From Gemmatimonadota bacterium (GTDB lineage Bacteria > Gemmatimonadota > Gemmatimonadetes > Gemmatimonadales > GWC2-71-9): a DNA stretch of 64,000 nt. Location of the stretch: contig JBDTNH010000003.1 of the NCBI GenBank assembly GCA_039933845.1, positions 2,888-66,887 of the forward strand, in the 5' to 3' direction. Made by a program: the position numbers and the translations under genes. Below, piece after piece: positions 1 through 64,000 of this stretch. The notes under the pieces were generated by a model that did no database searches, was not told the origin of the DNA, and saw nothing but the letters and a program-made list of their open reading frames with translations. How positions within the stretch are numbered: position 1 is the first letter of the stretch; each line of letters starts with the position of its first letter.

Positions 1-62
1 TGTCCGTGAGGGCGGGTACGCGGGCCGCGTGGAGATTGGACGGGATTTGGGAAGGTGGTAGG

Positions 63-122
63 AACGAGAAACGAGAGGCGAGAAGCGAGAAGCGAGAAAC
101 GAGAGGCGAGAAGCGAGAAGCG
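63..122 (+). repeat. GAGAAGC/GAGAAAC heptamer tandem array
   Basis: About 8 units: aacgagaaacgagaggcgagaagcgagaagcgagaaacgagaggcgagaagcgagaagcg. Confidence 0.95.
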
Positions 123-228
123 TCATCCCGAGCATAGGCGGCCATGCCGCCGAAGTCGAGGGATCTGCACTTGATGCGCGGAGGTGCAGATCCCTCCACG
201 CGCGCCTTCGGCGCTTGGTCGGGATGAC
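122..228. repeat. Palindromic REP-like element, family A (cruciform)
   Basis: GTCATCCCGA(122-131)/TCGGGATGAC(219-228); GAGGGATCTGCAC(158-170)/GTGCAGATCCCTC(184-196); two side hairpins; half copy at 6841-6886. Confidence 0.9.
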
Positions 229-244
229 TCCCGTCGTTCACGAA

Positions 245-293
245 TCTCGCGTCTCGCGTCTCGCGTCTCGCTTCTCGCTTCTCGTGTCTCGCC
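245..293 (-). repeat. Heptamer tandem array
   Basis: TCTCGCG/TCTCGCT units directly after the stop of the minus-strand MscS gene. Confidence 0.9.
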
Positions 294-1169
294 CTACGGC
301 TGATAAAACCGCGTCGTCGGATACGCCAACTCGATCCGGTCATTCGCCGCGAACGCCAGCAACAGCTCCTCCCAGATCTTCTCCGCACTTGAGCGCCGCT
401 GATCGGGTCGGCAGCGGTAGCGCATCGTCAAGACCACGCCACTGTCTGCCACGCTCGTGATCACGCCTGGATCCCCTTCGAGCCACACGGCGACATGGTG
501 GCCGCCCCCGGGTGGGGGCGGGCGCATCGTCTTGTCGCGTGCCTGCAGCGTCTCACGCTTGATGATCTCCTGCAGCAACTGCTTCGCCAGCTGCCAGTCG
601 CTCTCGAACGTCACGGTCGTCGCGAGTTCGTTCCAGAGCAGCCCTGAGGCCGTGGAGTAGTTGGCCTGCGCCTTCGTGAATACCAGCCCGTTCGGGAGAT
701 GGATCACCCGGCCCGTGTGCTGATCCGCGTTGACCCAGTTGCCGATCTCGAGAATCGTGAACTGGAACAGTCGGACATCGGTCACGTCGCCGAGGTACTG
801 CTCGATCTGGATGCGGTCGCCGATCCGGAATGGGCGGCGCCAGAGAATGAAGAGCCAGCCGGCGAGGTTGGTGAGTGGCTGATTGAGTGCAATCGCGAGC
901 CCGGCTGTGACAATGCCGAAGAAGGCGCCGACCTGTGCGAGGCCGTCAGACCAGGCGCGTGCCGTGAGCAGCAGGCCGGTGACCACCAGGATGTAGGTGA
1001 TCACCTTCCGGATCCGGAATCGGATATTGGCGTCGTCCACTTGGGGCACCGCGAACCGGAAGAGCACCCAGCGGACGAACATCAACCCCAGGACCACCGC
1101 GATCGTCTCGGCGACGCGACCGCGCAGCACGGGGTCGAGACTGCTGATCCGTTCCCAGAGGTCGGTCAC
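294..1169 (-). CDS. Mechanosensitive ion channel, MscS family
   Basis: TM helices followed by RPFRIGDRIQI...GDVTDVRLFQFTI...HLPN; IELAYPT C-terminus. Confidence 0.9.
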   Translation of the reverse strand: MTDLWERISSLDPVLRGRVAETIAVVLGLMFVRWVLFRFAVPQVDDANIRFRIRKVITYILVVTGLLLTARAWSDGLAQVGAFFGIVTAGLAIALNQPLTNLAGWLFILWRRPFRIGDRIQIEQYLGDVTDVRLFQFTILEIGNWVNADQHTGRVIHLPNGLVFTKAQANYSTASGLLWNELATTVTFESDWQLAKQLLQEIIKRETLQARDKTMRPPPPGGGHHVAVWLEGDPGVITSVADSGVVLTMRYRCRPDQRRSSAEKIWEELLLAFAANDRIELAYPTTRFYQP

Positions 1170-2782
1170 GCCTTCATCTCCGGGATCGTGCTGGCGTCAC
1201 CCTGCCGAATCGCCACGTAGGCCGGCGAGGTGATCTCCACCCCGCCCGCGGCGAAGTGATCCTGCACCGCCGCGTGCAGCGTGGAGAGCGTGAACCGCAT
1301 CCGGGAGGCATCGTGGGTGTAGGCGTTGAGCTCGTAGATCGGGTAGGAGTCGTTGAGCCCCGTCTGCAGCACGAAGGGTGCGGGCGTGGTCTCGATGCCC
1401 TCCGTCGTGGTTGCGGCCGCCAGGAGCAACTCGTGCACCCGCCGCCACGGCACGTCGTAGCCGATCGTGATGGTCACCTGAAGTGCTACACCCTGAGTTG
1501 CGGCAAGGGCGGTGTAGTTGTACACGTGACCGCTCATCACCTGACTGTTGGGGATCGACACCTCGATATTGGTGAGGGTCCGGATCTTGGTCACCAGCAG
1601 CGTCCGAACGATCACATCACCGATGACATCACCGATCCGGACCCGATCACCGATCTGAAATGATCGCGTGTACGTGAGCAGCGTCCCGGCGGTGAGGTTG
1701 GCGACGGCACCGGTCGACCCGAGCGAGAAGAGCACACCCATGAAGATCGTCACGCCCTTGAACGCATCGCTCTTGGCACCTGGCAAGTACGGGAACAGCA
1801 CCACCAGTGCGAACGCGAGTACCAGCACGCGTACCAGCTTGTAAGTCGGCTCGGCCCACTCGGGCTCAAACTCCTGGAAGGTGATGGTGTGGCTGCCGAT
1901 TGCGTTGAACACCGCCTTGATCACCTGGAGCACCCAGCGGGTGACCACCACGATCACGGCGATGAAGAAAACGTTCGGCAGGTATCCGGTGATCGCCGAG
2001 CCAACCACGCCGAGCGGTGCCGTGGCGTAGTGGAGGATTTGATTCGAGAGCTCGGCGGTCCACGGGAAGAACGACAGCACCAGCACCAGGTAGAAGTAGC
2101 CGAGCAGCAACCACGCCACGACGCGCACCACGGACAGGATGGCGGCACCAAGATCGGCGATCCGTTCGGCGGAGAGGAGCTCGAGGTTCTGGAACCTGAT
2201 CGACGGCAGCCGCTTCGAGGCACGTAGCAGACCGAGCAGGCGTCTCGCTCGCACCACCAGCTGGCGAATCAGCCAGCCAAGGAAGAACGCCAAGGCGGTG
2301 GCAAGGAGCGTGTAGAGCAAACCGCGGAGGATCTGGTCCCAGCGCCAATGGATCGCACTGGTGGTGTAGGCGACTGCCAGCGCATCGCGGTAGCTGGCGG
2401 CCAGAGTGGCGAGCGGCACACCGACCGAATCGGCATCGCCCTGGAGCACCGACATCAGTGGCCGCCCCCCGAGCATGACCAGCGTGCGTCCCTCGTCTGA
2501 GCGCACCGTGATCGAGTCGCCGGTCCCCTTGAGTTCTGCCTCGAGGCGGGTGATCCGGGCCGCGATCGCGTCCGCACGCTCATGGGGAGTCATCGCGCCG
2601 AGTGGCGCGTAAATGCGGAGCACCGAGTCGCCATCGATCACGACGGGGACACCGGCCGCCGGGAGTGGTGTCGTGTCGCGGACAAACACGGTGTCAGGAA
2701 CGCGCGGGGTCGCCGACCGGCCCTGCGCACCGAGTGGGGCCAGCAGAACGAGGAGTGCGAGGACCAGCGGCCGGAGCATCAT
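1166..2782 (-). CDS. MscS family channel with periplasmic N-terminal domain
   Basis: Signal peptide MMLRPLVLALLVLL; RSFQIGDRVRIG, SIPNSQV, ITIGYDVPW; start placed at ATG 2782. Confidence 0.88.
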   Translation of the reverse strand: MMLRPLVLALLVLLAPLGAQGRSATPRVPDTVFVRDTTPLPAAGVPVVIDGDSVLRIYAPLGAMTPHERADAIAARITRLEAELKGTGDSITVRSDEGRTLVMLGGRPLMSVLQGDADSVGVPLATLAASYRDALAVAYTTSAIHWRWDQILRGLLYTLLATALAFFLGWLIRQLVVRARRLLGLLRASKRLPSIRFQNLELLSAERIADLGAAILSVVRVVAWLLLGYFYLVLVLSFFPWTAELSNQILHYATAPLGVVGSAITGYLPNVFFIAVIVVVTRWVLQVIKAVFNAIGSHTITFQEFEPEWAEPTYKLVRVLVLAFALVVLFPYLPGAKSDAFKGVTIFMGVLFSLGSTGAVANLTAGTLLTYTRSFQIGDRVRIGDVIGDVIVRTLLVTKIRTLTNIEVSIPNSQVMSGHVYNYTALAATQGVALQVTITIGYDVPWRRVHELLLAAATTTEGIETTPAPFVLQTGLNDSYPIYELNAYTHDASRMRFTLSTLHAAVQDHFAAGGVEITSPAYVAIRQGDASTIPEMKA

Positions 2783-2852
2783 GGCTTGAATCTCACCCGG
2801 TGGCCGAGTTCGGCAAGTATCTTCGAGGCATCTGCCACCCGGAGCCAAGCCT

Positions 2853-4103
2853 GTGACGGTGTTCGACCTCATCGCCGCACTGACCACAATCGCCGCTGTC
2901 CTTGCGTGGATCAACTACCGCTTCGTCAAGTTGCCGATGACCATCGGCCTGATGGTGCTCTCGCTGGTCAGCTCGATCCTGATCGTCATCGCCGGCCGTC
3001 TCGGTGTGATGCCGATCGACGGGCTCACCAAGTTCGTGCAGGCGATCAACTTCGACGACACGGTCCTCAACGGCATGCTTGGTGCCCTCCTGTTCGCGGG
3101 CGCACTGCATCTCGACAGCGCCAAGTTGATGAAGTACCGCGGCCTGATCCTGACGCTTGCCACGCTCAGCGTCCTGATGACCACGGCCGTGGTCGGCATC
3201 GGCGGCTGGTATCTCTTCACCGCGCTCGGCCTCACCATTCCGCTCTCGTGGATGCTGGTCTTCGGGGCCCTGATCGCACCCACCGATCCGATCGCGGTCG
3301 GCGCGATCCTCCGGCGCGTCGGTGTACCCAAGGAACTCGAGACCACGATCACCGGCGAGTCGCTCTTCAACGACGGCGTCGGCGTCGTGCTGTTCATCCT
3401 GCTGATCGAACTGCTTGGCGGCGAAGCGATCACCGCCGGCGTGGTCGCCAAACTCATCGCCGTCGAGGTGGTCGGCGGCCTGGCCTACGGCGCAGTCCTG
3501 GGCTATGTCGTCTTCCGGATGCTCCGCGCGGTCGACAACTACTCGGTGGAAATCCTGCTCACGCTTGCCCTGGTCACCGGCGGCTACGCATTTGCGCATG
3601 TGTTCCATGTCTCGGGGCCGCTCGCGATGGTGGTCGCCGGATTGATCATCGGCACACGCGGTCGACAGGACGCGATGTCCGAGACCACGCGGCATCGACT
3701 CGATCAGTTCTGGGAACTGGTCGACGAATTCCTGAATGCCGTCCTGTTCGTGTTGATCGGGCTCGAGGTCGTGATCCTCGACGTGAGCGACAAGGTGCCG
3801 ATCGCGGCGGTGCTCGCGATTCCGCTGGTGCTGGTGGCCCGCTACATCTCCGTGGTGATCCCGGTATCGGTGTTGCCGAGCGGACGGAGCCTGCCGCGTG
3901 GCGCGGCGGCGATTCTCACCTGGAGTGGTCTCCGGGGCGGCATCTCGGTGGCGCTCGCGCTGTCGCTGCCCGCGAGTCTCTACCGTGACAAGCTGATCGC
4001 GATCACCTATGTGATCGTCTGCTTCTCGATCATCGTGCAGGGGCTGACGGTGGGGAAGGTGACGGCGAGGATCTTGGCGAGAAGCGAGAAGCGAGAAGCG
4101 TGA
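2853..4103 (+). CDS. nhaP: Na+/H+ antiporter, CPA1 (NhaP) family
   Basis: APTDPIAV, GESLFNDG and GLRGGISVALA motifs; multi-TM. Confidence 0.92.
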   Translation: MTVFDLIAALTTIAAVLAWINYRFVKLPMTIGLMVLSLVSSILIVIAGRLGVMPIDGLTKFVQAINFDDTVLNGMLGALLFAGALHLDSAKLMKYRGLILTLATLSVLMTTAVVGIGGWYLFTALGLTIPLSWMLVFGALIAPTDPIAVGAILRRVGVPKELETTITGESLFNDGVGVVLFILLIELLGGEAITAGVVAKLIAVEVVGGLAYGAVLGYVVFRMLRAVDNYSVEILLTLALVTGGYAFAHVFHVSGPLAMVVAGLIIGTRGRQDAMSETTRHRLDQFWELVDEFLNAVLFVLIGLEVVILDVSDKVPIAAVLAIPLVLVARYISVVIPVSVLPSGRSLPRGAAAILTWSGLRGGISVALALSLPASLYRDKLIAITYVIVCFSIIVQGLTVGKVTARILARSEKREA

Positions 4104-4116
4104 CGCGAGAAGCGAG
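4078..4116 (+). repeat. Heptamer tandem array overlapping nhaP stop
   Basis: cgagaagcgagaagcgagaagcgtgacgcgagaagcgag. Confidence 0.9.
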
Positions 4117-4152
4117 GCCGAGCCGCGGCTGTCAGGTCGCGGTTTGGTGCGC
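4117..4152 (+). repeat. REP-like hairpin, family B
   Basis: GCCGAGCCGCGGCTGTCAGGTCGCGGTTTGGTGCGC. Confidence 0.8.
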
Positions 4153-4295
4153 CGAACACTGACCTGTCACGCCGAACGTAGTGACGCGAGCGGCATATCG
4201 TAGTGGCGGAGTTGCCGGCGACGCTTCGCACAGCCTCAACGCCCATGCACTAGCTTTCGCACTGTCCCCATCTCCCCACCAAGAGGCACCACACC

Positions 4296-4736
4296 ATGTC
4301 CGATGCCGCTCCGCAGTCCGCCGCCGGGTACACCCGCTGGCGCCCACCGTATCACTTCTTTGTGGGACCGATCCTGTTGCTCTACTTCGGGACCACGGTC
4401 TACCACCTGCGGCACGGGCTCAACTGGGGCAACGTGCTCGCGGTCCTGCTGGCGGCCGCGTTGATCGTATTCTACTTCCAGGCGCGCTTGATGGTGCTCT
4501 CGGTGCAGGACCGGGTGATCCGTCTCGAGGAGCGGCTCCGGTTGGCGCGGTTGCTGCCGGCGAGCATGCACGGCCGAATCGACGAGTTCACGGTCGAGCA
4601 GCTGGTGGGGATGCGGTTCGCGTCTGACGGTGAGTTGCCGGCGCTGGCCGAGCGGGTCCTGAGCGAGGGGATCAACGACCGGAAGAAGATCGTGGCGATG
4701 ATCACGACCTGGCGACCGGACCACCAGCGGGCATGA
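4296..4736 (+). CDS. Small membrane protein, DUF6526-like
   Basis: Two TM segments; VQDRVIRLEERLRL, MRFASDGEL, WRPDHQRA; RBS-like gagg upstream. Confidence 0.75.
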   Translation: MSDAAPQSAAGYTRWRPPYHFFVGPILLLYFGTTVYHLRHGLNWGNVLAVLLAAALIVFYFQARLMVLSVQDRVIRLEERLRLARLLPASMHGRIDEFTVEQLVGMRFASDGELPALAERVLSEGINDRKKIVAMITTWRPDHQRA

Positions 4737-4896
4737 GTCGGGGGCACGGCTTCCTCCCCACCGCGTTCGGTGCATGCGTCGGCGGGAGAGTACCAATGCT
4801 CGGTGCGTGGCCGACGTCGTGGTGGGGTTGCCGGGGGCATCAAGGTCAACGCCATACATGTAAACGCGGTAGCGCACTGAGAAATGCGATCTGCCC

Positions 4897-4925
4897 TTGA
4901 CTCGGCGTCCCCCTCGCCCGATAAT
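4897..4925 (+). promoter_or_regulatory. Sigma70-type promoter
   Basis: TTGACT(4897-4902)-17 nt-GATAAT(4920-4925). Confidence 0.6.
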
Positions 4926-4929
4926 TCTG

Positions 4930-5005
4930 AACAACTCCCCGGGAGCTTTGTTGCCGCCGCGAACACCACTGGCAGGGGAAACCCTTGAAGTGGTGTTCGC
5001 TTTTT
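4930..5005 (+). ncRNA. Candidate small RNA or attenuator leader
   Basis: Follows the promoter; hairpin AACAA-CTCC/GGAG-TTGTT, then terminator GCGAACACCACT/AGTGGTGTTCGC+TTTTT with a GGG-GAAA-CCC apex. Confidence 0.5.
4959..5005 (+). terminator. Rho-independent terminator
   Basis: 12-bp perfect stem followed by a T5 tract. Confidence 0.75.
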
Positions 5006-5021
5006 CCGGGTAGAATCCTGC

Positions 5022-5558
5022 ATGTCCAACCCCACCATCCTCGCCCTCTCAGGAAGTCTCCGCAGCGGGTCGACCAATTCACGACTGATTGACCGCTTCG
5101 CCGAGCTGGCGCCGCCAGGAGTCGTGGTCGACGTGTACCGTGACCTCGAACGCATCCCGCCATTCAATCCCGATCACGAGCAGACGCCGCACGCCGATCG
5201 TGACGCATTCGTGGAACGGGTGCGGCGGGCGGATGCCTTGGTGGTCTCGACCCCCGAGTACGCGCATGGCTTTCCGGGTGTGCTCAAGAACGCGCTCGAT
5301 TGGATCGTCGGGACCGACGCATTCGTGGCGAAGCCGTTCACGCTGCTCCGCGCCACACCGCGTTCGGTGCACGCACCGGCCATGCTCATCGAAGTCCTCA
5401 GCACGATGTCGGGGCTGTACCTCGAGGCGGCCGATGTGACGATCGACCTAGGTCGCGGCTTTGGCGATGCGGATGTGATCCTGGCGAGCGATGCGACCCG
5501 GGAACAGCTGGAGCAGACCATGGGTGTGGTGGCGGCACGGCTGAGGCAGGACGCATGA
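5022..5558 (+). CDS. NADPH-dependent FMN reductase
   Basis: GSLRSGSTN and STPEYAHGFPGVLKNALDW motifs; TAGAAT -10 box 5 nt before ATG. Confidence 0.92.
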   Translation: MSNPTILALSGSLRSGSTNSRLIDRFAELAPPGVVVDVYRDLERIPPFNPDHEQTPHADRDAFVERVRRADALVVSTPEYAHGFPGVLKNALDWIVGTDAFVAKPFTLLRATPRSVHAPAMLIEVLSTMSGLYLEAADVTIDLGRGFGDADVILASDATREQLEQTMGVVAARLRQDA

Positions 5559-5624
5559 CGCATCGCTAGCGCCACCCCACCGCAGGCCGTATTCTCAGGA
5601 GTCTGTTTCCCCCGAGGCCCCACC

Positions 5625-6827
5625 GTGATCCGATGCGCTCTGCTCGCCTGGTTGCTCGCCGCCTGCGCTGACGACGCCGTCCCCGGCTTCACGCGCGAGA
5701 CGGCGCCCGACGGTCGCGGGATCGTGTCGTATGCCGCCGGGTTGCCAATGCACGAGGACACGCTCGTCGCGCTGTTCAGTGTGGGCAAGTACGTCGACGA
5801 CTCCAGTCGCATCTTCAATGATCTGCGCGATCTCGATGTCGGGCCCGACGGTCGGATCTATGCGCTCGACTATGGTGCGTCGAACATCACCGTCTTCGAC
5901 TCGGTCGGCACGCAGCTCGCCGTGCTGGGTCGGCCGGGTGAAGGGCCGGGTGAGTTGTCGCAGGCCAACGGCCTCCGGTTCGGGCCCGATGGCACGCTCT
6001 GGGTCAACGATCACGGCAAGGGGATGATCCTGGCGCTCGACACGGCTGGCCTCGAGCGGAAGCGCTACCTGGGTCTCGTGCCGGGATTCGGCTATCGCTG
6101 GTCGGTGACGATCGACACGGCCGGTGTCTTGTGGGAGTCGTGGAGCCAGCGCATCGCGGGGCCGCCGCCGGACATGTCGAAGAACGGCGTGGTCGAGGGA
6201 TCGAGCTACCGGATGTTCAAGACCTTCGATCCTGCCACCGAGGTGCGGGATTCGGTGGTCCTCGATCGGACGACCGGACGTGGCTATGTCGCCTCGTACG
6301 GTCGCGGTCAGTGGTCGACGGGATTGCCGTTCGCGGGGAGGGCCTATGGCGCGCTCGACCAGCGGCATCGTGTGTGGGTCTCGTCGCCGGATGCATACAC
6401 GCTGGTTCGGATGAATGCGGTGTCGGGTGATACCACGCTTGAGGTGGCTGTCGCGGAGTCTGGAGTGCCGGTCACGGCGGCGGACATCGCCGAGTGGAAG
6501 GAGAGTCTCGCCGACATCGCGAAGGATGTTCCGTCGATCGTGACCGATCTGAAGGCGTACCTGCCTGACTCGATGCCGCCGATCGACGGGTTGTTCGCCG
6601 ATGATCGCGACCGACTCTGGATCGAGCGCACCGTACCAGCCGGCGATCCACTCCGATGGGATCTCTTCACACCCGAGGGCGAATTCCTGACGACGATTCG
6701 CGGTCCAGCTGGCATCTCGGGCGGGTTGGAGCCAGTGGTGCGACGCGGCAGGATCTATCTGGTAGTCAACGGCGACGCGGGTGAACGGTATATCGTGGTG
6801 GCGGAGTTGCCGGGGGTGTTGCGGTGA
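5625..6827 (+). CDS. Beta-propeller (NHL/6-bladed-like) lipoprotein
   Basis: LAAC lipobox; GRPGEGPGEL motif; DGRIYALD-type blades. Confidence 0.75.
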   Translation: MIRCALLAWLLAACADDAVPGFTRETAPDGRGIVSYAAGLPMHEDTLVALFSVGKYVDDSSRIFNDLRDLDVGPDGRIYALDYGASNITVFDSVGTQLAVLGRPGEGPGELSQANGLRFGPDGTLWVNDHGKGMILALDTAGLERKRYLGLVPGFGYRWSVTIDTAGVLWESWSQRIAGPPPDMSKNGVVEGSSYRMFKTFDPATEVRDSVVLDRTTGRGYVASYGRGQWSTGLPFAGRAYGALDQRHRVWVSSPDAYTLVRMNAVSGDTTLEVAVAESGVPVTAADIAEWKESLADIAKDVPSIVTDLKAYLPDSMPPIDGLFADDRDRLWIERTVPAGDPLRWDLFTPEGEFLTTIRGPAGISGGLEPVVRRGRIYLVVNGDAGERYIVVAELPGVLR

Positions 6828-6840
6828 GGGGTACGGCCGC

Positions 6841-6886
6841 AGTCATCCCGACCAAGCACCATAGGTGCGCGTGGAGGGATCTGCAC
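6841..6886. repeat. Half copy of palindromic family A
   Basis: 42/46 identical to the reverse complement of 184-229, with a compensatory change in the side hairpin. Confidence 0.85.
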
Positions 6887-6969
6887 GTTCCGGCACCAAA
6901 ACGCTGAGCCCGTGATGATGCTCCGCCGATCGAGGGGCTTGCCGTCCCCTGTTTCCCTTTGGAGGAATC

Positions 6970-7187
6970 ATGGCACATGAGGTGGAATTCACCGTCCTGC
7001 TCGCCCGCTCGGCCGAGCGGATGTCGAGTTTGCCGTCAACAAGGACGGCGAGCTGCTGGGCACGCTCGCGGTTTCCAACGGCTCGCTGGTCTGGTTCCCG
7101 AGGTCAACGACCAATGGTCACAAGATCGGCTGGGAGCAGTTCGACCAACTGAAGAAGGAGCAGACGACTCGGATCGAGCGGCGGTGA
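6970..7187 (+). pseudogene. Frameshifted small hypothetical protein (~72 aa)
   Basis: GGAGGA RBS + ATG; adding one base near 6996 gives MAHEVEFTVPARPLGRADVEFAVNKDGELLGTLAVSNGSLVWFPRS...IERR*. Confidence 0.65.
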
Positions 7188-7196
7188 GCATGCTGG

Positions 7197-7928
7197 TTGA
7201 AGCATCGGAAGAAGTCCGTGTGCCGAGGAAGTAAATCCTGCACCGAGCTCGCCTCGCCCAATCTGTGGAGCACGGAGGCGCCGCTTCCGCCGCCAAGGCG
7301 GATACGTCAAGCATTCCCGATTCTTGAGGGTGCCATGTTGGCGGCGGCGGAGGGCGACATCTCGGAGACTATTCGACTGCTCGCGGGCTTCCCGGGCACT
7401 GAAGTGCAGACCTGGTGCATCGAGCACGGGCAGACGTCGGGGAGATTGCGCCACCGACTGCTCGGCCGTCGGGTTGCACCACAGGCGTCGCCGGCATTGG
7501 GGCCGCGCAATCCGACGGCAGCACTCGCTCGCGAGGTGTATCGCAGGGACAGCTATCACTGTCGGTTCTGCGCGCTTCCCGTGATACCGCCGCCGGTACT
7601 CAAGCGCTTTGGGAGACTCATGGGGGAAGCGGTGTTTCCGGTTGGCCGCACCAACCTTGAGCGGCACGGCGCGGCGCTCGTGTTCCGGGGTGCGATCGAC
7701 CACGTGGTGCCCTGGAGTCTCGGCGGAGCCACAGCGTCGGAGAACCTTGTCACCGCGTGCTGGGCGTGCAACTACGGGAAGTCGCGGTACACGCTCGATC
7801 AGATCGGGCTAACCGATCCGCGGTTGCGGCCGGCTGTGGAGAGTGATTGGGATGGGGGTGACGGGCTGCGGGTCCGCTCTCGTCGAATATCCGGACCGGC
7901 TCGAACTGGGGCGAAGCGGTCGGAGTGA
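7197..7928 (+). CDS. HNH endonuclease
   Basis: RRDSYHCRFC...DHVVPWSLGG...NLVTACWACNYGK; start uncertain. Confidence 0.82.
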   Translation: MKHRKKSVCRGSKSCTELASPNLWSTEAPLPPPRRIRQAFPILEGAMLAAAEGDISETIRLLAGFPGTEVQTWCIEHGQTSGRLRHRLLGRRVAPQASPALGPRNPTAALAREVYRRDSYHCRFCALPVIPPPVLKRFGRLMGEAVFPVGRTNLERHGAALVFRGAIDHVVPWSLGGATASENLVTACWACNYGKSRYTLDQIGLTDPRLRPAVESDWDGGDGLRVRSRRISGPARTGAKRSE

Positions 7929-7947
7929 AATCGATGATCGGATAGCT

Positions 7948-9942
7948 CTATCGCAACTCTTCAACCCCCAGCCCGCGCAGGTACTCGTAGGTCCCATCGT
8001 AGAACTTGGGATTCCGAGTCGGGTCGCTTTGCTCGCCACGAGGCACGAAGATGGCCATCCCCTGGCGCGCTCGCGTTAGCAGTACCCGGTAGGCGTTGAC
8101 CAAGTACCGTTGCCGCACTTCCTTATGCGATTGCTCCCACTTCTTGCCCCGGAACTGGTGATGCCGCCACCCCTCGCGTGTGTAGCGTAGGTCAGCGTCC
8201 CAGGTCACAATCGCCCAGTCCAGCTCAAGCCCCTGCACCTGAAACTCCGTGGCTGCATCTTCCAGGTACCAGGAGGAGCGCGTGTCCTCGTGATCGTTCA
8301 AGAAATAGTGGATCGGGTCAACATTGACGCGGACATCAATCGCGTGGGGCTTCAGTCGCATCGCCTGCGATGACGCTACCAGCCCGTACCGTTCATTCCC
8401 ACGCGCTCGCTCGCGGATCCACTGGCGCGCCGCGCCTAGATCACGTGTGAGGGTGACAGGATAGCGTTCGGTGATTTCCAACAGTAGCTCGCGTGCACGA
8501 TTTACCTCAGTGTCGAGTACCAGCTTCACGAACTCCGATACCCGCTCGGCGCGGAACGATCGCATCGAGACGTTGAGGTGCAGGTGCGGCTCCTCCATCA
8601 CGCGGGTGGATCCCGCGAGATCGCGGATAGGGGCGACTGCATCAAACTCGGCATCGGTTAGGCGTGGGGAGATGTGAACCTTCCAGTGCGGGAAGTGCTC
8701 CCGAACCGCTTCCAGCCAGGCTGCGATCCCGGCCTCGCCGGTGTGAATCTCCTGCCCGCCGCCAACCAGGCAGACGATGACGGCCCAATCGGGATGGCGA
8801 TTCATCACTGAGATCAAGAACGCAGGCTCGGACTGATTGAAGTCAGGGATGCCCTTCCGTCGCCGCATGAAATCGGTCGTCTTGGATTCGTTCCAGGCAC
8901 GCTGCGCTTCGTCGAAAATCACGACATGATCGATCGGTGGTTCTGCCCGCTTCAGGCCGTCATCGCGAAAGTGATGAACGTTCTGGATGAACTGCTTGAC
9001 CGGCTGTGCAACCTCGCCCTTGCGGACGCGTTCGCCAGCGGCCTTCCGGCGCGACACTTCATCTCGCACCAGTGCCTCGCGGAGCACTGCCACCAGCGGA
9101 CCGTTGCCGGAGAGGAAGACGGCATGCGTGGGCGTGGACTCGTCGCGGCGTTGCGTGGCGATGTTCAGGCCGACCAACGTCTTGCCCGCTCCCGGCACCC
9201 CGGTCACGAAGACGATTGCCTTGCTCCCCGCGCGCCGGGCAGTTTCGATGACCTCCTCGACTCGGCGCGACGTAATGGTCAAATTCTCCGCACCGGCGTC
9301 GCTCCGGGAGATGGAGTCCACAGAGTGGCCGGCGTATAGCGCGCGTGCGGCCTGGATAATGGTCGGCGTCGGGTGGTAGGGGGCACGCCCCCACGACAGG
9401 CCGTCGAGCGCACCGCCCCCCGCGAGCTGCACGGCCGCGCGGATCGCCGAGCCGAGGGTGCTGGCGTTGCAGCCGAGCGGGGGGCGCACACCGTCGAGGT
9501 GGGGTACCTCCCACCCGACCGAGCGGTCCGGCGCCTCGGTAGCCACGAGGATAGGGAAGACGGGCGGCTCGTGAGACGCGCGGTGGAAGTTCTTGAGGTC
9601 CAGAGCGTAGTCCCAGGCCTGATTGAACGCCTCTCGGGGGTATGTGGCCTCGCCAGCCTTGAACTCGATCGGGATGATGGCTGCCCCGCTGATCACAACC
9701 GCATCGATCCGGCTGCCTAGTCGAGGGACATCGAACTCGAGGTAGAGGTGTCCTGTGAGTCCTGTCAGCGCCGTTTTGAGAATCGGGAACGTATCGGTCC
9801 ACGCCGCGCGTTGCGTCAGCTCGATGTCGAACTCACTCCACGCGACTAGACGCCCGAGGAGCGCGTCCTCGGGGGCTTCGCAGAAGTCCGCGATGGGGAG
9901 GTCGACGTATGCCGAGCTGCGGGGACGAGTGGGGGAGCTCAT
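7948..9942 (-). CDS. DUF2075 (Schlafen group 3-like) P-loop helicase-like protein with N-terminal nuclease-like region
   Basis: Walker A GVPGAGKT, IFDEAQRAW, QVQGLELDW, YRVLLTRARQG; N-terminal RIDAVV...IEFK. Confidence 0.88.
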   Translation of the reverse strand: MSSPTRPRSSAYVDLPIADFCEAPEDALLGRLVAWSEFDIELTQRAAWTDTFPILKTALTGLTGHLYLEFDVPRLGSRIDAVVISGAAIIPIEFKAGEATYPREAFNQAWDYALDLKNFHRASHEPPVFPILVATEAPDRSVGWEVPHLDGVRPPLGCNASTLGSAIRAAVQLAGGGALDGLSWGRAPYHPTPTIIQAARALYAGHSVDSISRSDAGAENLTITSRRVEEVIETARRAGSKAIVFVTGVPGAGKTLVGLNIATQRRDESTPTHAVFLSGNGPLVAVLREALVRDEVSRRKAAGERVRKGEVAQPVKQFIQNVHHFRDDGLKRAEPPIDHVVIFDEAQRAWNESKTTDFMRRRKGIPDFNQSEPAFLISVMNRHPDWAVIVCLVGGGQEIHTGEAGIAAWLEAVREHFPHWKVHISPRLTDAEFDAVAPIRDLAGSTRVMEEPHLHLNVSMRSFRAERVSEFVKLVLDTEVNRARELLLEITERYPVTLTRDLGAARQWIRERARGNERYGLVASSQAMRLKPHAIDVRVNVDPIHYFLNDHEDTRSSWYLEDAATEFQVQGLELDWAIVTWDADLRYTREGWRHHQFRGKKWEQSHKEVRQRYLVNAYRVLLTRARQGMAIFVPRGEQSDPTRNPKFYDGTYEYLRGLGVEELR

Positions 9943-9985
9943 GCCTGTAGCTTAGATGCGAGCAGCGAGGGCCGCCAGGCCTATA

Positions 9986-10363
9986 TCAGCTTGCCAATGA
10001 GGTGACGAAGGCGCGATCCGACGGCGCCAGGGGCAGCTCGGCAATCTCCGCCAGCGTCGCCCAGCGCAGATCAGCGTGCTCAAGGGCCGCGGGCTCCCCG
10101 TCGAACGTGGCCGGGTAGAACTCGATCACGAACGGCGACCCATCGTCGTGCGTCGAGAAGATCAACCTGCCAATGGAAATCAAGTTCACGCCGAGCTCCT
10201 CTGCGAGTTCGCGGCGCGCCACATCGAGCGGCGACTCGCCCGCCTCGAACTTCCCACCTGGGAACTCCCACAGCCCGCCGTGCCGCTTGTGCAACGGACG
10301 CTGGGCGATCAGGTAGTGGGAGCCGCGGGTACAGACCGCAGCGAGGACACGAACGGTGGTCAC
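9986..10363 (-). CDS. Nudix hydrolase, MutT/NudG-like
   Basis: WEFPGGKFEAGESPLDVARRELAEELG Nudix box. Confidence 0.92.
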   Translation of the reverse strand: MTTVRVLAAVCTRGSHYLIAQRPLHKRHGGLWEFPGGKFEAGESPLDVARRELAEELGVNLISIGRLIFSTHDDGSPFVIEFYPATFDGEPAALEHADLRWATLAEIAELPLAPSDRAFVTSLAS

Positions 10364-10408
10364 CTGGCCGGCCGATGGAATCGAGTTGGCCCGGAGTATA
10401 GCTCTGCT

Positions 10409-10744
10409 TTACCCCCGCGCCTTCCGAAGGCGCTTGATGAGCTGTTTGATGGTGAACTCCGGGTCTTGTGCACAGGGGTGGTTCGGTTCAGGCGCTTCGA
10501 GTCCGATGAATTCGTGCAGAGGGTGGTCTAGGCTCTGGTCGAATCCGCCGGGGCCGGCGGCAAGGTGAAAGACCGTCGGCACCCCTGCTCGTTCCGGGTC
10601 GAACCACATCCCGTCGATCAGAACCTCACGGATGGATGCTTCGTTTGCCTTGCTCGCCTCGCCGCGCAGCTCCAGGAAGCCCCACCCCTTGTAGTTGCTG
10701 GCGTCGCGGTAGAGGTAGACGAACAGGCAGGTTGGCGTGGGCAT
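10409..10744 (-). CDS. Hypothetical protein (YLYRDASNYK motif)
   Basis: Globular-looking ORF; TACAGT -10 box 5 nt before ATG 10744. Confidence 0.6.
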   Translation of the reverse strand: MPTPTCLFVYLYRDASNYKGWGFLELRGEASKANEASIREVLIDGMWFDPERAGVPTVFHLAAGPGGFDQSLDHPLHEFIGLEAPEPNHPCAQDPEFTIKQLIKRLRKARG

Positions 10745-10978
10745 TCTGAACTGTAGCACGGAAGCTCGACTGTACGCGGTACCGAATTCTGCGATGGAGA
10801 AGACTTCTCCGTAGTTCGCGCCCTGCCGGCCGTGAACCCGATCAGGATGACGGGGTCTTTTACCGCTTGTTCTCCTTCACGAAGAAACCGGGGCTTTTTC
10901 AACTTCCGGGAGCTCTGGGCGAATCCTGCAGACTCGAACCTGTCACCTATCGCGCATCTATCGGTTCGTAGCTCCCCC

Positions 10979-11485
10979 CTACCGCCGCCGCACCAACCCC
11001 TCGTGTCCCCACTCCGCGAGTGCCGCCAGGATCGGTTGCCAATCGCCCGGCGCGATGTCGGCCACCGGCTCCAATCCCTTCACCCCGATCGGTCGCCCCC
11101 ACCCCTGCTCCCGAATCGCCTTCTCGAGGATCTCACGCGGCGACAACGGCTCGCCCCGCATCACCCGATGCGCACACTGGCCACATGTGGTGCAGTAGCC
11201 GACCAGCAGCTCGGGATCGAGCGTGGTCCCGAACTCCAGCGGATACACCCAGCCGTCGCAGAGCGGACACGGCCCCGCCGCAACGCGGCCCATTCCCCAG
11301 ACCTGCGTCAGCAACCCGACCGAGAGCGGCCCGACGCCCCGCAACGTGAAGCCGCACACCGCGACACCAGGGCAGTGCTTCATCAGCTTGTGCGATGACG
11401 TGTGAATGGCGCCCAGCACGCGCGCGTGCCGCATGGAGACCTCATCGGTCGCGCTCCACGGCGAGTCGGTTTGTTCGAGAGACAT
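10979..11485 (-). CDS. Hypothetical protein with CxxC pairs
   Basis: CPLC and CTTC motifs; start placed at MSLEQ. Confidence 0.5.
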   Translation of the reverse strand: MSLEQTDSPWSATDEVSMRHARVLGAIHTSSHKLMKHCPGVAVCGFTLRGVGPLSVGLLTQVWGMGRVAAGPCPLCDGWVYPLEFGTTLDPELLVGYCTTCGQCAHRVMRGEPLSPREILEKAIREQGWGRPIGVKGLEPVADIAPGDWQPILAALAEWGHEGLVRRR

Positions 11486-11658
11486 GGCACCCTGCTTTCG
11501 ATGATCAATGCCGCCCCGTCCGCGCATCCCCCATCGTGGGGCGCCACCGTGACCCTCGGGAGAGGGGTCGGTTGGCAGGTGGCCATGCGCCACCATTCCG
11601 AATGCCCGGCCCGCCGAGGCGACAACGAATCGTGCTCCCAAGATAAGGGCGCCCCCGG

Positions 11659-11895
11659 TCAGCCCTCATCCCGGTAGACCGTCGTGTCGCCGCGATCGTA
11701 GTGCTGCATCACCCGCCAGAGATCGCCCTCGTGGACGCGATTCGTTCCCCGGAGATCGCGCTCGTTCGAGTAGATCTCGAAATACGTCCCGTCCGAGAAG
11801 ACCAGGATGACCTTGGCCTTTGGCTGAAGATCGCTCTCCTGCACCACCACCGCCTCGATCGTCCGACCCGGCAACGCCTGCCAATCACCCTTCAT
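11659..11895 (-). CDS. Small hypothetical protein
   Basis: GGAG RBS upstream of MKGDWQ...; LVFSDGTYFEIY. Confidence 0.6.
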   Translation of the reverse strand: MKGDWQALPGRTIEAVVVQESDLQPKAKVILVFSDGTYFEIYSNERDLRGTNRVHEGDLWRVMQHYDRGDTTVYRDEG

Positions 11896-11909
11896 CCTGA
11901 CTCCGTGGT
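11853..11909. repeat. 57-bp direct repeat, copy 1
   Basis: Identical to 12821-12877. Confidence 0.95.
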
Positions 11910-11915
11910 TGGGCC

Positions 11916-11963
11916 GCCCACGGGTGGTCCCGAACTGCGTTCGGGACATCACCCGGGCTCGGC
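11916..11963 (-). repeat. REP-like hairpin, long variant B2
   Basis: Minus strand GCCGAGCCCGGGTG-ATGTCCCGAAC/GTTCGGGAC-CACCCGTGGGC. Confidence 0.8.
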
Positions 11964-12115
11964 TGACAGCGTCCGCTGAAGCGGACTGTACACAACGATC
12001 CCATGGCGGGTCTCACCCGCCGCCCCTGCCGAGCCGTCGCTCTCAGCGACGAGCTCACCACCCGTGGGCAAAGTATGGACTATTCTTCTTGAGACAGCAT
12101 CACGGAGGGAAACCA

Positions 12116-12406
12116 ATGACAATTCGCGAACTGGTCTTGAGTCGTTCGGCACAGATCCGGGCTGCCGCCGAGGCGCACGGTGGTTCCGATGTCCGCCTGT
12201 TCGGGACAGCTGCACGGGGCGAAGATCGTCCGGATAGCGACATCGACCTTCTCGTGACCCTCGCGCCTGGGAAAAGCCTGCTCGATCTGGCCAGGCTGGA
12301 GCTCAGCCTCGAAGAGCTCCTCCAACGACCGGTCGATGTTGTGACGCTCGGTGCGCTCACGGAACCGATGCGAAGCACCGTGTTGAACGACGCCATCGAT
12401 GTCTGA
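12116..12406 (+). CDS. mntA: Minimal nucleotidyltransferase antitoxin (MNT)
   Basis: VRLFGTAARGEDRPDSDIDLLV; GGAGG RBS; overlaps downstream HEPN gene. Confidence 0.88.
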   Translation: MTIRELVLSRSAQIRAAAEAHGGSDVRLFGTAARGEDRPDSDIDLLVTLAPGKSLLDLARLELSLEELLQRPVDVVTLGALTEPMRSTVLNDAIDV

Positions 12407-12755
12407 CGGCCGCCTGCATGCGGTGGAACGGCTGGAACGGATGGAACAGGCTGTCCAGCGGATAGCCGAGTATGTCCGTAGGGGAGAAGCGACGTTCCTC
12501 GCTGATAGCGCCGTTCGGGACGCCATTGTCTATCAGTTGGTCGTGCTTGGTGAGACGTCAAAGTCTGTGCTGAACGCGGACCCGTCCATCGCCGAAATTG
12601 CCCCCTCGTTTCCATGGCGGGAAACCGCCAGGATGCGAGACCGGCTCACCCATCACTATTGGGCGACCGACGACGATGTCGTGTGGATCACAGCGAGTCA
12701 GGATGTGCCAGATCTTGGCCGTGCCCTTCGGATACTGATCGACGACTTGAGCTGA
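12399..12755 (+). CDS. hepT: HEPN (DUF86) RNase toxin
   Basis: RDRLTHHY (Rx4HxY); LGE and PW motifs; paired with MNT. Confidence 0.88.
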   Translation: MSDGRLHAVERLERMEQAVQRIAEYVRRGEATFLADSAVRDAIVYQLVVLGETSKSVLNADPSIAEIAPSFPWRETARMRDRLTHHYWATDDDVVWITASQDVPDLGRALRILIDDLS

Positions 12756-12820
12756 ACCGGCGGACAATAGCCCCCACGCCCCCCCCTACCGGCGCCTTAC
12801 CAGCCCTTCATGCCCCCACT

Positions 12821-12877
12821 CCTCGATCGTCCGACCCGGCAACGCCTGCCAATCACCCTTCATCCTGACTCCGTGGT
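12821..12877. repeat. 57-bp direct repeat, copy 2
   Basis: Identical to 11853-11909. Confidence 0.95.
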
Positions 12878-12929
12878 GGGGGGGAACACGCCTCCACAAA
12901 ATAGAGTACCGCGCGATGGCCACCGACCC

Positions 12930-13370
12930 CTAGCCACGCCTCCCGGTCGGCGCGACACGGGATGCCTGTTTCGTCGGCCGCGCCGTCGCCCGTAAAACCG
13001 CCAGCCCCATCAGCCTTCGGAACTTGGGGCACTCCAAGTGGTCCGGCGCCCGACACTCGACAGCATGGCGGAGGCCATCCCGGATCGCGGTGAGCTTCCG
13101 GATCTGCTCATCGAACTCCTCGGCCCGTGCCGCCAGGACGTCGCGGTCGACCTTCGCCTTGCCACCAACCTGGAGCATCCGCCCGATCTCGTCGAGCGTG
13201 AGCCCTGCCTCCCGCCCGAGCGTGATCAGCGCAAGCTGATCGAGTACCTCGTCGTCGTACTGCCGCCGCAGCCCATGCCGCGCCGTCGACTCGAGCAATC
13301 CCCGCTCCTCATAGAACCGGAGCGCCGATGGCACGACCCCCGACCGACGCGCGACTTCCCCGATGTCCAT
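12930..13370 (-). CDS. MerR family transcriptional regulator
   Basis: IGEVARRSGV...LRFYEERGL HTH; C-terminal CRAPDHLECP. Confidence 0.92.
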   Translation of the reverse strand: MDIGEVARRSGVVPSALRFYEERGLLESTARHGLRRQYDDEVLDQLALITLGREAGLTLDEIGRMLQVGGKAKVDRDVLAARAEEFDEQIRKLTAIRDGLRHAVECRAPDHLECPKFRRLMGLAVLRATARPTKQASRVAPTGRRG

Positions 13371-13379
13371 CCTGCCCCC

Positions 13380-13410
13380 TTGACCTCAAGTCGACTTGAA
13401 GTTGTAGCGT
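13380..13410 (+). promoter_or_regulatory. MerR/SoxR-type promoter-operator
   Basis: TTGACC-19 nt-TAGCGT with dyad TCAAGTCGACTTGA in the spacer. Confidence 0.85.
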
Positions 13411-13447
13411 ACCTCCATCGACGGTCAAGACAGCCATGGAGGAGCAC

Positions 13448-13939
13448 ATGAATCACCTGTTGCATGCCGCGGTCATTGGGATCGGCGCCACCCTGCTGAT
13501 GGATCTCTGGGGTGTCGTTCGCCAGCCGCTATTCGGGTTCGCTCGCCTCGACTACGCCATGATCGGGCGCTGGTTCGGGCATCTGGCCCGTGGGCAGGTT
13601 CGCCACCGGGCGATCGCGGCCGCCCCACCGATTCCGGCCGAGCGCTGGATCGGAGCGACGGCGCACTACCTGATCGGTATCGCCTTCGCGGCGCTCCTAC
13701 TGGAAGCGTTCGGGATGGCCTGGCTGGTGCGCCCCACACTCGCACCGGCACTCATCGTCGGCATCGGCACCGTCCTGGCACCGCTCCTGATCATGCAGCC
13801 CGCAATGGGCGCCGGGATCGCCGGATCACGGACCGCGAACCCCACCGCCACACGCGTCCAAAGTCTGCTCACGCACGCCATCTACGGCCTCGGCCTCTAC
13901 CTCGCCGGATGGCTCGACCATCTGGTGTTTGCGCCATGA
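13448..13939 (+). CDS. DUF2938 membrane protein
   Basis: IGIGATLLMDLW, GRWFGH, AHYLIG, MQPAMGAG; GGAGGA RBS. Confidence 0.85.
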   Translation: MNHLLHAAVIGIGATLLMDLWGVVRQPLFGFARLDYAMIGRWFGHLARGQVRHRAIAAAPPIPAERWIGATAHYLIGIAFAALLLEAFGMAWLVRPTLAPALIVGIGTVLAPLLIMQPAMGAGIAGSRTANPTATRVQSLLTHAIYGLGLYLAGWLDHLVFAP

Positions 13940-13986
13940 ACGGCGCCCCAACGCACACCCCAACCAACTCACATATGGAGAACACC

Positions 13987-14211
13987 ATGCGCATCTCACA
14001 ACGCTTCGCCCCCCTCCTCTTCAGTGCCCTGCTCTCGACAATCATGGTCGCCATCGTCTCGGCGTTCGTGCTCACGACGACCCAGGGATTCCATCCCGGC
14101 TTGTTCGCCCAGTGGACGAGGAGCTGCCTCACGACCTGGCCCGTCGCGTTCCCGACGGTGTTCGTCGTGGCACCACTGGTCCGGGGATTCGTCGCTCGCG
14201 TCACCGCCTGA
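13987..14211 (+). CDS. DUF2798 membrane protein
   Basis: 74 aa, two TM segments, WPVAFP; GGAG RBS. Confidence 0.75.
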   Translation: MRISQRFAPLLFSALLSTIMVAIVSAFVLTTTQGFHPGLFAQWTRSCLTTWPVAFPTVFVVAPLVRGFVARVTA

Positions 14212-14250
14212 ATGCAACCCAATCACACACGCCACTCGAGGGATCCGATC

Positions 14251-14850
14251 ATGACCACTACACGCCACTACCACACCGTCAGCCTCGCACTACTCGCACT
14301 GCTGCTCGCCGCACCAGCCGTCGCGACGGCACAGTCGACCTCCACCACTCCCCCGCGGTGGGAGTTCAACGTCTCGTCGGGCAGGCTTGTGCCAACCGGT
14401 GCGCAACGCACAGCGATCACTGGCGGCGGGGTAACCGCCGCGCAATTGTCATTCGTCCCGGGGCCGATCGCCGTGACCACGACACTGGGATGGGCCCGCA
14501 CCCGCGACCTCGGGCTGCCGAACCAGCCGCGCCTCGATGCGTTCCTCGTCGACATCGGCGCAGAGTTGCGGGCACCGCGAGTTCGGCTGGGAAAGGTCGC
14601 GCTGGCACCGTTCGGTGGTGCGGGGATGGGTCTGCGCAGCTACAACCATCGCAGCCTCGCGATCGACGCTACCCACAACCTTGCCGGATTCCTGGGCGGC
14701 GGGGTCGAGGCCGGTCTCGGGCGCGTGCGGTTGCGCGTGGAACTCCGTGACTATGTGAGCGGGTTCAAGGCACTCGATGGCAGTGACCGTGGCATGATCC
14801 GGAATGACATGGCCATCCTGGCCGGCCTCCGACTCGCACCGCACCGATGA
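14251..14850 (+). CDS. Outer-membrane beta-barrel-like protein
   Basis: Signal peptide; amphipathic beta pattern (APFGGAGMG, LRVELRDY). Confidence 0.6.
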   Translation: MTTTRHYHTVSLALLALLLAAPAVATAQSTSTTPPRWEFNVSSGRLVPTGAQRTAITGGGVTAAQLSFVPGPIAVTTTLGWARTRDLGLPNQPRLDAFLVDIGAELRAPRVRLGKVALAPFGGAGMGLRSYNHRSLAIDATHNLAGFLGGGVEAGLGRVRLRVELRDYVSGFKALDGSDRGMIRNDMAILAGLRLAPHR

Positions 14851-15000
14851 CGGCGCAGCCGATCAGACTGCGCCGGGTGGAGAGGACTGCGCCACCGCGT
14901 ATACATGTCGCCGGAGATATGTATAGAAAAGTTGGGATTTCTATACACATCCTGGAGAGGGCATGCCTCAACACAGGCCCACGGGTGATTCCTCACCTCC

Positions 15001-15183
15001 CGAGCCCACGGGTGGTCCATTCCTTCGCGCTGCTCAGGAACGGACATCACCCGGGCTCGGCACAGACGGAGGCTGAAGCCTCCTTGCTCCGCGAGTGTCG
15101 ATGAGCCAGGCGGGTTTACCCGCCCTCCTTGCCGAGCCCGGGTGCTGTCCCGAACGAAGTGAGGGACCACCCGTGGGCTCGCG
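15001..15183. repeat. Inverted doublet of REP-like variant B2
   Basis: 15001-15061 (minus) and 15131-15183 (plus) share the GCCGAGCCCGGGTG and CACCCGTGGGCTCG arms. Confidence 0.85.
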
Positions 15184-15386
15184 ACGCCTGCCAGATCGGG
15201 GAGATGTGGCTGGATAAAGCTTAGGGGCGACCGTGAGTTCGCCCGGAGCAACCAATGAAGCTTGCCTTACATAGCCGCGATCCAGAGCGCCTACTCACGC
15301 GGGCGCCCAAATGCGCAGGCATTGCGCCTAGGGCAACACGCCAACCCGTATTACCAGCAATACAGGAATACAGGTATATTCCCGGA

Positions 15387-15650
15387 ATGAAAGTCACCGC
15401 CGACATCCCCGATGAGTTGTACCGTCGCGTGAAGGCCAAGGCCGCGACCCAGGGCCGGGCCGTGCGCGAGGTCACCGAGGCGCTCTACTCCGCCTACGTC
15501 GAGACCACCGACGCCGAGTCCAGGATTCGGGATGGCGAGGCGTGGCTTGAGCGTTGGCTCGAGCTCTCCCGCCGGATGCCGCCCCCGGTGGACTCATCGA
15601 CGGCGCGGGACCACCTCGACCAGGCCAGGGGTCGACTGGACCCCGCATGA
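15387..15650 (+). CDS. Ribbon-helix-helix antitoxin (VapB-like)
   Basis: MKVTADIPDELYRRVKAKAA; ATGA overlap with the PIN gene. Confidence 0.8.
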   Translation: MKVTADIPDELYRRVKAKAATQGRAVREVTEALYSAYVETTDAESRIRDGEAWLERWLELSRRMPPPVDSSTARDHLDQARGRLDPA

Positions 15651-16072
15651 AGCCCGTCGTCGTCGACGCCTCGGTTTGGATTTCGGCGGTCGATGCGGGA
15701 GACCCCATGCATTCGAGTGCTGCCGACTGCCTCGCCGCCCTCGGACGCCGGCAGATCCAGATCGTGGTTCCTCGCCTCGCGCGCATCGAGGTGGCCTGTG
15801 CACTCTCACGACGGTTTGGGAGTGCAGAGGTATCACGGGAGGTTGCGGCAGCACTGTTCGACGCGACCTTCGTGATTGAAGAAGACCTTGATGGTGTGCT
15901 GTCGAGTCGAGCAGTGCTCCTCGGCACCACCACGAAGCTCCGCGGCGCCGATGCGTTGTATGCAGCGATTGCCGAGCGCGAGGGAGCACCCCTGATCACC
16001 CTCGACCGCGAACTCCTGGAACGAAGCGGTGCTGTCAGCCCCGGCCAGTGGCTCACAAACGAGCTCGCATGA
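15647..16072 (+). CDS. vapC: PIN-domain toxin
   Basis: VVVDASV...EV...DALYAAIA...LITLD. Confidence 0.88.
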   Translation: MKPVVVDASVWISAVDAGDPMHSSAADCLAALGRRQIQIVVPRLARIEVACALSRRFGSAEVSREVAAALFDATFVIEEDLDGVLSSRAVLLGTTTKLRGADALYAAIAEREGAPLITLDRELLERSGAVSPGQWLTNELA

Positions 16073-16192
16073 TGCGGTCCATTCCAATGCACCCGCTGCA
16101 CGGTGGGGTGGGGTTGGGAATTCGCTATTAGGATCGACCATCAGGTCGATCGGCGCGACCAATGACCTCGCCGAGATCCAGAGCGCCCGCTC

Positions 16193-16276
16193 ACGCAGGC
16201 GCCTAAACGCAAACGCCTAAACGCAAACGCCTAAACGCAGGCACCTAAATGCGGGCGCCTAAATGCGGACGCTTAC
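16193..16276. repeat. 14-bp tandem repeat x6
   Basis: Units ACGCAGGCGCCTAA, ACGCAAACGCCTAA x2, ACGCAGGCACCTAA, ATGCGGGCGCCTAA, ATGCGGACGCTTAC. Confidence 0.9.
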
Positions 16277-17064
16277 GGCACCCGAATCGACAAGCAACTG
16301 AGCCCGCCGTCCATCTTCCGGAACTCCGACATCTCGAGCGGCACCACGCGGTGCCCCATCGCCGTCAGCTTGGCGCTGAGCGCCGGATAGCCGGCCGGCA
16401 CCAACAGCACCTTGTTGACGCGGACGGAGTTGGCGGCATACGCCTCGTCGGCCGGCACCTCGACCACGTCGAATTCCGAGAGCACGGCCCGTGTGGCGAG
16501 TGAACCGACCGCCAGCAATTGGCTCCCACCGAGCCAGACCAGGCCGCTCTTGAGATGGAGCAGCGCGGGATCGTTCCGCAGATTCACGGTGCTCGAGGAG
16601 TAGCCGCGGGCGTGTAGCCAGCGCGCCAACTGATCGGCACCCGCCTCGTTGGTGCGCGCCGACAATCCGATGAAGAAGTGGCTGCCGGCCTGACAGATGT
16701 CGCCACCATCGACGGTGCCTGGCTCGGTGATCGCGTTGACGGCGTGCCCCAGCAGTCGCTCGAGTGCGGCGTGCATCGTGACCACTTCGCCGGCGCGGCT
16801 CATGGCACCCGGTCGGCAGAGGATCGCGCCCTTGGCGGTGACGACGGCAGTGTCCTCGACAAAGGTCGAATCCGGATAGTTCGTGTCGGCCGGAAGCACA
16901 GTGACGCGTGCACCGGCCGCTTCGAGTGCCGCGACGTACGCCGCGTGCTGCACGCGCGCGAGCGCCAGATCGGGAGCGCCAAGCTGGGCGCTGGTGAGCC
17001 CGCGGGCGTAACTGTCCGACGGCGGACAAACGATCGCACGCGAGAACTCCGTACCGTCGCTCAT
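16273..17064 (-). CDS. ddaH: Dimethylarginine dimethylaminohydrolase
   Basis: PDSTFVEDT, DGGD, LHLKSG and DGGLSCLS motifs. Confidence 0.9.
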   Translation of the reverse strand: MSDGTEFSRAIVCPPSDSYARGLTSAQLGAPDLALARVQHAAYVAALEAAGARVTVLPADTNYPDSTFVEDTAVVTAKGAILCRPGAMSRAGEVVTMHAALERLLGHAVNAITEPGTVDGGDICQAGSHFFIGLSARTNEAGADQLARWLHARGYSSSTVNLRNDPALLHLKSGLVWLGGSQLLAVGSLATRAVLSEFDVVEVPADEAYAANSVRVNKVLLVPAGYPALSAKLTAMGHRVVPLEMSEFRKMDGGLSCLSIRVP

Positions 17065-18383
17065 GTCGTTCCCCTGGATCGTTTCACCATCAGGTACACT
17101 GGCCAGCTCGCCGCGAGCAGCAGAATCGACCTGAGTGAGTTGGTGCGATCACTGATGACAGAGCCGACCAAAAAGGCGATCGATCCGACAAGCACGATCC
17201 CGGTGGTATAGGGAAACCCCGGCACCCGAAACGGGCGTGGCGTGTCGGGCTCGGTGCGGCGCAGCACAAAGATGGCTGCGAACGTCATGGCATAGTCCGC
17301 CACGAAGAAGAACGCGGCCAGCGCCAGCACGGTGTTGAAGGTGCCGGAGAGGACAAAGACCAGCGAGGCCGCCACCGAGAGACCGTGCGCCACCACTGGT
17401 GTGCCGCCGGCATTGACCAGATCGATGCGCGTGGGCATCAACCCGTCACGGCTCATCGCGAGCGGGATGCGTGCGGCGAAGAGCGTGTTGGCATTGATGC
17501 CGCCGAGCAACGCGATCAGCACGATCACGCGAATGACGAGGTCGCCCTTTGGGCCAAAGAGGATCGCACCGGCCGAGCCCGCGACGAACGGATCGCTGCC
17601 CATGGCCTGGATGCCCACGACGCGGAGCATCGCCATGTTGAAGAGGACATAGATCAGGATCACGATCAGGACGCCGCCGATCATCGTGCGCGGCAGCGTG
17701 CGGTCGATGTCCACCGTCTCCTCGCCGAAGTAGAGCGGACCGGTCCAGCCGTCGTAGGTGAAGATCACCGCTTGCAGTGCGAGGACGACGCCGGCGAGGA
17801 GGCCGGAACCGACGAGCGCCGGCGGGGCTGCCCCCACCAGCACGTCGGGGACGGTCATCACGAGGCCCGCCACGATCAACACGGCGAAGGCAAGCGCCTT
17901 CAGGCCGCTCAGGATCTGTTGGGCGAAATCGCCGTTCTTCACGCCGTTCCACTGCAGCCAACCGAAGGCGAGCACCACAGTGGTCGCGATCGCCTTCACT
18001 CCGCCAGGGATGACTGGCAGCAGCGGCATCAGGAACTCTCCAAAGACGATCGCTGCGAGCGAGATGCTCGCCACCGTGGAGAACCAGTCGCTCCACCCCA
18101 CGACGAAACCGGCATAGGGGCCGAGGGCCCGTCGGACGATCGGATACTGTCCGCCCGACCTCCGAACGATCACGCCACCCTCCGCCAGCGACATCGCGCC
18201 GAGCAAGGCGTAGAGGCCACCGACGATCCAGACGGCGATGAAGAGCCCGTTGCTGGGCAACTGGGCCGCGACCTCGCCAGGGGTACGCATGATCCCTGTC
18301 GCGATCGTGGTGCCGACCAGGACAGCGAGACCGAACGCCACGCCGAGCACCTGATGAAGTTTGCCGCGAGACGGGGGAACCAT
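17061..18383 (-). CDS. APC family amino acid permease
   Basis: GTTIATGI, SGGQY, FTYDGW, PRPFRVP; about 12 TM; start approximate. Confidence 0.9.
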   Translation of the reverse strand: MVPPSRGKLHQVLGVAFGLAVLVGTTIATGIMRTPGEVAAQLPSNGLFIAVWIVGGLYALLGAMSLAEGGVIVRRSGGQYPIVRRALGPYAGFVVGWSDWFSTVASISLAAIVFGEFLMPLLPVIPGGVKAIATTVVLAFGWLQWNGVKNGDFAQQILSGLKALAFAVLIVAGLVMTVPDVLVGAAPPALVGSGLLAGVVLALQAVIFTYDGWTGPLYFGEETVDIDRTLPRTMIGGVLIVILIYVLFNMAMLRVVGIQAMGSDPFVAGSAGAILFGPKGDLVIRVIVLIALLGGINANTLFAARIPLAMSRDGLMPTRIDLVNAGGTPVVAHGLSVAASLVFVLSGTFNTVLALAAFFFVADYAMTFAAIFVLRRTEPDTPRPFRVPGFPYTTGIVLVGSIAFLVGSVISDRTNSLRSILLLAASWPVYLMVKRSRGTT

Positions 18384-18433
18384 TGAGATCCTGTGAGGGC
18401 GGTAGGGCGGGAAAGGTATCACGCTCCGCGACT

Positions 18434-18470
18434 CGCCAACCAAACCGCGGCTTGACAGCCGCGGCTAGGC
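18434..18470 (-). repeat. REP-like hairpin, family B
   Basis: Minus strand GCCTAGCCGCGGCTGTCAAGCCGCGGTTTGGTTGGCG. Confidence 0.8.
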
Positions 18471-18491
18471 GGTCGGGCCTAAGTTTCGCAC

Positions 18492-19946
18492 ATGCCCACC
18501 ACCAAGCGCTCCTTCCTCTCGGCCCTCACCTGCCCCACCATGGGTTGGTACGAACAACACGCCGGCGGCGGCACACCAGCCGTCGGCCTGCAGTGGCGGT
18601 TCTTCGAGGGCAACCTGGTGCAGCGCCTGGCGCGCGAATGGCTGGGCGAGGGCACACTATTGCCGTCGGGCCAAACCGCAATGGCGCTCGAGCACAGTCG
18701 TGCCGCCCTCGACGACCCAACCAACACTCTTCTCTTCGAGGCCTCGTTCGCGGCCGATGGCGCGGTGGCGCGCGCCGACGCCCTCCGTCGCACCGCCGAC
18801 GGCTGGGAGTTGATCGAGATCAAGGCCGGCAGCAGTCGCGACGATACACCGCTCAAGCCCGACCACATCGACGATGTCGCCTATACGTGGGCCGTGCTGA
18901 CGGCCGCCGGCGTGCCGCTCACCGCCGCGTCGCTGGTGATGATCAATGCCGACCATGTCGAGGGGAGCGGCAGCGAACCGCTCACCATTCGCGACGCGAC
19001 GGCAGAGATCACCGAACGCGCCGCACTCTTCCGCGACAACCTCGCCGACGTCGCGCAGCAACTCGCCGGTGATCGTCCCGCGCCGACCCTGATCTACGAC
19101 TGCCGCCACTGCGATCACTTCGGTGTCGACTGCATGGGGGTCGGGATCCCCGATCCGCTCTTCGACCTGCCGGGCCTCCGCGTGCAACGCTGGGACAAGC
19201 TGATCTCATTCGGCGAGCGGATCTCCGAGCTGCCCGTCGACGCCGACCTGACCGACAACCAGGCCGCGTATGCCGCCGTGCTGAGGTCCGGCACCCCCGC
19301 CATCGACAGCGACGTCCTGAAACATCTCGACGACATCGCCTACCCGATCCACTACCTCGACTTCGAGGCGATCCAGCCCGCGCTGCCGTGGTTTGCCGGC
19401 ACCTCACCGTACCAGAAGCATCCGTTCCAGTACTCACTCCACGTGCGGCCCGCGGCCAATACACCACTCGAGCACCACGAGTACCTCGCACTCGCCCTCG
19501 GCGACTGGCGCCGCGAGTTCGCCGAGTCGCTGCTCACCGCGCTCGGCGAGCGCGGATCGATCCTCGTTTACTCGAGCTACGAGTCACAGGTCCTGAACCA
19601 GTTGGCCGCGTGGTTTCCCGACCTCGAGTCGCGCATCGACGCAGTGCGGAAGCGACTGTTCGACCTGGAGAAGGTCGTCAAGAAGGGCTACCTGCACCCC
19701 GCCTTTCGCGGCAAGAGCTCGATCAAGAAGGTGCTGCCAGTCGTCGCACCAGACTTGTCGTACGATGGACTCGATGTCGCCGGTGGCGAGGATGCGATGG
19801 CGGTGTTCGGGTTCATGTATCTGGGCGAGTACCCCACCCCGGAGCATGCGCGCCACCGCGCCGCGCTGCTCGAGTACTGCAAGCTCGACACGGCGGCGAT
19901 GGTGCGGGTGCACGAGGCGCTTGTAGGCGTGAAGCGAGAGGCGTGA
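18492..19946 (+). CDS. DUF2779 protein (PD-(D/E)XK-like N-terminus plus RNase H-like C-terminus)
   Basis: ARADAL...LIEIK; CRHC...C; YLDFE, PFQYSLH, SIKKVLP, YCKLDT. Confidence 0.85.
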   Translation: MPTTKRSFLSALTCPTMGWYEQHAGGGTPAVGLQWRFFEGNLVQRLAREWLGEGTLLPSGQTAMALEHSRAALDDPTNTLLFEASFAADGAVARADALRRTADGWELIEIKAGSSRDDTPLKPDHIDDVAYTWAVLTAAGVPLTAASLVMINADHVEGSGSEPLTIRDATAEITERAALFRDNLADVAQQLAGDRPAPTLIYDCRHCDHFGVDCMGVGIPDPLFDLPGLRVQRWDKLISFGERISELPVDADLTDNQAAYAAVLRSGTPAIDSDVLKHLDDIAYPIHYLDFEAIQPALPWFAGTSPYQKHPFQYSLHVRPAANTPLEHHEYLALALGDWRREFAESLLTALGERGSILVYSSYESQVLNQLAAWFPDLESRIDAVRKRLFDLEKVVKKGYLHPAFRGKSSIKKVLPVVAPDLSYDGLDVAGGEDAMAVFGFMYLGEYPTPEHARHRAALLEYCKLDTAAMVRVHEALVGVKREA

Positions 19947-19990
19947 AGCGAGAAGCGAGGGGTGCTCACTTCTCACTTCTCGCACCTCGC
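19928..19990. repeat. Inverted pair of degenerate heptamer arrays
   Basis: GTGAAGC/GAGAAGC run overlapping the stop, then CTCACTT/CTCGCAC run. Confidence 0.75.
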
Positions 19991-20020
19991 GTTATCGTTG
20001 ACCTTCCATCCGGAGGTCCC

Positions 20021-20890
20021 ATGCCTCTCCAGCGTCCCATCAAGTGGTTCGGTATCGCTCTCGGCGTGCTCCTGCTGTTGGTCGTCGCCGCAGGCACGGT
20101 ATTCGGCCTGATCGGGCGTTCGCGCCTCAAGGGCACTCCCGTTTTTCCGCCCGACCTCGCCCAGGCACCGACGGACTCGACGACTCTCGCCGAAGGCGAA
20201 CGCCTCGTCACGATCTTCGGATGCCGAGGGTGCCATGGACCCGACCTCGGTGGACAGCTGGTGGTCGACATGCCGCTCGGACGATTCGTCGCCCCGAACC
20301 TCACCAGCGGTGCCGGTGGCGTGGGCGACAGCCTCCAGCCTGCCGACTGGAACCGCGCCATCCGCTTCGGGATCCGGCGCGACTCGACCCATCTCGCGCC
20401 GTTCATGCCGTTCGAATTGTTCAACCAGATCAGCGATGCCGACGCCAGCGCCATGATCGCCTACCTGCGGCAGGCTCCCGCCGTCGACCACGTCATCGAG
20501 CCGACCCACGTCCGACTCCTGGGCTACATCGTACTCGGGGCGAGCTCCCGCGAGTCGATGCTCCCCGCGCTCGGCCGCCCATCCGCCACCTCACCGACGC
20601 CAGGCACGATAGAACAGGGTGCCTACATTGCCGCCATCGTCTGCTCCGAGTGTCACGGTGAGCGACTGACCGGCGGCCAACATCCGGCGCCCGACGCGCC
20701 ACCGGGTCCAAGCTTGATTCACTATGGGAATTGGCCAGTTGACAGCCTCGAGCGCGTCGTGCGCTCGGGCGTCGGACCCGGCAATCGGGCGCTCAACCAT
20801 TGGATGCCGAGCAAAGGACAGCTGGATCGTTTGAGCGACGAGGAACTCGTCGCGCTCCACGCGTACATTCGTTCGCTGCGGCCAACCTGA
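20021..20890 (+). CDS. Di-heme c-type cytochrome
   Basis: CRGCH and CSECH; N-terminal TM; GGAGG RBS. Confidence 0.88.
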   Translation: MPLQRPIKWFGIALGVLLLLVVAAGTVFGLIGRSRLKGTPVFPPDLAQAPTDSTTLAEGERLVTIFGCRGCHGPDLGGQLVVDMPLGRFVAPNLTSGAGGVGDSLQPADWNRAIRFGIRRDSTHLAPFMPFELFNQISDADASAMIAYLRQAPAVDHVIEPTHVRLLGYIVLGASSRESMLPALGRPSATSPTPGTIEQGAYIAAIVCSECHGERLTGGQHPAPDAPPGPSLIHYGNWPVDSLERVVRSGVGPGNRALNHWMPSKGQLDRLSDEELVALHAYIRSLRPT

Positions 20891-20897
20891 AGAGCAC

Positions 20898-20930
20898 TCG
20901 AGCTCGTGGCTAAAGCCACGGCTCGGCCGC
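20898..20930 (-). repeat. REP-like hairpin, family B
   Basis: Minus strand GCGGCCGAGCCGTGGCTTTAGCCACGAGCTCGA. Confidence 0.75.
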
Positions 20931-21032
20931 CTCGTTTCTCATTTCTCGTTTCTCGCTTCTCGCTTCTCGCTTCTCGCTTCTCGCTTCTCGCTTCTCGCTT
21001 CTCGTTTCTCGTTTCTCGCTTCTCGCTTCTCA
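20929..21032 (-). repeat. Heptamer tandem array (~14 units)
   Basis: TCTCGCT/TCTCGTT units. Confidence 0.95.
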
Positions 21033-21038
21033 CAGGAC

Positions 21039-21728
21039 CTACCCAGCCACCCGATCGGTGACAACGTCGGCGCGCTCGTGCGCCACCCGCCCCGCCGGAA
21101 TACTCGGGTCACCCCAGACCATCCGGTCGAGAGCCTCACCCTTGTCGGGCCCACTCACCACCCAGAGCAGCCGCCGCGCGTTGGCCAGCACCGGATAGGT
21201 GAGCGTCATGCGACGATGCCCCTGATACACCGCCGTCACGGCAACATCAGCGGTCGCCTCGAGCGCACGGTCACCCGGCACCAGTGATGCCGTGTGTCCG
21301 TCCGCGCCCAGCCCCAGATGCACCAGGTCAAGCACCGGCGGCTTCCGCGCCACGCGGTGCAACGTGTCGGCATAGAGTGCGGCGGCGTCGACCCGGTCGA
21401 CCGCCTCGACCGGCATCGCGTGCAACTGATCGGCCGGCAGTCCGATCCGGGAGATGAGGTGCTCCTCGAGTCCGGTGAGATTACGTGCGATATCTCCTGC
21501 TGGTGCCACACGCTCATCGACCTGAAAGAGATGCACCCGTGCCCAGGGAATCTCCAGTTCTGCCAGCGCGTCGAACATTGGCAGCGGCGTCGAGCCACCA
21601 CTCACCGCCAACAGGAATTGGCCGCGACGATGCACGGCGTCCCATGCCGCAGCGGCGATGACCGCTGCGGCGTGCGCGGCCACCGCCGCCGCATCGGCGA
21701 GGACAGTGATCCGTTCCTTCGGGATCAC
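21039..21728 (-). CDS. pgl: 6-phosphogluconolactonase
   Basis: SGGSTP, VDER, LGLGADGHTASL, RMTLT. Confidence 0.9.
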   Translation of the reverse strand: MIPKERITVLADAAAVAAHAAAVIAAAAWDAVHRRGQFLLAVSGGSTPLPMFDALAELEIPWARVHLFQVDERVAPAGDIARNLTGLEEHLISRIGLPADQLHAMPVEAVDRVDAAALYADTLHRVARKPPVLDLVHLGLGADGHTASLVPGDRALEATADVAVTAVYQGHRRMTLTYPVLANARRLLWVVSGPDKGEALDRMVWGDPSIPAGRVAHERADVVTDRVAG

Positions 21729-21735
21729 CGCTTGC

Positions 21736-22749
21736 TCATCCCTTCTTCTCGTTGTGGCCACCGAACGCATGGCGCATTGCCGAGAGCAGCTTGTCGCCGT
21801 AGTCCGACTCGCCGCGTGACGAGAAGCGCTGATACAGCGCTGCGCTCAACACCGGTGCCGGCACCGCCTCGTCGATCGCTGCCTTGATCGTCCAGCGTCC
21901 CTCGCCCGAGTCCGACACGCGCCCCTCGTAGCCCGCCAGGTCCGGATGCCCGTGCAACGCGCCAGCCGTCAAGTCAAGCAACCACGACGCGATCACACTG
22001 CCGCGTCGCCAAACCTCCGCGATCTCACCGAGATCCAGATCATACTGGTACAGTTCCGGCTGACGCATCGGCGTGGTCTCGGCGTCGTGTCCCACGGCGG
22101 TGGCGCCGACATTCGCATGACGCAGGATGTTGAACCCTTCGGCATAGGCGGCCATCATGCCGTACTCGATGCCGTTGTGGACCATCTTGACGAAGTGCCC
22201 GGCACCGGCGGGCCCGCAGTGCAAATACCCGTGGCCAGCGGTGCCCTTCGTGTCGTCGCGTCCAGGCGTCCCGTCGGCCGAATCGATCGGCGGCGCGAGG
22301 GCGGCGAAGACCGGATCGAGGCGCTGGACCGGTTCCTTCTCGCCGCCGATCATCTGACAGTAGCCGCGTTCCAGTCCAAACACACCGCCACTGGTGCCGA
22401 CATCGACGTAGTGCAGGCCGCGTTGCCCAAGCTCCTTCGCGCGACGGATGTCGTCGACATAGTACGAGTTGCCACCGTCGATGATCGTATCTCCCTTGGC
22501 GAGTAGCGGCGCCAGTTCCGCGATCGCCGCATCGACCACACCGGCCGGAACCATCAGCCAGATCGCGCGCGGTGCCGGCAACTGGTCGACCAGTTCCTGG
22601 AGTGTGTGTGCACCGAGCGCGCCTTCCGTGACGAGAGCATCAACGGCATCGGGCATCCGATCATGCACGACGCAGGCGATGTCGGCGCGTGCGAGTCGTC
22701 GCACCATGTTGGCGCCCATCCTGCCGAGTCCGATCATGCCGAGTTTCAT
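21736..22749 (-). CDS. gnd: 6-phosphogluconate dehydrogenase (short, YqeC-type)
   Basis: GLGRMG, IDGGNS, GHFVKMVHNGIEYG, DSGEGRW. Confidence 0.95.
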   Translation of the reverse strand: MKLGMIGLGRMGANMVRRLARADIACVVHDRMPDAVDALVTEGALGAHTLQELVDQLPAPRAIWLMVPAGVVDAAIAELAPLLAKGDTIIDGGNSYYVDDIRRAKELGQRGLHYVDVGTSGGVFGLERGYCQMIGGEKEPVQRLDPVFAALAPPIDSADGTPGRDDTKGTAGHGYLHCGPAGAGHFVKMVHNGIEYGMMAAYAEGFNILRHANVGATAVGHDAETTPMRQPELYQYDLDLGEIAEVWRRGSVIASWLLDLTAGALHGHPDLAGYEGRVSDSGEGRWTIKAAIDEAVPAPVLSAALYQRFSSRGESDYGDKLLSAMRHAFGGHNEKKG

Positions 22750-23426
22750 GGAGTGGATCCTGATGGTGAGTGATAGGGCGGTTGCCAGAGGCGGAAGCCG
22801 CCCGTGAATGCGTTGTCGTTGTCGCCCAGGAGGACATGCTCCGGCAGCTCATCGAGTCGGTCGGCGTTGCCGCCACCGATCACGATGTATTCCGGTTGCA
22901 ACGCCGCACGGAGCAACTCAACGACTCGCCAGACATGTTTGGTCCACTTCTTCTCGCCGAGGCGGTCACGGCCGTCGTCGCCCAGGTACTCCTCGTAGCT
23001 CTTGTGTTTGCGGTACGGCAAATGCGCGAGTTCCATCGGCTGGATGATGTCGTCGACAATCATCGCCGAGCCGAGCCCGGTGCCGAGTCCGAGAAAGAGC
23101 ATCGAGCCACCGTTGTAGCTGCCGAGTGCCTGCATGGCGGCATCATTGATGAGTCTCACGGGGCAGTCGAACGCGGTACGGAAATCGAACGATGTCCACC
23201 CAGCCGCGAGATTGCGAGGCTCCTTCGTGATGCGGCCGCGTTGCACCACACCGGGATAGCCGATCGTCACGGCATCGTAGTGCCAGTCGCTTGTCATCTC
23301 GCGGGCAGCGGTGATCATCGCATCCGGTGTCATGTCATGGCCCGAGTCGGCCTTGCGCGATTCGTGTCGGTCAGAGGCCAATACCTTCACATGACTGCCA
23401 CCGACATCGATCGTGAGCACGATCAT
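22746..23426 (-). CDS. ROK family sugar kinase (polyphosphate glucokinase-like)
   Basis: [29 protein letters not shown]. Confidence 0.85.
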
Positions 23427-24802
23427 GGTGTCGCCTTCGGATTGGCCCAGCCACCGACATCACTCGCCAGGATCTCTGCGGCATCGGGGCCCCAGCTCCC
23501 GACCTCATACTGGTGCACCGGTGTGGCATCGCCGAGCACCGGTTCGACGATGGACCAGGCCGCCTCGACGGCATCCTGTCGTGCGAAGAGTGTTTGGTCA
23601 CCGTCCATGGCCTCGCCGAGGAGTCGTTCGTAGGCACTCATCTCATCGCAGTCGGACCGGTTGAGGAGGACCAGTTCGGTCGGCACGCCTCGCATCGAGT
23701 CGCCGGGCTCCTTGATGAGTACTCCCATGGCGATGCGCAGGTCCGGATTGACGCGAAGGTGCAGATGGTTCCCGGTCCCGGGCGCGAGCGTGGTGAGTGG
23801 TGGTCGCTTGAACTCGACCACCACTTCGGTTGCGGTCACTGGCATATCCTTGCCGGCGCGGATCAGGAATGGCACGCCGTCCCAGCGCCACGAGTCGACG
23901 GTCAGCCGGAGTGCGGCGAAGGTCTCCACCGTGGAATCCTTCGCGACACCCGCCTCGTCGCGATAGCCGGCGAACTGACCGCGGATCACATCTTCCGGAG
24001 CCAACGGCCGGATCTGCCGGAACACCTTGACCAGTTCGTCGCGGATCGCCTCGTTGTAGGTGGTCGCTGGTGGTTCCATCGCCACGAAGCCGATGATCTG
24101 CATCAGGTGATTCTGGATCACGTCACGGATCGCACCGGCCTCCTCGTAGAAGCTGCCGCGTCCGTCCACTCCGAACGATTCGGCCATGGTGATCTGGACG
24201 CTCTCGATGTAGTTGCGGTTCCAGATCGGCTCGAGGAAGGTGTTGGCGAACCGGAACACCAGAAGATTTTGCACCGCCTCCTTGCCGAGGTAGTGGTCGA
24301 TCCGGAAGACCGCGCGTTCGTCGAAGACCGTGTGAATCGTGTCACTCAACGCCTTGGCCGATGCGAGGTCGCGCCCGAACGGCTTCTCGACGATCACGCG
24401 GGCATCGTCGGCCGAGCCCGAGGCGCCGAGATGATCAACCACGACCGGGAAGAGACTGGGTGGAATCGCGAGATAGTGGATTGGGCGCTTGGCGTCGGCG
24501 AGTGCTTCCTTCAGCCGATCGAAGGTGCTGCGCTCGTTGTAGTCGCCGCCGACGTAGCGGAGCAGGTCACAGAGTTTCGCGCATGCGGCCTCGTCGACGC
24601 CCTCGTCGCTCGCTTCGAGCGACTCGCGGGCGCGATCGCGCAGCTTGTCGAGCGACCAATCCTGGCGGGCCACGCCGATGATCGGCACATCAAGGTGGCC
24701 GTGGCGGATCATCGCCTGGAGTGCGGGAAAGATCTTCTTGAAGGCCAAGTCGCCGGTGGCACCAAAGAAGACGAAAGCATCGGACCGTGCAGGGTCGGTC
24801 AT
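23423..24802 (-). CDS. zwf: Glucose-6-phosphate dehydrogenase
   Basis: [28 protein letters not shown]. Confidence 0.96.
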
Positions 24803-27207
24803 GGTGTACTCGGTGTGGCAGGAATGATGGAGGTCCGGAAATCCTGGCCTTCCCATTGATCAGCATCATGCCAGTGCATGGTGAAATCGACGTGGGTATC
24901 GGCCGGAAGGTTTCCGGTAGGGAGGTCGATCAGGTGGATTCCGAGTCCGGTGGCGCGGGCAGGGGTGTCATGCGTGGTGGCCCACCCGTCGATCGACCAA
25001 TGCAAGGTCGCTGCAGCTCGGACTTCGATGCGGAGAATCAGGCCGGCCGACATCGTGCTCGCCCGCCGATCGAATCGCCAGCAGGCGAACGGTGTCCCCG
25101 GATGATCCTGATGGTAACGCTCGACCGGTTGTGGCGGCATGTCGAACACGGCGCCATCGGCCAAGGAGTGGCGCAGCTTGAGGTATTCGGCATGCGCCCA
25201 GACCAGCGGCATCGCCGACCCGGACGGCTTGCCACGGTAGAGTTCGCGCCGGGGAACATCGTCCTGATCCCAGACCTGTTCAGGGAGTAGCCCGCCGGCG
25301 TTGGCGAAATTGCCGTACACCTCGAGCAGATCGGCCGCGACGTCGAGTCGACCGGCGGCGATCTCGTAGTGCGCGCGCTCGCCGATCAGCAGTGGCCAGG
25401 GACGGCCGATTCCCACACCGTTGAAGGCAGAGCCGTCGGCGTGCTCTCCGTAGCCGTCACCATTGTATCGATACCAGACGGGTCCCTGCGGCAGCTCGAT
25501 CTTGAGTTTCGCGTCGATCACCTTGACCGTGTTGACGATCCGGGGATCATCGGCCGCGCGGAGCCCGAACCGGACCAGGGCCAGCGCATCGGGACTCACC
25601 AAGTCGGCGGTAGCAACCATGCCCTCGCCCGGTGCACGATTGTTGAGCTGGATGCTTCCCTCAAGCGGCGACGCCACATCGTCCGGCGTGATGCGCACGT
25701 AGTAGCCTTCGACGCCGACCTCCTGCGCCAGCGCGGTGCCTTCGACATAGGTCCACTGCTCGATCGACGCATTCCACGCATCGGCCGTCTCGCGCAGGTA
25801 CTCCGCCACCTCCGGCTCATACCGTTCCGCAAACTCGGCGGCCGCCAGCAACGCCGCGACCTCGACGGCGAGGGTGTACACCGAATAGCCAGACTCCTCT
25901 TCCCAGCGATCCTGCTCGGTGACGGGGCCGTGCTGCACGATAAACGCGGCGGCGCGGCGCACCATCGACCAGAGCTGGGCATGCACCAGGTCGGTGATCG
26001 CCCCGTGGCGATGCGCCAGATCGACCAACAGGATCGGCAATCCGGTCTCGTCCATCTGGATCCCGGGCCAGTAGGGCGTGCCGTCGAGCCACATGTTCTG
26101 CGGCCAACGGCCATCGGGTTCCTGCGTCACCGCGAGATAGCGGAGCACGCGATGCACATCCTCGTGTGCGCCCGCCGCGAGCAGGCCACCGGCGCTCTCC
26201 ACCAGATCACGTGGCCAGGCGAGATGATAGCCGCCGAGATCGTGATCGCCCTTCGCGTAGCCCCATGGGATCGAAAGCGAGGCGATCATGCCGCCGGGAA
26301 ATCGCGCCGATTCGTGCGTCAGGAGGACAGCCGTCGAGACCCGGTAGAGATCGCGCGTGCCCGCTCGCACCGTTGGCGGTGCGGCGAGGGTCGCCTGCCA
26401 GTCGCGCCATGCTGCGGTGTATTCCGTGAACGCCTCGTCAAAACCATCCCACAGCGACGCGGCCACGCGATGACCCGCCTCCGAGGCCGTTCGACCGAAG
26501 CCGACCGCGAGCGTGAATGCGCCGCCGGTGGCGACCAGATCGATCTGCCCGGTGAGCGCAACGTTGCCGTTGGTTGCTCGGCTGTGCTGAGGCATCAGCC
26601 GGTGGACGGCACGCAACTGCTGCCAGCCATCCGAAGTGCCAACGAACCCGACACTCCGGGCGAGCCAGTCGGTGGAGCAGGCGAGTGCGAGCGCGGTGCC
26701 GTCGCGTTCGGCGAAGAGCATCGGGATCCCCTTGCACTCCCCGACCCAGGCGGTGTTGCCCGCGCCGGCGTTGCCAAGGTGCGGCGCAAGCAGGGCGTAG
26801 AGACCGTAGTCCTCGAGCGACCCTTGGAGTGCCCGGAACTGCACACGCTGCAACACCACTTCGCGCTTCGGATCGGCGATGATCGTCTTCTCGATCGCGT
26901 AGCGATCGTCGGGGCATCGGCTCGTGAGATGGAACGCGGGAATCCCATCGGTCGGGGTCGTCACCTCGTGGACGGCCTGCCGCTTCTCCTCGGCGAGAAA
27001 CCCCTCGGGGCCGGTGATGACCAGCCCGAGGTCGCGGGTGCACGCCTGGTCGGCGCGCGGGTAGTAGATCTCGTTCAGGATGCCGTGACTGATCGTGAAC
27101 CAGACGCGGCCGTGCTCACCAAGCGCGGTACCGACACCACTCTTGGCGCTCGAGGTCCAGCGGGCGGGGATACCTGGGCCACCTGGTGCTTCCTCAGGGT
27201 CGTTCAC
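24799..27207 (-). CDS. GH15 glucoamylase/glucodextranase
   Basis: [34 protein letters not shown]; GTG start inferred. Confidence 0.9.
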
Positions 27208-27267
27208 TGCGGCGACTTTCTCATCCGTGCAACACAACAGGATTGGGTCGCGGATGCAACTGGAGTA

Positions 27268-27305
27268 CGTTTCTCGTCTCTCGTCTCTCGCTTCTCGCTT
27301 CTCGC
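27268..27305 (-). repeat. Heptamer tandem array
   Basis: TCTCG(T/C)(C/T) units ending just before the RBS. Confidence 0.85.
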
Positions 27306-27316
27306 CAGGAGTCCCC

Positions 27317-28525
27317 ATGCCCCGCCTCAGCGCACTCATCATCCTCCTCGCCGCATGCGCCACGCCCGCGGTCGATGCCCCGGCCGCGCGGGTGGGCGAT
27401 CGCCATGCCTACATCTGGTCGATGGGCGACAGCACCGGCAGCGACGGGCTCCTGACCCTCGATGTCGATACGGCGTCTGCAACCTACGGCCAGATCATCG
27501 GCGGCTTGCTGCTCGATACCGTAGGGGCGAGGCCGCACCATCTCGAGCGACGGGTGCACGCCGACGGGCAACTGGTCGCCAATGGCTGGATGGCGAACAC
27601 CAGCTGGATCTTCGATGTCCACGATCCCGCCCATCCGGTGATCCGGAACACCTTCCAAACCGCTGGCGGCGTGATGGGATGGGCCCACGACTTCTCGCGG
27701 CTCCCGAATGGTCACCTGCTGGTCGCCTTCAACGGCGGCCCGGGAGCGTACACCGGCCCAGGCGGCATCGCGGAACTCGACTCGGCTGGGGCGGTGGTGC
27801 AGTCGGCGATGGCCACGATGTCGGACATCGGAGATACCGCGGCAACCCCCTACGTCGTCACCCCGGTACCCGGTCGTGACCGTGCGCTCGTCGGCCTGGG
27901 CGAGATGGGGATGGGACCTGAGTTCCACTACCACAGCGTGAACATGATCGAGCTCTGGTCGACCAGTCCGCTCAAGCCACTCGCCCTCATTCCGCTGCCA
28001 TCGTCTGGAGTCGGCCTCGGCCACATCGCGACCTCGAGCATCGTGCCAACCGCGACTGGTGAGATCTTCGCCAACACCTTCGGCTGCGGGCTCTACCATG
28101 TGAGTGGTCTCGACGGCGATTCACCCGTCGCAACCCGGGTGTTCACATTCCCCGGCGACATCGACGATGCCAGCTGTGGAGTCGGAACGACAGTCGGCAA
28201 CTACTGGATCCAGGCGGTGGCCGCGCTCCCCGGACTGATGGTGGTCGACGTGAGCAACCCCGACAGCGTGCGCGAAGTCTCCCGCCTGACACTCGACAGC
28301 ACCGCATTCGCCGGCGCGCATTGGGTGTCTGTGAACAAGGCAGGCACGCGCCTCGCCCTCACCGGCAACGGATCGTGGTTGGTGATGGCACGGTTCGACC
28401 CCGCGACCGGACAGGTCGGCATCGACGAACAGTTCGGGACCCATGATGACTCGCTGCCTGGCATCATCGTGCGCGACACCGCGGGCCGCGTCGTGCATCC
28501 GCATGGCGTGGCGTGGGGGCCGTGA
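27317..28525 (+). CDS. Beta-propeller lipoprotein, selenium-binding protein (SBP56)-like
   Basis: LAAC lipobox; DVD...TYGQII, PHH, AHW and PHG motifs. Confidence 0.6.
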   Translation: MPRLSALIILLAACATPAVDAPAARVGDRHAYIWSMGDSTGSDGLLTLDVDTASATYGQIIGGLLLDTVGARPHHLERRVHADGQLVANGWMANTSWIFDVHDPAHPVIRNTFQTAGGVMGWAHDFSRLPNGHLLVAFNGGPGAYTGPGGIAELDSAGAVVQSAMATMSDIGDTAATPYVVTPVPGRDRALVGLGEMGMGPEFHYHSVNMIELWSTSPLKPLALIPLPSSGVGLGHIATSSIVPTATGEIFANTFGCGLYHVSGLDGDSPVATRVFTFPGDIDDASCGVGTTVGNYWIQAVAALPGLMVVDVSNPDSVREVSRLTLDSTAFAGAHWVSVNKAGTRLALTGNGSWLVMARFDPATGQVGIDEQFGTHDDSLPGIIVRDTAGRVVHPHGVAWGP

Positions 28526-28527
28526 CC

Positions 28528-28544
28528 CGAGAAGCGAGAAGCGA
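28528..28544 (+). repeat. Short heptamer array
   Basis: cgagaagcgagaagcga after the stop. Confidence 0.7.
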
Positions 28545-28648
28545 TGTCACGCTGAGCGTAGCGAAGCGACGACGCTGGGCACTCCAGTGTACCTGAGCGG
28601 GCTCAGCAACTTGACACGATCTACCGCTTCGCTTCGCTCAGCGTGACA
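28545..28648. repeat. Palindromic element with 24-bp terminal inverted repeats
   Basis: TGTCACGCTGAGCG(T/A)AGCGAAGCG arms, 23/24 match. Confidence 0.9.
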
Positions 28649-28662
28649 GTGGTTGAGTGCCA

Positions 28663-28730
28663 CTCGCTTCTCGCTTCTCGCATCACGTTTCTCGCTTCTC
28701 GCTTCTCGTTTCTCGCTTCTCGCTTCTCGT
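28663..28730 (-). repeat. Heptamer tandem array
   Basis: TCTCGCT units abutting the tricorn stop. Confidence 0.92.
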
Positions 28731-31700
28731 TCACGGATACGCAAACCGCTTGACCGGATACGCCGGCGGCGGCGGCACCGGCCGCGGGTCGGCAGCGATC
28801 ATCGCCTGGAGCTCGGCGATCGCGCGGTCGAGCTGCGCGTCACCGCCCATGTAGGTGGCATGCGGCAGGTTGTCGACCTCGATATCCGGGATCACGCCCT
28901 CCTGCTCGACCAACCACTTCCCGTCCGGTCCATAGACGCCCATCATCGGTGCCCGCGCGAGTCCCCCGTCGGTGAGAGTGTTGTTGGACGACAACCAGAT
29001 TTCCCCGCCCCACGTCCGCGCACCGATCACCTTCCCGAGCCCCAATCGCTTGAACCCCTCGGCGAAGGCCTCGCCATCCGACGCGGTCTCCTGGTCGACC
29101 AGCACCACGATGTGACCCCGGAAGGCGTACTGCATGTTCCACGTCGGATCGCCGGCGCGTTCCTGCCAGTACATCCACGCCGTCCGCTGCAACTTTTCGA
29201 GGATGAACGACTCGATGTTGCCCCCCCGATTGTGGCGCACGTCGATGATCAGCCCCTGCCGATTGAAGATTGGGTAGAACTCCCGGTACCAATCGTTGAT
29301 GTCCGACTCGGTCATGGCCCGCAGGTGGACATAGCCGATGGCGCCCTTGCCTGCGACTTCGGTGCGCTCGCGGCGACTCACTTCCCAGTCGGTGTAGCGT
29401 AGCCCTGACTCGTTGCCGATCGGCGTGACGATCCGGTCGCGTGCGGTGCCGTTGCGTGCCACCGTGAGGAGTACCTGACGACCGGACTGGTTGCGGAGCA
29501 GTTCGCCGAGCTCGCCCACGCTGAGCGCGGAGGTGCCGTTGACCGCGGTGATGACGTCGCCGGTGGCGATATCGAGATCGGGATCCGCGAGCGGCGAGCG
29601 ATCATCCGGGTAATCCGGATCGTGCTGGTAGATATGTTCGATCCGGTAGCCACCCGCCGCGGGATCGCGGAAGAGGCGTGCGCCAAGCGAGGCGACGGCG
29701 ATGTTGTCGGGCCCGCGGCGCAGGTCACCACCGTAGACGGCGGTGTGGAGCGCAGAGAGCTCGCCCACCGCCCAGCCAATCACCTCGGAGAGTTCGGCGC
29801 GGGTGGTCACCCGGTCGACCAGCGGCAGGTACTTGTCGAGCGTCGCCTGATAGTCGACCCCGTGCAGATTCGGGTCGTAAAACCAATCACGCTCGAGCCG
29901 CCAGGCATCGATAAAGATCTGGCGCCAGTCCTGGCGCACGTCGATCGGGAAACTCCAACCGGTGAGATCGACCCGTGCATCGACCAGCTTGCCGGCACGC
30001 GCCGGCTTGGCACCGATCACGTGGAGCGCATTGCCACGGCGCAGCAGCATCTTCTGGCCATCCCGTGACAGCTCGAAGTAGTCCACGCCGTCTGCGACCA
30101 TGACCGGCTCGATGTCGTGGTTCGCATACGCGAGCGCCATCACGGAGCCGCTGTCACCCTGAGCCACCCAGAACAACCCATCGCGATTGGCCTCGAGGCC
30201 GAAATAGTTGCCCGACGCGACCGGCACCTTTCGGATCCGACGGGCAAGATCGGCGGTATCGATCCGGATTCGTGGCGCCGCGCCGCTGTCCGGCTTCGCC
30301 TTGCCGGCGGAGTCGGCCTTCGCTGAGGAGGAGTCGCGATCGCCCGGATGGAGTTCGTCATCGGGGAGGAACGGTGAGCGCACGCCGGCGCGGAGCGCCA
30401 CCTGGTAGATCTCGATCGACTTGTCGAAGTACGGTTCCGGCTGGCGGGGACCCCACGGCCCACCAACCGATGTCCGCAGGTTGCGATCGGAGAGGAAGTA
30501 GATGAACGCACCCTTGGGATCCCATGCTGGGGCGAACGAGTTGGTCCGGTCAGTGGTGAGCGTGACGGTCTCCTGTCGATCAACGCCGTAGAGCATGATC
30601 ACCTGAAAGGTGTTGGCGGCGGTGACACTGAATGCGAGCCAATGGGAATCTGGTGACCAGACCACATCGCCGATGCCGTTCCGATTGGTGGAGAGCTTGC
30701 GTTCGCTCCCGCTGGCAAGATTCCGGAGCCAGAGGTCGCGGTTGTTGTCGGTGAACGCCAGCCACGCACCGTCCGCCGATGGCACTCCCTGGAAGCGGAG
30801 AACGGTGCCGTCGTGAGTGATGGCCGAATCCCGACCCACACCGTTGGCGGGCAGGCGCGTGAACTCGAGCTCGCCGGTGGCGTCGGAGAGCGCCAGGATC
30901 CCCTTGCCATCAGCGGTGAACACGGCGTCGCGGTATCGCACACTGTCCGCCCGGCTCGCACGCACCAGTCGACCTTGTCCCGCCGGTGCCACGAACACTC
31001 GACCACGCGACGTCAGGACGACCCGATCGCCGGTCGGCGAGAGGTGGACGCTGCTGAGCGCACTCATCGGATCACTGACCCAGCGCTCCCGCAACTGATC
31101 GAGGTCCGAGGCGATGGTGATCGACAGCTGCCGGCTCTGGTTCGTTGCGATGTCGTACATCCACAGATCAGCACCCAACTGGTAGACGATCCGGCCACCT
31201 TCCTGGTCGGGATCCATCACATCCCAACCGCTGTGGTGCGTCAGCTGTGTGAGATCACTGCCACTCTCGGTCATCGACCAGAGGTTCATGGTGCCATCGC
31301 GCGCGGTCACGAAGTACACGCGACCGTTGTACCACATCGGCGAGTGACTCTCGCCGTTGAACCCGTTCGTGAGGCGGGTTGCCTCGGTGTCGCCGTCCTG
31401 AAACTTCCAGATCTGTCGCGCGGTGCCGCCGGTGTAGCGCTTGGTGACGTTGTTGTGGAAGCCGGGTCGCGCGAAGTAGATCGTGTGACCACTCGTGTCG
31501 TAGTTCCCTTCGGTCGCTCCCGTGAGTGGGATCCGCCGGCGCACATGCGTGGCCGGATCGAGTCGCACCATCTCGGCATTGGGCAGCGTCGCGTAGTGGG
31601 TTGTGGTGTAGACCACCTCCCCTGACGGGGTCCACGTCGTGGCACGCGAGGTCTCGGATTCCCAGCTCTGCCGGATCGGGCTCCCGCCGGTGAGCGGCAT

Positions 31701-31985
31701 GGTGTACAGCTCGCCTGGCCCTTCGTAGCGTCCGGTGAACGCCACGGTCTTTCCGTCCGGCGAGATCACCGGGTCGCTCTCATCGGCCGGATGGCTCGTG
31801 AGCCGCCGAGCCAGCCCCCCACGCACTGGCACCGTCCAGAGATCGCCCTCGGCGACGAAGACGATCGTCTCGCCGTGGAGGGCCGGCTGGCGGTAGAAGC
31901 CGAGCACGCCGGAGGCGGCTGGTGCCTGCCCGGCGAGGGGGACGGTGAAAACAAGCGCGACCAGTGCGACAAGCAGACGGTTCAC
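28731..31985 (-). CDS. Tricorn protease, S41 family
   Basis: Beta-propeller repeats, PDZ, IIDVRHNRGG, ASDGE, IGARTWGG, GVIPDIEV; signal peptide. Confidence 0.93.
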   Translation of the reverse strand: MNRLLVALVALVFTVPLAGQAPAASGVLGFYRQPALHGETIVFVAEGDLWTVPVRGGLARRLTSHPADESDPVISPDGKTVAFTGRYEGPGELYTMPLTGGSPIRQSWESETSRATTWTPSGEVVYTTTHYATLPNAEMVRLDPATHVRRRIPLTGATEGNYDTSGHTIYFARPGFHNNVTKRYTGGTARQIWKFQDGDTEATRLTNGFNGESHSPMWYNGRVYFVTARDGTMNLWSMTESGSDLTQLTHHSGWDVMDPDQEGGRIVYQLGADLWMYDIATNQSRQLSITIASDLDQLRERWVSDPMSALSSVHLSPTGDRVVLTSRGRVFVAPAGQGRLVRASRADSVRYRDAVFTADGKGILALSDATGELEFTRLPANGVGRDSAITHDGTVLRFQGVPSADGAWLAFTDNNRDLWLRNLASGSERKLSTNRNGIGDVVWSPDSHWLAFSVTAANTFQVIMLYGVDRQETVTLTTDRTNSFAPAWDPKGAFIYFLSDRNLRTSVGGPWGPRQPEPYFDKSIEIYQVALRAGVRSPFLPDDELHPGDRDSSSAKADSAGKAKPDSGAAPRIRIDTADLARRIRKVPVASGNYFGLEANRDGLFWVAQGDSGSVMALAYANHDIEPVMVADGVDYFELSRDGQKMLLRRGNALHVIGAKPARAGKLVDARVDLTGWSFPIDVRQDWRQIFIDAWRLERDWFYDPNLHGVDYQATLDKYLPLVDRVTTRAELSEVIGWAVGELSALHTAVYGGDLRRGPDNIAVASLGARLFRDPAAGGYRIEHIYQHDPDYPDDRSPLADPDLDIATGDVITAVNGTSALSVGELGELLRNQSGRQVLLTVARNGTARDRIVTPIGNESGLRYTDWEVSRRERTEVAGKGAIGYVHLRAMTESDINDWYREFYPIFNRQGLIIDVRHNRGGNIESFILEKLQRTAWMYWQERAGDPTWNMQYAFRGHIVVLVDQETASDGEAFAEGFKRLGLGKVIGARTWGGEIWLSSNNTLTDGGLARAPMMGVYGPDGKWLVEQEGVIPDIEVDNLPHATYMGGDAQLDRAIAELQAMIAADPRPVPPPPAYPVKRFAYP

Positions 31986-32070
31986 GGGATGGCCTCGACT
32001 ATGGGGAATCCAACAAGATACGGTCATCTTCCCACTTCGTGCTGTGTCCGCCCCACTTCCGGAGCCCCCC

Positions 32071-33174
32071 ATGCGCTACGCACTCGTCCTGCTTCTGCTC
32101 ACCCCCGCCGTCCACGCGGCCCAGTCCCCGAACCCTGCGCACGTGCAGCACGTCGTCGATTCGCTCGCACATGACTTCGTTTCATCAGGCGGCGCACCCA
32201 GTCTCGCGATCGGTGTGACCATGCGTGGTGCACCCGTGGCGATGATCACGGCGGGAATGGCCGACCTCGAGAATAGCGTCCCGGCCGGCACAGAGGGAGT
32301 GTACCGCATCGGCAGCGTCACCAAACAATTCACGTCGGTGGCGGTCCTCCAACTCGTCGAGCACGACTCGCTCTCGCTCGGCGATAGCCTCGCGCAGTAT
32401 GTCGACAGTCTGCCACTGGCCTGGCAGGGCGTCACGATCCAGCAACTCCTCAACCACACCAGCGGCATTCCGAGCTACACTGACCTTGGGGAACCCTGGT
32501 TCAAGCGCTGGGGTGAAGAGATGTCACCAGCCACCGTGGCCTCGCTGACGTTCGACAAGCCCATGGACTTTGCGCCGGGCACGAGTTGGAGCTACAACAA
32601 CACCGGCTACGCGTTGCTGGGGATGGTGATCGAGCGCGTGACCGGGCGGAGCTGGGGCGGGGAGATGCAGGAACGATTCTTTGGACCGCTGGGGATGACC
32701 GCATCGCTCGAATGCTTGACCGGGCCGCTGATCCCGCATCGTGTGCACGGTTATGAGCCAGTCAAAGGGGGGGGATGGCGGAACACCGACTTCCTCGACA
32801 TGTCGCAACCCTACTCCGCTGGAGCGCTCTGTTCGACCCTGACCGACATGGCCACATGGAACGACGCGCTGCACGGCGGCCGTCTGCTTTCGCCCGACTC
32901 CTACCGGCAGATGACCACGCCGATCGGCGCAGCGGCAGACTCGAGCTATGGCTTCGGGATCGGGCCGGATTCACTCGTCGGCCATGCCACGATCGCTCAC
33001 GGTGGCGGGATCCCCGGCTTCATCTCCCAGAATGTCTGGGTCCCGGACCTGCACACCTCGATCACCATCTTCGCGAGCTCCGGCGAAGCCCGGCTCGGTC
33101 GACTGCTCCGGCAGGTGGCCCGCGCCGCGTTCGGTGTGCCGCTCGACGACACGCCGACCGTGCAGTCCCCCTAG
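32071..33174 (+). CDS. Serine hydrolase, beta-lactamase/S12 family
   Basis: SVTK, LLNHTSG, YNN, HGG; signal peptide. Confidence 0.92.
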   Translation: MRYALVLLLLTPAVHAAQSPNPAHVQHVVDSLAHDFVSSGGAPSLAIGVTMRGAPVAMITAGMADLENSVPAGTEGVYRIGSVTKQFTSVAVLQLVEHDSLSLGDSLAQYVDSLPLAWQGVTIQQLLNHTSGIPSYTDLGEPWFKRWGEEMSPATVASLTFDKPMDFAPGTSWSYNNTGYALLGMVIERVTGRSWGGEMQERFFGPLGMTASLECLTGPLIPHRVHGYEPVKGGGWRNTDFLDMSQPYSAGALCSTLTDMATWNDALHGGRLLSPDSYRQMTTPIGAAADSSYGFGIGPDSLVGHATIAHGGGIPGFISQNVWVPDLHTSITIFASSGEARLGRLLRQVARAAFGVPLDDTPTVQSP

Positions 33175-33187
33175 GCGCGAACAAGCT

Positions 33188-33222
33188 GCCGAGCCGCGGG
33201 CGTTAGCCCGCGGTTGGGTTCG
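33188..33222 (+). repeat. REP-like hairpin, family B
   Basis: GCCGAGCCGCGGGCGTTAGCCCGCGGTTGGGTTCG. Confidence 0.85.
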
Positions 33223-33274
33223 TACATCGGGGAGCAATCTCTAGGCGCGCGACTGCCCGACCTGATGGTCGGGC

Positions 33275-34861
33275 CTAAAGCAGCCGCGCCACCAACCAAT
33301 CGGCCAGCGCCCCCAACACCTCGGGAGACACCTTGTTGTCGGTGAGCGTGCTGTAGCCACTCGGCAACCCGCTCGGGTCGGGCAAGAACAGGTGGTTGAG
33401 GCCGGGGAAGACACGAGTCGTCACGTCCTTATTACCCGCGGCCTTGAACACCTTCTCCAACGCGGGTGCCTGATCCGGGGTGATCTGATGATCCGTGCCA
33501 CCCTGGAGAATCAGGATCGGCGTCGCGGTCACCCGGCGAGCCGTCGCGAGCGGATCGTGACGAATGAAGAACTCGAGCCACGGACTGAGGCCGGCCAATG
33601 AGTCGGTGGCGATCCTCGCCACCTGGTACATCGAATCACGAGCTGTCGCGGCGATGCTCGTGTCGCCATCGATCGCCTGCTTCTGCTGAAACCGCAGGAT
33701 CTGGGCGCCGGTCTCCGCGGGACCGGCCATCAACACCGCTCCCCGGAGCCTCGCATCGGTTGCGGCAACCATCGGCGCGATCAGGCCGCCCTCGCTATGG
33801 CCCACCAGCGCGAGCCGATCGCCATCGATCACCGGTTGCGCCCGGAGCCAAGCGAGAGCGGCGCGAATGTCGTCGGCATAGTCGGCACTGGTGCCGAGCG
33901 CGCCACCCGAGGCACCGACCATCCGATCATCGAGCCGAAGCACCGCGATCCCTCGACGACCGAGGGTGTCCGCGACCTGACGGAACAGCCGGTACCCTCC
34001 CGCCACCGGGATGTACTCATCGCGGTCCTGCTGACCACTGCCGGTGATCGTCACCACCGCGGGCACCGGCCCCGTTGCACTACTCGGCATGGTGAGCGTG
34101 CCGCCGAGGATGACGCCGCCGGGAGTCTTCAGGGTGACCTCGGTCGCCGTGTACGGCGCACCAGGCGGGGCGGAATAGTCCGGTCGGCCGAGTTCGAGCT
34201 GCGCGGCCGCGGCGGCGCTGACCCGCTCGATCGCGATGCCCGCCGAGGGAATGGACCCGCCAAGAATGCGACCGGAGGCGTCGACACGAAGCCGTTGCAG
34301 TTGTCCGGCCACGGTGAGCGTCATCGAATCGGCGCCCAGGGGTCGGATCGCGACAGTGAGGGTCATCCCGCCACTGAGTGACCACCCGGGAATGTCGACC
34401 GAGTCACCATGGGTACGCGCATACCGAGTGAACAGCTCGGTGAGGGCGAACGAATTGTTCAGGAGCGGGAGTGCGCCGGCAGTGGTCTGGTAGCCGCGGT
34501 GCTGGCCAGCGACATCGATGAACGCACTGTCGCCCCGCAGCGTGGCCCGTACCTCCTGCAAGGGTGCGGCGTCGGCGGATGCGCCCAGTGGGAAGATCCG
34601 GAACGTCATCGCATGGATCAGCTGATCGCCACCCTGCACGGCGTGATACTCGAGCCGAGGCTGGCCACGAACTGAGACGGTGCCCGAGAGGGAATCTCCC
34701 GTCTGGGTGAATCGCTCGACCACCACCGTGTCGGCGCCGAGTTGCATGATGAAGCCGCCGCGAGCGGCGGGGGCCTGACCGGTGAGCGGCAGGGCCCATA
34801 GCATCGTCAGGAAGGCAACAGGGTAGCGGAGCAATGCGACCTCACGGAACAGGATGTCCAA
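33275..34861 (-). CDS. Secreted alpha/beta hydrolase
   Basis: ITGSG, GHSEG, GGTD, GLNHLF; start uncertain. Confidence 0.88.
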   Translation of the reverse strand: MDILFREVALLRYPVAFLTMLWALPLTGQAPAARGGFIMQLGADTVVVERFTQTGDSLSGTVSVRGQPRLEYHAVQGGDQLIHAMTFRIFPLGASADAAPLQEVRATLRGDSAFIDVAGQHRGYQTTAGALPLLNNSFALTELFTRYARTHGDSVDIPGWSLSGGMTLTVAIRPLGADSMTLTVAGQLQRLRVDASGRILGGSIPSAGIAIERVSAAAAAQLELGRPDYSAPPGAPYTATEVTLKTPGGVILGGTLTMPSSATGPVPAVVTITGSGQQDRDEYIPVAGGYRLFRQVADTLGRRGIAVLRLDDRMVGASGGALGTSADYADDIRAALAWLRAQPVIDGDRLALVGHSEGGLIAPMVAATDARLRGAVLMAGPAETGAQILRFQQKQAIDGDTSIAATARDSMYQVARIATDSLAGLSPWLEFFIRHDPLATARRVTATPILILQGGTDHQITPDQAPALEKVFKAAGNKDVTTRVFPGLNHLFLPDPSGLPSGYSTLTDNKVSPEVLGALADWLVARLL

Positions 34862-34929
34862 AGATAGGGTCGAGAACGGGAACGAGCCCCCACTGAACGG
34901 TTTGAGGCTAGATTTGGCTCTTCCTTCAT

Positions 34930-35043
34930 CGTTTCTCGTTTCTCGTTTCTCGCTTCTCGCTTCTCGCTTCTCGTTTCTCGCTTCTCGTTTCTCGTTTCTC
35001 GCTTCTCGCTTCTCGCTTCTCGCTTCTCGCCTTCTCGCTTTCT
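34930..35043 (-). repeat. Heptamer tandem array (~16 units)
   Basis: Mixed TCTCGTT/TCTCGCT units ending at the GGAG RBS. Confidence 0.95.
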
Positions 35044-35052
35044 GGAGTCACC

Positions 35053-36096
35053 ATGTCCACCGCCGCCTTCGCCGCCTTCGATGCCACTACACCGCTCAAG
35101 GCCCACAGCATCGACCGCCGTGAGCCGGGGCCGACCGATATCGCCATCGAGATCCTCTACTGCGGCGTCTGTCATTCGGACCTGCACCTCGCCCGAAGCG
35201 AGTGGTTCCCGGGTGCCTACCCGATGGTACCGGGTCACGAGATCGTCGGACGGGTGACCCAGATCGGGATGGATGTGCAGAACCACAAGGTCGGCGACAT
35301 GGTCGGTGTCGGTTGCCTGGTCGATTCGTGCGGGGAGTGCGCCAGTTGTCGCGAGCAGCTCGAGAATTACTGCAGCGGTGGGTTCACGATGACCTATGGG
35401 TCGCCAGATCCCATCAGCGGCGGCTTCACCTACGGCGGCTACTCCAAGGCGATCGTGGTCGACGAGCACTTCGTCCTGCGCGTCCCCGAGAACCTCGATC
35501 CGGCTGGTGCAGCGCCGCTTCTCTGCGCCGGCATCACCACCTATTCGCCGCTCAAGCACTGGAAGGTCGGCCCCGGCAGCAAGGTCGGCGTCGTCGGACT
35601 CGGTGGGCTCGGCCATATGGCGATCCAGCTCGCCGAGGCGATGGGCGCGGAAGTGACGGTGTTCACCACCTCGAAGGGGAAGGTCGACGACGCCAAGGAA
35701 CTCGGTGCCACGCACGTGGTGATCTCGAAGGACGAGGATCAGATGACGGCTGTTGCCGGCACGCTCGACCTGATCATCAACACCGTCGCCGCGGCGCATG
35801 ATCTCGATCAGTACATGAATGCGCTGACGCGCGATGGCACGATGGTGCTGGTCGGCGTGCCGCCGACCCCACACACCGGTCCATCGGTGATGCCGATGGT
35901 CTTCGGGCGGAAGTCGGTCGCCGGCTCGCTGATCGGTGGCCTGCAGGAGACCCAGGAGATGCTCGATTTCTGCGGGATGCACGGCATCACCGCCGACATC
36001 GAGATGATCCGCATGGACGAGATCAACGAAGCGTACGAGCGGATGCTCAAGGGCGACGTCAAGTACCGATTTGTGATCGACATGGCAACGATGTAG
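35053..36096 (+). CDS. Zn-dependent NADP alcohol dehydrogenase (cinnamyl ADH/YahK-like)
   Basis: CGVCHSD, PGHEIVG, structural Zn cysteines, GLGGLG, YRFVID. Confidence 0.95.
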   Translation: MSTAAFAAFDATTPLKAHSIDRREPGPTDIAIEILYCGVCHSDLHLARSEWFPGAYPMVPGHEIVGRVTQIGMDVQNHKVGDMVGVGCLVDSCGECASCREQLENYCSGGFTMTYGSPDPISGGFTYGGYSKAIVVDEHFVLRVPENLDPAGAAPLLCAGITTYSPLKHWKVGPGSKVGVVGLGGLGHMAIQLAEAMGAEVTVFTTSKGKVDDAKELGATHVVISKDEDQMTAVAGTLDLIINTVAAAHDLDQYMNALTRDGTMVLVGVPPTPHTGPSVMPMVFGRKSVAGSLIGGLQETQEMLDFCGMHGITADIEMIRMDEINEAYERMLKGDVKYRFVIDMATM

Positions 36097-36182
36097 CCGC
36101 GGAGGTCACGCCGCGGGATGTCCGCGCATTCGCAAGATCCAGCCGCGGCCGTCAGGCCGCGGGATGCCCGCGCATTCGCAAG
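36095..36182 (+). repeat. Tandem pair of family-B-like hairpins (46-bp period)
   Basis: AGCCGCGG-NN-GTCA-NG-CCGCGG-GATG(T/C)CCGCGCATTCGCAAG x2. Confidence 0.85.
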
Positions 36183-36297
36183 CAATTCTGATTTCCGCCA
36201 CGACCCCGCACCTGACGGAATTGGCTCCCGCGGCGTAGCTTCTGCGACCAACCTGGCTTCATCCTTCGGTTCGTCGTCAATCAGGAGCGTCTGCGTG

Positions 36298-39200
36298 GTG
36301 CGCCACCCAACTCCCGCCGCCCTTTCCATGGTCTTGGCCTTGGCGCTGCTCCCCGGCCTGCTCACGGCCCAGGGCGCCGCTCCCCGGCTCTTCACCGACC
36401 CAGATGTGAGCGCCGATCAGATCTGTTTCAGTTACGCGGGCGACATCTGGCTGGTGCCCCGGTCCGGCGGCGATGCCCATCGGCTGACGGCCACCCCGGG
36501 AAATGAAGGTCGCTGCCGGTTCTCACCAGATGGCCGCTTGGTCGGCTACACCTCTGGTCGCGAGAACAACGCCGATGTCTATGTCGTCGGGGTCGACGGT
36601 GGCACCCCGACCAGGTTGACGTGGCATCCCGCGACCGACATGGTGAGCGACTGGACGCCCGATGGCAGACTGCTTTTCGCGTCGCTACGCGACGGAGTGA
36701 CGCCGGGCGGGATTCCGTTCCAGTTCTATACCCAGGGTGTGCAGGAGGTTGCGGCGACACCGCTCCGCCTTCAGGGTGCGCTCGATGCCTCATATTCGAG
36801 CGACGGGTCACGATTGGCGTACACCGAATTCATGGCAGCGAACGATATCTGGAAGCGATATCGCGGCGGTCGCACCCCCGGGATCTGGCTCGCGACGTTG
36901 TCGAACGCCGCGATTGAAAAGGTACCGCACGCTGGTTCCAGCGACGGCTACCCGATGTGGGTCGGCGACACGGTCTTCTTCCTCTCCGATCGCGACGGGC
37001 CGACGACGCTCTACGGCTACAACCTGAGCACCAAGTCGGTCGGACGGCGAATCGACAACACGAGCCTCGACATCAAGTCGGCCCAGGCGGGCCCCGGAGC
37101 GATCATCTACGACCAGTTTGGCTCGATCCAGCTCTATGACATCGCCAGCGGCCGCACCTCACCTGTGGACATCCGGATCGACGGCGAACTCACGGCCACA
37201 CTTCCCAATTGGGCCGGGGTCGGCAGCCAACTCGGCTCTGCAGCACTCTCTCCCACGGGTCAGCGCGCCGCATTCGAGGCGCACGGCGAGATCATCACGG
37301 TGCCCGCCGACAAGGGTGATCCGCGCAACATCACCAACACCACGGGAACGATGGAACGGTCGCCGGCGTGGTCACCCGATGGCCAGACAGTCGCCTACTT
37401 CACCGAGGCCGGTGGTCAGTACCAGCTCGCACTGCAGTCGCAGGACGGCAGGGGCACGCCGCGCAGGATTTCGCTTGGTGGTGGCGACAACTTCGACTAC
37501 ACGCCGACCTGGTCGCCCGACGCCAAGTCGATCGCCTTCACCAATTCGCGAGGCGAGATCTGGTTGGTCGACCTGGCATCGGGGAAGCTGACCAAGGTCG
37601 ATGCCAACCCGTTCGGTTCGTTCGGCCAGGCGGGAACATCGCTGTCCTGGTCGAAGAATTCGCGCTGGTTGGCATACTCGCGCGCGATCAGCAATCGATT
37701 GCCGGCGGTGTTCGTCTTCGACCGCACCGATGGCAGGATCCACCAGATGACCGACGGGATGAGCAGTGCCTCGAATCCGGCGTTCGATGCGAGTGGGAAG
37801 TACCTCTACTTCCTGGCCAGCACCGACGCCGGACCGGCCACCGACTTCAGCATGACGACGTTCGACCACCCGGTGACGTCGACGCTCTATGCGATCGTGC
37901 TCGCGCGGGATTCTGCCTCCCCGATGGCGCCCGAGAGCGACGAGGAACCGGCCAGGCCCGACACCACGACGGCAAAGGCAAAGGCAAACGCGAAGCCACC
38001 CACACCGGTCGACAGCACGGCGGTGACGGTCGACTTCGATGGGATCGACCAGCGTGCGGTCGCGTTGCCGGTCGACCCGAAGAACTTTGTGGCCATCGTC
38101 GCCGGCAAGGCGGGCACAGTGCTCCTGGCGGAGGCGCCACTGGTGCCGGTCGATCTGCAGGACGGCGGGGAGGGCGTGACGCTGCACTCGTTCGACCTGA
38201 AGGAGCGCAAGACGACCGAGTTGCTCGGCGACGTGACCAGCTTCGACGTGTCGCGCGATGGTGGCAAGCTGCTCTACCACAAGGACAACAGCTGGGCAAT
38301 CGCGGATCTGACCAAGCCCATCAAGCCGGGCGATGGTGCGCTCGCGACGGCCGCGATTCAGGTGAAGACCGACCCGCGTGCCGAGTGGGCGCAGATGTAC
38401 CATGAGGCCTTTCGATTCCAGCGGGCGTTCTTCTACGATCCCGACTTTCACGGCCTTGACCTCGACGCCACCGAGCGCTTCTACGAACGGTATCTCCCCG
38501 GGCTCGGCAGCCGTGCCGATCTCGATCAACTGTTCAGGGAGGCATTCGGCAATCTGACCGTGGGCCACCTGTTCGTGAGTGGCCCGCCGGGAGGCGGCGA
38601 TGGCACCCCGGCCAATGGCGTGCTGGGGGCCGACTACACCGCGAGCAACGGCCATTGGCGCTTCGCGAAGATTTACGCCGGCGAGAGCTGGAATCCGCAA
38701 CTCTCAGCGCCGCTGACTCAGCCTGGTGTCAACGTGATGGCGGGCGAATACCTGTTGGCGGTGAACGGCGCGTCGCTCACGACGGCCACCAATGTCAACG
38801 CCGCACTGGCCGGCACCGCCGGCAAGCAGGTGATGTTGCGCGTGGGTCCGAATGCCGATGGCACCGATGCGCGTGACGTCACGGTAGTGCCGCTCGCGAG
38901 TGAGGGGATGCTGCGTCACCTGGCGTGGATCGACCACAATCGCCGTGTGGTGGATTCACTCTCGGGTGGCAAGTTGGCGTATCTCTACATTCCCAACACC
39001 GCCAACGAGGGATACACTCGGTTCAACCGCTACTTCTTCGCCCAGCAGGACAAGCAGGGTGCAGTCGTCGACGAGCGCTACAACCAAGGTGGCAACATTG
39101 CCGACTACATGGTCTACTACCTGATCAAGAATGCGCCGTTCAATTATGCGACCCAACGGTACGGCGAGGACGTGCCGATCCCGGCGGGAGCGATCTACGG

Positions 39201-39597
39201 CCCGAAGGCGATGTTGATCAACGAGTGGGCAGGCTCCGGCGGCGACGAGCTGCCATGGCTGTTCCGGCGCTTCAAGGCAGGCCCGCTGATCGGCACCCGC
39301 ACCTGGGGTGGACTGGTCGGGATCGGCGGCTACCCCAGCCTGATGGATGGCGGCTCGGTGACGGCTCCACGCGTCTCGCTCTGGTCGTACGAGGGGAAGT
39401 ACGAGGTGGAAAATCAGGGGGTCGCGCCCGACATTGAAGTGACCGCCGACCCGGCGGCATGGCGACAGGGTCGCGATGTGCAACTCGAGCATGCGGTCAA
39501 GGTGGTCATGGATTCGCTGGCACAGCACCCATTCGTCGCGCCATCGCGACCGCCGTTTCCGACGTGGGCGAAGGGGCGTACGCCGGGAGAGAAGTGA
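36298..39597 (+). CDS. Tricorn protease, S41 family
   Basis: Propellers, PDZ, VVDERYNQGG, AGSGGD, IGTRTWGG, GVAPDIEV; start at 36298 or 36328. Confidence 0.93.
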   Translation: MRHPTPAALSMVLALALLPGLLTAQGAAPRLFTDPDVSADQICFSYAGDIWLVPRSGGDAHRLTATPGNEGRCRFSPDGRLVGYTSGRENNADVYVVGVDGGTPTRLTWHPATDMVSDWTPDGRLLFASLRDGVTPGGIPFQFYTQGVQEVAATPLRLQGALDASYSSDGSRLAYTEFMAANDIWKRYRGGRTPGIWLATLSNAAIEKVPHAGSSDGYPMWVGDTVFFLSDRDGPTTLYGYNLSTKSVGRRIDNTSLDIKSAQAGPGAIIYDQFGSIQLYDIASGRTSPVDIRIDGELTATLPNWAGVGSQLGSAALSPTGQRAAFEAHGEIITVPADKGDPRNITNTTGTMERSPAWSPDGQTVAYFTEAGGQYQLALQSQDGRGTPRRISLGGGDNFDYTPTWSPDAKSIAFTNSRGEIWLVDLASGKLTKVDANPFGSFGQAGTSLSWSKNSRWLAYSRAISNRLPAVFVFDRTDGRIHQMTDGMSSASNPAFDASGKYLYFLASTDAGPATDFSMTTFDHPVTSTLYAIVLARDSASPMAPESDEEPARPDTTTAKAKANAKPPTPVDSTAVTVDFDGIDQRAVALPVDPKNFVAIVAGKAGTVLLAEAPLVPVDLQDGGEGVTLHSFDLKERKTTELLGDVTSFDVSRDGGKLLYHKDNSWAIADLTKPIKPGDGALATAAIQVKTDPRAEWAQMYHEAFRFQRAFFYDPDFHGLDLDATERFYERYLPGLGSRADLDQLFREAFGNLTVGHLFVSGPPGGGDGTPANGVLGADYTASNGHWRFAKIYAGESWNPQLSAPLTQPGVNVMAGEYLLAVNGASLTTATNVNAALAGTAGKQVMLRVGPNADGTDARDVTVVPLASEGMLRHLAWIDHNRRVVDSLSGGKLAYLYIPNTANEGYTRFNRYFFAQQDKQGAVVDERYNQGGNIADYMVYYLIKNAPFNYATQRYGEDVPIPAGAIYGPKAMLINEWAGSGGDELPWLFRRFKAGPLIGTRTWGGLVGIGGYPSLMDGGSVTAPRVSLWSYEGKYEVENQGVAPDIEVTADPAAWRQGRDVQLEHAVKVVMDSLAQHPFVAPSRPPFPTWAKGRTPGEK

Positions 39598-39665
39598 GAC
39601 GTGAGAAGTGAGAGGTGAGAGCCATTCCTCAGCTGTCGTTTCTCGTTTCTCGTTTCTCGTTTTCT
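39588..39665. repeat. Inverted pair of heptamer arrays
   Basis: GAGAAGT-type run 39588-39621; TTTCTCG run 39637-39665. Confidence 0.85.
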
Positions 39666-39701
39666 GCGGTATCTTGAGGTTCTCTTCCACCCCGGATCGC
39701 C

Positions 39702-42892
<3,191 letters not shown>

Positions 42893-42893
<1 letters not shown>

Positions 42894-45800
42894 TGGCCGA
42901 CCTACGGAGCGACCTGCAGGCGCACCTCGGCGACGCCTTCCGGATCGAGCGCGAGCTCGGTGGCGGTGGCATGTCACGGGTGTTCATGGCCTCCGAGGTC
43001 CGACTCAATCGCCGGGTCGCGATCAAGGTCCTGAGTCCGGAGCTCGCCCAGGGGCTCAACGCCGAGCGCTTCGAACGTGAGATCCTCCTCTCGGCGTCGC
43101 TGCAGCAAGCCAACATCGTGCCGGTACTGGCCGCGGGCGATGTCGCGGGACTGCCTTACTTCACGATGCCGTTCGTCGATGGTGAGTCGCTCCGGAGTCG
43201 CCTGACCGGGACGGGGCTGCCCATTGACGATGTAGTCACAATTCTGCGCGACGTCAGCAAGGCGCTCGCATACGCGCATGCGCGCGGGATCGTCCACCGC
43301 GACATCAAGCCCGACAATGTGCTGCTGAGTGGTGGCACCGCGGTGGTGACCGACTTCGGGATCGCGAAAGCGCTGGCCGCGAGCAAGGTGGGCGGTACCG
43401 TACCAGGGGCGACGCTCACGCAGGTCGGCACCTCGATCGGCACGCCGCCCTACATGGCCCCCGAACAGATCGCCGGCGACCCCAATGTCGATCATCGCGT
43501 CGATCTCTACGCGTTGGGCTGCATGGCATTCGAGATGCTGACCGGGCGGACACCGTTCGGGGATTTGGCGCCACAGCGGATACTCGCAGCACACTTGAGC
43601 CAAGCGCCAACGGCGGTTGAGTCACTGCGGCCCGATTGTCCGCCGACGCTGGCGCTGCTGGTTGCGCGTCTGCTGGAGAAGGATCCCGCCGATCGGATCG
43701 CCAGTGCCGCAGAAGTGGTGCAGGTGCTGGGTGCGGTCGGCACGGCGTCGTCGGAGTCGGGCACGCTGTCACCGCGTGGTCGCCTGGTTCGCTCGCTGGT
43801 CGGGTGGGGCGTGGCGACGATGGTTGTCTGGATCGTCGCGAAGGCGGCAGTGGTCGGGATCGGGTTGCCGGAATGGACCGTGCGCGGTGCCGTGGGTGTG
43901 ATGCTGGTGGGACTTCCGGTGCTGCTCGCGACCGGCTGGGCCAAGTGGATGGCGCGGCGCGCATCGCACGCCACGCCGACGCTCACGCCCGGCGGTTCGC
44001 ACCTGCCGTTGCCGTCGGGCACGATGACCAACATCGCGATCAAGGCGAATCGGCACCTGTCGTTCCGGAAGGCGCAGCGGGGCGGGATGTACGCGATGGC
44101 GGCGTTCGTGTTGCTGATCGCGGCGTTCATGATCACGCGGTCGATGGGGATCGGGCCGGCAGCCTCACTGTTTGCCACGGGCACGCTCACGTCGCAGGAC
44201 AAGATCGTGCTCGCCGACTTCGTCACTGACGACGCAAATTACGTCCCGATCCTGGCCGAGGCGGTCCGATCGGCAATGAGCCAATCGAATGCGATCAAGT
44301 TGGTCACGCCGACCGACGTGGCAGGGACGCTGGTCCAGATGCGGCGATCGATCGACACCCCGGTCACCGATTCTGTCGCTCGCGAGGTGGCACAGCGACG
44401 TGCGGCGAAGGCGATCCTTGGCGGACGGATGGTCGCGGCCGGAACTGGCTTCCTGGTACAACTGGAGCTCAGGAACGTGCAGGATGGTGCGATGCTGGCG
44501 TCGTTCCAGGGGACCGCCGATGCGCCGACCGACCTGCTCAAGGTGGTCGACGAGTTGACGCGCAAGCTGCGTAGCAAGATCGGCGAGTCGCTCCGGAACG
44601 TGGCCAACACCGTGCCGCTCGAGCGTGCCACGACCACGTCGCTCGAGGCGCTCCGACTCTACAGCGAAGCGACACGCGCCAATGACATCGAGGGCGATTA
44701 CGACAAGGGGATCATTCTCAATCGACGTGCGCTGACCCTTGATTCGACCTTCGCCCTCGCCTGGCGGAAGCTGGCGATCACGATCAGCAACGGTGGTGGC
44801 TCTGTCGCGGCAGCCGATTCGGCCCTCGAGATGGCGGTGCGCTACGCCGACAAGCTGCCGCCATTCGAGCGGCTGATGGTCCGGGCCACCTACCACGACA
44901 TGCACCAGACGGGATGGGATCGCGCCGCGGCAATCGAGGAGTATCGCCAGGCCTATCGCCTCGATTCGACCAACGCCGTGATCAGCAACAACTTGTCACT
45001 GAATCTGGACCAGGCGGGCCTGCGCGATTCGGCACTCTACTACACTCGGGTGCAAGCCGGCGTCCAACCCGGGGTGGTCGGGGTGATGAGAGTAGCGCTT
45101 GCCCTCGACGCAGCGGGGCGGCAGGACGAGGCCCGGGCACTGGTCGACTCGGTCCGCACTGCCTTGGGTGCCGATTCGATGTCCGCGACGTTCGCATTGT
45201 ACGAGAGTTTAATCGCGATGGACCATGGCAATCTCAGCCGGGCTGCCCAATTGAGCGCGCGGCTGCAATCGGCGACCGGGGTCTCGGAAAGGTTCGCCGG
45301 ACTCGGGTTCGGTGCCGCGACGGCCCTGATCGCCGGGCAGCCGGCCGAGGCAGCGGCATTGCTCGCCCGGAGAGATTCATTGCTTGGCACGCTCGACTAT
45401 TCCAAGGTGATCCCGGGACTCGGTCTCGCGTCTGGAAAGATTGTCCTCGGGACTGACCCGGCCGGCGGCGTGACGCAACTCGATCAGGTCGTGACTGGGA
45501 ACGCGTGGCGGCATGCCGCTCCCGCCGATCGGCCCTGGTTCGATGTCATCGAGCTCTATGCCCGGGGTGGCTCGCCCGACAAGGCGGCGGAGCTCCTGGC
45601 GGCGTTTCGCAAGGAATGGCCTGCGGCCGCGACAAGTGACGCAATGATTTCCCGGATCGCGATGGCCGAGGGCGAGATCGCACTGGCACGTGGCGAGGCG
45701 ACGGGTGCGGTGGAAAAGTTCCGTATCGCGACGACACGCATCGCCCAGAACCGCACCATCTGTCCGCCGTGTGCCCTGGAGTCGATGGCCCGCGCGTTTG

Positions 45801-46090
45801 ATGCGGCTCACCAAGCCGACTCGGCGCGGACATATCTCGAGCGCTACGAGGCGATCCCTGCCGGCTCTCGAAACTCGGTCTATACCGGTGCGTCGGCCGA
45901 CCCGAACCGATTGGCCGCGGTCCGCAAGCGGCTCGGTCAGCTCTACGACGATGCCGGAGAGCGCACCAAGGCCATCGCCCAGTATCAGGCGTTCGTGGAT
46001 CAGTGGGCGAATGCCGAGCCCGTGCTGCAGCCGGCGGTGGCGAGTGTCAGGGCGCGGCTCAAGGAGTTGCAGGCGCAGGAAGGACGCTAG
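42893..46090 (+). CDS. Hanks-type Ser/Thr protein kinase, tandem paralog
   Basis: Same motifs and architecture as 39702-42893. Confidence 0.93.
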
Positions 46091-46186
46091 CGAGAAGCGA
46101 GAAGCGTGATGCGAGAGACGGCCGAGCCGCGGCGGTCACGCCGCGGTTTGGTTCGCAACGCACGGATCTCGTTTCTCGTTTTCTCA
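46090..46186. repeat. Heptamer array + family B hairpin (46121-46156) + inverted heptamer array
   Basis: GAGAAGC units, then GCCGAGCCGCGGCGGTCACGCCGCGGTTTGGTTCGC, then TCTCGTT units. Confidence 0.9.
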
Positions 46187-46207
46187 TCCCCCCTCGAGGA
46201 TCACCGC

Positions 46208-47050
46208 ATGTCAACGAATTTCCTGCTCAACTTCACGCCGACCGGCATGATCCCCACCAAGGCGATGACGCCCGAGGTGCCGATCCTGCCGGCAGAAATC
46301 GTCAGACAAGTCGGCGAAGCGGTGGCGCTCGGTGCCAACATGGTGCACCTGCACGCGCGCGACGCCGTGACCGGCAAGCCGACATACGAGAAGGCGGTGT
46401 ACGCCGAGATCGTGGCGGGAGTTCGCGCCCAGCATCCGGAGTTGGTGATCTGCCTGTCGACCAGTGGGCGCGATTTCCCGGGATTCGCTGAGCGCTCGGA
46501 ATGCCTCGAGCTCACCGGTGATCTCAAGCCCGACATGGGGAGCCTCACCCTCAGCTCGCTCAACTTCAACAACCAGCCCAGCATGAACGCGCCCGAGATG
46601 ATCCAGTCGCTCGCGCGCAAGATGCTGGAACTCGACATCAAACCAGAGCTCGAGGCCTTCGATCTCGGCATGATCAACTACGCGCATTACCTGATCCGGA
46701 AGGGGCTGCTGCGGCCGCCCTATTACTTCAACCTGATCCTCGGCAACATCGCCTGCGCGCAGGCGAATCTCCTGAGCCTTGGGCTGATGATCAAGGAACT
46801 GCCCGACGATTCGATCTGGTCGGTCGGCGGCATCGGCGACAGCCAGCTGAGGATGAACGCGATCGGCATCGCCGATGGTGGTGGGGTGCGAGTCGGGCTG
46901 GAGGACAACATCTGGTACGATGCAGCACGGACCCGATTGGCGAGCAATCGCGATCTCGTTGCGCGCGTGGTCGACATCGCGACGGCCATGGGGCGGACCC
47001 CATATTCGCACGGTGCTGCACGCGGATTGCTGGGACTCGCGCCTCGGTGA
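46208..47050 (+). CDS. Beta-keto acid cleavage enzyme (BKACE/DUF849, Kce-like)
   Basis: VHLHARD, KPELEAFD, VRVGLEDN. Confidence 0.9.
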   Translation: MSTNFLLNFTPTGMIPTKAMTPEVPILPAEIVRQVGEAVALGANMVHLHARDAVTGKPTYEKAVYAEIVAGVRAQHPELVICLSTSGRDFPGFAERSECLELTGDLKPDMGSLTLSSLNFNNQPSMNAPEMIQSLARKMLELDIKPELEAFDLGMINYAHYLIRKGLLRPPYYFNLILGNIACAQANLLSLGLMIKELPDDSIWSVGGIGDSQLRMNAIGIADGGGVRVGLEDNIWYDAARTRLASNRDLVARVVDIATAMGRTPYSHGAARGLLGLAPR

Positions 47051-47742
47051 GCGGCAGCGCACCGGGCATACCTCAACGCGCGCAGACATGGCTCGGTACG
47101 GTGCGGTCGCGCGGCGTACCGTTCATGATACGCGCCGCCCTCCTCCGCATCGGCATCCGCTGTTCCATCTTCTACTGGATAGAGGAACGATCACCGAGGA
47201 ATGACGGTGCGGCCATTCCGCCACTGCCCGACGGGTTCCGGGTCAGGCCCCTCACCGCTGATGAGGTGACAACCATCAGTCGCTGGGAAGCAGAGGGAGC
47301 ACCGATCGCGGGTGGGGAGATGCACCAACACCTGGCACACCACGCCAAATGCATCGGCCTCCTAAGAGGCGACGACATTGTCGGCTTCTCGTGGTACACC
47401 CTCGATCGGGTGACCAGCGGCATCTGGCCGGTGGCATTGCAACCGAATGAAGCCTACCTCTTCAACATCTACATTCGCCCGGAACTGCGTGGATTGAAAC
47501 TTGCGCCGATCCTGCGCCACCACACCTTCGGTATGCTCGCCGACCTCGGCCGGGATACCTGCTACAGCATCACGCTCGCGATCAACAAGCCGTCATGGCA
47601 GTTCAAGAAAAAACTCGGCGCCCGGAAAATGTTCACTGGGTTGCACCTCGAGCGGATCGGTCGGTGGCACCGGAGCTGGGTGATCAAGCGCGAGCAGCGA
47701 GATGGACGAACTCCGTCCGACGCGAACCACACCACGGCCTGA
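47047..47742 (+). CDS. GNAT-fold acetyltransferase-like protein
   Basis: YIRPELRGLKLA...NKPS...KKLG; GTGA overlap with upstream gene. Confidence 0.65.
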   Translation: MSGSAPGIPQRAQTWLGTVRSRGVPFMIRAALLRIGIRCSIFYWIEERSPRNDGAAIPPLPDGFRVRPLTADEVTTISRWEAEGAPIAGGEMHQHLAHHAKCIGLLRGDDIVGFSWYTLDRVTSGIWPVALQPNEAYLFNIYIRPELRGLKLAPILRHHTFGMLADLGRDTCYSITLAINKPSWQFKKKLGARKMFTGLHLERIGRWHRSWVIKREQRDGRTPSDANHTTA

Positions 47743-47838
47743 TGGCCGCGGCTCGGCCGCTTCTCGCTTCTCGCTTCTCGCTTCTCGCTTCTCGTTTCTC
47801 GCTTCTCGCTTCTCGTTTCTCGCTTCTCGCTTCTCGTT
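47721..47838 (-). repeat. Family B hairpin (47721-47760) fused to heptamer array (47759-47838)
   Basis: Minus strand (GAGAAGC)n-GGCCGAGCCGCGGCCATCAGGCCGTGGTGTGGTTCGCG. Confidence 0.92.
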
Positions 47839-49626
47839 TTACCAGCTCCCCCCCCCACCTCCTCCACCACCGCCGCCGACGGAGCCGCCACCACCGCCGC
47901 CGCTACTCGACCCCGGTGACGAACCCATCGTCCGGGTCGCTGCCGACTGGAACCCGTTGAGCCCATTCGAGAAGTTGGTCATGTTGAACTGACCAGGTGT
48001 CCCACCCACGTACCACGCCGGTGGGTTCGAGGCGAGGATCGGCCCGAACTGTTTCACCCAGATGTCGCTCACCCGAAGCGCTACCGCATACGGCAGCAGC
48101 TCCTCGAACAACTGCGTGGTCCGTTCCGGCCCCTGGCTCATCTCCAGTTCCAGCTTCTCTGCCCGACGGACATACTCCTCGAGTCCGCGCAGTTGCTCCC
48201 ACTGCTTGGCGCCCTTGAGGGTACGCGCGGGCATCGCGCGGGCGAAGGCCAGCACGATGATGCCGGAGAGCACACCGCCCGCAATCAGGACACCGTTCCC
48301 GAGCGCCGACCCGATCGCCACCCCGACGGCAAGGATCACCACCCCGAGCACGCCGTACGCCAGTCGTGTCTTCTGCGGGCTGCTGGTGAAGAGTCCCTCT
48401 GCCACCACTGCCTCGTAGAGCGCGCTGTGAATCTTCGGAACCTGGGTGTAGAACTCGTTGTTGAGGTCGCTCATCTTCCGCGTGAGTCCGCCCTCGAACA
48501 CGCCGTCGAGCACCAGTGTCTCGTAGCTCGCGAGCCCCTCCTCGCCCGCGGCGTTAATCCGCTCCAGTGCCCAGTCGGTCTGGGTGATTCCCAGCTTCTT
48601 GAGCAGCTTGCCAGCGAAACCCTCCTGATCGAGTCCGCCGAGCAGGCCGTCGGGGGCCACTTCGCTGATCCGCACGAATCCTCGCACGGTGAGGTCGAGC
48701 AGCGTCGCGACGATGTCGTTCATGTCTGACGACTGATCCCACAGTGTACCGGCGGGCCCGGGCCGCAGGTCCTTCGGCACCTTCCAGTATGGCACCACGC
48801 TGCCCTGCTCCGGCTCGCGACCACGGGTCCGCCACAGCCAGGTCATGAAGCCGAGCATGACGATCGGAACGCCCAACGGCCAGACGATGCCGAGCGATCG
48901 CATCATCTGCTCGGTCTCGGTGGGGGCGGTGATGATCCCCTTGGGGAACGAGGCGACCATCGTCAGCCCTTCACCTGGATCGAGTCGACCACTGGTGAAC
49001 GTCCAGCCGCCCACGTCGTTGACGGTTGCCGTGCAGCGCGAGTTGTCCTTGCTATCGGACCAGCCGGCGTAGCACCACGCGTCCCATCCGACGCTCGCTG
49101 CTCCCGTCCCATCGATCGACACCGTGGCGCGAGCCTTGAGGATCGGCACCGGCCATTGGGTTCCCGTCACCTGCCAATAGAGCTCATCGTGATCCTCGAA
49201 GAATCCGAGCCCGCGTTCGAGGCGATAGTGGATGATGTAGCGCTGCATGCCGGTCACCGTGCGGTCGGCATCGCCGATGCGGAGCCGTGCATCGGTGCCG
49301 CGCGTGACCTGAAGTCCGAGGTCCGCTCCATTGCCATCTGTCACCGAGACCCGATCGATGTCGACCTTCACCCGACCCGCACCGATCGGGATGCCAGCAT
49401 CGAGGATCTTGCGGTAGGTGATCGGGATGTCCCGGTAGATGCCATGCTTCTGGAGCGGACCGAAATCCACATCGATCTGTTCGGTGACGTCGATGGTCCG
49501 GTCAGCGTTGATGCGATAGGCTGCGTCGAACGACGTGATGGTCCACCCGGTGTCCTGGCTGTCCTGCGCGACGAGTGGCGCGGCGCTTAGGGTCAGGAGG
49601 GCGAGCCAGCGTGTCACGCGATTCAT
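47839..49626 (-). CDS. DUF2207 membrane protein
   Basis: HGIYRDIP, DELYW, LLPYAVAL; Gly-rich C-terminus ending GGGSW. Confidence 0.9.
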   Translation of the reverse strand: MNRVTRWLALLTLSAAPLVAQDSQDTGWTITSFDAAYRINADRTIDVTEQIDVDFGPLQKHGIYRDIPITYRKILDAGIPIGAGRVKVDIDRVSVTDGNGADLGLQVTRGTDARLRIGDADRTVTGMQRYIIHYRLERGLGFFEDHDELYWQVTGTQWPVPILKARATVSIDGTGAASVGWDAWCYAGWSDSKDNSRCTATVNDVGGWTFTSGRLDPGEGLTMVASFPKGIITAPTETEQMMRSLGIVWPLGVPIVMLGFMTWLWRTRGREPEQGSVVPYWKVPKDLRPGPAGTLWDQSSDMNDIVATLLDLTVRGFVRISEVAPDGLLGGLDQEGFAGKLLKKLGITQTDWALERINAAGEEGLASYETLVLDGVFEGGLTRKMSDLNNEFYTQVPKIHSALYEAVVAEGLFTSSPQKTRLAYGVLGVVILAVGVAIGSALGNGVLIAGGVLSGIIVLAFARAMPARTLKGAKQWEQLRGLEEYVRRAEKLELEMSQGPERTTQLFEELLPYAVALRVSDIWVKQFGPILASNPPAWYVGGTPGQFNMTNFSNGLNGFQSAATRTMGSSPGSSSGGGGGGSVGGGGGGGGGGSW

Positions 49627-50192
49627 GAGCGCTCCAGCGAGGTGGTGGGCACAACCCGATCGCCGTCATCGAGTTCGAAATATTCCCCCGGCACGAAGCC
49701 GAGTGGCCCGGCGACCAGCATGTTGGGAAAGGTCTCGCGCATGATGTTCATGTCCCGGACCACGGCGTTGTAGTACCGCCTCGCGTTGGCGATATCACTC
49801 TCGGTCTCCCCCAGCTCCTTCTGGAGCGCGAGGATCTGCGTGTTGGCCTTGAGCTCGGGGTAGCGCTCGACCACCGCAAACAGCTGCCGTACCGTCCCGG
49901 TGAGCGCCGCCTCGGCCTGTGCCCGATCGGCGGCGCCCGTCGCGCCCAGCGCGGCACCACGGGCACTGACGACCCGCTCAAGGGTGCCGGCCTCGAAGTC
50001 CATGGCGCCCTTCACCACGGCGACCAGATTCGGAATCAGGTCGGCCCGCCGCTTGAGCAACGCATCGACACTCGCCCACGCCGCGCGCATGCGTGCGCGC
50101 ATCCCGGTGAGGCGGTTCCAGGTCCAGGCGAGCCAGGTGATGGCCGCACCGACGAGCACAACGAGGAGGATTCCGAGGCGTGGGGTCATCAC
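49623..50192 (-). CDS. lemA: LemA family protein
   Basis: LKRRADLIPNLV, ERYPELKAN, ARRYYN, FP. Confidence 0.93.
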   Translation of the reverse strand: MMTPRLGILLVVLVGAAITWLAWTWNRLTGMRARMRAAWASVDALLKRRADLIPNLVAVVKGAMDFEAGTLERVVSARGAALGATGAADRAQAEAALTGTVRQLFAVVERYPELKANTQILALQKELGETESDIANARRYYNAVVRDMNIMRETFPNMLVAGPLGFVPGEYFELDDGDRVVPTTSLERS

Positions 50193-50252
50193 TGAGAATC
50201 GCTCCCTCGCCGCCGTTACGCCACCTTCCCGGACTTTGAGCTAGAATGAAGG

Positions 50253-50666
50253 ATGCAAGATGCGCCCGTCCTCCTCTACGATGGCAGCTGCGGCTTCTGC
50301 CAGGCCAGTGTCCAGTTCGTGCTCAAGCACGAGCACCGGCATACCCTCCAGTTCGCTCCACTCCGGGGCCAGACGGGACAGGCGATCCTGGCGCGCCACC
50401 CGGAACTGGTCGCCATGGACACCGTACTCTGGGCCGAGCACCCCGGGACACCGAACGAGCGGATATACCACCGCAGCGCCGCCACGCTCGCCGTGCTCCG
50501 CTACCTCGGTGGCGGGTGGCGCCTGCTCACCGTGTTCTGGCTCGTGCCGCGACCGCTCCGCGACGGGATCTATCGGTTCGTCGCCCGGCACCGGCACCGG
50601 ATCCCGGTGGCCGACGATGCCTGCGCATTGCCCAGCCCGCTCGAACGAGAGAGATTTCTGGATTAG
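50253..50666 (+). CDS. DCC1-like thiol-disulfide oxidoreductase (DUF393)
   Basis: YDGSCGFC; RDGIYRFVARHR; TAGAAT 5 nt before ATG. Confidence 0.9.
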   Translation: MQDAPVLLYDGSCGFCQASVQFVLKHEHRHTLQFAPLRGQTGQAILARHPELVAMDTVLWAEHPGTPNERIYHRSAATLAVLRYLGGGWRLLTVFWLVPRPLRDGIYRFVARHRHRIPVADDACALPSPLERERFLD

Positions 50667-50670
50667 CGTC

Positions 50671-50771
50671 GCCTCGTTTCTCGCTTCTCGTTTCTCGCTT
50701 CTCGTTTCTCGCTTTCTCGTTTCTCGCTTCTCGCTTCTCGCTTCTCGCTTCTCGTTTCTCGCTTTCTCTCT
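50671..50771 (-). repeat. Heptamer tandem array (~14 units)
   Basis: TCTCGCT/TCTCGTT units with occasional 8-mers. Confidence 0.95.
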
Positions 50772-50782
50772 GTGGGGTTCGC

Positions 50783-51268
50783 TTGGCCAGTTCGACACCG
50801 TATCGCATGCTGCCCGATGACACGCGCTTGATGCTCGTCACCCAGGACCTCAAGGCAAATTCGGGATCTCGCGCCTCGTACATCATGCGGATCGTCGCGA
50901 AGGGCGGCGGATTCCGGCCGGAAACGCTCCGCAAATTGAAGCCCGAGCAACTGGCCCGCGACATCGTCCGCCGGAAGCTCGAGACGCTGCAGGACGAGGT
51001 CGGCTACCTGCAGCTCCTGTACGTGGAGCTCCAGCCGGAAATCCAGATCGCGTTTTGTGACGCAGCGGGGGTGGCGCACGAGAACGGCTCGATCCCCGAG
51101 GAGTTGCCGATGCCACTCGCGAGCGAGGCAGACGTGCGTGCTGCGGCCGAATCACTCGTCTCCACCTTTGGCGATCGAGGCCGACACTACCTCATGACAG
51201 TCGCCACCTACAATGCCGAGGCGTGGCCCGGATTGGCGGAGTGGCTGGAAGCGAAGGCGGCCGGGTAG
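50783..51268 (+). CDS. Hypothetical protein
   Basis: Globular-looking ORF; start at TTG 50783 or ATG 50807. Confidence 0.7.
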   Translation: MASSTPYRMLPDDTRLMLVTQDLKANSGSRASYIMRIVAKGGGFRPETLRKLKPEQLARDIVRRKLETLQDEVGYLQLLYVELQPEIQIAFCDAAGVAHENGSIPEELPMPLASEADVRAAAESLVSTFGDRGRHYLMTVATYNAEAWPGLAEWLEAKAAG

Positions 51269-51314
51269 GATTCAAGCAGGACCGGGTATCATCTCACATC
51301 GATCTGGAGCCATC

Positions 51315-51719
51315 ATGGCGACGACCAAGAAGGCGTCGAAGACGACGAAGCAGACCTCGACGGCTCGCGCAGCACGGAAGGCCGCGACGAAGTCGGTCAA
51401 GAAGGCCGCGAAGAAGTCGGTCAAGGAGGCCACCACGAAGGCCAGCAGCACGGCGAAGAAGGTCAAGAGTGCCGCGAAGAGCGGGCTCCGGAAGGCCGTG
51501 CGCGCGGTGGCCGCCACTGCCGCCACCGCCGCGGTGGCCGAGGTCGGTCGTCGGGTCCAGAAGAAGCGGGCAACGGCAGTGAAGCGCGCCAAGATCGCCA
51601 AGGGTGCCCGCGTCGCGGCCGGCGCGGCTGTCGCCGCAGCCGTGGTTGCAGGTGTGGTCCGGAGTCGCCGGAAGAAGGCAAAGGCCGCTGCGGCGAAGTC
51701 AGCCAAGCCTTCAAGCTGA
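51315..51719 (+). CDS. Lys/Ala-rich basic protein
   Basis: GGAG RBS; AAG/GCC-rich codons; KKAAKKSVK-type repeats. Confidence 0.7.
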   Translation: MATTKKASKTTKQTSTARAARKAATKSVKKAAKKSVKEATTKASSTAKKVKSAAKSGLRKAVRAVAATAATAAVAEVGRRVQKKRATAVKRAKIAKGARVAAGAAVAAAVVAGVVRSRRKKAKAAAAKSAKPSS

Positions 51720-51732
51720 GTCCCGGTGGGAA

Positions 51733-51774
51733 CGTTCGAGCCCCCGTCCGCTTCGGCTGACGGGGGCTCGAACG
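51733..51774. terminator. Strong hairpin, probable terminator
   Basis: CGTTCGAGCCCCCGTC/GACGGGGGCTCGAACG 16-bp stem; no T-tract. Confidence 0.55.
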
Positions 51775-51841
51775 CGTCGGGTGGCGTAGGTATCGGGGAA
51801 GCTGGTACCCCGATTCCTGCTCCCGCTGTCCATTCTCAGGC

Positions 51842-52357
51842 ATGCCTCACACCCCATTCCCGCATCGTCAGTCAATTCGCCTCGACGGCTGGGACTACGC
51901 CGGACCGGGTTGGTATTTCATCACCACCGGCACGTGGCAGCGGCGGCGCGTCCTGGCACGAGTGGACCGCCGCAGGATGCGCTTGACCCGGAGCGGCCGG
52001 ATTGTGCAGCGTGTCTGGGAAGCACTGCCCGCGCACTTCCCCAACCTCACTATCGACGGCTTTGTCATCATGCCGGACCACATCCACGGCATCCTCTGCA
52101 TCACGCGACCGTGTCGAGCCGAACGCGCGAGGGCCGGCGGGCAACAAGCTGTCGACGCGACAAGCGGCTCACTTGGCGCGGTGGTGCGATCGCTGAAGGG
52201 CAACTCCACACGGTTGATTCGCCGACGCTGGCCCGAGGTCGGCCGAGTCTGGCATCGCAACTACTATGAGCGCGTCATCGAGCATGCCGAGGGGCTCGAG
52301 CGTGCGCGCAGGTATGTCGCGCAGAATCCGGAGAAATGGATTCGATCGCGGGGATGA
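51842..52357 (+). mobile_element. REP-associated tyrosine transposase (RAYT, Y1 HUH)
   Basis: SIRLDGWDY...YFIT, FVIMPDHIHGI (HUH), WHRNYYERVI, YVAQNP. Confidence 0.9.
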
Positions 52358-52430
52358 TTCCGGCGGGGCGGGCGGATCGGTCAGGGGCGCCCCCGCCATG
52401 CATCAATCTCGGCATTGCGGCAGGATCGCG

Positions 52431-52748
52431 GTGTAGGGGCGCAACATGTTGCGCCCGTACACACCGATCCGTCCGACAAGACGAGATCCCCCCGCCGCCA
52501 TGCGCCCGTACACACCGATCATCGCCCGACACACCCATCCATGCATGGCCGGGATCGCCCGCACCGATCATCCCCCCACGCACCCATCCATGCATGCCGG
52601 GATCGCCCGCGCCATGCAGCGAAGCCCATCGTCCACGCCCAGGTCCGGTGTAGGGGCGCAACATGTTGCGCCCGTACACACGGATCCCTGCCCGACGCAC
52701 CCATCCATGCATGCCGGGATCGCCCGCACCGATCATCCCCCCACGCAC
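52431..52748 (+). repeat. GTAG REP cluster plus secondary repeats
   Basis: GTAGGGGCGCAACATGTTGCGCCCGTAC at 52433 and 52650, half copy at 52501; CACCCATCCATGCATG(G)CCGGGATCGCCCGC x3. Confidence 0.92.
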
Positions 52749-52820
52749 ACATCGATGCCAGTAGCGGCGCAGCGGATCTCGCGATACCTTCGGGGCCTCA
52801 CCCTCCAGCCATGGATCGTC

Positions 52821-54368
52821 ATGCCACGCTCACGCCGACTGTCGCTGTCACTTGCCGTGTTCCTCGCCCTGCCGCTTGCGGCGCAGGGTCGCCCCACGCC
52901 ATCCGGTACCACACCACCGCCGGCCAAGAGCGCCAGCTCGAGCACCGACGATGACGTGAAGGTGGTGAACGATTCCACCATCACGCGGACCGGACTGAAG
53001 GCCACGATCAAGGGCCAGGAGATCAGCTACAACGTCACCGTCGGCACACAGCCGGTCTGGGACAGTGACAACAAGGTCGTCGCCTCGATGTTCTACACCT
53101 ACTACGAGCGCCAGGGGGTCGGCGATCACAGCACCCGCCCGTTGGTCATCTCGTTCAATGGCGGGCCGGGATCCGGCTCACTCTGGATGCACATCGCCTA
53201 CACCGGCCCAAAAATCCTCAAGATCGACGACGAGGGGTACCCGGTCCAGCCGTACGGCATCCAGGACAACCCGAATTCGATTCTCGACGTCGCCGACATC
53301 GTCTACATCGATCCGGTCAACACCGGATTCTCCCGGATTGTGGGCGACGCCAAGCGCGAACAATTTTTCGGGGTCAACGAGGATATCGCCTATCTGGCAC
53401 GCTGGCTCCAAACCTGGGTCACGCGTCACGAGCGCTGGACGTCGCCCAAGTACCTGATCGGCGAGAGCTACGGCACCACACGCGCCGCCGGACTCGCCGG
53501 TCGACTCCAGGGCTCGCACTGGATGTTCCTCAATGGCGTGATCCTGGTCTCGCCGACCGACCTCGGCGTGGCACGAAGCGGCCCCGTCGGCGACGCGCTG
53601 ACGCTGCCCTACTACACCGCGACCGCGTGGTACCACAAGGCACTCTCGCCGGCACTTCAGGCGAAGACCCTGGCCCAATTGCTCCCGGAAGTCGAGGCCT
53701 TCACACTCAACGAGGTGATCCCCGCGATGGCCAAGGGCGGCACGCTTCCCGCCGCCGAGCGTGATCAACTCGCCACACGCTACGCGACGTACAGCGGACT
53801 CAGTGTGGGCGCGGTCAAGCAGTACAACCTGGCGGTGCCGACCGATTTCTTCTGGAAGGAACTGCTCCGCGACAAGGGTCTCACGATTGGGCGTCTCGAT
53901 TCACGTTACCGAGGTCTCGATCGCGAGGATGCCGGGACCTCACCCGACTTCGACCCGGCGCTCGTGGCGTGGAACCATGCCTTTGCACCGGCCATCAACT
54001 ACTACCTGCGCGATCAGCTCGGCTGGAAGACCGATCTCGAATATTGGCTCTTCGGACCGGTCAATCCGTGGAACCGGAATGGCGAGCGCACCGGTCAGCA
54101 GCTGCAGCAGGCGATGGCCGAGAATCCCTACCTCAACTTGATGGTGCAGTCGGGATACTTCGATGGCGGCACGCCGTACTTCGACGCCAAATACACCATG
54201 TGGAACATCGACCCCAGTGGGCGATTCCAGGATCGGATGAAGTGGATCGGGTATGAGAGCGGCCACATGATGTACCTCCGGAAGCCCGACCTCGCGAAGG
54301 CGAACGACGACATCCGGGATTTCATCCGTACCACCGTGCCGAAGCCAGGGCAGCCCGCCCGCCAGTAA
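52821..54368 (+). CDS. Serine carboxypeptidase, S10 family
   Basis: FNGGPGS, IDPVNTGFS, GESYG, GHMMY; signal peptide. Confidence 0.92.
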   Translation: MPRSRRLSLSLAVFLALPLAAQGRPTPSGTTPPPAKSASSSTDDDVKVVNDSTITRTGLKATIKGQEISYNVTVGTQPVWDSDNKVVASMFYTYYERQGVGDHSTRPLVISFNGGPGSGSLWMHIAYTGPKILKIDDEGYPVQPYGIQDNPNSILDVADIVYIDPVNTGFSRIVGDAKREQFFGVNEDIAYLARWLQTWVTRHERWTSPKYLIGESYGTTRAAGLAGRLQGSHWMFLNGVILVSPTDLGVARSGPVGDALTLPYYTATAWYHKALSPALQAKTLAQLLPEVEAFTLNEVIPAMAKGGTLPAAERDQLATRYATYSGLSVGAVKQYNLAVPTDFFWKELLRDKGLTIGRLDSRYRGLDREDAGTSPDFDPALVAWNHAFAPAINYYLRDQLGWKTDLEYWLFGPVNPWNRNGERTGQQLQQAMAENPYLNLMVQSGYFDGGTPYFDAKYTMWNIDPSGRFQDRMKWIGYESGHMMYLRKPDLAKANDDIRDFIRTTVPKPGQPARQ

Positions 54369-54425
54369 CCGCACCAGCCGGGTAGATTTGGGTGTCGCAC
54401 CCACTTCTACCCGGAGCTTTCTCCC

Positions 54426-55193
54426 ATGCGCGCCACGCTCACGATTGCGCTCCTGTCAGCCCTCGTCCCCCTCGGCGTCCATGCACAGGCATCGCCGCTC
54501 CCGATCGGCACGCGGGGTCAGGGAAGCGTCGCCGAGTCGACCCCATCGCGCTACAGTTTTTCGCCCACCGGCACGGGGCTCCTCACGATCGCGGTGTCCA
54601 GCACGATTGATTTGGGCATCCGCGTCATGGATGTCGATGGTCAGGTGCTCCCGGGTGGCACAGGTGACATCGACTACGCCGGCAAGCCCGGACTGGAGTT
54701 CCTGAGCGTGCCACTCTCCGTGGTCGAGCCGGTGACCATCGAGGTGAGCAGCGTCGGTGGTGAGGCGGGTGCCTTCACCATCACCGCAGGATACATCACG
54801 GAACCGGCATTCCAGGTCCCAGCCGACCCGGATCGGCGCCCGTCCCTCGCCCTGCCGCTCACCGTCGGACAGAGTCACACCGACGCGCTTGACCCGAGCG
54901 GGGGTGACCGGTGGGACTGGTACACCATCACCGCCCAGGACGATGGCTCACTCGTCTTTGTCACGCGCACGGAGGGTGAAGGTGAGCCTGGTGACATCGC
55001 GCTCGAGCTCTACCTCGGCGATGACTTCAGTACACCCACCGCACAGGCCGATGACGACCTGCAGGAGGTGGCCACCAATGAGTCGGTCACCGTCATCGTC
55101 AAGAAGGGTGACAAGGTGTACCTCAAGGTGAGCTCGCTCTACGAAAGCGCCGACAGCTTCGCCTATCGTGTCAGCGTGGGTCGGATTCCGTGA
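54426..55193 (+). CDS. Secreted protein with PPC-like beta domains
   Basis: Signal peptide (VHA-Q); DRWDWYTI, DIALELY, ADDD. Confidence 0.65.
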   Translation: MRATLTIALLSALVPLGVHAQASPLPIGTRGQGSVAESTPSRYSFSPTGTGLLTIAVSSTIDLGIRVMDVDGQVLPGGTGDIDYAGKPGLEFLSVPLSVVEPVTIEVSSVGGEAGAFTITAGYITEPAFQVPADPDRRPSLALPLTVGQSHTDALDPSGGDRWDWYTITAQDDGSLVFVTRTEGEGEPGDIALELYLGDDFSTPTAQADDDLQEVATNESVTVIVKKGDKVYLKVSSLYESADSFAYRVSVGRIP

Positions 55194-56119
55194 ATGGCAG
55201 TATCGCGGCCGAGCCGCGGTCGTCAGGCCGCGGTTGGGTTCGCTGGCAGTGGAGCCTCGCCCTCTCGCTTGGCGCCGCACCCATTGCGGCGCAAGCACCC
55301 TTCACCGTCATGACGTTCAACATCCGGTACGGCACCGCCGATGACGGCGTGAATGCGTGGCCCAATCGGCGGGAGCACGTCATCAGCACCGTCCTGACGC
55401 ATGCGCCCGACGTGCTCGGCCTGCAGGAAGCACTCGACTTCCAGGTCGATGCACTCCGCGCCGCGCTCCCTCGACACGGACAGTTCGGCGTCGGGCGAGA
55501 CGATGGCAAGCGTGCGGGTGAATTCGCCCCACTGTTCGTCGACACCACACGGTTCCTGGTGCCGGAGAGTGGCACCACGTGGCTCTCCGACACGCCGGAT
55601 GTTCCGGGATCGATGACCTGGGGCAACACGCTGCCGCGGATCACCACGTGGGCGCTGATCGAGGATCGCAGGAGTGGCGACCGCACCTACGTCTTCAATC
55701 TGCATCTGGATCATCGTTCGCAGGAAAGCCGCGAACGATCGGTCGCGTTCGTTCTGGCGGAGTACCAGCGTCGCCGCACCGCGCTGATCGCACGGGAGGC
55801 ACAGCGCGCGGAATTCGGTGGGGCCGCCCCGTCACCACGATTGCTGCTGATGGGAGACTTCAACGCCGACGAGGCCAACCCTGCCTACGCCGTGGCGATC
55901 GACGGTGGCATGCTCGACGCGTATCGTGCCGTACACCCCGATGCCGACACCGTCACCACCTTCAACGACTTCAAGCCGACCATCGACCCGTCCGGCGGGA
56001 TGATCGACCACCTGTTGCTCCGCGGCGAGTGGCAGGTGCTCGACGCCGGGATCGATCGCACCCGATTCGGAGAGCTCTGGGCGAGTGATCACTTCGCGGT
56101 GTGGGCGGTGGTGGAGTAG
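55190..56119 (+). CDS. Endonuclease/exonuclease/phosphatase (EEP) family protein
   Basis: MTFNIR, LQE, NLHLDH, MGDFN, IDH, SDH. Confidence 0.9.
   Translation: MNGSIAAEPRSSGRGWVRWQWSLALSLGAAPIAAQAPFTVMTFNIRYGTADDGVNAWPNRREHVISTVLTHAPDVLGLQEALDFQVDALRAALPRHGQFGVGRDDGKRAGEFAPLFVDTTRFLVPESGTTWLSDTPDVPGSMTWGNTLPRITTWALIEDRRSGDRTYVFNLHLDHRSQESRERSVAFVLAEYQRRRTALIAREAQRAEFGGAAPSPRLLLMGDFNADEANPAYAVAIDGGMLDAYRAVHPDADTVTTFNDFKPTIDPSGGMIDHLLLRGEWQVLDAGIDRTRFGELWASDHFAVWAVVE
55205..55243 (+). repeat. Family B hairpin inside the EEP ORF
   Basis: GCGGCCGAGCCGCGGTCGTCAGGCCGCGGTTGGGTTCGC. Confidence 0.85.
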
Positions 56120-56120
56120 C

Positions 56121-56181
56121 ACGAGAAACGAGAAACGAGAAGCGAGACATCATCTCTCGCTTCTCGCTTCTCGCTTCTCGC
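56121..56181. repeat. Inverted pair of heptamer arrays between convergent genes
   Basis: GAGAAAC/GAGAAGC run then TCTCGCT run. Confidence 0.92.
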
Positions 56182-56652
56182 TTACAGCGTAAAGTTCAGC
56201 CCGCCAACCAGCATCGCTTGCGATCCATTGGCGATCGTCACGCGCGCCTCGCCGAACGGATGGACGCGGCCCTTGAGCGACTCTGCACCGACGAAGAGAT
56301 TGAGCCCCGCGTCCGACTTGCTGGCATTTCTGACCGAGCGGTTCGTGATCCCGAGACCCGTTCCGAGGTAGAGCCAATCGGCACTCGCCGTGGCGATCCG
56401 GTACTTGATGTCCAGATTGATCGAGTAGAGCGACCCGACGTCGACATTGTGGAAGTCGAACGATGGATAGAACTCGAGATGTCGCGCGACCGGCACCGAG
56501 AGTTGCGCACCCACCGTGAGGGCCTTGGCATCGAAGTTATAGCCGACGCGGGGGCCCAGATGCAGGCGGCTCGTCTGGGCGCTCAACGTGGTGGTCGTGC
56601 CGACCGTCAAGATCATGCCGATGGCAACCTTCAGGATTCCGTGGACTCGCAT
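56182..56652 (-). CDS. Small outer-membrane beta-barrel protein
   Basis: Signal peptide; beta strands; C-terminal GGLNFTL. Confidence 0.65.
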   Translation of the reverse strand: MRVHGILKVAIGMILTVGTTTTLSAQTSRLHLGPRVGYNFDAKALTVGAQLSVPVARHLEFYPSFDFHNVDVGSLYSINLDIKYRIATASADWLYLGTGLGITNRSVRNASKSDAGLNLFVGAESLKGRVHPFGEARVTIANGSQAMLVGGLNFTL

Positions 56653-56764
56653 GCACACTCCGGGTTCAGATTTGGGGGCATCCGGCGGTTCAGGGGAACC
56701 GGCCCGTGCCCAGGGGGGAGAGACGGTCGGAAGCAGGGCAAGCACACAGGCAGGTTGCCAAATG

Positions 56765-56780
56765 TTAATTGAACAATTAA
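56765..56780. promoter_or_regulatory. Probable TetR operator
   Basis: Perfect dyad TTAATTG-AA-CAATTAA between TTGCCA and the tetR start. Confidence 0.75.
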
Positions 56781-56789
56781 TGATTAGAA

Positions 56790-57428
56790 ATGAATCCGCC
56801 GATCAACCCGTCCAACGCTCGGGGCGCCATCCTGGTCGCCGGCACGGAACTCTTCGCCCGCCAAGGGCTCGCCGCGACCACGATCAAGGCGATCGCTGAG
56901 CGTGCCGGCGTCAATTCCGCGCTGATCTACTACTACTTCGATGACAAGGAGGCGCTCTACGACGCCGTCCTGACCGAGGTCGTCTCGCGGCTTCCCGATG
57001 GGCTTCAGGCGATTGCCAGTCAGGCCCCCACCCCGCGCGATGCCCTCGCCGCGATCATCCGCGGCCAGGCGGCACTGTTCCTCTCCGAGCCGGCACTGCC
57101 TCGGCTCATCGCGCGTGAGCTCGCGGATCACGAGGCGGCCCATGCCACCGACGTGCTCCAGGAGCGGGCCCGTCGTCTGCTCGACCTGATCGCAGGCCTC
57201 ATCCGCGCCGGGCAGGCCGCCGGCAGCTTCAACCCTGCCTTCGAACCAGAGCTCGCCGCGGTCTCGGTGATGTCCCAAGTCAACTGGTTCTGCATCGCTG
57301 GACCCGCCATCGAACGCATCCTCGACCGACCCGGCATCGCAAAAGATCCGGTCGCGGTACAGAAGTTCGCTGAGCACGTGGTCCAATTCTCATTGGCGGC
57401 GCTCGCGCCCGTCCCGGAGGCGACATGA
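56790..57428 (+). CDS. TetR/AcrR family regulator
   Basis: TTIKAIAERAGVNSALIYYYFDDKEALY. Confidence 0.93.
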   Translation: MNPPINPSNARGAILVAGTELFARQGLAATTIKAIAERAGVNSALIYYYFDDKEALYDAVLTEVVSRLPDGLQAIASQAPTPRDALAAIIRGQAALFLSEPALPRLIARELADHEAAHATDVLQERARRLLDLIAGLIRAGQAAGSFNPAFEPELAAVSVMSQVNWFCIAGPAIERILDRPGIAKDPVAVQKFAEHVVQFSLAALAPVPEAT

Positions 57429-58405
57429 AGCGGTTCCTCACGGCGATCGGACTGGTCGTGGCGTGCAGGGCGGACCCGGCGGCCGACCTCACCTTCCGCG
57501 GGACGGTCGAGGTGCGCGAAATCGAGGTGGCATCGCTCGCCGCCGGTCGGGTCCTGGAGGTTCGTGTTGACGAGGGCGCACTCGTGGAGGCCGGCGATAC
57601 GATCGCGGTGCTCGGCGCACCGACCCTGGTCGCCGACATTGCGGCTGCCGAGGCAGTGCTCGCAGGCGCGCGTGCGCGCGTCCGTGACCTCGAAGCGGGC
57701 TCCAGGCCCGAGGAACTCGCAGGGGCCGAGGCAGCACTGCGCGCCAGGATCGCCGAAGCCGCTCGACTGGCTCGCGACCGCGATCGCCTCAAGGCACTCT
57801 TGGATGCCGGTGCGGTTTCGCCACGCGACTACGAGGCGGCGGCGACCGCCGCCGAAGTCGCGGAGCGCACGGCCGAAGCGAGTCGCGATGGGCTGCAACT
57901 GCTCAAGGCGGGCACCCGCTCCGCCCAGATCGCGGCGGCACGCGCGGAAGTCGATCGGTCGGCGGCAACCCTCGCAGCGCGTCACGCCACCACCGGCGAG
58001 TTTATCCTGCTCGCCCCTCGCCGCGGCATCGTGCTCACCCGCGTCGCGGACCCCGGCGACCTCGTCGCCGTGGGGGCGCCTGTCGTCCGGCTCGGCATGA
58101 CGCAGGAGCCGTGGGTCCGCGTCTATGTCCCCGCCAGCTTGCTCAGTGGTCTGCACATCGGTGACTCAGCGGGAGTGGTCCCGCCCGGCGTTGATATCCG
58201 CGTGGCCGATGCGGGGTCGAGTGCCCGCGGCAAGATCGTCGCGATCAATCCGCGCGCCGAGTATGTGACGCGGACCGCGCTCTCGGAGGACGAGCGCGCC
58301 GATCTGCTCTTCGGGGTGAAGATCGCCATCCACGACCCGGACGATCGATTCAAACCCGGAATGCCGACCACCGTCCGACTGTATCCGGTCCGGATGCCCG
58401 AGTGA
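57425..58405 (+). CDS. HlyD-family membrane fusion protein (YbhG-like)
   Basis: GRVLEVRVDEG; helical hairpin; KPGMP. Confidence 0.88.
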   Translation: MKRFLTAIGLVVACRADPAADLTFRGTVEVREIEVASLAAGRVLEVRVDEGALVEAGDTIAVLGAPTLVADIAAAEAVLAGARARVRDLEAGSRPEELAGAEAALRARIAEAARLARDRDRLKALLDAGAVSPRDYEAAATAAEVAERTAEASRDGLQLLKAGTRSAQIAAARAEVDRSAATLAARHATTGEFILLAPRRGIVLTRVADPGDLVAVGAPVVRLGMTQEPWVRVYVPASLLSGLHIGDSAGVVPPGVDIRVADAGSSARGKIVAINPRAEYVTRTALSEDERADLLFGVKIAIHDPDDRFKPGMPTTVRLYPVRMPE

Positions 58406-59145
58406 GCGAGCCCGCGATCCACACCGTCGCACTTCGAAAGGTGTTCGGTGACCTGATCGCGGTCGACGACCTGTCCGTCGACGTGGCGCGCGGTGAGATC
58501 TTCGGTGTTCTGGGCCCGAACGGCAGCGGCAAGACGACCATGATCCGAATGCTCTGTGGCCTGATGCCGCCAACCTCCGGGCAGATCACGGTCGTTGGGA
58601 TCGATGCCGTGAAGGAACCGGAGGCGGTGCGCCGACGCATCGGGTACATGTCGCAGAAGTTCGGGCTCTATGCCGACCTCACGGTGGCCGAGAACTTCGC
58701 GTTCTATGCCGGGTTATATGGGCTGCGTGGTGACGCGCGTCGCGATCGTCAGGACGAACTCTTTCGGTCCCTGGGCCTCGCGTCGCGCGCATCCCAGCTC
58801 GCCGGCACGCTCTCGGGTGGCTGGAAGCAGAAACTGGCTCTCGCCTGTGCGACGGCACACCGGCCCGATCTGGTCTTCCTCGACGAACCGACGGCGGGCG
58901 TCGATCCTGCCGCGCGCCGACGCTTCTGGGAGATCATCCACGAGCTCGCCCAAGGCGGCATGACCATCCTCGTGACAACGCATTACATGGACGAGGCAAC
59001 CCAGTGTGACCGACTGGCCTTCCTCTCACGCGGGCACTTGATCGGACTGGGCACGCCCGACGAGATCACGGCGCACTTCCATCAACCGACTGTCGAGGAC
59101 GTGTTCATTGCCCTGCAGGACCGGGACGAGGCGGAGGGATCGTGA
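58402..59145 (+). CDS. ABC transporter ATP-binding protein
   Basis: GPNGSGKT, LSGG, FLDEPT, TTHYMDEA. Confidence 0.95.
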   Translation: MSEPAIHTVALRKVFGDLIAVDDLSVDVARGEIFGVLGPNGSGKTTMIRMLCGLMPPTSGQITVVGIDAVKEPEAVRRRIGYMSQKFGLYADLTVAENFAFYAGLYGLRGDARRDRQDELFRSLGLASRASQLAGTLSGGWKQKLALACATAHRPDLVFLDEPTAGVDPAARRRFWEIIHELAQGGMTILVTTHYMDEATQCDRLAFLSRGHLIGLGTPDEITAHFHQPTVEDVFIALQDRDEAEGS

Positions 59146-60275
59146 AGCGATTCACGGATCGACTCGCCGCTCTCCCTGTCTGGCCGATGCTGGTCAAGGA
59201 ATTCATCCAGCTCAGGCGCGATCGGCCGATGATCGCGATGATGGTCGGGATCCCTGCCCTCCAGCTGCTGCTGTTCGGTTTTGCGATCCGCACCGACGTG
59301 CGCAACCTCCCGACCGCCGTGTACGACGAGGCGAAGACCAGCGACTCGCGCGCCCTGATCCAGACGATGCTCAACACCGGCAACTTCCGGTTCTATGCCG
59401 ATGCCATCAGCCGCGAGGAGATCCGACAGTGGATCGAGGCTGGACGGATCTCCGCCGGGATCGTGGTACCGCCCGATTACACCCGTGAACTACTGCGCGG
59501 TGGCACCGCCCGGGTCCAGGTGATTGTCGACGCGGCCGATCCGCTCGCCTCGCAGGCCGCCATGAGCGGCGCCGTGCTTGGTGGGCAGCAGCAGGCACTC
59601 AACGTGCTGCGCGCCCGCGGGGCAGGACCGATGCCGATCGAAGTCTCGGTGCGGCCGCTCTTCAATCCGACACTTCGCAGTGCGGCCTACATCGTCCCCG
59701 GACTCGTCGGCGTGGTGCTCTCGATGACGCTCGTGATCGTGATGAGCATGTCGGTGGTGCGCGAACGCGAAACCGGCACGCTCGAGCAACTGGTCGTCAC
59801 GCCAATCAGCCGTACCTCCCTGTTGGTCGGCAAGGTGCTGCCGTTCGTGCTCGTCGGCTATGTCCAGATGACCGTCGTCCTCGCGCTCGGTGCCCTCATT
59901 TTCGATGTCCCCATCCGCGGCTCGCTCGCGCTGCTCTACCTCGCGGCGGCCGGCTTCATCGGCGCGAATCTCTCGATCGGACTCTGGCTCTCCACCCTCG
60001 TTCGGACCCAGGCGCAGGCGATGCAGATCGGATTCCTGTTCCTGCTCCCCAACCTGCTGCTCTCGGGATTCATGTTCCCGCGCGAGGCCATGCCACCCCT
60101 CGCGCAGTATCTCGGTGCCCTGCTGCCGCTCACCTACTTCCTGCAAGTCCTGCGTGGCATCCTGCTCAAGGGGACCGGTTTCTCCGCACTCTGGTCGCAG
60201 ATTGCCCTGCTCTCCGGATTTGCGGTGGTGTTCGTGGCACTTGCGGTCTTGCGGTTCCGCAAGACAGTGGACTAG
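59142..60275 (+). CDS. ABC-2 type transporter permease
   Basis: RERETGTLEQL, LSGFMFP, PLTYF. Confidence 0.92.
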   Translation: MKRFTDRLAALPVWPMLVKEFIQLRRDRPMIAMMVGIPALQLLLFGFAIRTDVRNLPTAVYDEAKTSDSRALIQTMLNTGNFRFYADAISREEIRQWIEAGRISAGIVVPPDYTRELLRGGTARVQVIVDAADPLASQAAMSGAVLGGQQQALNVLRARGAGPMPIEVSVRPLFNPTLRSAAYIVPGLVGVVLSMTLVIVMSMSVVRERETGTLEQLVVTPISRTSLLVGKVLPFVLVGYVQMTVVLALGALIFDVPIRGSLALLYLAAAGFIGANLSIGLWLSTLVRTQAQAMQIGFLFLLPNLLLSGFMFPREAMPPLAQYLGALLPLTYFLQVLRGILLKGTGFSALWSQIALLSGFAVVFVALAVLRFRKTVD

Positions 60276-60350
60276 CAACTGAACCGCGCGCGTCTCGCGT
60301 AGCCGGACACGATCATGTAGAATCTTCGCGTCCCACTTGCCGAGAGGAAG

Positions 60351-60794
60351 ATGATGTCCATCCGGATGTTGCCCCCGATACTGATGCTCGCCGGCCTCGT
60401 CGGCTGCACCGCCGCTGGCGATGACGATGCCCGACCCGCGTCGATCGATTCAGCGATCGCCGCCTTCAAGGCCGAATCGGCCCCACCGCTGCCCACCGCG
60501 CCGCCGGTGGCGCCACCGCTGATTCTGGGCAAGGACACCGCAGTGGCTCGGATCAAGTACCTCTGTCTACCCGATGTCGCGGTCCTGGCGATCTACTGGC
60601 GCGGCGAGCACCCCAGGGTCACCCTCAATGTTGCCGACACACAACTCTCGCTCCCGCAGGTCACCGCGGCCTCCGGTGCACGGTACCGCGTGGAGTCGCC
60701 GCCGACTGAATGGTGGAACAAGGGCGATTCGGCGACCTTCGCCTTCGATGACGATCGTCTGGCCTGCGGCCCAAGCAACACCGTGGAATTCTAG
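60351..60794 (+). CDS. MliC-family lipoprotein
   Basis: LVGC lipobox; ASGARY and WWNKG motifs. Confidence 0.8.
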   Translation: MMSIRMLPPILMLAGLVGCTAAGDDDARPASIDSAIAAFKAESAPPLPTAPPVAPPLILGKDTAVARIKYLCLPDVAVLAIYWRGEHPRVTLNVADTQLSLPQVTAASGARYRVESPPTEWWNKGDSATFAFDDDRLACGPSNTVEF

Positions 60795-60800
60795 GAAGCC

Positions 60801-61454
60801 GTGCCCGACGCCACGCGCCTCGGAGGGCACACCACTCGTCCCAGCGACCCTTGGCGCGTGGCGCGCCGTGACCTGAGCGCCCGCTGTCCGAAGCTCGACA
60901 CCCTGGTCCGACTCGCCCATCCCGTGGCCCGAGAGATTCCTGACCCTCGGCCAATCACCCATCTCGCGATCCGGACCATTGTTGGCCAGTTGGTCTCGAC
61001 GGCCGCGGCGCGTACCATCACGGGCCAACTGCTCGACGCCCATGGGTCATTCGAGGGTGTGGCCGAGTGGGCCCGCGGTATACCCCTTGACGCCCCATCG
61101 GTCCTCGGACTCTCCCGGGCCAAGCGACGCGCAATTGGGGGGTGGGGCGACTTCATCGCCACGGGAGGCGATCCGCGAGATCGATGGGCTGGGCTTCCGG
61201 CGGAGGAACTGCTCGCGGAAATCATGGCCCTCCGAGGTTTCGGGCGCTGGAGCGCCGAAATGCTGGCGATTTTCGGCTTCGGGCACCCCGATATCTGGCC
61301 TGAAGGTGATGTGGCAGTGATGCGCGTCATGCGACGGCTCTACCCGCGACGCCGACCATCGTCGATTCGGGCGCGGGTGCGGGGGCACTCCACCTACGTC
61401 GCGGTCTGCTGTTGGAGCGTCATTGATCGGGGCCGAGAGCCGGAGCTGGGCTGA
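60801..61454 (+). CDS. HhH-GPD DNA glycosylase (AlkA-like)
   Basis: IVGQLVS, GLSRAK, LRGFGRWSAEM, WPEGD. Confidence 0.82.
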   Translation: MPDATRLGGHTTRPSDPWRVARRDLSARCPKLDTLVRLAHPVAREIPDPRPITHLAIRTIVGQLVSTAAARTITGQLLDAHGSFEGVAEWARGIPLDAPSVLGLSRAKRRAIGGWGDFIATGGDPRDRWAGLPAEELLAEIMALRGFGRWSAEMLAIFGFGHPDIWPEGDVAVMRVMRRLYPRRRPSSIRARVRGHSTYVAVCCWSVIDRGREPELG

Positions 61455-61533
61455 GGGCGCCCCACTCCACGGGCACTTTCCGGGAGCCCAAAGCGCCTTT
61501 AGACTTCTCGTTCAACCGAGACCGGAGTCCCTG

Positions 61534-61641
61534 ATGCACACCCTCCCCGAATTCGCCCAAATTCTGGCCTTCCTCGGCACTTTTGTGTTGGCGTTCGTCC
61601 TCTCGAACGGTCTCGCGCGTGCCAAGGGGTATCGTGAGTAG
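61534..61641 (+). CDS. Candidate 35-aa membrane peptide
   Basis: GGAG RBS; single hydrophobic helix with basic tail. Confidence 0.45.
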   Translation: MHTLPEFAQILAFLGTFVLAFVLSNGLARAKGYRE

Positions 61642-61804
61642 ATCCGTGCTGTAACCACGGCACCTCCCCGCGCATCCTCAGTCGGAGGACGCCAGACACC
61701 CGCGCGCGAGCCGACCACTCCGCCACCTCTCATCCTCCCGACGACCCAATCCGTATATTCGTCTGGGGCCCGGGTGACTTGACTTCCAGCAACCAGCGGA
61801 CGGC

Positions 61805-63598
61805 GTGACAGACCAGCTTCGGGACGACCTGACCACAGCGCTGGGAAGCGCCTACCAGATCGAACGCGAACTCACCGGTGGCGGAATGAGTCGCGTGTTC
61901 GTCGCGCGCGAACAGGCGCTTGGCCGCGAGGTGGTGGTCAAGGTCCTTCCGCCGGAGCTCTCTGCTGGGCTCAATCGCGAGCGGTTCCGGCGTGAGATTC
62001 AGGTCGCGGCGCACCTGTCGCACCCCTATATCGTGCCGTTGCTCCATGCCGGCGAGGCCGGCGAGCTCTTGTGGTTCACCATGCCCTACATCAGCGGCAC
62101 ATCGTTGCGCGAGAAGATCGAGCAGGACGGCGCACTCGGGGTCCGCGAGACGGTGCGCCTGGTCCATGATGTGGTCGAGGCCCTCACCTTCGCGCACTCG
62201 CGTGGCGTGATCCATCGCGACATCAAACCCGGCAACATCCTTACCGACGGCAAGCACGCCATGGTGACCGACTTCGGGGTGGCCAAGGCACTCGGGGCGG
62301 CGCTGCCGTTCACCGGTGTCGCGGGCCATACCACGTCAGGGATGGCGATCGGGACGCCGGCCTACATGGCGCCTGAGCAACTGGCCGCCGATCCTTCGGC
62401 CGACCATCGCGTCGATCTCTACGCGGTCGGACTCTTGATGTACGAGCTGCTCGCCGGCGTCTCACCATTCGACGCACCATCGCCGACGGCGACGATGACC
62501 GCGCAGCTGACCCGTACACCGGAATCGTTGGCGATCCTCAGGGCCGACGTCCCGCCGAAGTTGGCCAGCCTGGTGTCCAGGCTACTGGCCAAGAATCCCG
62601 AGGACCGCCCAGCCGATGCCGCCACCGTGCTCGCCGAGTTGGAGGGAATCGGTGGCTCGATGTTGATCGATGCGCACCGGGAAACCTCGGGGGAGAAGGC
62701 CGCCACCTCGCGCACCAGGAGTGGGATGCTGGTCGCGGCGGCCGTCGCCGTGACGTCGCTCATCGGCGTCGGGCTGTGGGCCAGTGGGGCGGGGGTCTGG
62801 GGGCGCCAGCCGACGGCGGCACAGGTCGAGACCCTCCCGGTTCGCGCACCGCGCGACGGCGACGAAGGCCAGCCGCTCCTCGGCGGAAAGGGACCACTCA
62901 CGCGGGCCGACTCGCTCGCCATCGCGGCCGCGTTGCGTGACGAACTCGCCAAGATCGACCCGGAACCTGCGACCGCGGCCGAAGCGCGGCGTGTCGATTC
63001 GGGCCTCTCCCTCGGTCGGCAGCTCGCCATCGCCGACTCACTCGTCCGGGCCAAACTCGAGGAAATCAATGCCCAGACCAGCGGCACGGTGCGGCGTGAG
63101 TTCGATCGCAGTCGCTTCCAGGGATCCGGCATCGGCCCCACCCCGGGATCGGAGTCGGTCCGTCGCGTGATGGTGGTCAGTGCACCGACCCGGAACCCCG
63201 GGGCGGGGACCTCGACCTACTCGGATTCACTGGCGCACTTGCTGACCGAACTTCTGGGCGAGAGTCCGAGCTGGGATCTCATTGCGGCGCCGACCGGCAG
63301 GCTGTCGATCAAGGACGGCGAGGCACCTCCGGCTGACATCCTGCTCACGGTGGGGGCATCGTCCGAGAGTCCGGACTCGATCGTGCTGCACGTCGGCATT
63401 CGGAACCTCGAGGCAGGCTCGAGTTTCGGTTATCGCGTGATCGCATCTCCCTCGACGGCCAAGTCCGATGCCCAGACCGCCTATCGCAACATCGTGCGCG
63501 AGGCACTCAGCACGCTCGAGAGCGCACGTCGCACCAGCCGCGGCACCGCCTGGCAATTCGATCAGGGCCGCCCCCCGACACCCCCTCGGCAGCCGTGA
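61805..63598 (+). CDS. Hanks-type Ser/Thr protein kinase, single TM
   Basis: GGGMS, VVVK, HRDIKPGN, DFG, YMAPE. Confidence 0.92.
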   Translation: MTDQLRDDLTTALGSAYQIERELTGGGMSRVFVAREQALGREVVVKVLPPELSAGLNRERFRREIQVAAHLSHPYIVPLLHAGEAGELLWFTMPYISGTSLREKIEQDGALGVRETVRLVHDVVEALTFAHSRGVIHRDIKPGNILTDGKHAMVTDFGVAKALGAALPFTGVAGHTTSGMAIGTPAYMAPEQLAADPSADHRVDLYAVGLLMYELLAGVSPFDAPSPTATMTAQLTRTPESLAILRADVPPKLASLVSRLLAKNPEDRPADAATVLAELEGIGGSMLIDAHRETSGEKAATSRTRSGMLVAAAVAVTSLIGVGLWASGAGVWGRQPTAAQVETLPVRAPRDGDEGQPLLGGKGPLTRADSLAIAAALRDELAKIDPEPATAAEARRVDSGLSLGRQLAIADSLVRAKLEEINAQTSGTVRREFDRSRFQGSGIGPTPGSESVRRVMVVSAPTRNPGAGTSTYSDSLAHLLTELLGESPSWDLIAAPTGRLSIKDGEAPPADILLTVGASSESPDSIVLHVGIRNLEAGSSFGYRVIASPSTAKSDAQTAYRNIVREALSTLESARRTSRGTAWQFDQGRPPTPPRQP

Positions 63599-63614
63599 TC
63601 AGGAGTATTTAGGT

Positions 63615-63651
63615 CGCGAACCCAACCGCGGGCAGATGCCCGCGGCTCGGC
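63615..63651 (-). repeat. REP-like hairpin, family B
   Basis: Minus strand GCCGAGCCGCGGGCATCTGCCCGCGGTTGGGTTCGCG. Confidence 0.85.
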
Positions 63652-63659
63652 TAGCGCCC

Positions 63660-64000
63660 CTACTGATCCAGGATCAGCGCGAAGATCAGCGGCGCCACGA
63701 TGCTCGCATCGCTCTCGATGATGTACTTCGGCGTGTCGGCGCGGAGCTTCCCCCAGGTGATCTTCTCGTTGGGCACCGCACCGGAGTACGAGCCGTAGCT
63801 CGTGGTGCTGTCACTGATCTGGCAGAAGTAGCTCCAGACCGGGACCTCCGGGAGCTGCAGGTCCTGGTGCAGCATCGGCACCACACAGATCGGGAAGTCA
63901 CCGGCAATCCCCCCCCCAATCTGGAAGAACCCCACCCCATGACCGGTGGCTTCCTGCTGGTACCATGCCGCAAGCGTCATCATGTACTCGATGCCGGTGC
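63660..64000 (-). CDS. Deoxyhypusine synthase family protein (5' part outside window)
   Basis: IGGGIAGDF, GSYSGAVPNEKITWGK, SDASIVAPL. Confidence 0.88.
   Translation of the reverse strand, partial: TGIEYMMTLAAWYQQEATGHGVGFFQIGGGIAGDFPICVVPMLHQDLQLPEVPVWSYFCQISDSTTSYGSYSGAVPNEKITWGKLRADTPKYIIESDASIVAPLIFALILDQ

Follow-up and report, generated by a model that had tools for sequence, protein, structure and literature searches.

Heptanucleotide repeats dispersed through bacterial chromosomes have been described in Xanthomonas campestris and X. citri (GGGAATC) and in Nostoc/Anabaena PCC 7120 (GGGGA(C/T)T) (Rehm et al. 2015, PMC4692102). They form heterogeneous tandem arrays of 2 to ~26 units, which are distributed chromosome-wide and are ~90% intergenic. 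[quoted passage not shown] The same text mentions the STRR heptamers of the cyanobacteria Calothrix and Anabaena. TAACTGA direct repeats are known from marine Beggiatoaceae, some Cyanobacteria and Bacteroidetes (MacGregor 2015, PMC4679880) and, like the arrays reported here, are heptamers at many intergenic sites near gene boundaries with one unit shared across distant phyla; that paper gives no known mechanism of transfer. They differ in lying mostly a few nt upstream of start codons, with no 3′-end association described, and in including only one indirect repeat among 170 sets.

The GAGAARC arrays analysed here, from a 64-kb stretch of DNA (the window; GC content 63–67%), resemble the Xanthomonas/Nostoc repeats in being 7-nt, heterogeneous and dispersed, in following the same polarity rule, in forming convergent inverted pairs and in having the first four unit positions most conserved (GGGA there, GAGA here). 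They differ in being denser, with 18 arrays in 64 kb versus ~186 per genome (PMC4692102), and in that other palindromes can be seen between the arms. For Xanthomonas/Nostoc a G-quadruplex or i-motif interpretation is favoured, which cannot apply to a unit that lacks a G-run. The host phylum is also different, being Gemmatimonadota: the nearest relatives among the matches listed are Gemmatimonadales MAGs, and the host, a soil member of the Gemmatimonadales, is not a cyanobacterium. The cyanobacterial STRRs occur, like these arrays, as tandem heptamers at numerous non-coding loci, with an unresolved origin, but they belong to another phylum and their unit sequences differ in motif from GAGAARC. 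REP/BIME/REPIN elements with their RAYT are similar as short extragenic palindromes, often at 3′ ends or between convergent genes, that form hairpin-forming inverted doublets, but have fixed 20–40-nt units rather than tandem heptamers.

Tandem Repeats Finder and an in-phase scan recovered arrays at all 18 positions listed in the earlier note and found no further GAGAARC array in the 64-kb window. The exact heptamer occurs 97 times, compared with 13.24 ± 3.35 expected from 100 dinucleotide shuffles, none of which reached this count. Among 111 units, GAGAAGC accounts for 59 and GAGAAAC for 28, positions 1–4 (GAGA) are nearly invariant and positions 5–7 vary; the variants GAGAGGC, GTGAAGC and GAGAAGT are present as had been claimed. 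Higher-order periods of 14, 21, 28 and 50 nt are found inside the arrays, and unit variants differ between the arms of one pair. The 18 arrays are distributed over 12 intergenic regions, six with convergent inverted pairs and six with true single arrays. Based on our own rough gene map, no array is found at 6.8–16.3 kb (0/9 intergenic regions versus 12/27 elsewhere; Fisher p = 0.016), in agreement with the array-free accessory region noted before. This region houses candidate defence genes. Spacers without an array number 15/27 outside the accessory region and 24/36 in the whole window, and 5 of the 7 convergent spacers outside that region are occupied.

Table 1 Heptamer arrays and associated elements in the window.
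Feature	Position	Strand	Evidence
Purine array, 9 units, left arm of pair 1; first, degenerate unit TAGGAAC holds stop TAG (59-61) of an ORF running off the window start	59..121	+	repeat scans; orthologue L088
Type A MITE-like palindromic core, GTCATCCCGAGC...TCGGGATGAC, between arms of pair 1	122..228	.	
Right arm of pair 1, 7 units, mostly GAGACGC; 3 nt from stop 294-296 of − strand MscS-like gene	242..290	−	
Single 3′ array, 5 units; Na+/H+ exchanger ORF ends inside at TGA of GTGACGC (4101-4103)	4079..4113	+	
Conserved 3′ stem-loop GCCGAGCCGCGG-loop-CCGCGGTTTGGT directly past array 4079..4113	4116..4152	+	
Left arm of pair 2, 4 units; ORF 18492..19946 ends at TGA in GTGAAGC	19929..19956	+	
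Right arm of pair 2, GAGAAGT-type units; 35 nt upstream of ATG 20021	19965..19985	−	
Single 3′ array, 14 units; 7 nt past 6-phosphogluconolactonase stop 21039-21041; then conserved stem-loop	20934..21031	−	
Single 5′ array, 5 units; ends 5 nt before AGGAG, 13 nt before ATG 27317	27269..27303	−	
Left arm of pair 3, 2 units; 3 nt past stop 28523-28525	28529..28542	+	
Type B MITE-like palindromic core, GTCACGCTGAGCG...CGCTCAGCGTGAC, between arms of pair 3	28546..28647	.	
Right arm of pair 3, 10 units, 21-nt higher-order period; 2 nt from tricorn-type protease stop 28731-28733	28659..28728	−	
Single 5′ array, 14 exact-phase units + 2 with 1-nt insertions; ends 2 nt before GGAG, 12 nt before ATG 35053	34931..35040	−	
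Left arm of pair 4 (GAGAAGT, GAGACGT, GAGAGGT); ORF 36118..39597 ends at TGA spanning two units	39589..39620	+	
Right arm of pair 4, GAGAAAC units; then TTTT; 39 nt before GTG 39702	39636..39662	−	
Left arm of pair 5; 1 nt past stop 46088-46090; then conserved stem-loop	46092..46119	+	
Right arm of pair 5; then TTTT; 26 nt before ATG 46208	46164..46181	−	
Single 3′ array, 11 units + degenerate GTAAAAC holding stop TAA (47839-47841); then conserved stem-loop	47759..47842	−	
Single array, ~13 units, 50-nt higher-order period; sole exception to polarity rule	50673..50768	−	
Left arm of pair 6; 3 nt past stop 56117-56119	56123..56150	+	
Right arm of pair 6; abuts stop TAA (56182-56184) of − strand gene	56152..56183	−	
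Other stem-loop copies	near 20893-20928(−), 33187-33222(+), 46120-46155(+), 47722-47758(−), 55207-55242(+), 63616-63652(−)		

The arrays have a fixed polarity, as the earlier note had proposed: the 5′ end of the purine strand is toward the adjoining gene in 17/18 arrays, and the + strand of all 12 array-bearing spacers has (GAGAAGC)n at its left side, (GCTTCTC)n at its right side, or both. In all 12 of the 3′ arrays the purine strand is sense with respect to the adjoining gene, and the array lies 0–7 nt past the stop codon or overlaps it. Three ORFs terminate inside an array at T-bearing variant units (stops 4101–4103, 19944–19946 and 39595–39597; C-termini ...ARSEKREA*, ...VGVKREA* and ...TPGEK*, respectively). 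In the six 5′ arrays, which lie 12–39 nt ahead of a start codon, it is the pyrimidine strand that is sense. The suggestion that such arrays end at the ribosome-binding site holds for only two of them (27303, before AGGAG; 35040, before GGAG), while the other four stop 26–39 nt ahead of the start codon. The array near 50671 had been called ambiguous in the earlier note: array 50673–50768 fits the rule for one neighbour, lying 38 nt upstream of ATG 50807 (+ gene placed at 50807–51268), and violates it for the other, as it also begins 6–9 nt past the stop of 50253..50666. A gene-boundary heuristic placed 9 of 13 window arrays at the outer edge and 3 at the inner, with 1 uncalled; the inner calls are the two halves of 50673–50768 and the arm 39638–39658.

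For the six convergent inverted pairs, polarity is a matter of geometry, since a palindrome of the form 5′-purine arm...pyrimidine arm-3′ reads identically on both strands. The six single arrays keep the polarity without a remnant of a partner, so geometry alone leaves half of the loci unexplained; the search for partner arms at these six gave only scores below the threshold of 11 (best 10.5 and 7.5). Mirror symmetry about genes also holds in 5/6 of the single arrays.

Four pairs were folded and compared with shuffles (z −7.52, −3.38, −7.61 and −3.87), and 0/200 shuffles folded as well. This is exemplified by pair 6 (56123..56183), where the two arms alone make a hairpin of −38.3 kcal/mol (z −7.52) between convergent genes. 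Single arrays fold no better than shuffles: 20934..21031 is unstructured alone (z −0.28) and the pyrimidine array 34931..35040 is less structured than its shuffles (z +2.47). The sense RNA folds better than the antisense at only 4/10 loci, which gives no support for a hairpin acting at the RNA level. Intrinsic (Rho-independent) terminators likewise have a stable hairpin right past the stop codon, but a run of ≥4 T follows only 3/17 of the purine-first pairs compared (Gemmatimonadota) and half of the window loci are non-folding singles. A generic terminator scan gave no enrichment (9, 5 and 5 sites versus 7.9, 7.1 and 8.5 in shuffles).

The arms of the window pairs bracket a terminator-like stem-loop, MITE-like cores or nothing. 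The conserved 3′ stem-loop is present in seven copies, every one oriented with the upstream gene, and the sense RNA of 4116..4152 folds at −24.8 kcal/mol compared with −9.0 for the antisense. Of the three type A/B cores, two are located exactly between array arms; the cores end in terminal inverted repeats of their own, and one copy, at 6842, is without arrays; the arrays are therefore not the core ends. A RAYT-like gene (51842–52357; 55 bits, under the cutoff of 80 bits) is the sole transposase-like gene of the window. Flanking it is a REP of its own (52433–52460 and 52650–52677), which is not the heptamer and is found nowhere else in the window.

A scan of the collection revealed at least 116 loci with arrays, the enrichment across phyla being judged only against our own estimate of ~2 chance matches. 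Arrays of the same type are present at a minimum of 14 loci from at least 10 other Gemmatimonadota assemblies, including the orthologue of window positions 1–583 (L088). There the flanks are identical at 63/65 and ~46/50 positions and arrays are present at both sites, but the left arm has five full units and a truncated sixth versus nine in the window, units of the right arm have changed in blocks relative to pair 1, and the core is of type B, related to 28546..28647, instead of type A. At a non-orthologous locus (L007) arrays enclose a type A-like core, the composite being 73% identical to window 59–290 over 220 nt. In another relative (L080) the REP flanking the window's RAYT-like gene lies between the arms, and in a further orthologue (L016) the stop codon that in the window is followed only by the stem-loop is followed by an array pair. 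Among the matches listed, a partner arm lies 3′ of the purine array at 8/14 Gemmatimonadota loci and 5′ of it at 0/14 (null rate of the test, 2/295). For 20 arrays of these listed loci the nearer gene boundary is on the purine 5′ side in 17 and on the 3′ side in 3; within 30 nt, a boundary is outer only in 13, inner only in 0, both in 2 and none in 5. Also among the matches listed, the Planctomycetota have the purine-first order (3 versus 0), the Acidobacteriota have the opposite order (pyrimidine-first 15 versus 1), with a run of ≥4 T after (CGTTTCT)n-loop-(AGAAACG)n in 7/12 pairs, as in intrinsic terminators, and Vibrionaceae and neighbouring groups lack a partner arm (0/11).

Taken at a probability of about one half, our preferred reading is that the arrays are lineage-specific dispersed heptanucleotide simple-sequence repeats, located along the outer margins of the intergenic regions of a Gemmatimonadales chromosome, whose basic unit would be the convergent inverted pair 5′-(GAGAAGC)n...(GCTTCTC)n-3′, reshaped by slippage. 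The arms would pair as the lower part of a long hairpin stem in RNA, or of a cruciform in DNA, and between them may lie a terminator-like stem-loop in sense orientation, a MITE-like core, a REP (one relative) or nothing. To judge from the periods and the orthologue, each arm could grow, shrink and switch unit type independently via replication slippage of one to seven units; an arm may be reduced to two units, and the complete loss of one arm would probably account for the six single arrays. Contact with stop codons arises because spacers are short and none of the reading frames of an array has a stop codon: an ORF terminates at the first unit, immediately ahead of it, or within the array at a variant unit that bears a T. 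If the arrays function at all, it might be within hairpins located at the borders of transcription units, for termination, insulation or 3′-end protection, and the arms may further provide portable homology enabling exchange of the enclosed core. The recurrence of the arrays at non-orthologous loci, in at least 10 Gemmatimonadota assemblies and several other phyla, means that some dispersal or shared constraint is needed and upholds the view that one motif at many unrelated loci does not come from local slippage alone. The explanation is silent on why this heptamer was used and how it was seeded at so many loci.

An oriented cis-acting code on RNA or DNA is possible, if doubtful. Here (GCUUCUC)n would be on the strand transcribed by a polymerase entering the gene from outside, as a putative loading pad for Rho (rut site) or ribosomal protein S1 that insulates against read-through or antisense transcription; transcripts leaving the gene would bear the purine strand, which would be inert or would offer an RNA-binding protein a GAG-N4 repeat. 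Rut sites are unstructured, rich in C and poor in G, S1 favours pyrimidine-rich leaders, and the pyrimidine strand, with 3 C and 1 G per unit, is likewise C-rich, G-poor and free of structure over 84–110 nt in the four longest arrays. The mirror symmetry of the singles, the invariant GAGA followed by variable positions, as expected of a recognition motif, and the partnerless Vibrionaceae-group arrays, which still start 1–2 nt past stop codons (e.g. L077, L039, L065), are consistent with such a code. Against it, the two 5′ arrays that abut a Shine-Dalgarno sequence would place a Rho pad on the gene's own mRNA, array 50673–50768 has its pyrimidine strand right past a stop codon, the Acidobacteriota arm order is the opposite, and the many array-free spacers indicate that arrays are not needed at every gene. 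To our knowledge cyanobacteria are without Rho, therefore a Rho pad is not the common explanation if Nostoc is included. In favour of the code, the C-rich strand of the Xanthomonas and Nostoc units is also on the incoming side (Rehm et al., PMC4692102).

Delivery by a mobile element, which we consider unlikely, would mean that the inverted pair is or was the terminal inverted repeat of one small non-autonomous element, or a site where several such elements preferentially land, with copies spread by transposition or ectopic recombination and arms later reshaped by slippage. The arm order fixed by lineage, like a frozen founder, the composite shared with L007, the two cores exactly between arms, the core swapped in L088 and the lack of arrays in the accessory region, which is paralleled by Xanthomonas plasmids without arrays (PMC4692102), point this way. 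However, by our own reading of the flanks no target-site duplications are visible at the six window pairs, the cores have ends of their own and occur without arrays, the enclosed element varies, the one transposase-like gene is flanked by a different repeat, and Rehm et al. report that such repeats are not associated with mobile elements. Telomere-like templated addition, or another dedicated polymerase adding heptamers at DNA ends or breaks, as the earlier note had suggested, would explain one unit length and one motif at many loci but is very improbable. The arrays are chromosome-internal, between conserved genes, the arms of one pair hold different variants, and no reverse transcriptase or primase-polymerase was found among the 52 window ORFs scanned against Pfam, although in a window of just 64 kb a gene of this type may be encoded elsewhere on the genome; the mixing of variants in blocks with periods of 14–50 nt, together with the block changes in L088, argues for slippage rather than such addition. 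Short tandem repeats are prone to mis-assembly and the window is known from an assembly alone, but an artefact or chance is scarcely credible given the shuffles, the same architecture in the other Gemmatimonadota assemblies and the unique flanks conserved on both sides.

The same architecture has been published for GGGAATC and GGGGAYT (PMC4692102), and the GAGAARC arrays therefore belong to a known, still unexplained kind. What is new here is a heptamer motif unable to form G-quadruplexes, the presence of GAGAARC arrays in many phyla, and the Acidobacteriota version with reversed arm order, which a T-run often follows.

The excess of GAGAARC in the window is real, with 97 exact copies against 13.24 ± 3.35 in 100 dinucleotide-preserving shuffles, none of which attained 97. 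All 18 positions at which the earlier note had reported arrays were recovered as period-7 arrays by Tandem Repeats Finder, and an in-phase scan of the window returned the identical 18 and none extra. The arrays contain 2-14 units. Up to two mismatches were allowed per unit, which skews the counts to the consensus; under this definition the 111 units include 59 GAGAAGC and 28 GAGAAAC, with positions 1-4 (GAGA) almost invariant and the variation confined to positions 5-7. Of the 36 intergenic regions that are 20 nt or longer, 12 contain arrays, which make up 851 of about 6834 nt of intergenic DNA; their overlap with coding sequence is limited to the ends of three ORFs. Outside the accessory region (6.8-16.3 kb), they occupy 5/7 convergent, 5/14 same-direction and 2/6 divergent spacers. 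The window has a GC content of 63-67% throughout and carries, among other genes, two for tricorn-type proteases, three for Ser/Thr kinases and a glucose-6-phosphate dehydrogenase operon. It has no Rfam match at gathering thresholds, and no tRNA was detected in it by ARAGORN.

The accessory region is free of arrays, as previously stated (0/9 spacers vs 12/27 elsewhere, p = 0.016). It encodes a Schlafen-type helicase matching the PADLOC candidate defence family PDC-S41 (1.7e-272), a NUDIX protein matching PDC-S07 (1.1e-27) and, as the third candidate defence gene, a MerR-type regulator; an array-free region with such genes is compatible with an acquired island. At its right edge is a 14-nt tandem repeat, ACGCAGGCGCCTAA, of about 5.7 copies.

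The gene map is our own approximation, made from GC3-filtered ORFs, Pfam hits and start codons read directly. On this map the proposed polarity is borne out: in 17 of the 18 arrays, stop-codon overlaps included, the 5' end of the purine strand adjoins the neighbouring ORF whatever its orientation. Read on the + strand, all 12 array-bearing intergenic regions have (GAGAAGC)n as their left array, (GCTTCTC)n as their right array, or both. In twelve arrays, which lie downstream of a stop codon, the purine strand is the sense strand. Their reported closeness to the stop was confirmed, the gap being 0-7 nt or the stop lying within the array units, and the C-termini of three proteins, ending in ARSEKREA, VGVKREA and TPGEK, are array-encoded. 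In the six that lie upstream of a start codon, the sense strand is the pyrimidine strand; that such arrays end at the ribosome-binding site holds for two (27303 and 35040, at the Shine-Dalgarno sequence), and the other four leave 26-39 nt to the start. The array at 50673-50768, previously called ambiguous, lies 38 nt upstream of the + gene 50807-51268 and also 6-9 nt past the stop of the preceding + gene, and is the sole breach of the polarity rule in the window.

The arrays are free of stop codons in all six frames. Mechanically called ORFs therefore read through them, which over-extended four genes at their 5' ends, and care is needed with start and stop calls near arrays. In three transcription units the array at the 5' end is pyrimidine-sense and the one at the 3' end purine-sense, so that the ends of a full-length transcript would be complementary. 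This bracketing may simply reflect the presence of pairs in successive spacers.

Features of the window and of related loci. L-numbers are loci from a genome-collection scan; other coordinates refer to the window
Feature	Position	Strand	Details
Convergent inverted pairs	59/242, 19929/19965, 28529/28659, 39589/39636, 46092/46164, 56123/56152		left/right arm starts
Single arrays	4079, 20934, 27269, 34931, 47759, 50673		
Array with higher-order period	65-122		28 nt, two perfect copies
Array with higher-order period	28663-28731		21 nt
Array with higher-order period	50673-50768		50 nt
Three other arrays with higher-order period			14 nt
Stop in degenerate first unit	59; 47836		TAGGAAC; GTAAAAC
Stop inside array, T-bearing variant	4100; 19943; 39595		GTGACGC; GTGAAGC; junction of GAGAAGT with GAG
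Over-extended ORF	19388..20890		real start 20021
Over-extended ORF	24799..27363		real start below 27268
Over-extended ORF	33275..35047		real start at or below 34861
Over-extended ORF	50246..51268		real start 50807
Units with opposite-sense arrays at both ends	27317-28525, 35053-39597, 39702-46090		
Conserved stem-loop, 7 copies	4116-4152, 33187-33222, 46120-46155, 55207-55242	+	GCCGAGCCGCGG-loop-CCGCGGTTKGGTTCGC
	20893-20928, 47722-47758, 63616-63652	-	
MITE-like palindromes, two families	122-228 (type A), 28546-28647 (type B), 6842-6895; L007 2033-2152; L088 about 170-290; L104 about 390-450		ends GTCAYSCYGAGC
Schlafen-type helicase gene	7948-9942	-	candidate defence gene
Other candidate defence genes	9986-10363, 12930-13370	-	
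14-nt tandem repeat	16193-16272		ACGCAGGCGCCTAA
Gene for Lys/Ala-rich protein	51315-51719	+	134 aa
GC-rich hairpin	about 51739-51775		
RAYT-like tyrosine transposase gene	51842-52357	+	
REP, 2 copies	52433-52460, 52650-52677		GTAGGGGCGCAACATGTTGCGCCCGTAC, 5' GTAG
49-nt tandem duplication	52513-52610		
Unit drift (Bryocella elongata)	L023 1924-2077		TAGATGC, GAGATGC, GAGAAGC, TAGAAGC
Further drifting arrays	L037 1980-2035; L104 301-391, about 455-480		TAGACGC to GAGAAGC; GAGAAGC to GAGGGGC
Acidobacteriota hairpins	L001, L004, L005, L020, L045, L057, L063, L085, L089, L112, L116, around 2000 or 300		(CGTTTCT)n-loop-(AGAAACG)n

The 12 loci consist of six pairs, in which two arrays converge within one spacer, and six singles. 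Four pairs folded at -34.6 to -62.5 kcal/mol (z -3.4 to -7.6), with 0/200 shuffles folding as well, and two long composite pairs have folding energies of about -156 and -100 kcal/mol. The arms enclose the conserved stem-loop, a type A or type B MITE-like palindrome, or a 7-nt loop only (at 56151). The predicted fold of the pairs is a stable, GC-containing hairpin like that of an intrinsic terminator. Their arms are inverted, as those of a MITE would be, but element length and content vary among pairs, no target-site duplications were seen by eye at the outer junctions of the six, and the orthologous loci compared gave no clean empty site. A strand test for an RNA-level hairpin was uninformative: at 4 of 10 loci the sense strand folded more stably than the antisense, and at the other 6 it was the less stable of the two. 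Generic promoter and terminator scans found sites no commoner than in shuffles and did not flag the arrays. The singles, which include the four longest arrays of the window (12-14 units), do not fold (z -0.28 and +2.47). No partner-arm remnant was found within 250 nt of any of the six, all scores being below the threshold of 11, for which the null rate is 2/295.

All seven copies of the conserved stem-loop lie just past the 3' end of a gene, in the orientation of that gene, and four are directly downstream of a purine array. The folding energy is -24.8 kcal/mol for the sense RNA vs -9.0 kcal/mol for the antisense, since G-U pairs form part of the stem, and this sense-only stability therefore gives it the appearance of an RNA-level 3' element. 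It seems specific to the host genome, as it occurs once among the 116 matches listed from the genome-collection scan. The conserved GCCGAGCCGYGG stem-loop was considered as the seed or general partner of the arrays and rejected: four of the seven window copies follow an array, but the one copy in the matches listed is not array-adjacent. Most of the MITE-like palindromes seen either fit exactly between two heptamer arms or directly adjoin one.

A RAYT-like tyrosine transposase gene (Pfam Y1_Tnp, 2e-06; NCBIfam REP_Tyr_transpos NF047646, 55.2 bits, below the cutoff of 80) is followed by two copies of REP GTAGGGGCGCAACATGTTGCGCCCGTAC, which is found nowhere else in the window; a 49-nt tandem duplication lies between the copies. 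In the Gemmatimonadales locus L080, the same palindrome (2050-2069) is enclosed by heptamer arms. No heptamer arrays lie beside the RAYT-like gene of the window. A general link of the arrays to this gene was rejected, since the REP is only gene-adjacent in the window and present in just that one of the 116 matches listed. In the same part of the window is a gene for a Lys/Ala-rich protein with 24-nt coding repeats, which resembles histone H1 or AlgP and has no Pfam or NCBIfam hit; a GC-rich hairpin follows it.

The higher-order periods of several arrays point to multi-unit slippage or duplication; unit-by-unit templated addition would leave none. Orthologous loci from two Gemmatimonadales MAGs, L088 (80% identity to the window over 600 nt) and L016 (78% over 335 nt), were compared with the window. 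In the comparison of L088 with window 1-340, a check that the earlier note had called for, arrays stand at the same two places with length and units varied, and the unique flanks are identical at 63/65 and about 46/50 nt. The left arm has five full units and a truncated sixth in L088 vs nine in the window, and the right arm has changed blockwise (GCGTCTC x3 in the window vs GCTTCTC in L088; GCTTCTC vs GTTTCTC). The core is type B in L088 and type A in the window. In L016 a full array pair directly follows the stop of a deoxyhypusine-synthase-like gene; in the window, where this stop is identically placed, only the conserved stem-loop is present. Array position is shared with close relatives at one of the two orthologous loci compared. 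It follows that the arrays are hypervariable, that they are kept or arise anew at the same boundaries and that they can stand in the place of the stem-loop. Units also drift along arrays in Bryocella elongata and at further loci, so heptamer arrays are able to change unit in place. A second, unrelated heptamer (GGCCCAG x3) is found near the array in L104.

The scan, for three consecutive GAGAARC units, returned at least 116 stretches, 80 of those listed with 2-kb flanks; by our own estimate, chance would give about 2 exact matches in 596 Gb. The recurrence of GAGAARC arrays across phyla is provisional, and the taxon labels are those on the deposited records. The matches listed include at least 14 loci from 10 assemblies of Gemmatimonadota, at least about 30 loci from Acidobacteriota, and loci from Bacteroidota, Planctomycetota, Vibrionaceae and neighbours, Chromatiales and others. 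Arm order, purine-first where the left arm is (GAGAAGC)n and pyrimidine-first where it is the reverse, was counted at listed loci with a long enough flank, short-flank loci being left out. Among the matches listed, arm order is lineage-specific.

Arm order of array pairs by group, among the matches listed
Group	Loci counted	Purine-first	Pyrimidine-first	No partner
Gemmatimonadota	14	8	0	6
Planctomycetota	6	3	0	3
Acidobacteriota	28	1	15	12
Bacteroidota	17	1	1	15
Vibrionaceae and neighbours	11	0	0	11
Other groups	27	5	0	22

In the Acidobacteriota matches listed, the unit is mostly GAGAAAC (105/164 units) and the heptamer hairpins are placed right behind stop codons. Judged by sequence, these hairpins look like intrinsic terminators with stems made of simple-sequence repeats. 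Within 14 nt, a run of at least four T follows 7/12 pyrimidine-first (Acidobacteriota) pairs among the matches listed vs 3/17 purine-first pairs; the latter generally have no U-tract. Singles with the purine strand as sense lie 1-4 nt past the stop in Enterovibrio (L077), Vibrio (L039 and L065), a Pirellulaceae MAG (L040) and a Bacteroidetes MAG (L034); in the Enterovibrio locus a canonical terminator is present further downstream of the array. The 14 Vibrionaceae and neighbouring loci listed gave no alignment of at least 300 nt among themselves and are therefore different loci.

Gene boundaries at the matches listed were called with a heuristic of our own, a crude ORF and GC3 caller that is less accurate than the manual map and scored 9 outer, 3 inner and 1 uncalled on 13 window arrays. 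In Gemmatimonadota the nearer boundary is on the purine 5' side in 17 of 20 arrays listed; within 30 nt, the boundary is outer only in 13 of these, inner only in none, both in 2 and absent in 5. Acidobacteriota are mixed (12 outer, 15 inner, 1 uncalled; n=28).

The closest known systems are those of Rehm et al. 2015 (PMC4692102, here from excerpts), with dispersed GGGAATC arrays in two Xanthomonas species and GGGGA(C/T)T arrays in Nostoc/Anabaena PCC 7120. As given in these excerpts, Xanthomonas has 183-186 arrays per genome of 2-26 units each, 89-93% of arrays are intergenic, two arrays converge in 70-75 cases and plasmids are without arrays. [quoted passage not shown] The window arrays share with this type, so far as it is described there, the tandem 7-nt units, dispersed and mostly intergenic loci, ORF-facing polarity and frequent convergent pairs. 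Unlike those units, GAGAAGC contains no consecutive G residues, which occur only in the minor variants GAGAGGC and GAGGGGC. G-quadruplex capacity is treated here as a proposed property of the Xanthomonas/Nostoc type and not as part of the architecture. Based on this comparison, the window arrays belong to an already known, still unexplained kind of dispersed polar heptamer simple-sequence repeat.

Other known repeats are more distant. Cyanobacterial STRRs differ in host, which here very probably belongs to the Gemmatimonadales and not to the (heterocystous) cyanobacteria, and in unit sequence, and the heptamer arrays do not have the fixed imperfect palindrome, 5' GTAG and flanking RAYT gene of REP/REPIN elements. 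Excerpts of MacGregor 2015 (PMC4679880) describe arrays of the heptamer TAACTGA that precede start codons in Beggiatoaceae, cyanobacteria and Bacteroidetes, and quote Mrazek et al. 2007 to the effect that in most genomes the commonest long simple-sequence repeats are heptamers, possibly as a result of about 7 nt interacting with the polymerase. A triplex paper (PMC4666352) was rejected as a precedent, as its excerpt concerns other motifs. Literature searches for doubled GAGAAGC or GAGAAAC strings gave vertebrate matches only and none from bacteria. A search combining Gemmatimonad*, tandem repeat, intergenic and heptam* gave no Gemmatimonad* paper among the best 10 of 50 matches. For GGGAATC, the matches listed included no follow-up on these repeats except Xanthomonas VNTR typing schemes using such units, and other searches for the motif gave unrelated matches only.

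In the best-supported account, the arrays would be arms of intergenic palindromes and would evolve by slippage, and any function would be located in the hairpins at transcription-unit boundaries. The polarity of pairs would then arise because arm order is purine-first, and the contact with stop codons because spacers are short and arrays are open in all frames. The account is incomplete: the six singles are polar without a partner, the seeding of the motif is not accounted for, the two strands of the hairpins do not differ in a way that would establish an RNA role and T-runs are rare after Gemmatimonadota pairs. An oriented code, also proposed in the earlier note, is a live rival, with the RNA of the incoming strand possibly serving as a Rho or S1 site. 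Rut sites are C-rich, G-poor, unstructured stretches of RNA of roughly 70-80 nt or more. The incoming-strand RNA would be a long, structure-free tract of this kind; as transcribed towards the adjoining gene, four long arrays of 84-110 nt have a predicted rut-like composition, each unit contributing 3 C and 1 G, and are unstructured.

Spread of the arrays by a mobile element or ectopic recombination is likewise live. It is favoured by the fixed arm order within each lineage among the matches listed, the composite copies in two genomes, the swapped core at the orthologous site and the lack of arrays in the region with candidate defence genes. The earlier suggestion of telomere-like addition at DNA ends is not supported: the arrays are internal, between conserved genes, and combine mixed variant blocks with higher-order periods, and the 52 ORFs of the window that were scanned include no reverse transcriptase. 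An assembly artefact is very unlikely. Beyond these accounts, the arrays could be a general polar boundary code of bacterial genes, in which, with whatever heptamer a lineage has, the strand read by polymerases coming into a gene from either side would supply a C-rich, G-poor, unstructured tract recruiting a termination or RNA-binding factor (Rho where present), outgoing transcripts would carry the inert purine strand and a shared reader would lie behind GAGAARC across phyla. We consider this unlikely, at something like one chance in eight.

The gene-boundary polarity of the Xanthomonas and Nostoc repeats, unexplained since 2015, is now seen in a third lineage, and as the GAGAAGC unit cannot form a G-quadruplex the polarity rule is independent of that chemistry. 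The opposite arm order in Acidobacteriota and the polar singles offer concrete contrasts among the hairpin, Rho/S1 and mobile-element models. The arrays would also suit as VNTR markers for Gemmatimonadota strains. If the boundary code were true, transcription units would be insulated from their neighbours by a hypermutable, self-renewing repeat, and the presence of GAGAARC right behind stops in Gemmatimonadota, Planctomycetota, Vibrionaceae and Bacteroidota would reflect a shared reader and not chance or slippage.

Follow-up and report, generated by a model that had tools for sequence, protein, structure and literature searches.

REPs close to stop codons have a precedent in E. coli, and single-strand transposition of the IS200/IS605 type is the mechanistic model for RAYTs (REP-associated tyrosine transposases, HUH type). 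The HUH/Tyr enzyme of IS200/IS605 recognises hairpins in single-stranded DNA, and a strand- and orientation-biased distribution is expected. The STRR of heterocystous cyanobacteria are a family of heptanucleotide repeats. Three REP groups with RAYTs were described in Pseudomonas fluorescens SBW25 (Bertels and Rainey 2011, PMC3116915). According to passages of Di Nocera et al. (2013, PMC3733652), GTAG and CGTC tags define super-families of tagged REPs, and REPs lie within palindromic target sequences in three species. Rehm et al. (2015, PMC4692102) reported heptanucleotide repeats dispersed through the intergenic regions of Xanthomonas (GGGAATC) and Nostoc, and also cite a report on Calothrix heptamer repeats; the passages on heptamers give 70–75 convergent inverted pairs per genome in Xanthomonas, positional conservation of 83% between two species with differing lengths, and a function and origin described as unknown. 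TAACTGA repeats of Beggiatoaceae are given as 169 direct sets versus one indirect set in the part of PMC4679880 concerned with them.

The whole stretch of DNA analysed here (the window, 64,000 nucleotides from a Gemmatimonadota genome, G000) contains repeats resembling both classes. Eighteen period-7 arrays of (GAGAAGC)n were found; a two-unit heptamer pattern with up to one mismatch had 61 matches versus 0.02 expected, a number reached in none of 100 shuffles. The profile of a hairpin family, family B, gave seven strong matches and one weak match. The four array/hairpin junctions and the two palindromes bracketed by inward arrays (63-293 and 28528-28730) that were listed in a preliminary description are all present in the sequence. 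At each of the four junctions a period-7 array leads, with a gap of 0–13 nt, into a GC hairpin starting with GCCGAGCC, and each junction array lies directly 3' of, or includes, the stop codon of a same-strand gene. The features are as follows.

65..292: inward array pair, arms 65-122 (+) and 245-292 (-); the centre is a ~120-nt palindromic repeat
4077..4116, + strand: junction heptamer array, ~5.7 units; the orthologous G012 site keeps an array
4117..4162, + strand: family B REP copy, hairpin and 3' tail (nhmmer E 4e-10); orthologous B in G012
18425..18466, - strand: family B copy without an adjoining array
20898..20930, - strand: GC hairpin, loop TTTA, 5' arm GCCGAGCC, not family B
20931..21031, - strand: junction heptamer array, 14.4 units, beginning 7 nt past the stop of the lactonase-family gene 21039-21770 (-)
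28528..28729: inward array pair, arms 28528-28544 (+) and 28663-28729 (-); the centre is a ~120-nt palindromic repeat
33188..33233, + strand: family B copy without an adjoining array; in G012, B is absent from the orthologous site, which carries a degenerate (-) array
46089..46116, + strand: junction heptamer array, 4 units, beginning at the stop codon (TAG) of the kinase gene 42893-46090
46121..46166, + strand: family B REP copy (nhmmer E 1.9e-12)
46167..46181, - strand: short antisense heptamer run, pairing with 46089-46116
47712..47757, - strand: family B REP copy (nhmmer E 1.9e-11)
47758..47836, - strand: junction heptamer array, 11.3 units, beginning 3 nt past the stop codon (TAA) of the DUF2207 gene 47839-49626 (-)
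51842..52357, + strand: RAYT-like gene, 36% identity to the B-linked paralogue
55208..55246, + strand: family B copy without an adjoining array, kept in G012
63610..63651, - strand: family B copy without an adjoining array; a diverged hairpin resembling B is present at the matching gene end in G012

A Na/H exchanger gene (2853-4103) ends within the array at 4077-4116, which provides its final codons and its stop, TGA (4101-4103). The B copy at 46121-46166 lies at the tip of a long stem-loop, with both flanking arrays pairing to form the base (fold of 46088-46186: -62.9 kcal/mol, z -7.5). All four junction hairpins had been assigned to family B, an assignment that the profile bears out for three of them. 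The hairpin at 20898-20930 was not matched and was rejected as a B copy; its loop is TTTA and its 3' arm differs, and it is a member of a separate, small family that has only the GCCGAGCC 5' arm in common with B. The counts given below rest on gene calls from a crude ORF scorer made for this analysis, and the number of B copies considered differs by test (85 nhmmer matches, 82, 78, 77, 72 full copies, or 66). Junctions are undercounted, because the assembly is 88% complete, in 198 contigs, with 16 arrays at contig ends.

Family B is a REP-type element of 47 nt, with 85 nhmmer matches at E ≤ 0.01 in the 2.7-Mb genome. It starts with GCCGAGCC and consists of a 14-bp hairpin with a tetraloop, followed by a short, variable tail. 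A perfect 14-bp stem with a tetraloop is formed by 37 of the 72 full copies, while the others have 1–2 unpaired positions. The sequence 3' of the stem is a T/G-rich heptamer, with T at five of the seven positions in most copies; a simple terminator scan of positions 44000-58000 flagged the inner stem of one of three B copies. Copies are found mainly between convergent or co-directional genes and are almost always extragenic (three of 82 lie within called genes). As in REP/REPIN systems, the element is thus a short imperfect palindrome, present in tens of extragenic copies that are mostly downstream of genes, some of them as doublets. Unlike REPINs, B copies are mostly singlets: 15 of the 85 lie within 150 nt of another copy (five direct and three inverted neighbour pairs), and inverted doublets were not found to be the prevailing unit. 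Unlike the tagged REPs treated in PMC3733652, family B copies were found to carry neither a GTAG nor a CGTC end tag.

A candidate HUH nuclease, to which the preliminary description had pointed, was found in the form of a RAYT-like gene flanked, at least downstream, by B copies (C53:16458-16952). One B copy lies 32 nt downstream of the gene, and an inverted B variant lies beyond it, joined through a 55-nt contig overlap. The syntenic orthologue in the congener G012 (C8) is 83% identical and has B doublets on both sides. The arrangement resembles REP–RAYT systems in that the flanked gene bears HUH and Tyr motifs; the HUH motif (H-x-H in MPDHxHGIL) and the Tyr are invariant in four of four aligned paralogues and orthologues. 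Unlike the RAYTs of the NCBIfam model REP_Tyr_transpos, the B-linked protein scores 52 bits (E 6e-14), under the model's 80-bit cut-off. A search for a PDB sequence match to this protein gave none. Relatives in 39 other genomes are at most 48% identical. The B pattern occurs in one of 24 congeners (G012) and in none of 16 genomes of other genera, and both B and the RAYT lineage (≥83% identity) are confined to G000 and G012 among 41 genomes. Family B is linked to this RAYT lineage. Much as in SBW25 (PMC3116915), this genome has three RAYT paralogues, each beside a different REP family. The paralogue in the window (51842-52357) has GTAG-tagged REPs of its own (52432-52470 and 52648-52682) as neighbours rather than B; it was considered as a B mobiliser and rejected, and is context only.

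The heptamer arrays have a much wider distribution. The genome contains 151 arrays of 3–17 units, which start 1–4 nt past a stop codon or include it, and are also found in divergent promoter regions (e.g., 34924-35040). Array pairs are inward in 43 cases, outward in one and tandem in five, while 85 of the 151 arrays (≥3 units) are single. The centres of the 43 inward pairs are B copies in two cases, the palindromic family of 28528-28729 in eight, and the palindromic repeat of 65-292 in three; the others are unique or short loops. A three-unit array pattern was detected in 14 of 24 congeners, with hundreds of copies in several. Of the 18 window arrays, 14 are matched by an array of the same orientation at the orthologous site in G012 (~80% DNA identity), with different unit numbers and centres; two of the seven strong window B copies are kept at orthologous G012 sites. 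No RAYT was found in G006, G009, G020 or G011, all four of which carry heptamer arrays, and so the arrays do not need a RAYT. They are a separate system, older than B.

The arrays share with the repeats of Rehm et al. (PMC4692102, passages on heptamers) intergenic tandem 7-nt units near the 5' neighbouring ORF, convergent inverted pairs, and positional conservation between species with length variation. Unlike those repeats, the unit found here is GA-rich and not G-quadruplex-forming, and the arrays begin just after, or include, the stop codon. Those passages do not describe the nesting of REPs or of other repeat families between the arms, which is seen here. As with STRR and, in the part of PMC4679880 on repeats, TAACTGA, one 7-mer is repeated in tandem at many intergenic sites with no known generator; unlike them, the arrays have other units and hosts, and unlike the Beggiatoaceae sets, they commonly form inverted pairs.

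Arrays and B are mostly found apart. At least two heptamer units adjoin the 5' side of 10 of 77 B copies (three of the ten in the window), fewer than two units adjoin the other 67, and the majority of the 151 arrays are next to something other than B. For family B, these numbers argue against the earlier proposal that array and hairpin move as one element, as does the persistence of arrays at orthologous sites where B comes and goes. The genome-wide comparison of junctions with chance that had been suggested gave a mildly non-random result, ca. two-fold above background: a GAGAR word is present within 16 nt 5' of 19 of 77 B copies, versus 123 of 892 16-nt stretches after stop codons generally (OR 2.05, p=0.017). 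An array and B share one intergenic region in 10 cases, versus 5.2–7.7 expected (p 0.035–0.42, by minimum spacer length). Sense units lie 5' of B in 10 cases and antisense units 3' of B in five, while both opposite arrangements are absent.

It is possible, though rather unlikely, that RAYT-mobilised B integrates preferentially at inner array ends, the arrays being landing pads; when an inverted array pair folds into a hairpin, for instance, its loop could offer an accessible single-stranded target. The two-fold enrichment is consistent with such targeting. So is the position of B relative to the units: B is never inside an array (at least two sense units on its 3' side in 0 of 77 copies), and eight of the ten junction copies are followed on the 3' side by one or more antisense units. 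A comparison of filled and empty sites, also suggested earlier, yielded one pair. At locus L029 of G012, B lies exactly between (+) and (-) arrays, while the counterpart in G000 (C23:19400-19479) is a bare array pair with a 9-nt loop; B was either inserted into, or lost from, the centre. REPs within palindromic targets in three other species offer a parallel in the passages of PMC3733652, although the site that sometimes holds B is, unlike those targets, made of tandem heptamers. However, 67 of the 77 copies have no array, and co-occurrence per intergenic region is not significant when spacer length is controlled (10 versus 7.7, p 0.42). Adjoining arrays are still rarer for two further REP families in the genome (1 of 52 and 3 of 41). 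Unlike in IS200/IS605, no conserved 4–5-nt target motif was found 5' of B (GCG, GCT, GCC or GCA in 28 of 66 copies). Of the suggestion that hairpins insert preferentially at array ends, the enrichment and the single site pair are what stands, and they speak for it weakly.

A different relation was observed in another genome, G010, where another palindromic core, of 34 nt, is flanked by arrays at all 16 loci located with a core-only pattern. Near-identical composites (3–5 units, the 34-nt palindrome, and 3–5 units) occupy at least nine spacers, mostly between convergent genes. Composites of this kind are what would be seen if the array and the hairpin, with or without an inverted array, were one non-autonomous mobile unit copied whole to gene ends. 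The 43:1 inward polarity of array pairs in G000 is likewise expected of terminal inverted repeats from one element family, and flank motifs recur before B: identical 9-nt flanks (a heptamer-like unit plus 2–4 nt) precede it at non-orthologous loci, in four variants with two loci each. We nevertheless consider this explanation improbable for G000, where B adjoins arrays in a minority of copies (10 of 77) and 85 of 151 arrays are single. Unlike G010 with its constant core, G000 does not have the makeup of a MITE-type composite: centres are heterogeneous, and arrays persist while centres differ. Arrays with differing centres are kept between G000 and G012, and between G010 and G000 (C19, C45), and core replacement in a standing scaffold therefore fits better than the arrival of whole composites. 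No target-site duplications were identified at the sites read.

The constant polarity of the arrays could in principle be produced by the hairpins. According to this explanation, a nuclease would nick the hairpin, and heptamers would be added by slippage or by templated, telomerase-like synthesis. Beside five repeat families, the direction of the arrays is always towards the structured element, with no antisense cases, and a strong hairpin is present within 50 nt of single arrays on the 3' side in 15 of 69 cases versus two of 69 on the 5' side. Tandem 18–19-nt duplications of the B 5' arm and loop also occur, which marks the sequence just 5' of the hairpin as duplication-prone. The explanation is nonetheless extremely improbable. 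Arrays are plentiful in genomes without B, including the four in which no RAYT was found, and the earlier idea that hairpin cleavage makes the ends for heptamer addition is not supported. Moreover, 11 of the 43 inward pairs enclose ≤17 nt and no separate hairpin, array positions are stable over ~20% DNA divergence whatever the centre, and a stand-alone GIY-YIG nuclease gene was not found in this genome.

The position of the junctions at gene ends raises the possibility of a functional 3'-UTR module, in which a stable REP hairpin would be set off from the stop codon by the array, a spacer tunable by slippage; the spacer would set the proximity of ribosome and hairpin at termination, or RNA 3'-end formation. 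The G-U pairs of B occur on one strand only, because of which the hairpin is 8 kcal/mol more stable in the transcribed sense (mean -26.8 versus -18.7 kcal/mol for the other strand). B copies follow a gene tail in 59 of 78 cases, often 0–14 nt from the stop, all four junction arrays lie between stop codon and hairpin, and unit number at one site varies between species. However, in co-directional spacers, array pairs have no sense/antisense folding asymmetry (13 versus 9, p 0.55), and single arrays are antisense in 21 cases and sense in 16. Arrays in divergent promoter regions are also at odds with such a role, which we regard as very doubtful.

In our view, two independent, already described kinds of repeat probably meet in the few bases after stop codons. 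The preliminary description had proposed an undescribed repeat-generating system; this claim fails because array and hairpin each belong to a described class. Several observations count against a meeting of two systems. The ca. two-fold enrichment of junctions means that some affinity between B and arrays is possible, the recurring 9-nt flanks are the pattern that co-mobilisation would give, and the 16 of 16 core loci of G010 show that obligate array-core composites exist in the genus. Nor does the meeting of two systems account for the purine-rich arm being always 5', or for arrays starting 1–4 nt after stops.

The first system is a genus-wide heptanucleotide simple-sequence repeat, (GAGAAGC)n, kept at the same intergenic sites across species, with unit number probably changing by replication slippage. 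Its arrays usually form the inward inverted arms of a long palindrome around whatever occupies the middle of the spacer. The second system is family B, spread, presumably by its RAYT, to ~85 sites, the majority of them in sense orientation immediately downstream of genes. A B copy landing, or kept, at an array-bearing gene end would come to lie inward of the array, at the centre of the palindrome that the arrays form. The array 3' end would abut the B 5' arm because bacterial deletion bias may leave no spacer, and the same hairpin end would always be joined because arrays invariably point to the centre and B has the orientation of the gene upstream.

Junctions between a heptamer array, a tandem run of (GAGAAGC)n, and a hairpin of family B, a REP-type GC hairpin of ~47 nt, had been described at four places in the window. 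At each of them, a period-7 GAGAAGC array is followed after 0-13 nt by a GC-rich hairpin starting GCCGAGCC; one of the hairpins, at 20898-20930, is not matched by the family B profile, however. Each array is on the coding strand of the gene whose end it adjoins.

Array-hairpin junctions in the window
4078-4152 (+): the Na/H exchanger gene (2853-4103) enters its own array, and its TGA is part of a variant unit
20898-21032 (-): the stop of a lactonase-family gene (21039-21770, -) lies 7 nt ahead of the array
46090-46156 (+): a kinase gene ends at 46090, the start of its array
47721-47838 (-): the stop of a DUF2207 gene (47839-49626, -) lies 3 nt ahead of the array

The hairpin at 20898-20930 has the 5' arm in common with B, but its loop is TTTA and its 3' arm is unlike that of B; it belongs to a small separate family. 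Tandem Repeats Finder located 18 period-7 arrays in the window, where a two-unit pattern (≤1 mismatch) gave 61 matches vs. 0.02 expected, a number reached in none of 100 shuffles. The inward-facing arrays said to surround other palindromes at 63-293 and 28528-28730 are present as claimed. A search of the whole window against Rfam at gathering thresholds produced no match. A 16-unit array at 34924-35040 lies within a divergent promoter region, just upstream of a GGAG, with its end 12 nt from the start codon (ATG) of the gene at 35053; the orthologous site in G012, a congener that also bears family B, keeps 14 units. At 36095-36182, a B-like variant hairpin forms a direct doublet (period 46) between two co-directional genes.

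Genome-wide searches were made in the assembly that holds the window (G000; 2.71 Mb in 198 contigs, 65.9% GC, 88% complete, and fragmented), and all gene-context counts rest on our own crude codon-usage gene scorer. We counted 151 arrays of 3-17 units, 13 of them in the window under this stricter count. Sixteen arrays lie ≤50 nt from a contig end, so they are probably one cause of broken contigs in metagenome assemblies. A gene tail lies upstream of the array, in the array's own reading direction, in 87 of 145 cases; in 43 of these 87 the array starts 1-4 nt past the stop, and in 21 the gene extends into it, in many cases by a multiple of 7 plus a constant. Arrays can lengthen or truncate reading frames, which is relevant to annotation.

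When arrays are paired (at least two units, gap ≤250 nt), they read inward, toward a shared centre and with the purine-rich arm first on both strands, in 43 cases, outward in one, and in tandem in five; at three or more units, 27 pairs are inward and none is outward. Eighteen pairs lie in convergent, 22 in co-directional, and one in divergent spacers, and among spacers of at least 60 nt a pair is held by ~13%, 5%, and 0.5%, respectively. The folds of the pairs are very stable (mean of -77 kcal/mol across 133 nt). As a test of selection on array pairs at the RNA level, sense and antisense fold energies were compared in the 22 co-directional spacers, and no asymmetry was seen (13 vs. 9, p 0.55). 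Since, moreover, single arrays in co-directional spacers are as often antisense (21) as sense (16), transcription does not explain the polarity. One 7-mer occupies ~150 sites per genome, with the purine-rich arm always 5' and with arrays in contact with stop codons, and the Xanthomonas (PMC4692102, in the text available) and cyanobacterial heptamers present the same puzzle. Nothing specific on the GAGAAGC 7-mer or on array-REP composites was found within the literature searched.

A 13-mer of the family B 5' arm (≤2 mismatches) was too loose a probe (16 matches vs. 13.65 expected), and therefore a profile built from 61 strict-pattern copies was run against the whole assembly. It recovered 85 copies, of which seven strong ones and a weak one are in the window. 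A copy of ~47 nt consists of a 14-bp stem, a tetraloop, and a tail. Because of G-U pairs among the outer five pairs of the stem, one strand forms a much more stable hairpin than the other (mean fold energy of -26.8 kcal/mol vs. -18.7 for the reverse complement in 72 full copies); the apical pairs of the same copies show compensatory variation. Three of 82 copies lie inside genes, 33 of 76 are between convergent genes, and 59 of 78 follow a gene tail, in many cases with the stop 0-14 nt away. Work on E. coli reportedly concerns REPs close to stop codons and ribosome stalling. Clustering involves 15 of the 85 copies, as five direct and three inverted neighbour pairs, the majority being singlets. 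The sequence immediately 5' of the hairpin is duplication-prone. Tandem 18-19-nt duplications of the 5' arm and loop (2-4 copies) precede a complete hairpin at several loci.

Duplications of the family B 5' arm
G000 C9:6822
G000 C50:12037
G000 C15:3716
G000 C27:9850
G000 C69:4402
G000 C2:21710
G000 C8:45164
G012 L023
G012 L044

A ~94%-identical strain contig (run X4) that bridges 45943-47309 keeps the array and B, with a 25-nt insertion in B at 46133, and the G000 copy at C41:19173 has a comparable insertion at its apex.

When the genome was searched with Pfam for IS200-like Y1 transposases, a match was obtained to an ORF in the window that resembles genes of REP-associated tyrosine transposases (RAYTs, HUH type). 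The palindrome beside it is GTAG-tagged and distinct from B.

RAYT-like locus of the window
51842-52357: RAYT-like gene
52432-52470: adjoining GTAG-tagged REP
52513-52610: 49-nt tandem repeat
52648-52682: adjoining GTAG-tagged REP

With this ORF as query, two further paralogues were found in the genome, and each of the three adjoins a different REP family. The RAYT-like gene at C53:16458-16952 has a B copy 32 nt downstream, followed by an inverted B variant that was joined via contig ends overlapping by 55 nt. The G012 orthologue of this gene (83% identical) has the same permease neighbour and is flanked by B doublets on either side. The third paralogue (contig C2) is surrounded by copies of a third REP family. 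All four RAYT-like proteins aligned retain the HUH motif and the tyrosine; the NCBI model of REP-associated tyrosine transposases gave a match with an E value of 6e-14 at 52 bits, under its 80-bit cut-off, and a PDB sequence search with the B-linked protein gave none. Of 41 genomes, only G000 (34 exact matches) and G012 (nine) contain the B pattern, and the B-linked RAYT lineage is confined to these two, every other match being ≤48% identical. On sequence grounds, family B is thus a REP family with a linked putative RAYT. Together they appear to have the defining features of REP-RAYT systems as set out in the available text of PMC3116915 and PMC3733652, although B is without a GTAG or CGTC tag and its copies are mostly singlets.

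At least two sense units lie 5' of B in 10 of the 77 copies with a complete 5' end (three of the 10 are in the window), and at least two antisense units lie 3' of it in 5 of 77; the opposite arrangements were found in 0 of 77. In 19 of 77 copies, the 16 nt that precede B contain the word GAGAR; it is found in the first 16 nt past stop codons with a spacer of at least 40 nt in 123 of 892 cases, and in 117 of 2349 random intergenic 16-mers. The word is commoner before B than in the post-stop-codon background (OR 2.05, p 0.017). Arrays and B share an intergenic region 10 times, vs. 5.2 expected over all spacers (p 0.035) and 7.7 expected over spacers of at least 60 nt (p 0.42). The association of arrays with B is real but weak. 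No conserved heptamer leader belongs to B, since a sequence logo of its 24-nt 5' flank has a weak GCG only, and the 5' flanks are heterogeneous, with no clear target motif or duplication; identical 9-nt flanks before B recur as four variants at two loci each. Two rules, each valid without the other, account for all junctions involving the same end of the hairpin: arrays read toward the spacer centre, and B takes the orientation of the upstream gene. The distribution data contradict the proposal that heptamers are added to cleaved hairpins, and a search of G000 for a stand-alone GIY-YIG nuclease found none, the sole match lying within an 826-aa frame.

The centres of the 43 inward pairs hold B in two cases (strict definition), one palindromic repeat of ~100-140 nt in eight, and another of ~120 nt in three; the remainder hold unique small hairpins or loops of 4-17 nt. 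Arrays of at least two units adjoin the first palindromic family at 14 of 30 ends, B at 10 of 77 copies, the third REP family at 3 of 41, and the GTAG-REP at 1 of 52, and always read toward the element. B may have a mild preference for array centres; REPs situated inside palindromic targets, described in the available text of PMC3733652, are a precedent.

G012 contains a 100-kb region syntenic with the window (~80% identity). For 14 of the 18 arrays in the window, an array in the same orientation occupies the orthologous site, the exceptions being 65-122 and three arrays around 46090-47838; unit numbers and variant units differ between orthologous arrays, and the centre often differs as well. 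For the seven strong B copies of the window, two (4117 and 55208) are conserved in G012, one is represented by a diverged B-like hairpin, and four are absent; the array-B junction at the exchanger gene is common to both species. In the reverse direction, seven of nine G012 B loci have a B or B-like copy at the orthologous site in G000, one falls at a contig end, and one is informative: at G012 L029, B lies between a (+) and a (-) array, and at G000 C23:19400-19479 the same pair encloses a 9-nt loop and no B. Comparison of filled and empty sites yielded this one pair; contigs of four DNA runs over 28450-48400 break at arrays and gave no empty site.

At 46090-47839 of the window, the kinase and DUF2207 genes are separated by array-B-array, BKACE and GNAT genes, and an inverted B with an array. 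In G012, the two genes lie 3 nt apart with no repeat (L012:1480-1510), and the BKACE-GNAT pair is on a different contig, behind a two-unit heptamer remnant (L017). A cytochrome c gene (20021-20890), together with the TTTA-loop hairpin, is enclosed by two (-) arrays, one short and one long (window 19927-21031); at G012 C13:114020-114180, a (+) array directly neighbours a single (-) array, and the cytochrome c gene is missing. Either an array received an insertion here, or the stretch between two direct arrays was deleted; best matches in five more congeners were ≤40% identical, and the loci were not comparable.

Among relatives, with one genome per species, the three-unit array pattern (≤2 mismatches) is found in 14 of 24 congeners, nine of them with more than 30 matches, and matches only once in 16 genomes from other genera; B is found in 1 of 24 congeners. 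Searches for a RAYT gave none in the array-bearing genomes G006, G009, G020, and G011 (completeness of 94, 86, 79, and 61%, respectively). In the related genome G010, arrays of 3-5 units enclose a 34-nt palindrome with an AGATCT centre, for the most part in spacers of convergent genes. Its core-only pattern has 43 matches, read as 16 loci, the others being scattered one-mismatch matches; heptamer matches lie beside all 16 (for example L001-L009), and both sides were confirmed in the nine loci read. The core differs from the REP beside the G010 RAYT genes (L038, L049).

G000 at spacers orthologous to those of G010
C19, C45: array pairs with other centres
C194: array at contig end
C89: array with another hairpin
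C2: REP doublet with single-unit remnants
C53/C132: RAYT-B cassette
C20, C73, C18, C64: no repeat

In G006 (L013:2780-2830), a GC hairpin and then three units of the 7-mer CTTTCAC are found past the orthologous kinase gene, so further heptamer families may exist in the genus.

We consider it unlikely that inverted arrays constitute a standing, genus-wide scaffold at gene ends, made of portable homology arms or landing pads, at which species-specific hairpin cores, REPs, and even entire genes are exchanged by recombination or targeted insertion. What suggests it is the G010 core inside array pairs at 16 of 16 loci, the presence of B at some array-pair centres in G000 and G012, and the position of the cytochrome c gene and the BKACE-GNAT pair between array remnants relative to G012. 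If true, array-hairpin junctions would be footprints of an undescribed site-specific exchange system.

The best-supported reading is that old, positionally stable heptanucleotide repeats are juxtaposed with a younger REP family. Family B was probably spread by its RAYT and sometimes lies in the middle of an array palindrome; the close contacts of stop codon, array, and hairpin would most simply reflect the loss of all unconstrained spacer. What appeared to be a new repeat-generating machine resolves into two tractable parts, a REP/RAYT system and heptamer arrays. The former is a REP family with an identifiable RAYT outside Proteobacteria, its link to a RAYT being that of a known class of system, and three RAYT/REP pairs in one small genome offer a clean test bed for RAYT specificity. 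The latter is a heptanucleotide system documented here by its strict purine-arm-first polarity, stop-codon contact, and positional stability across species, and with many congeners that have or lack arrays, presence/absence genetics is feasible.
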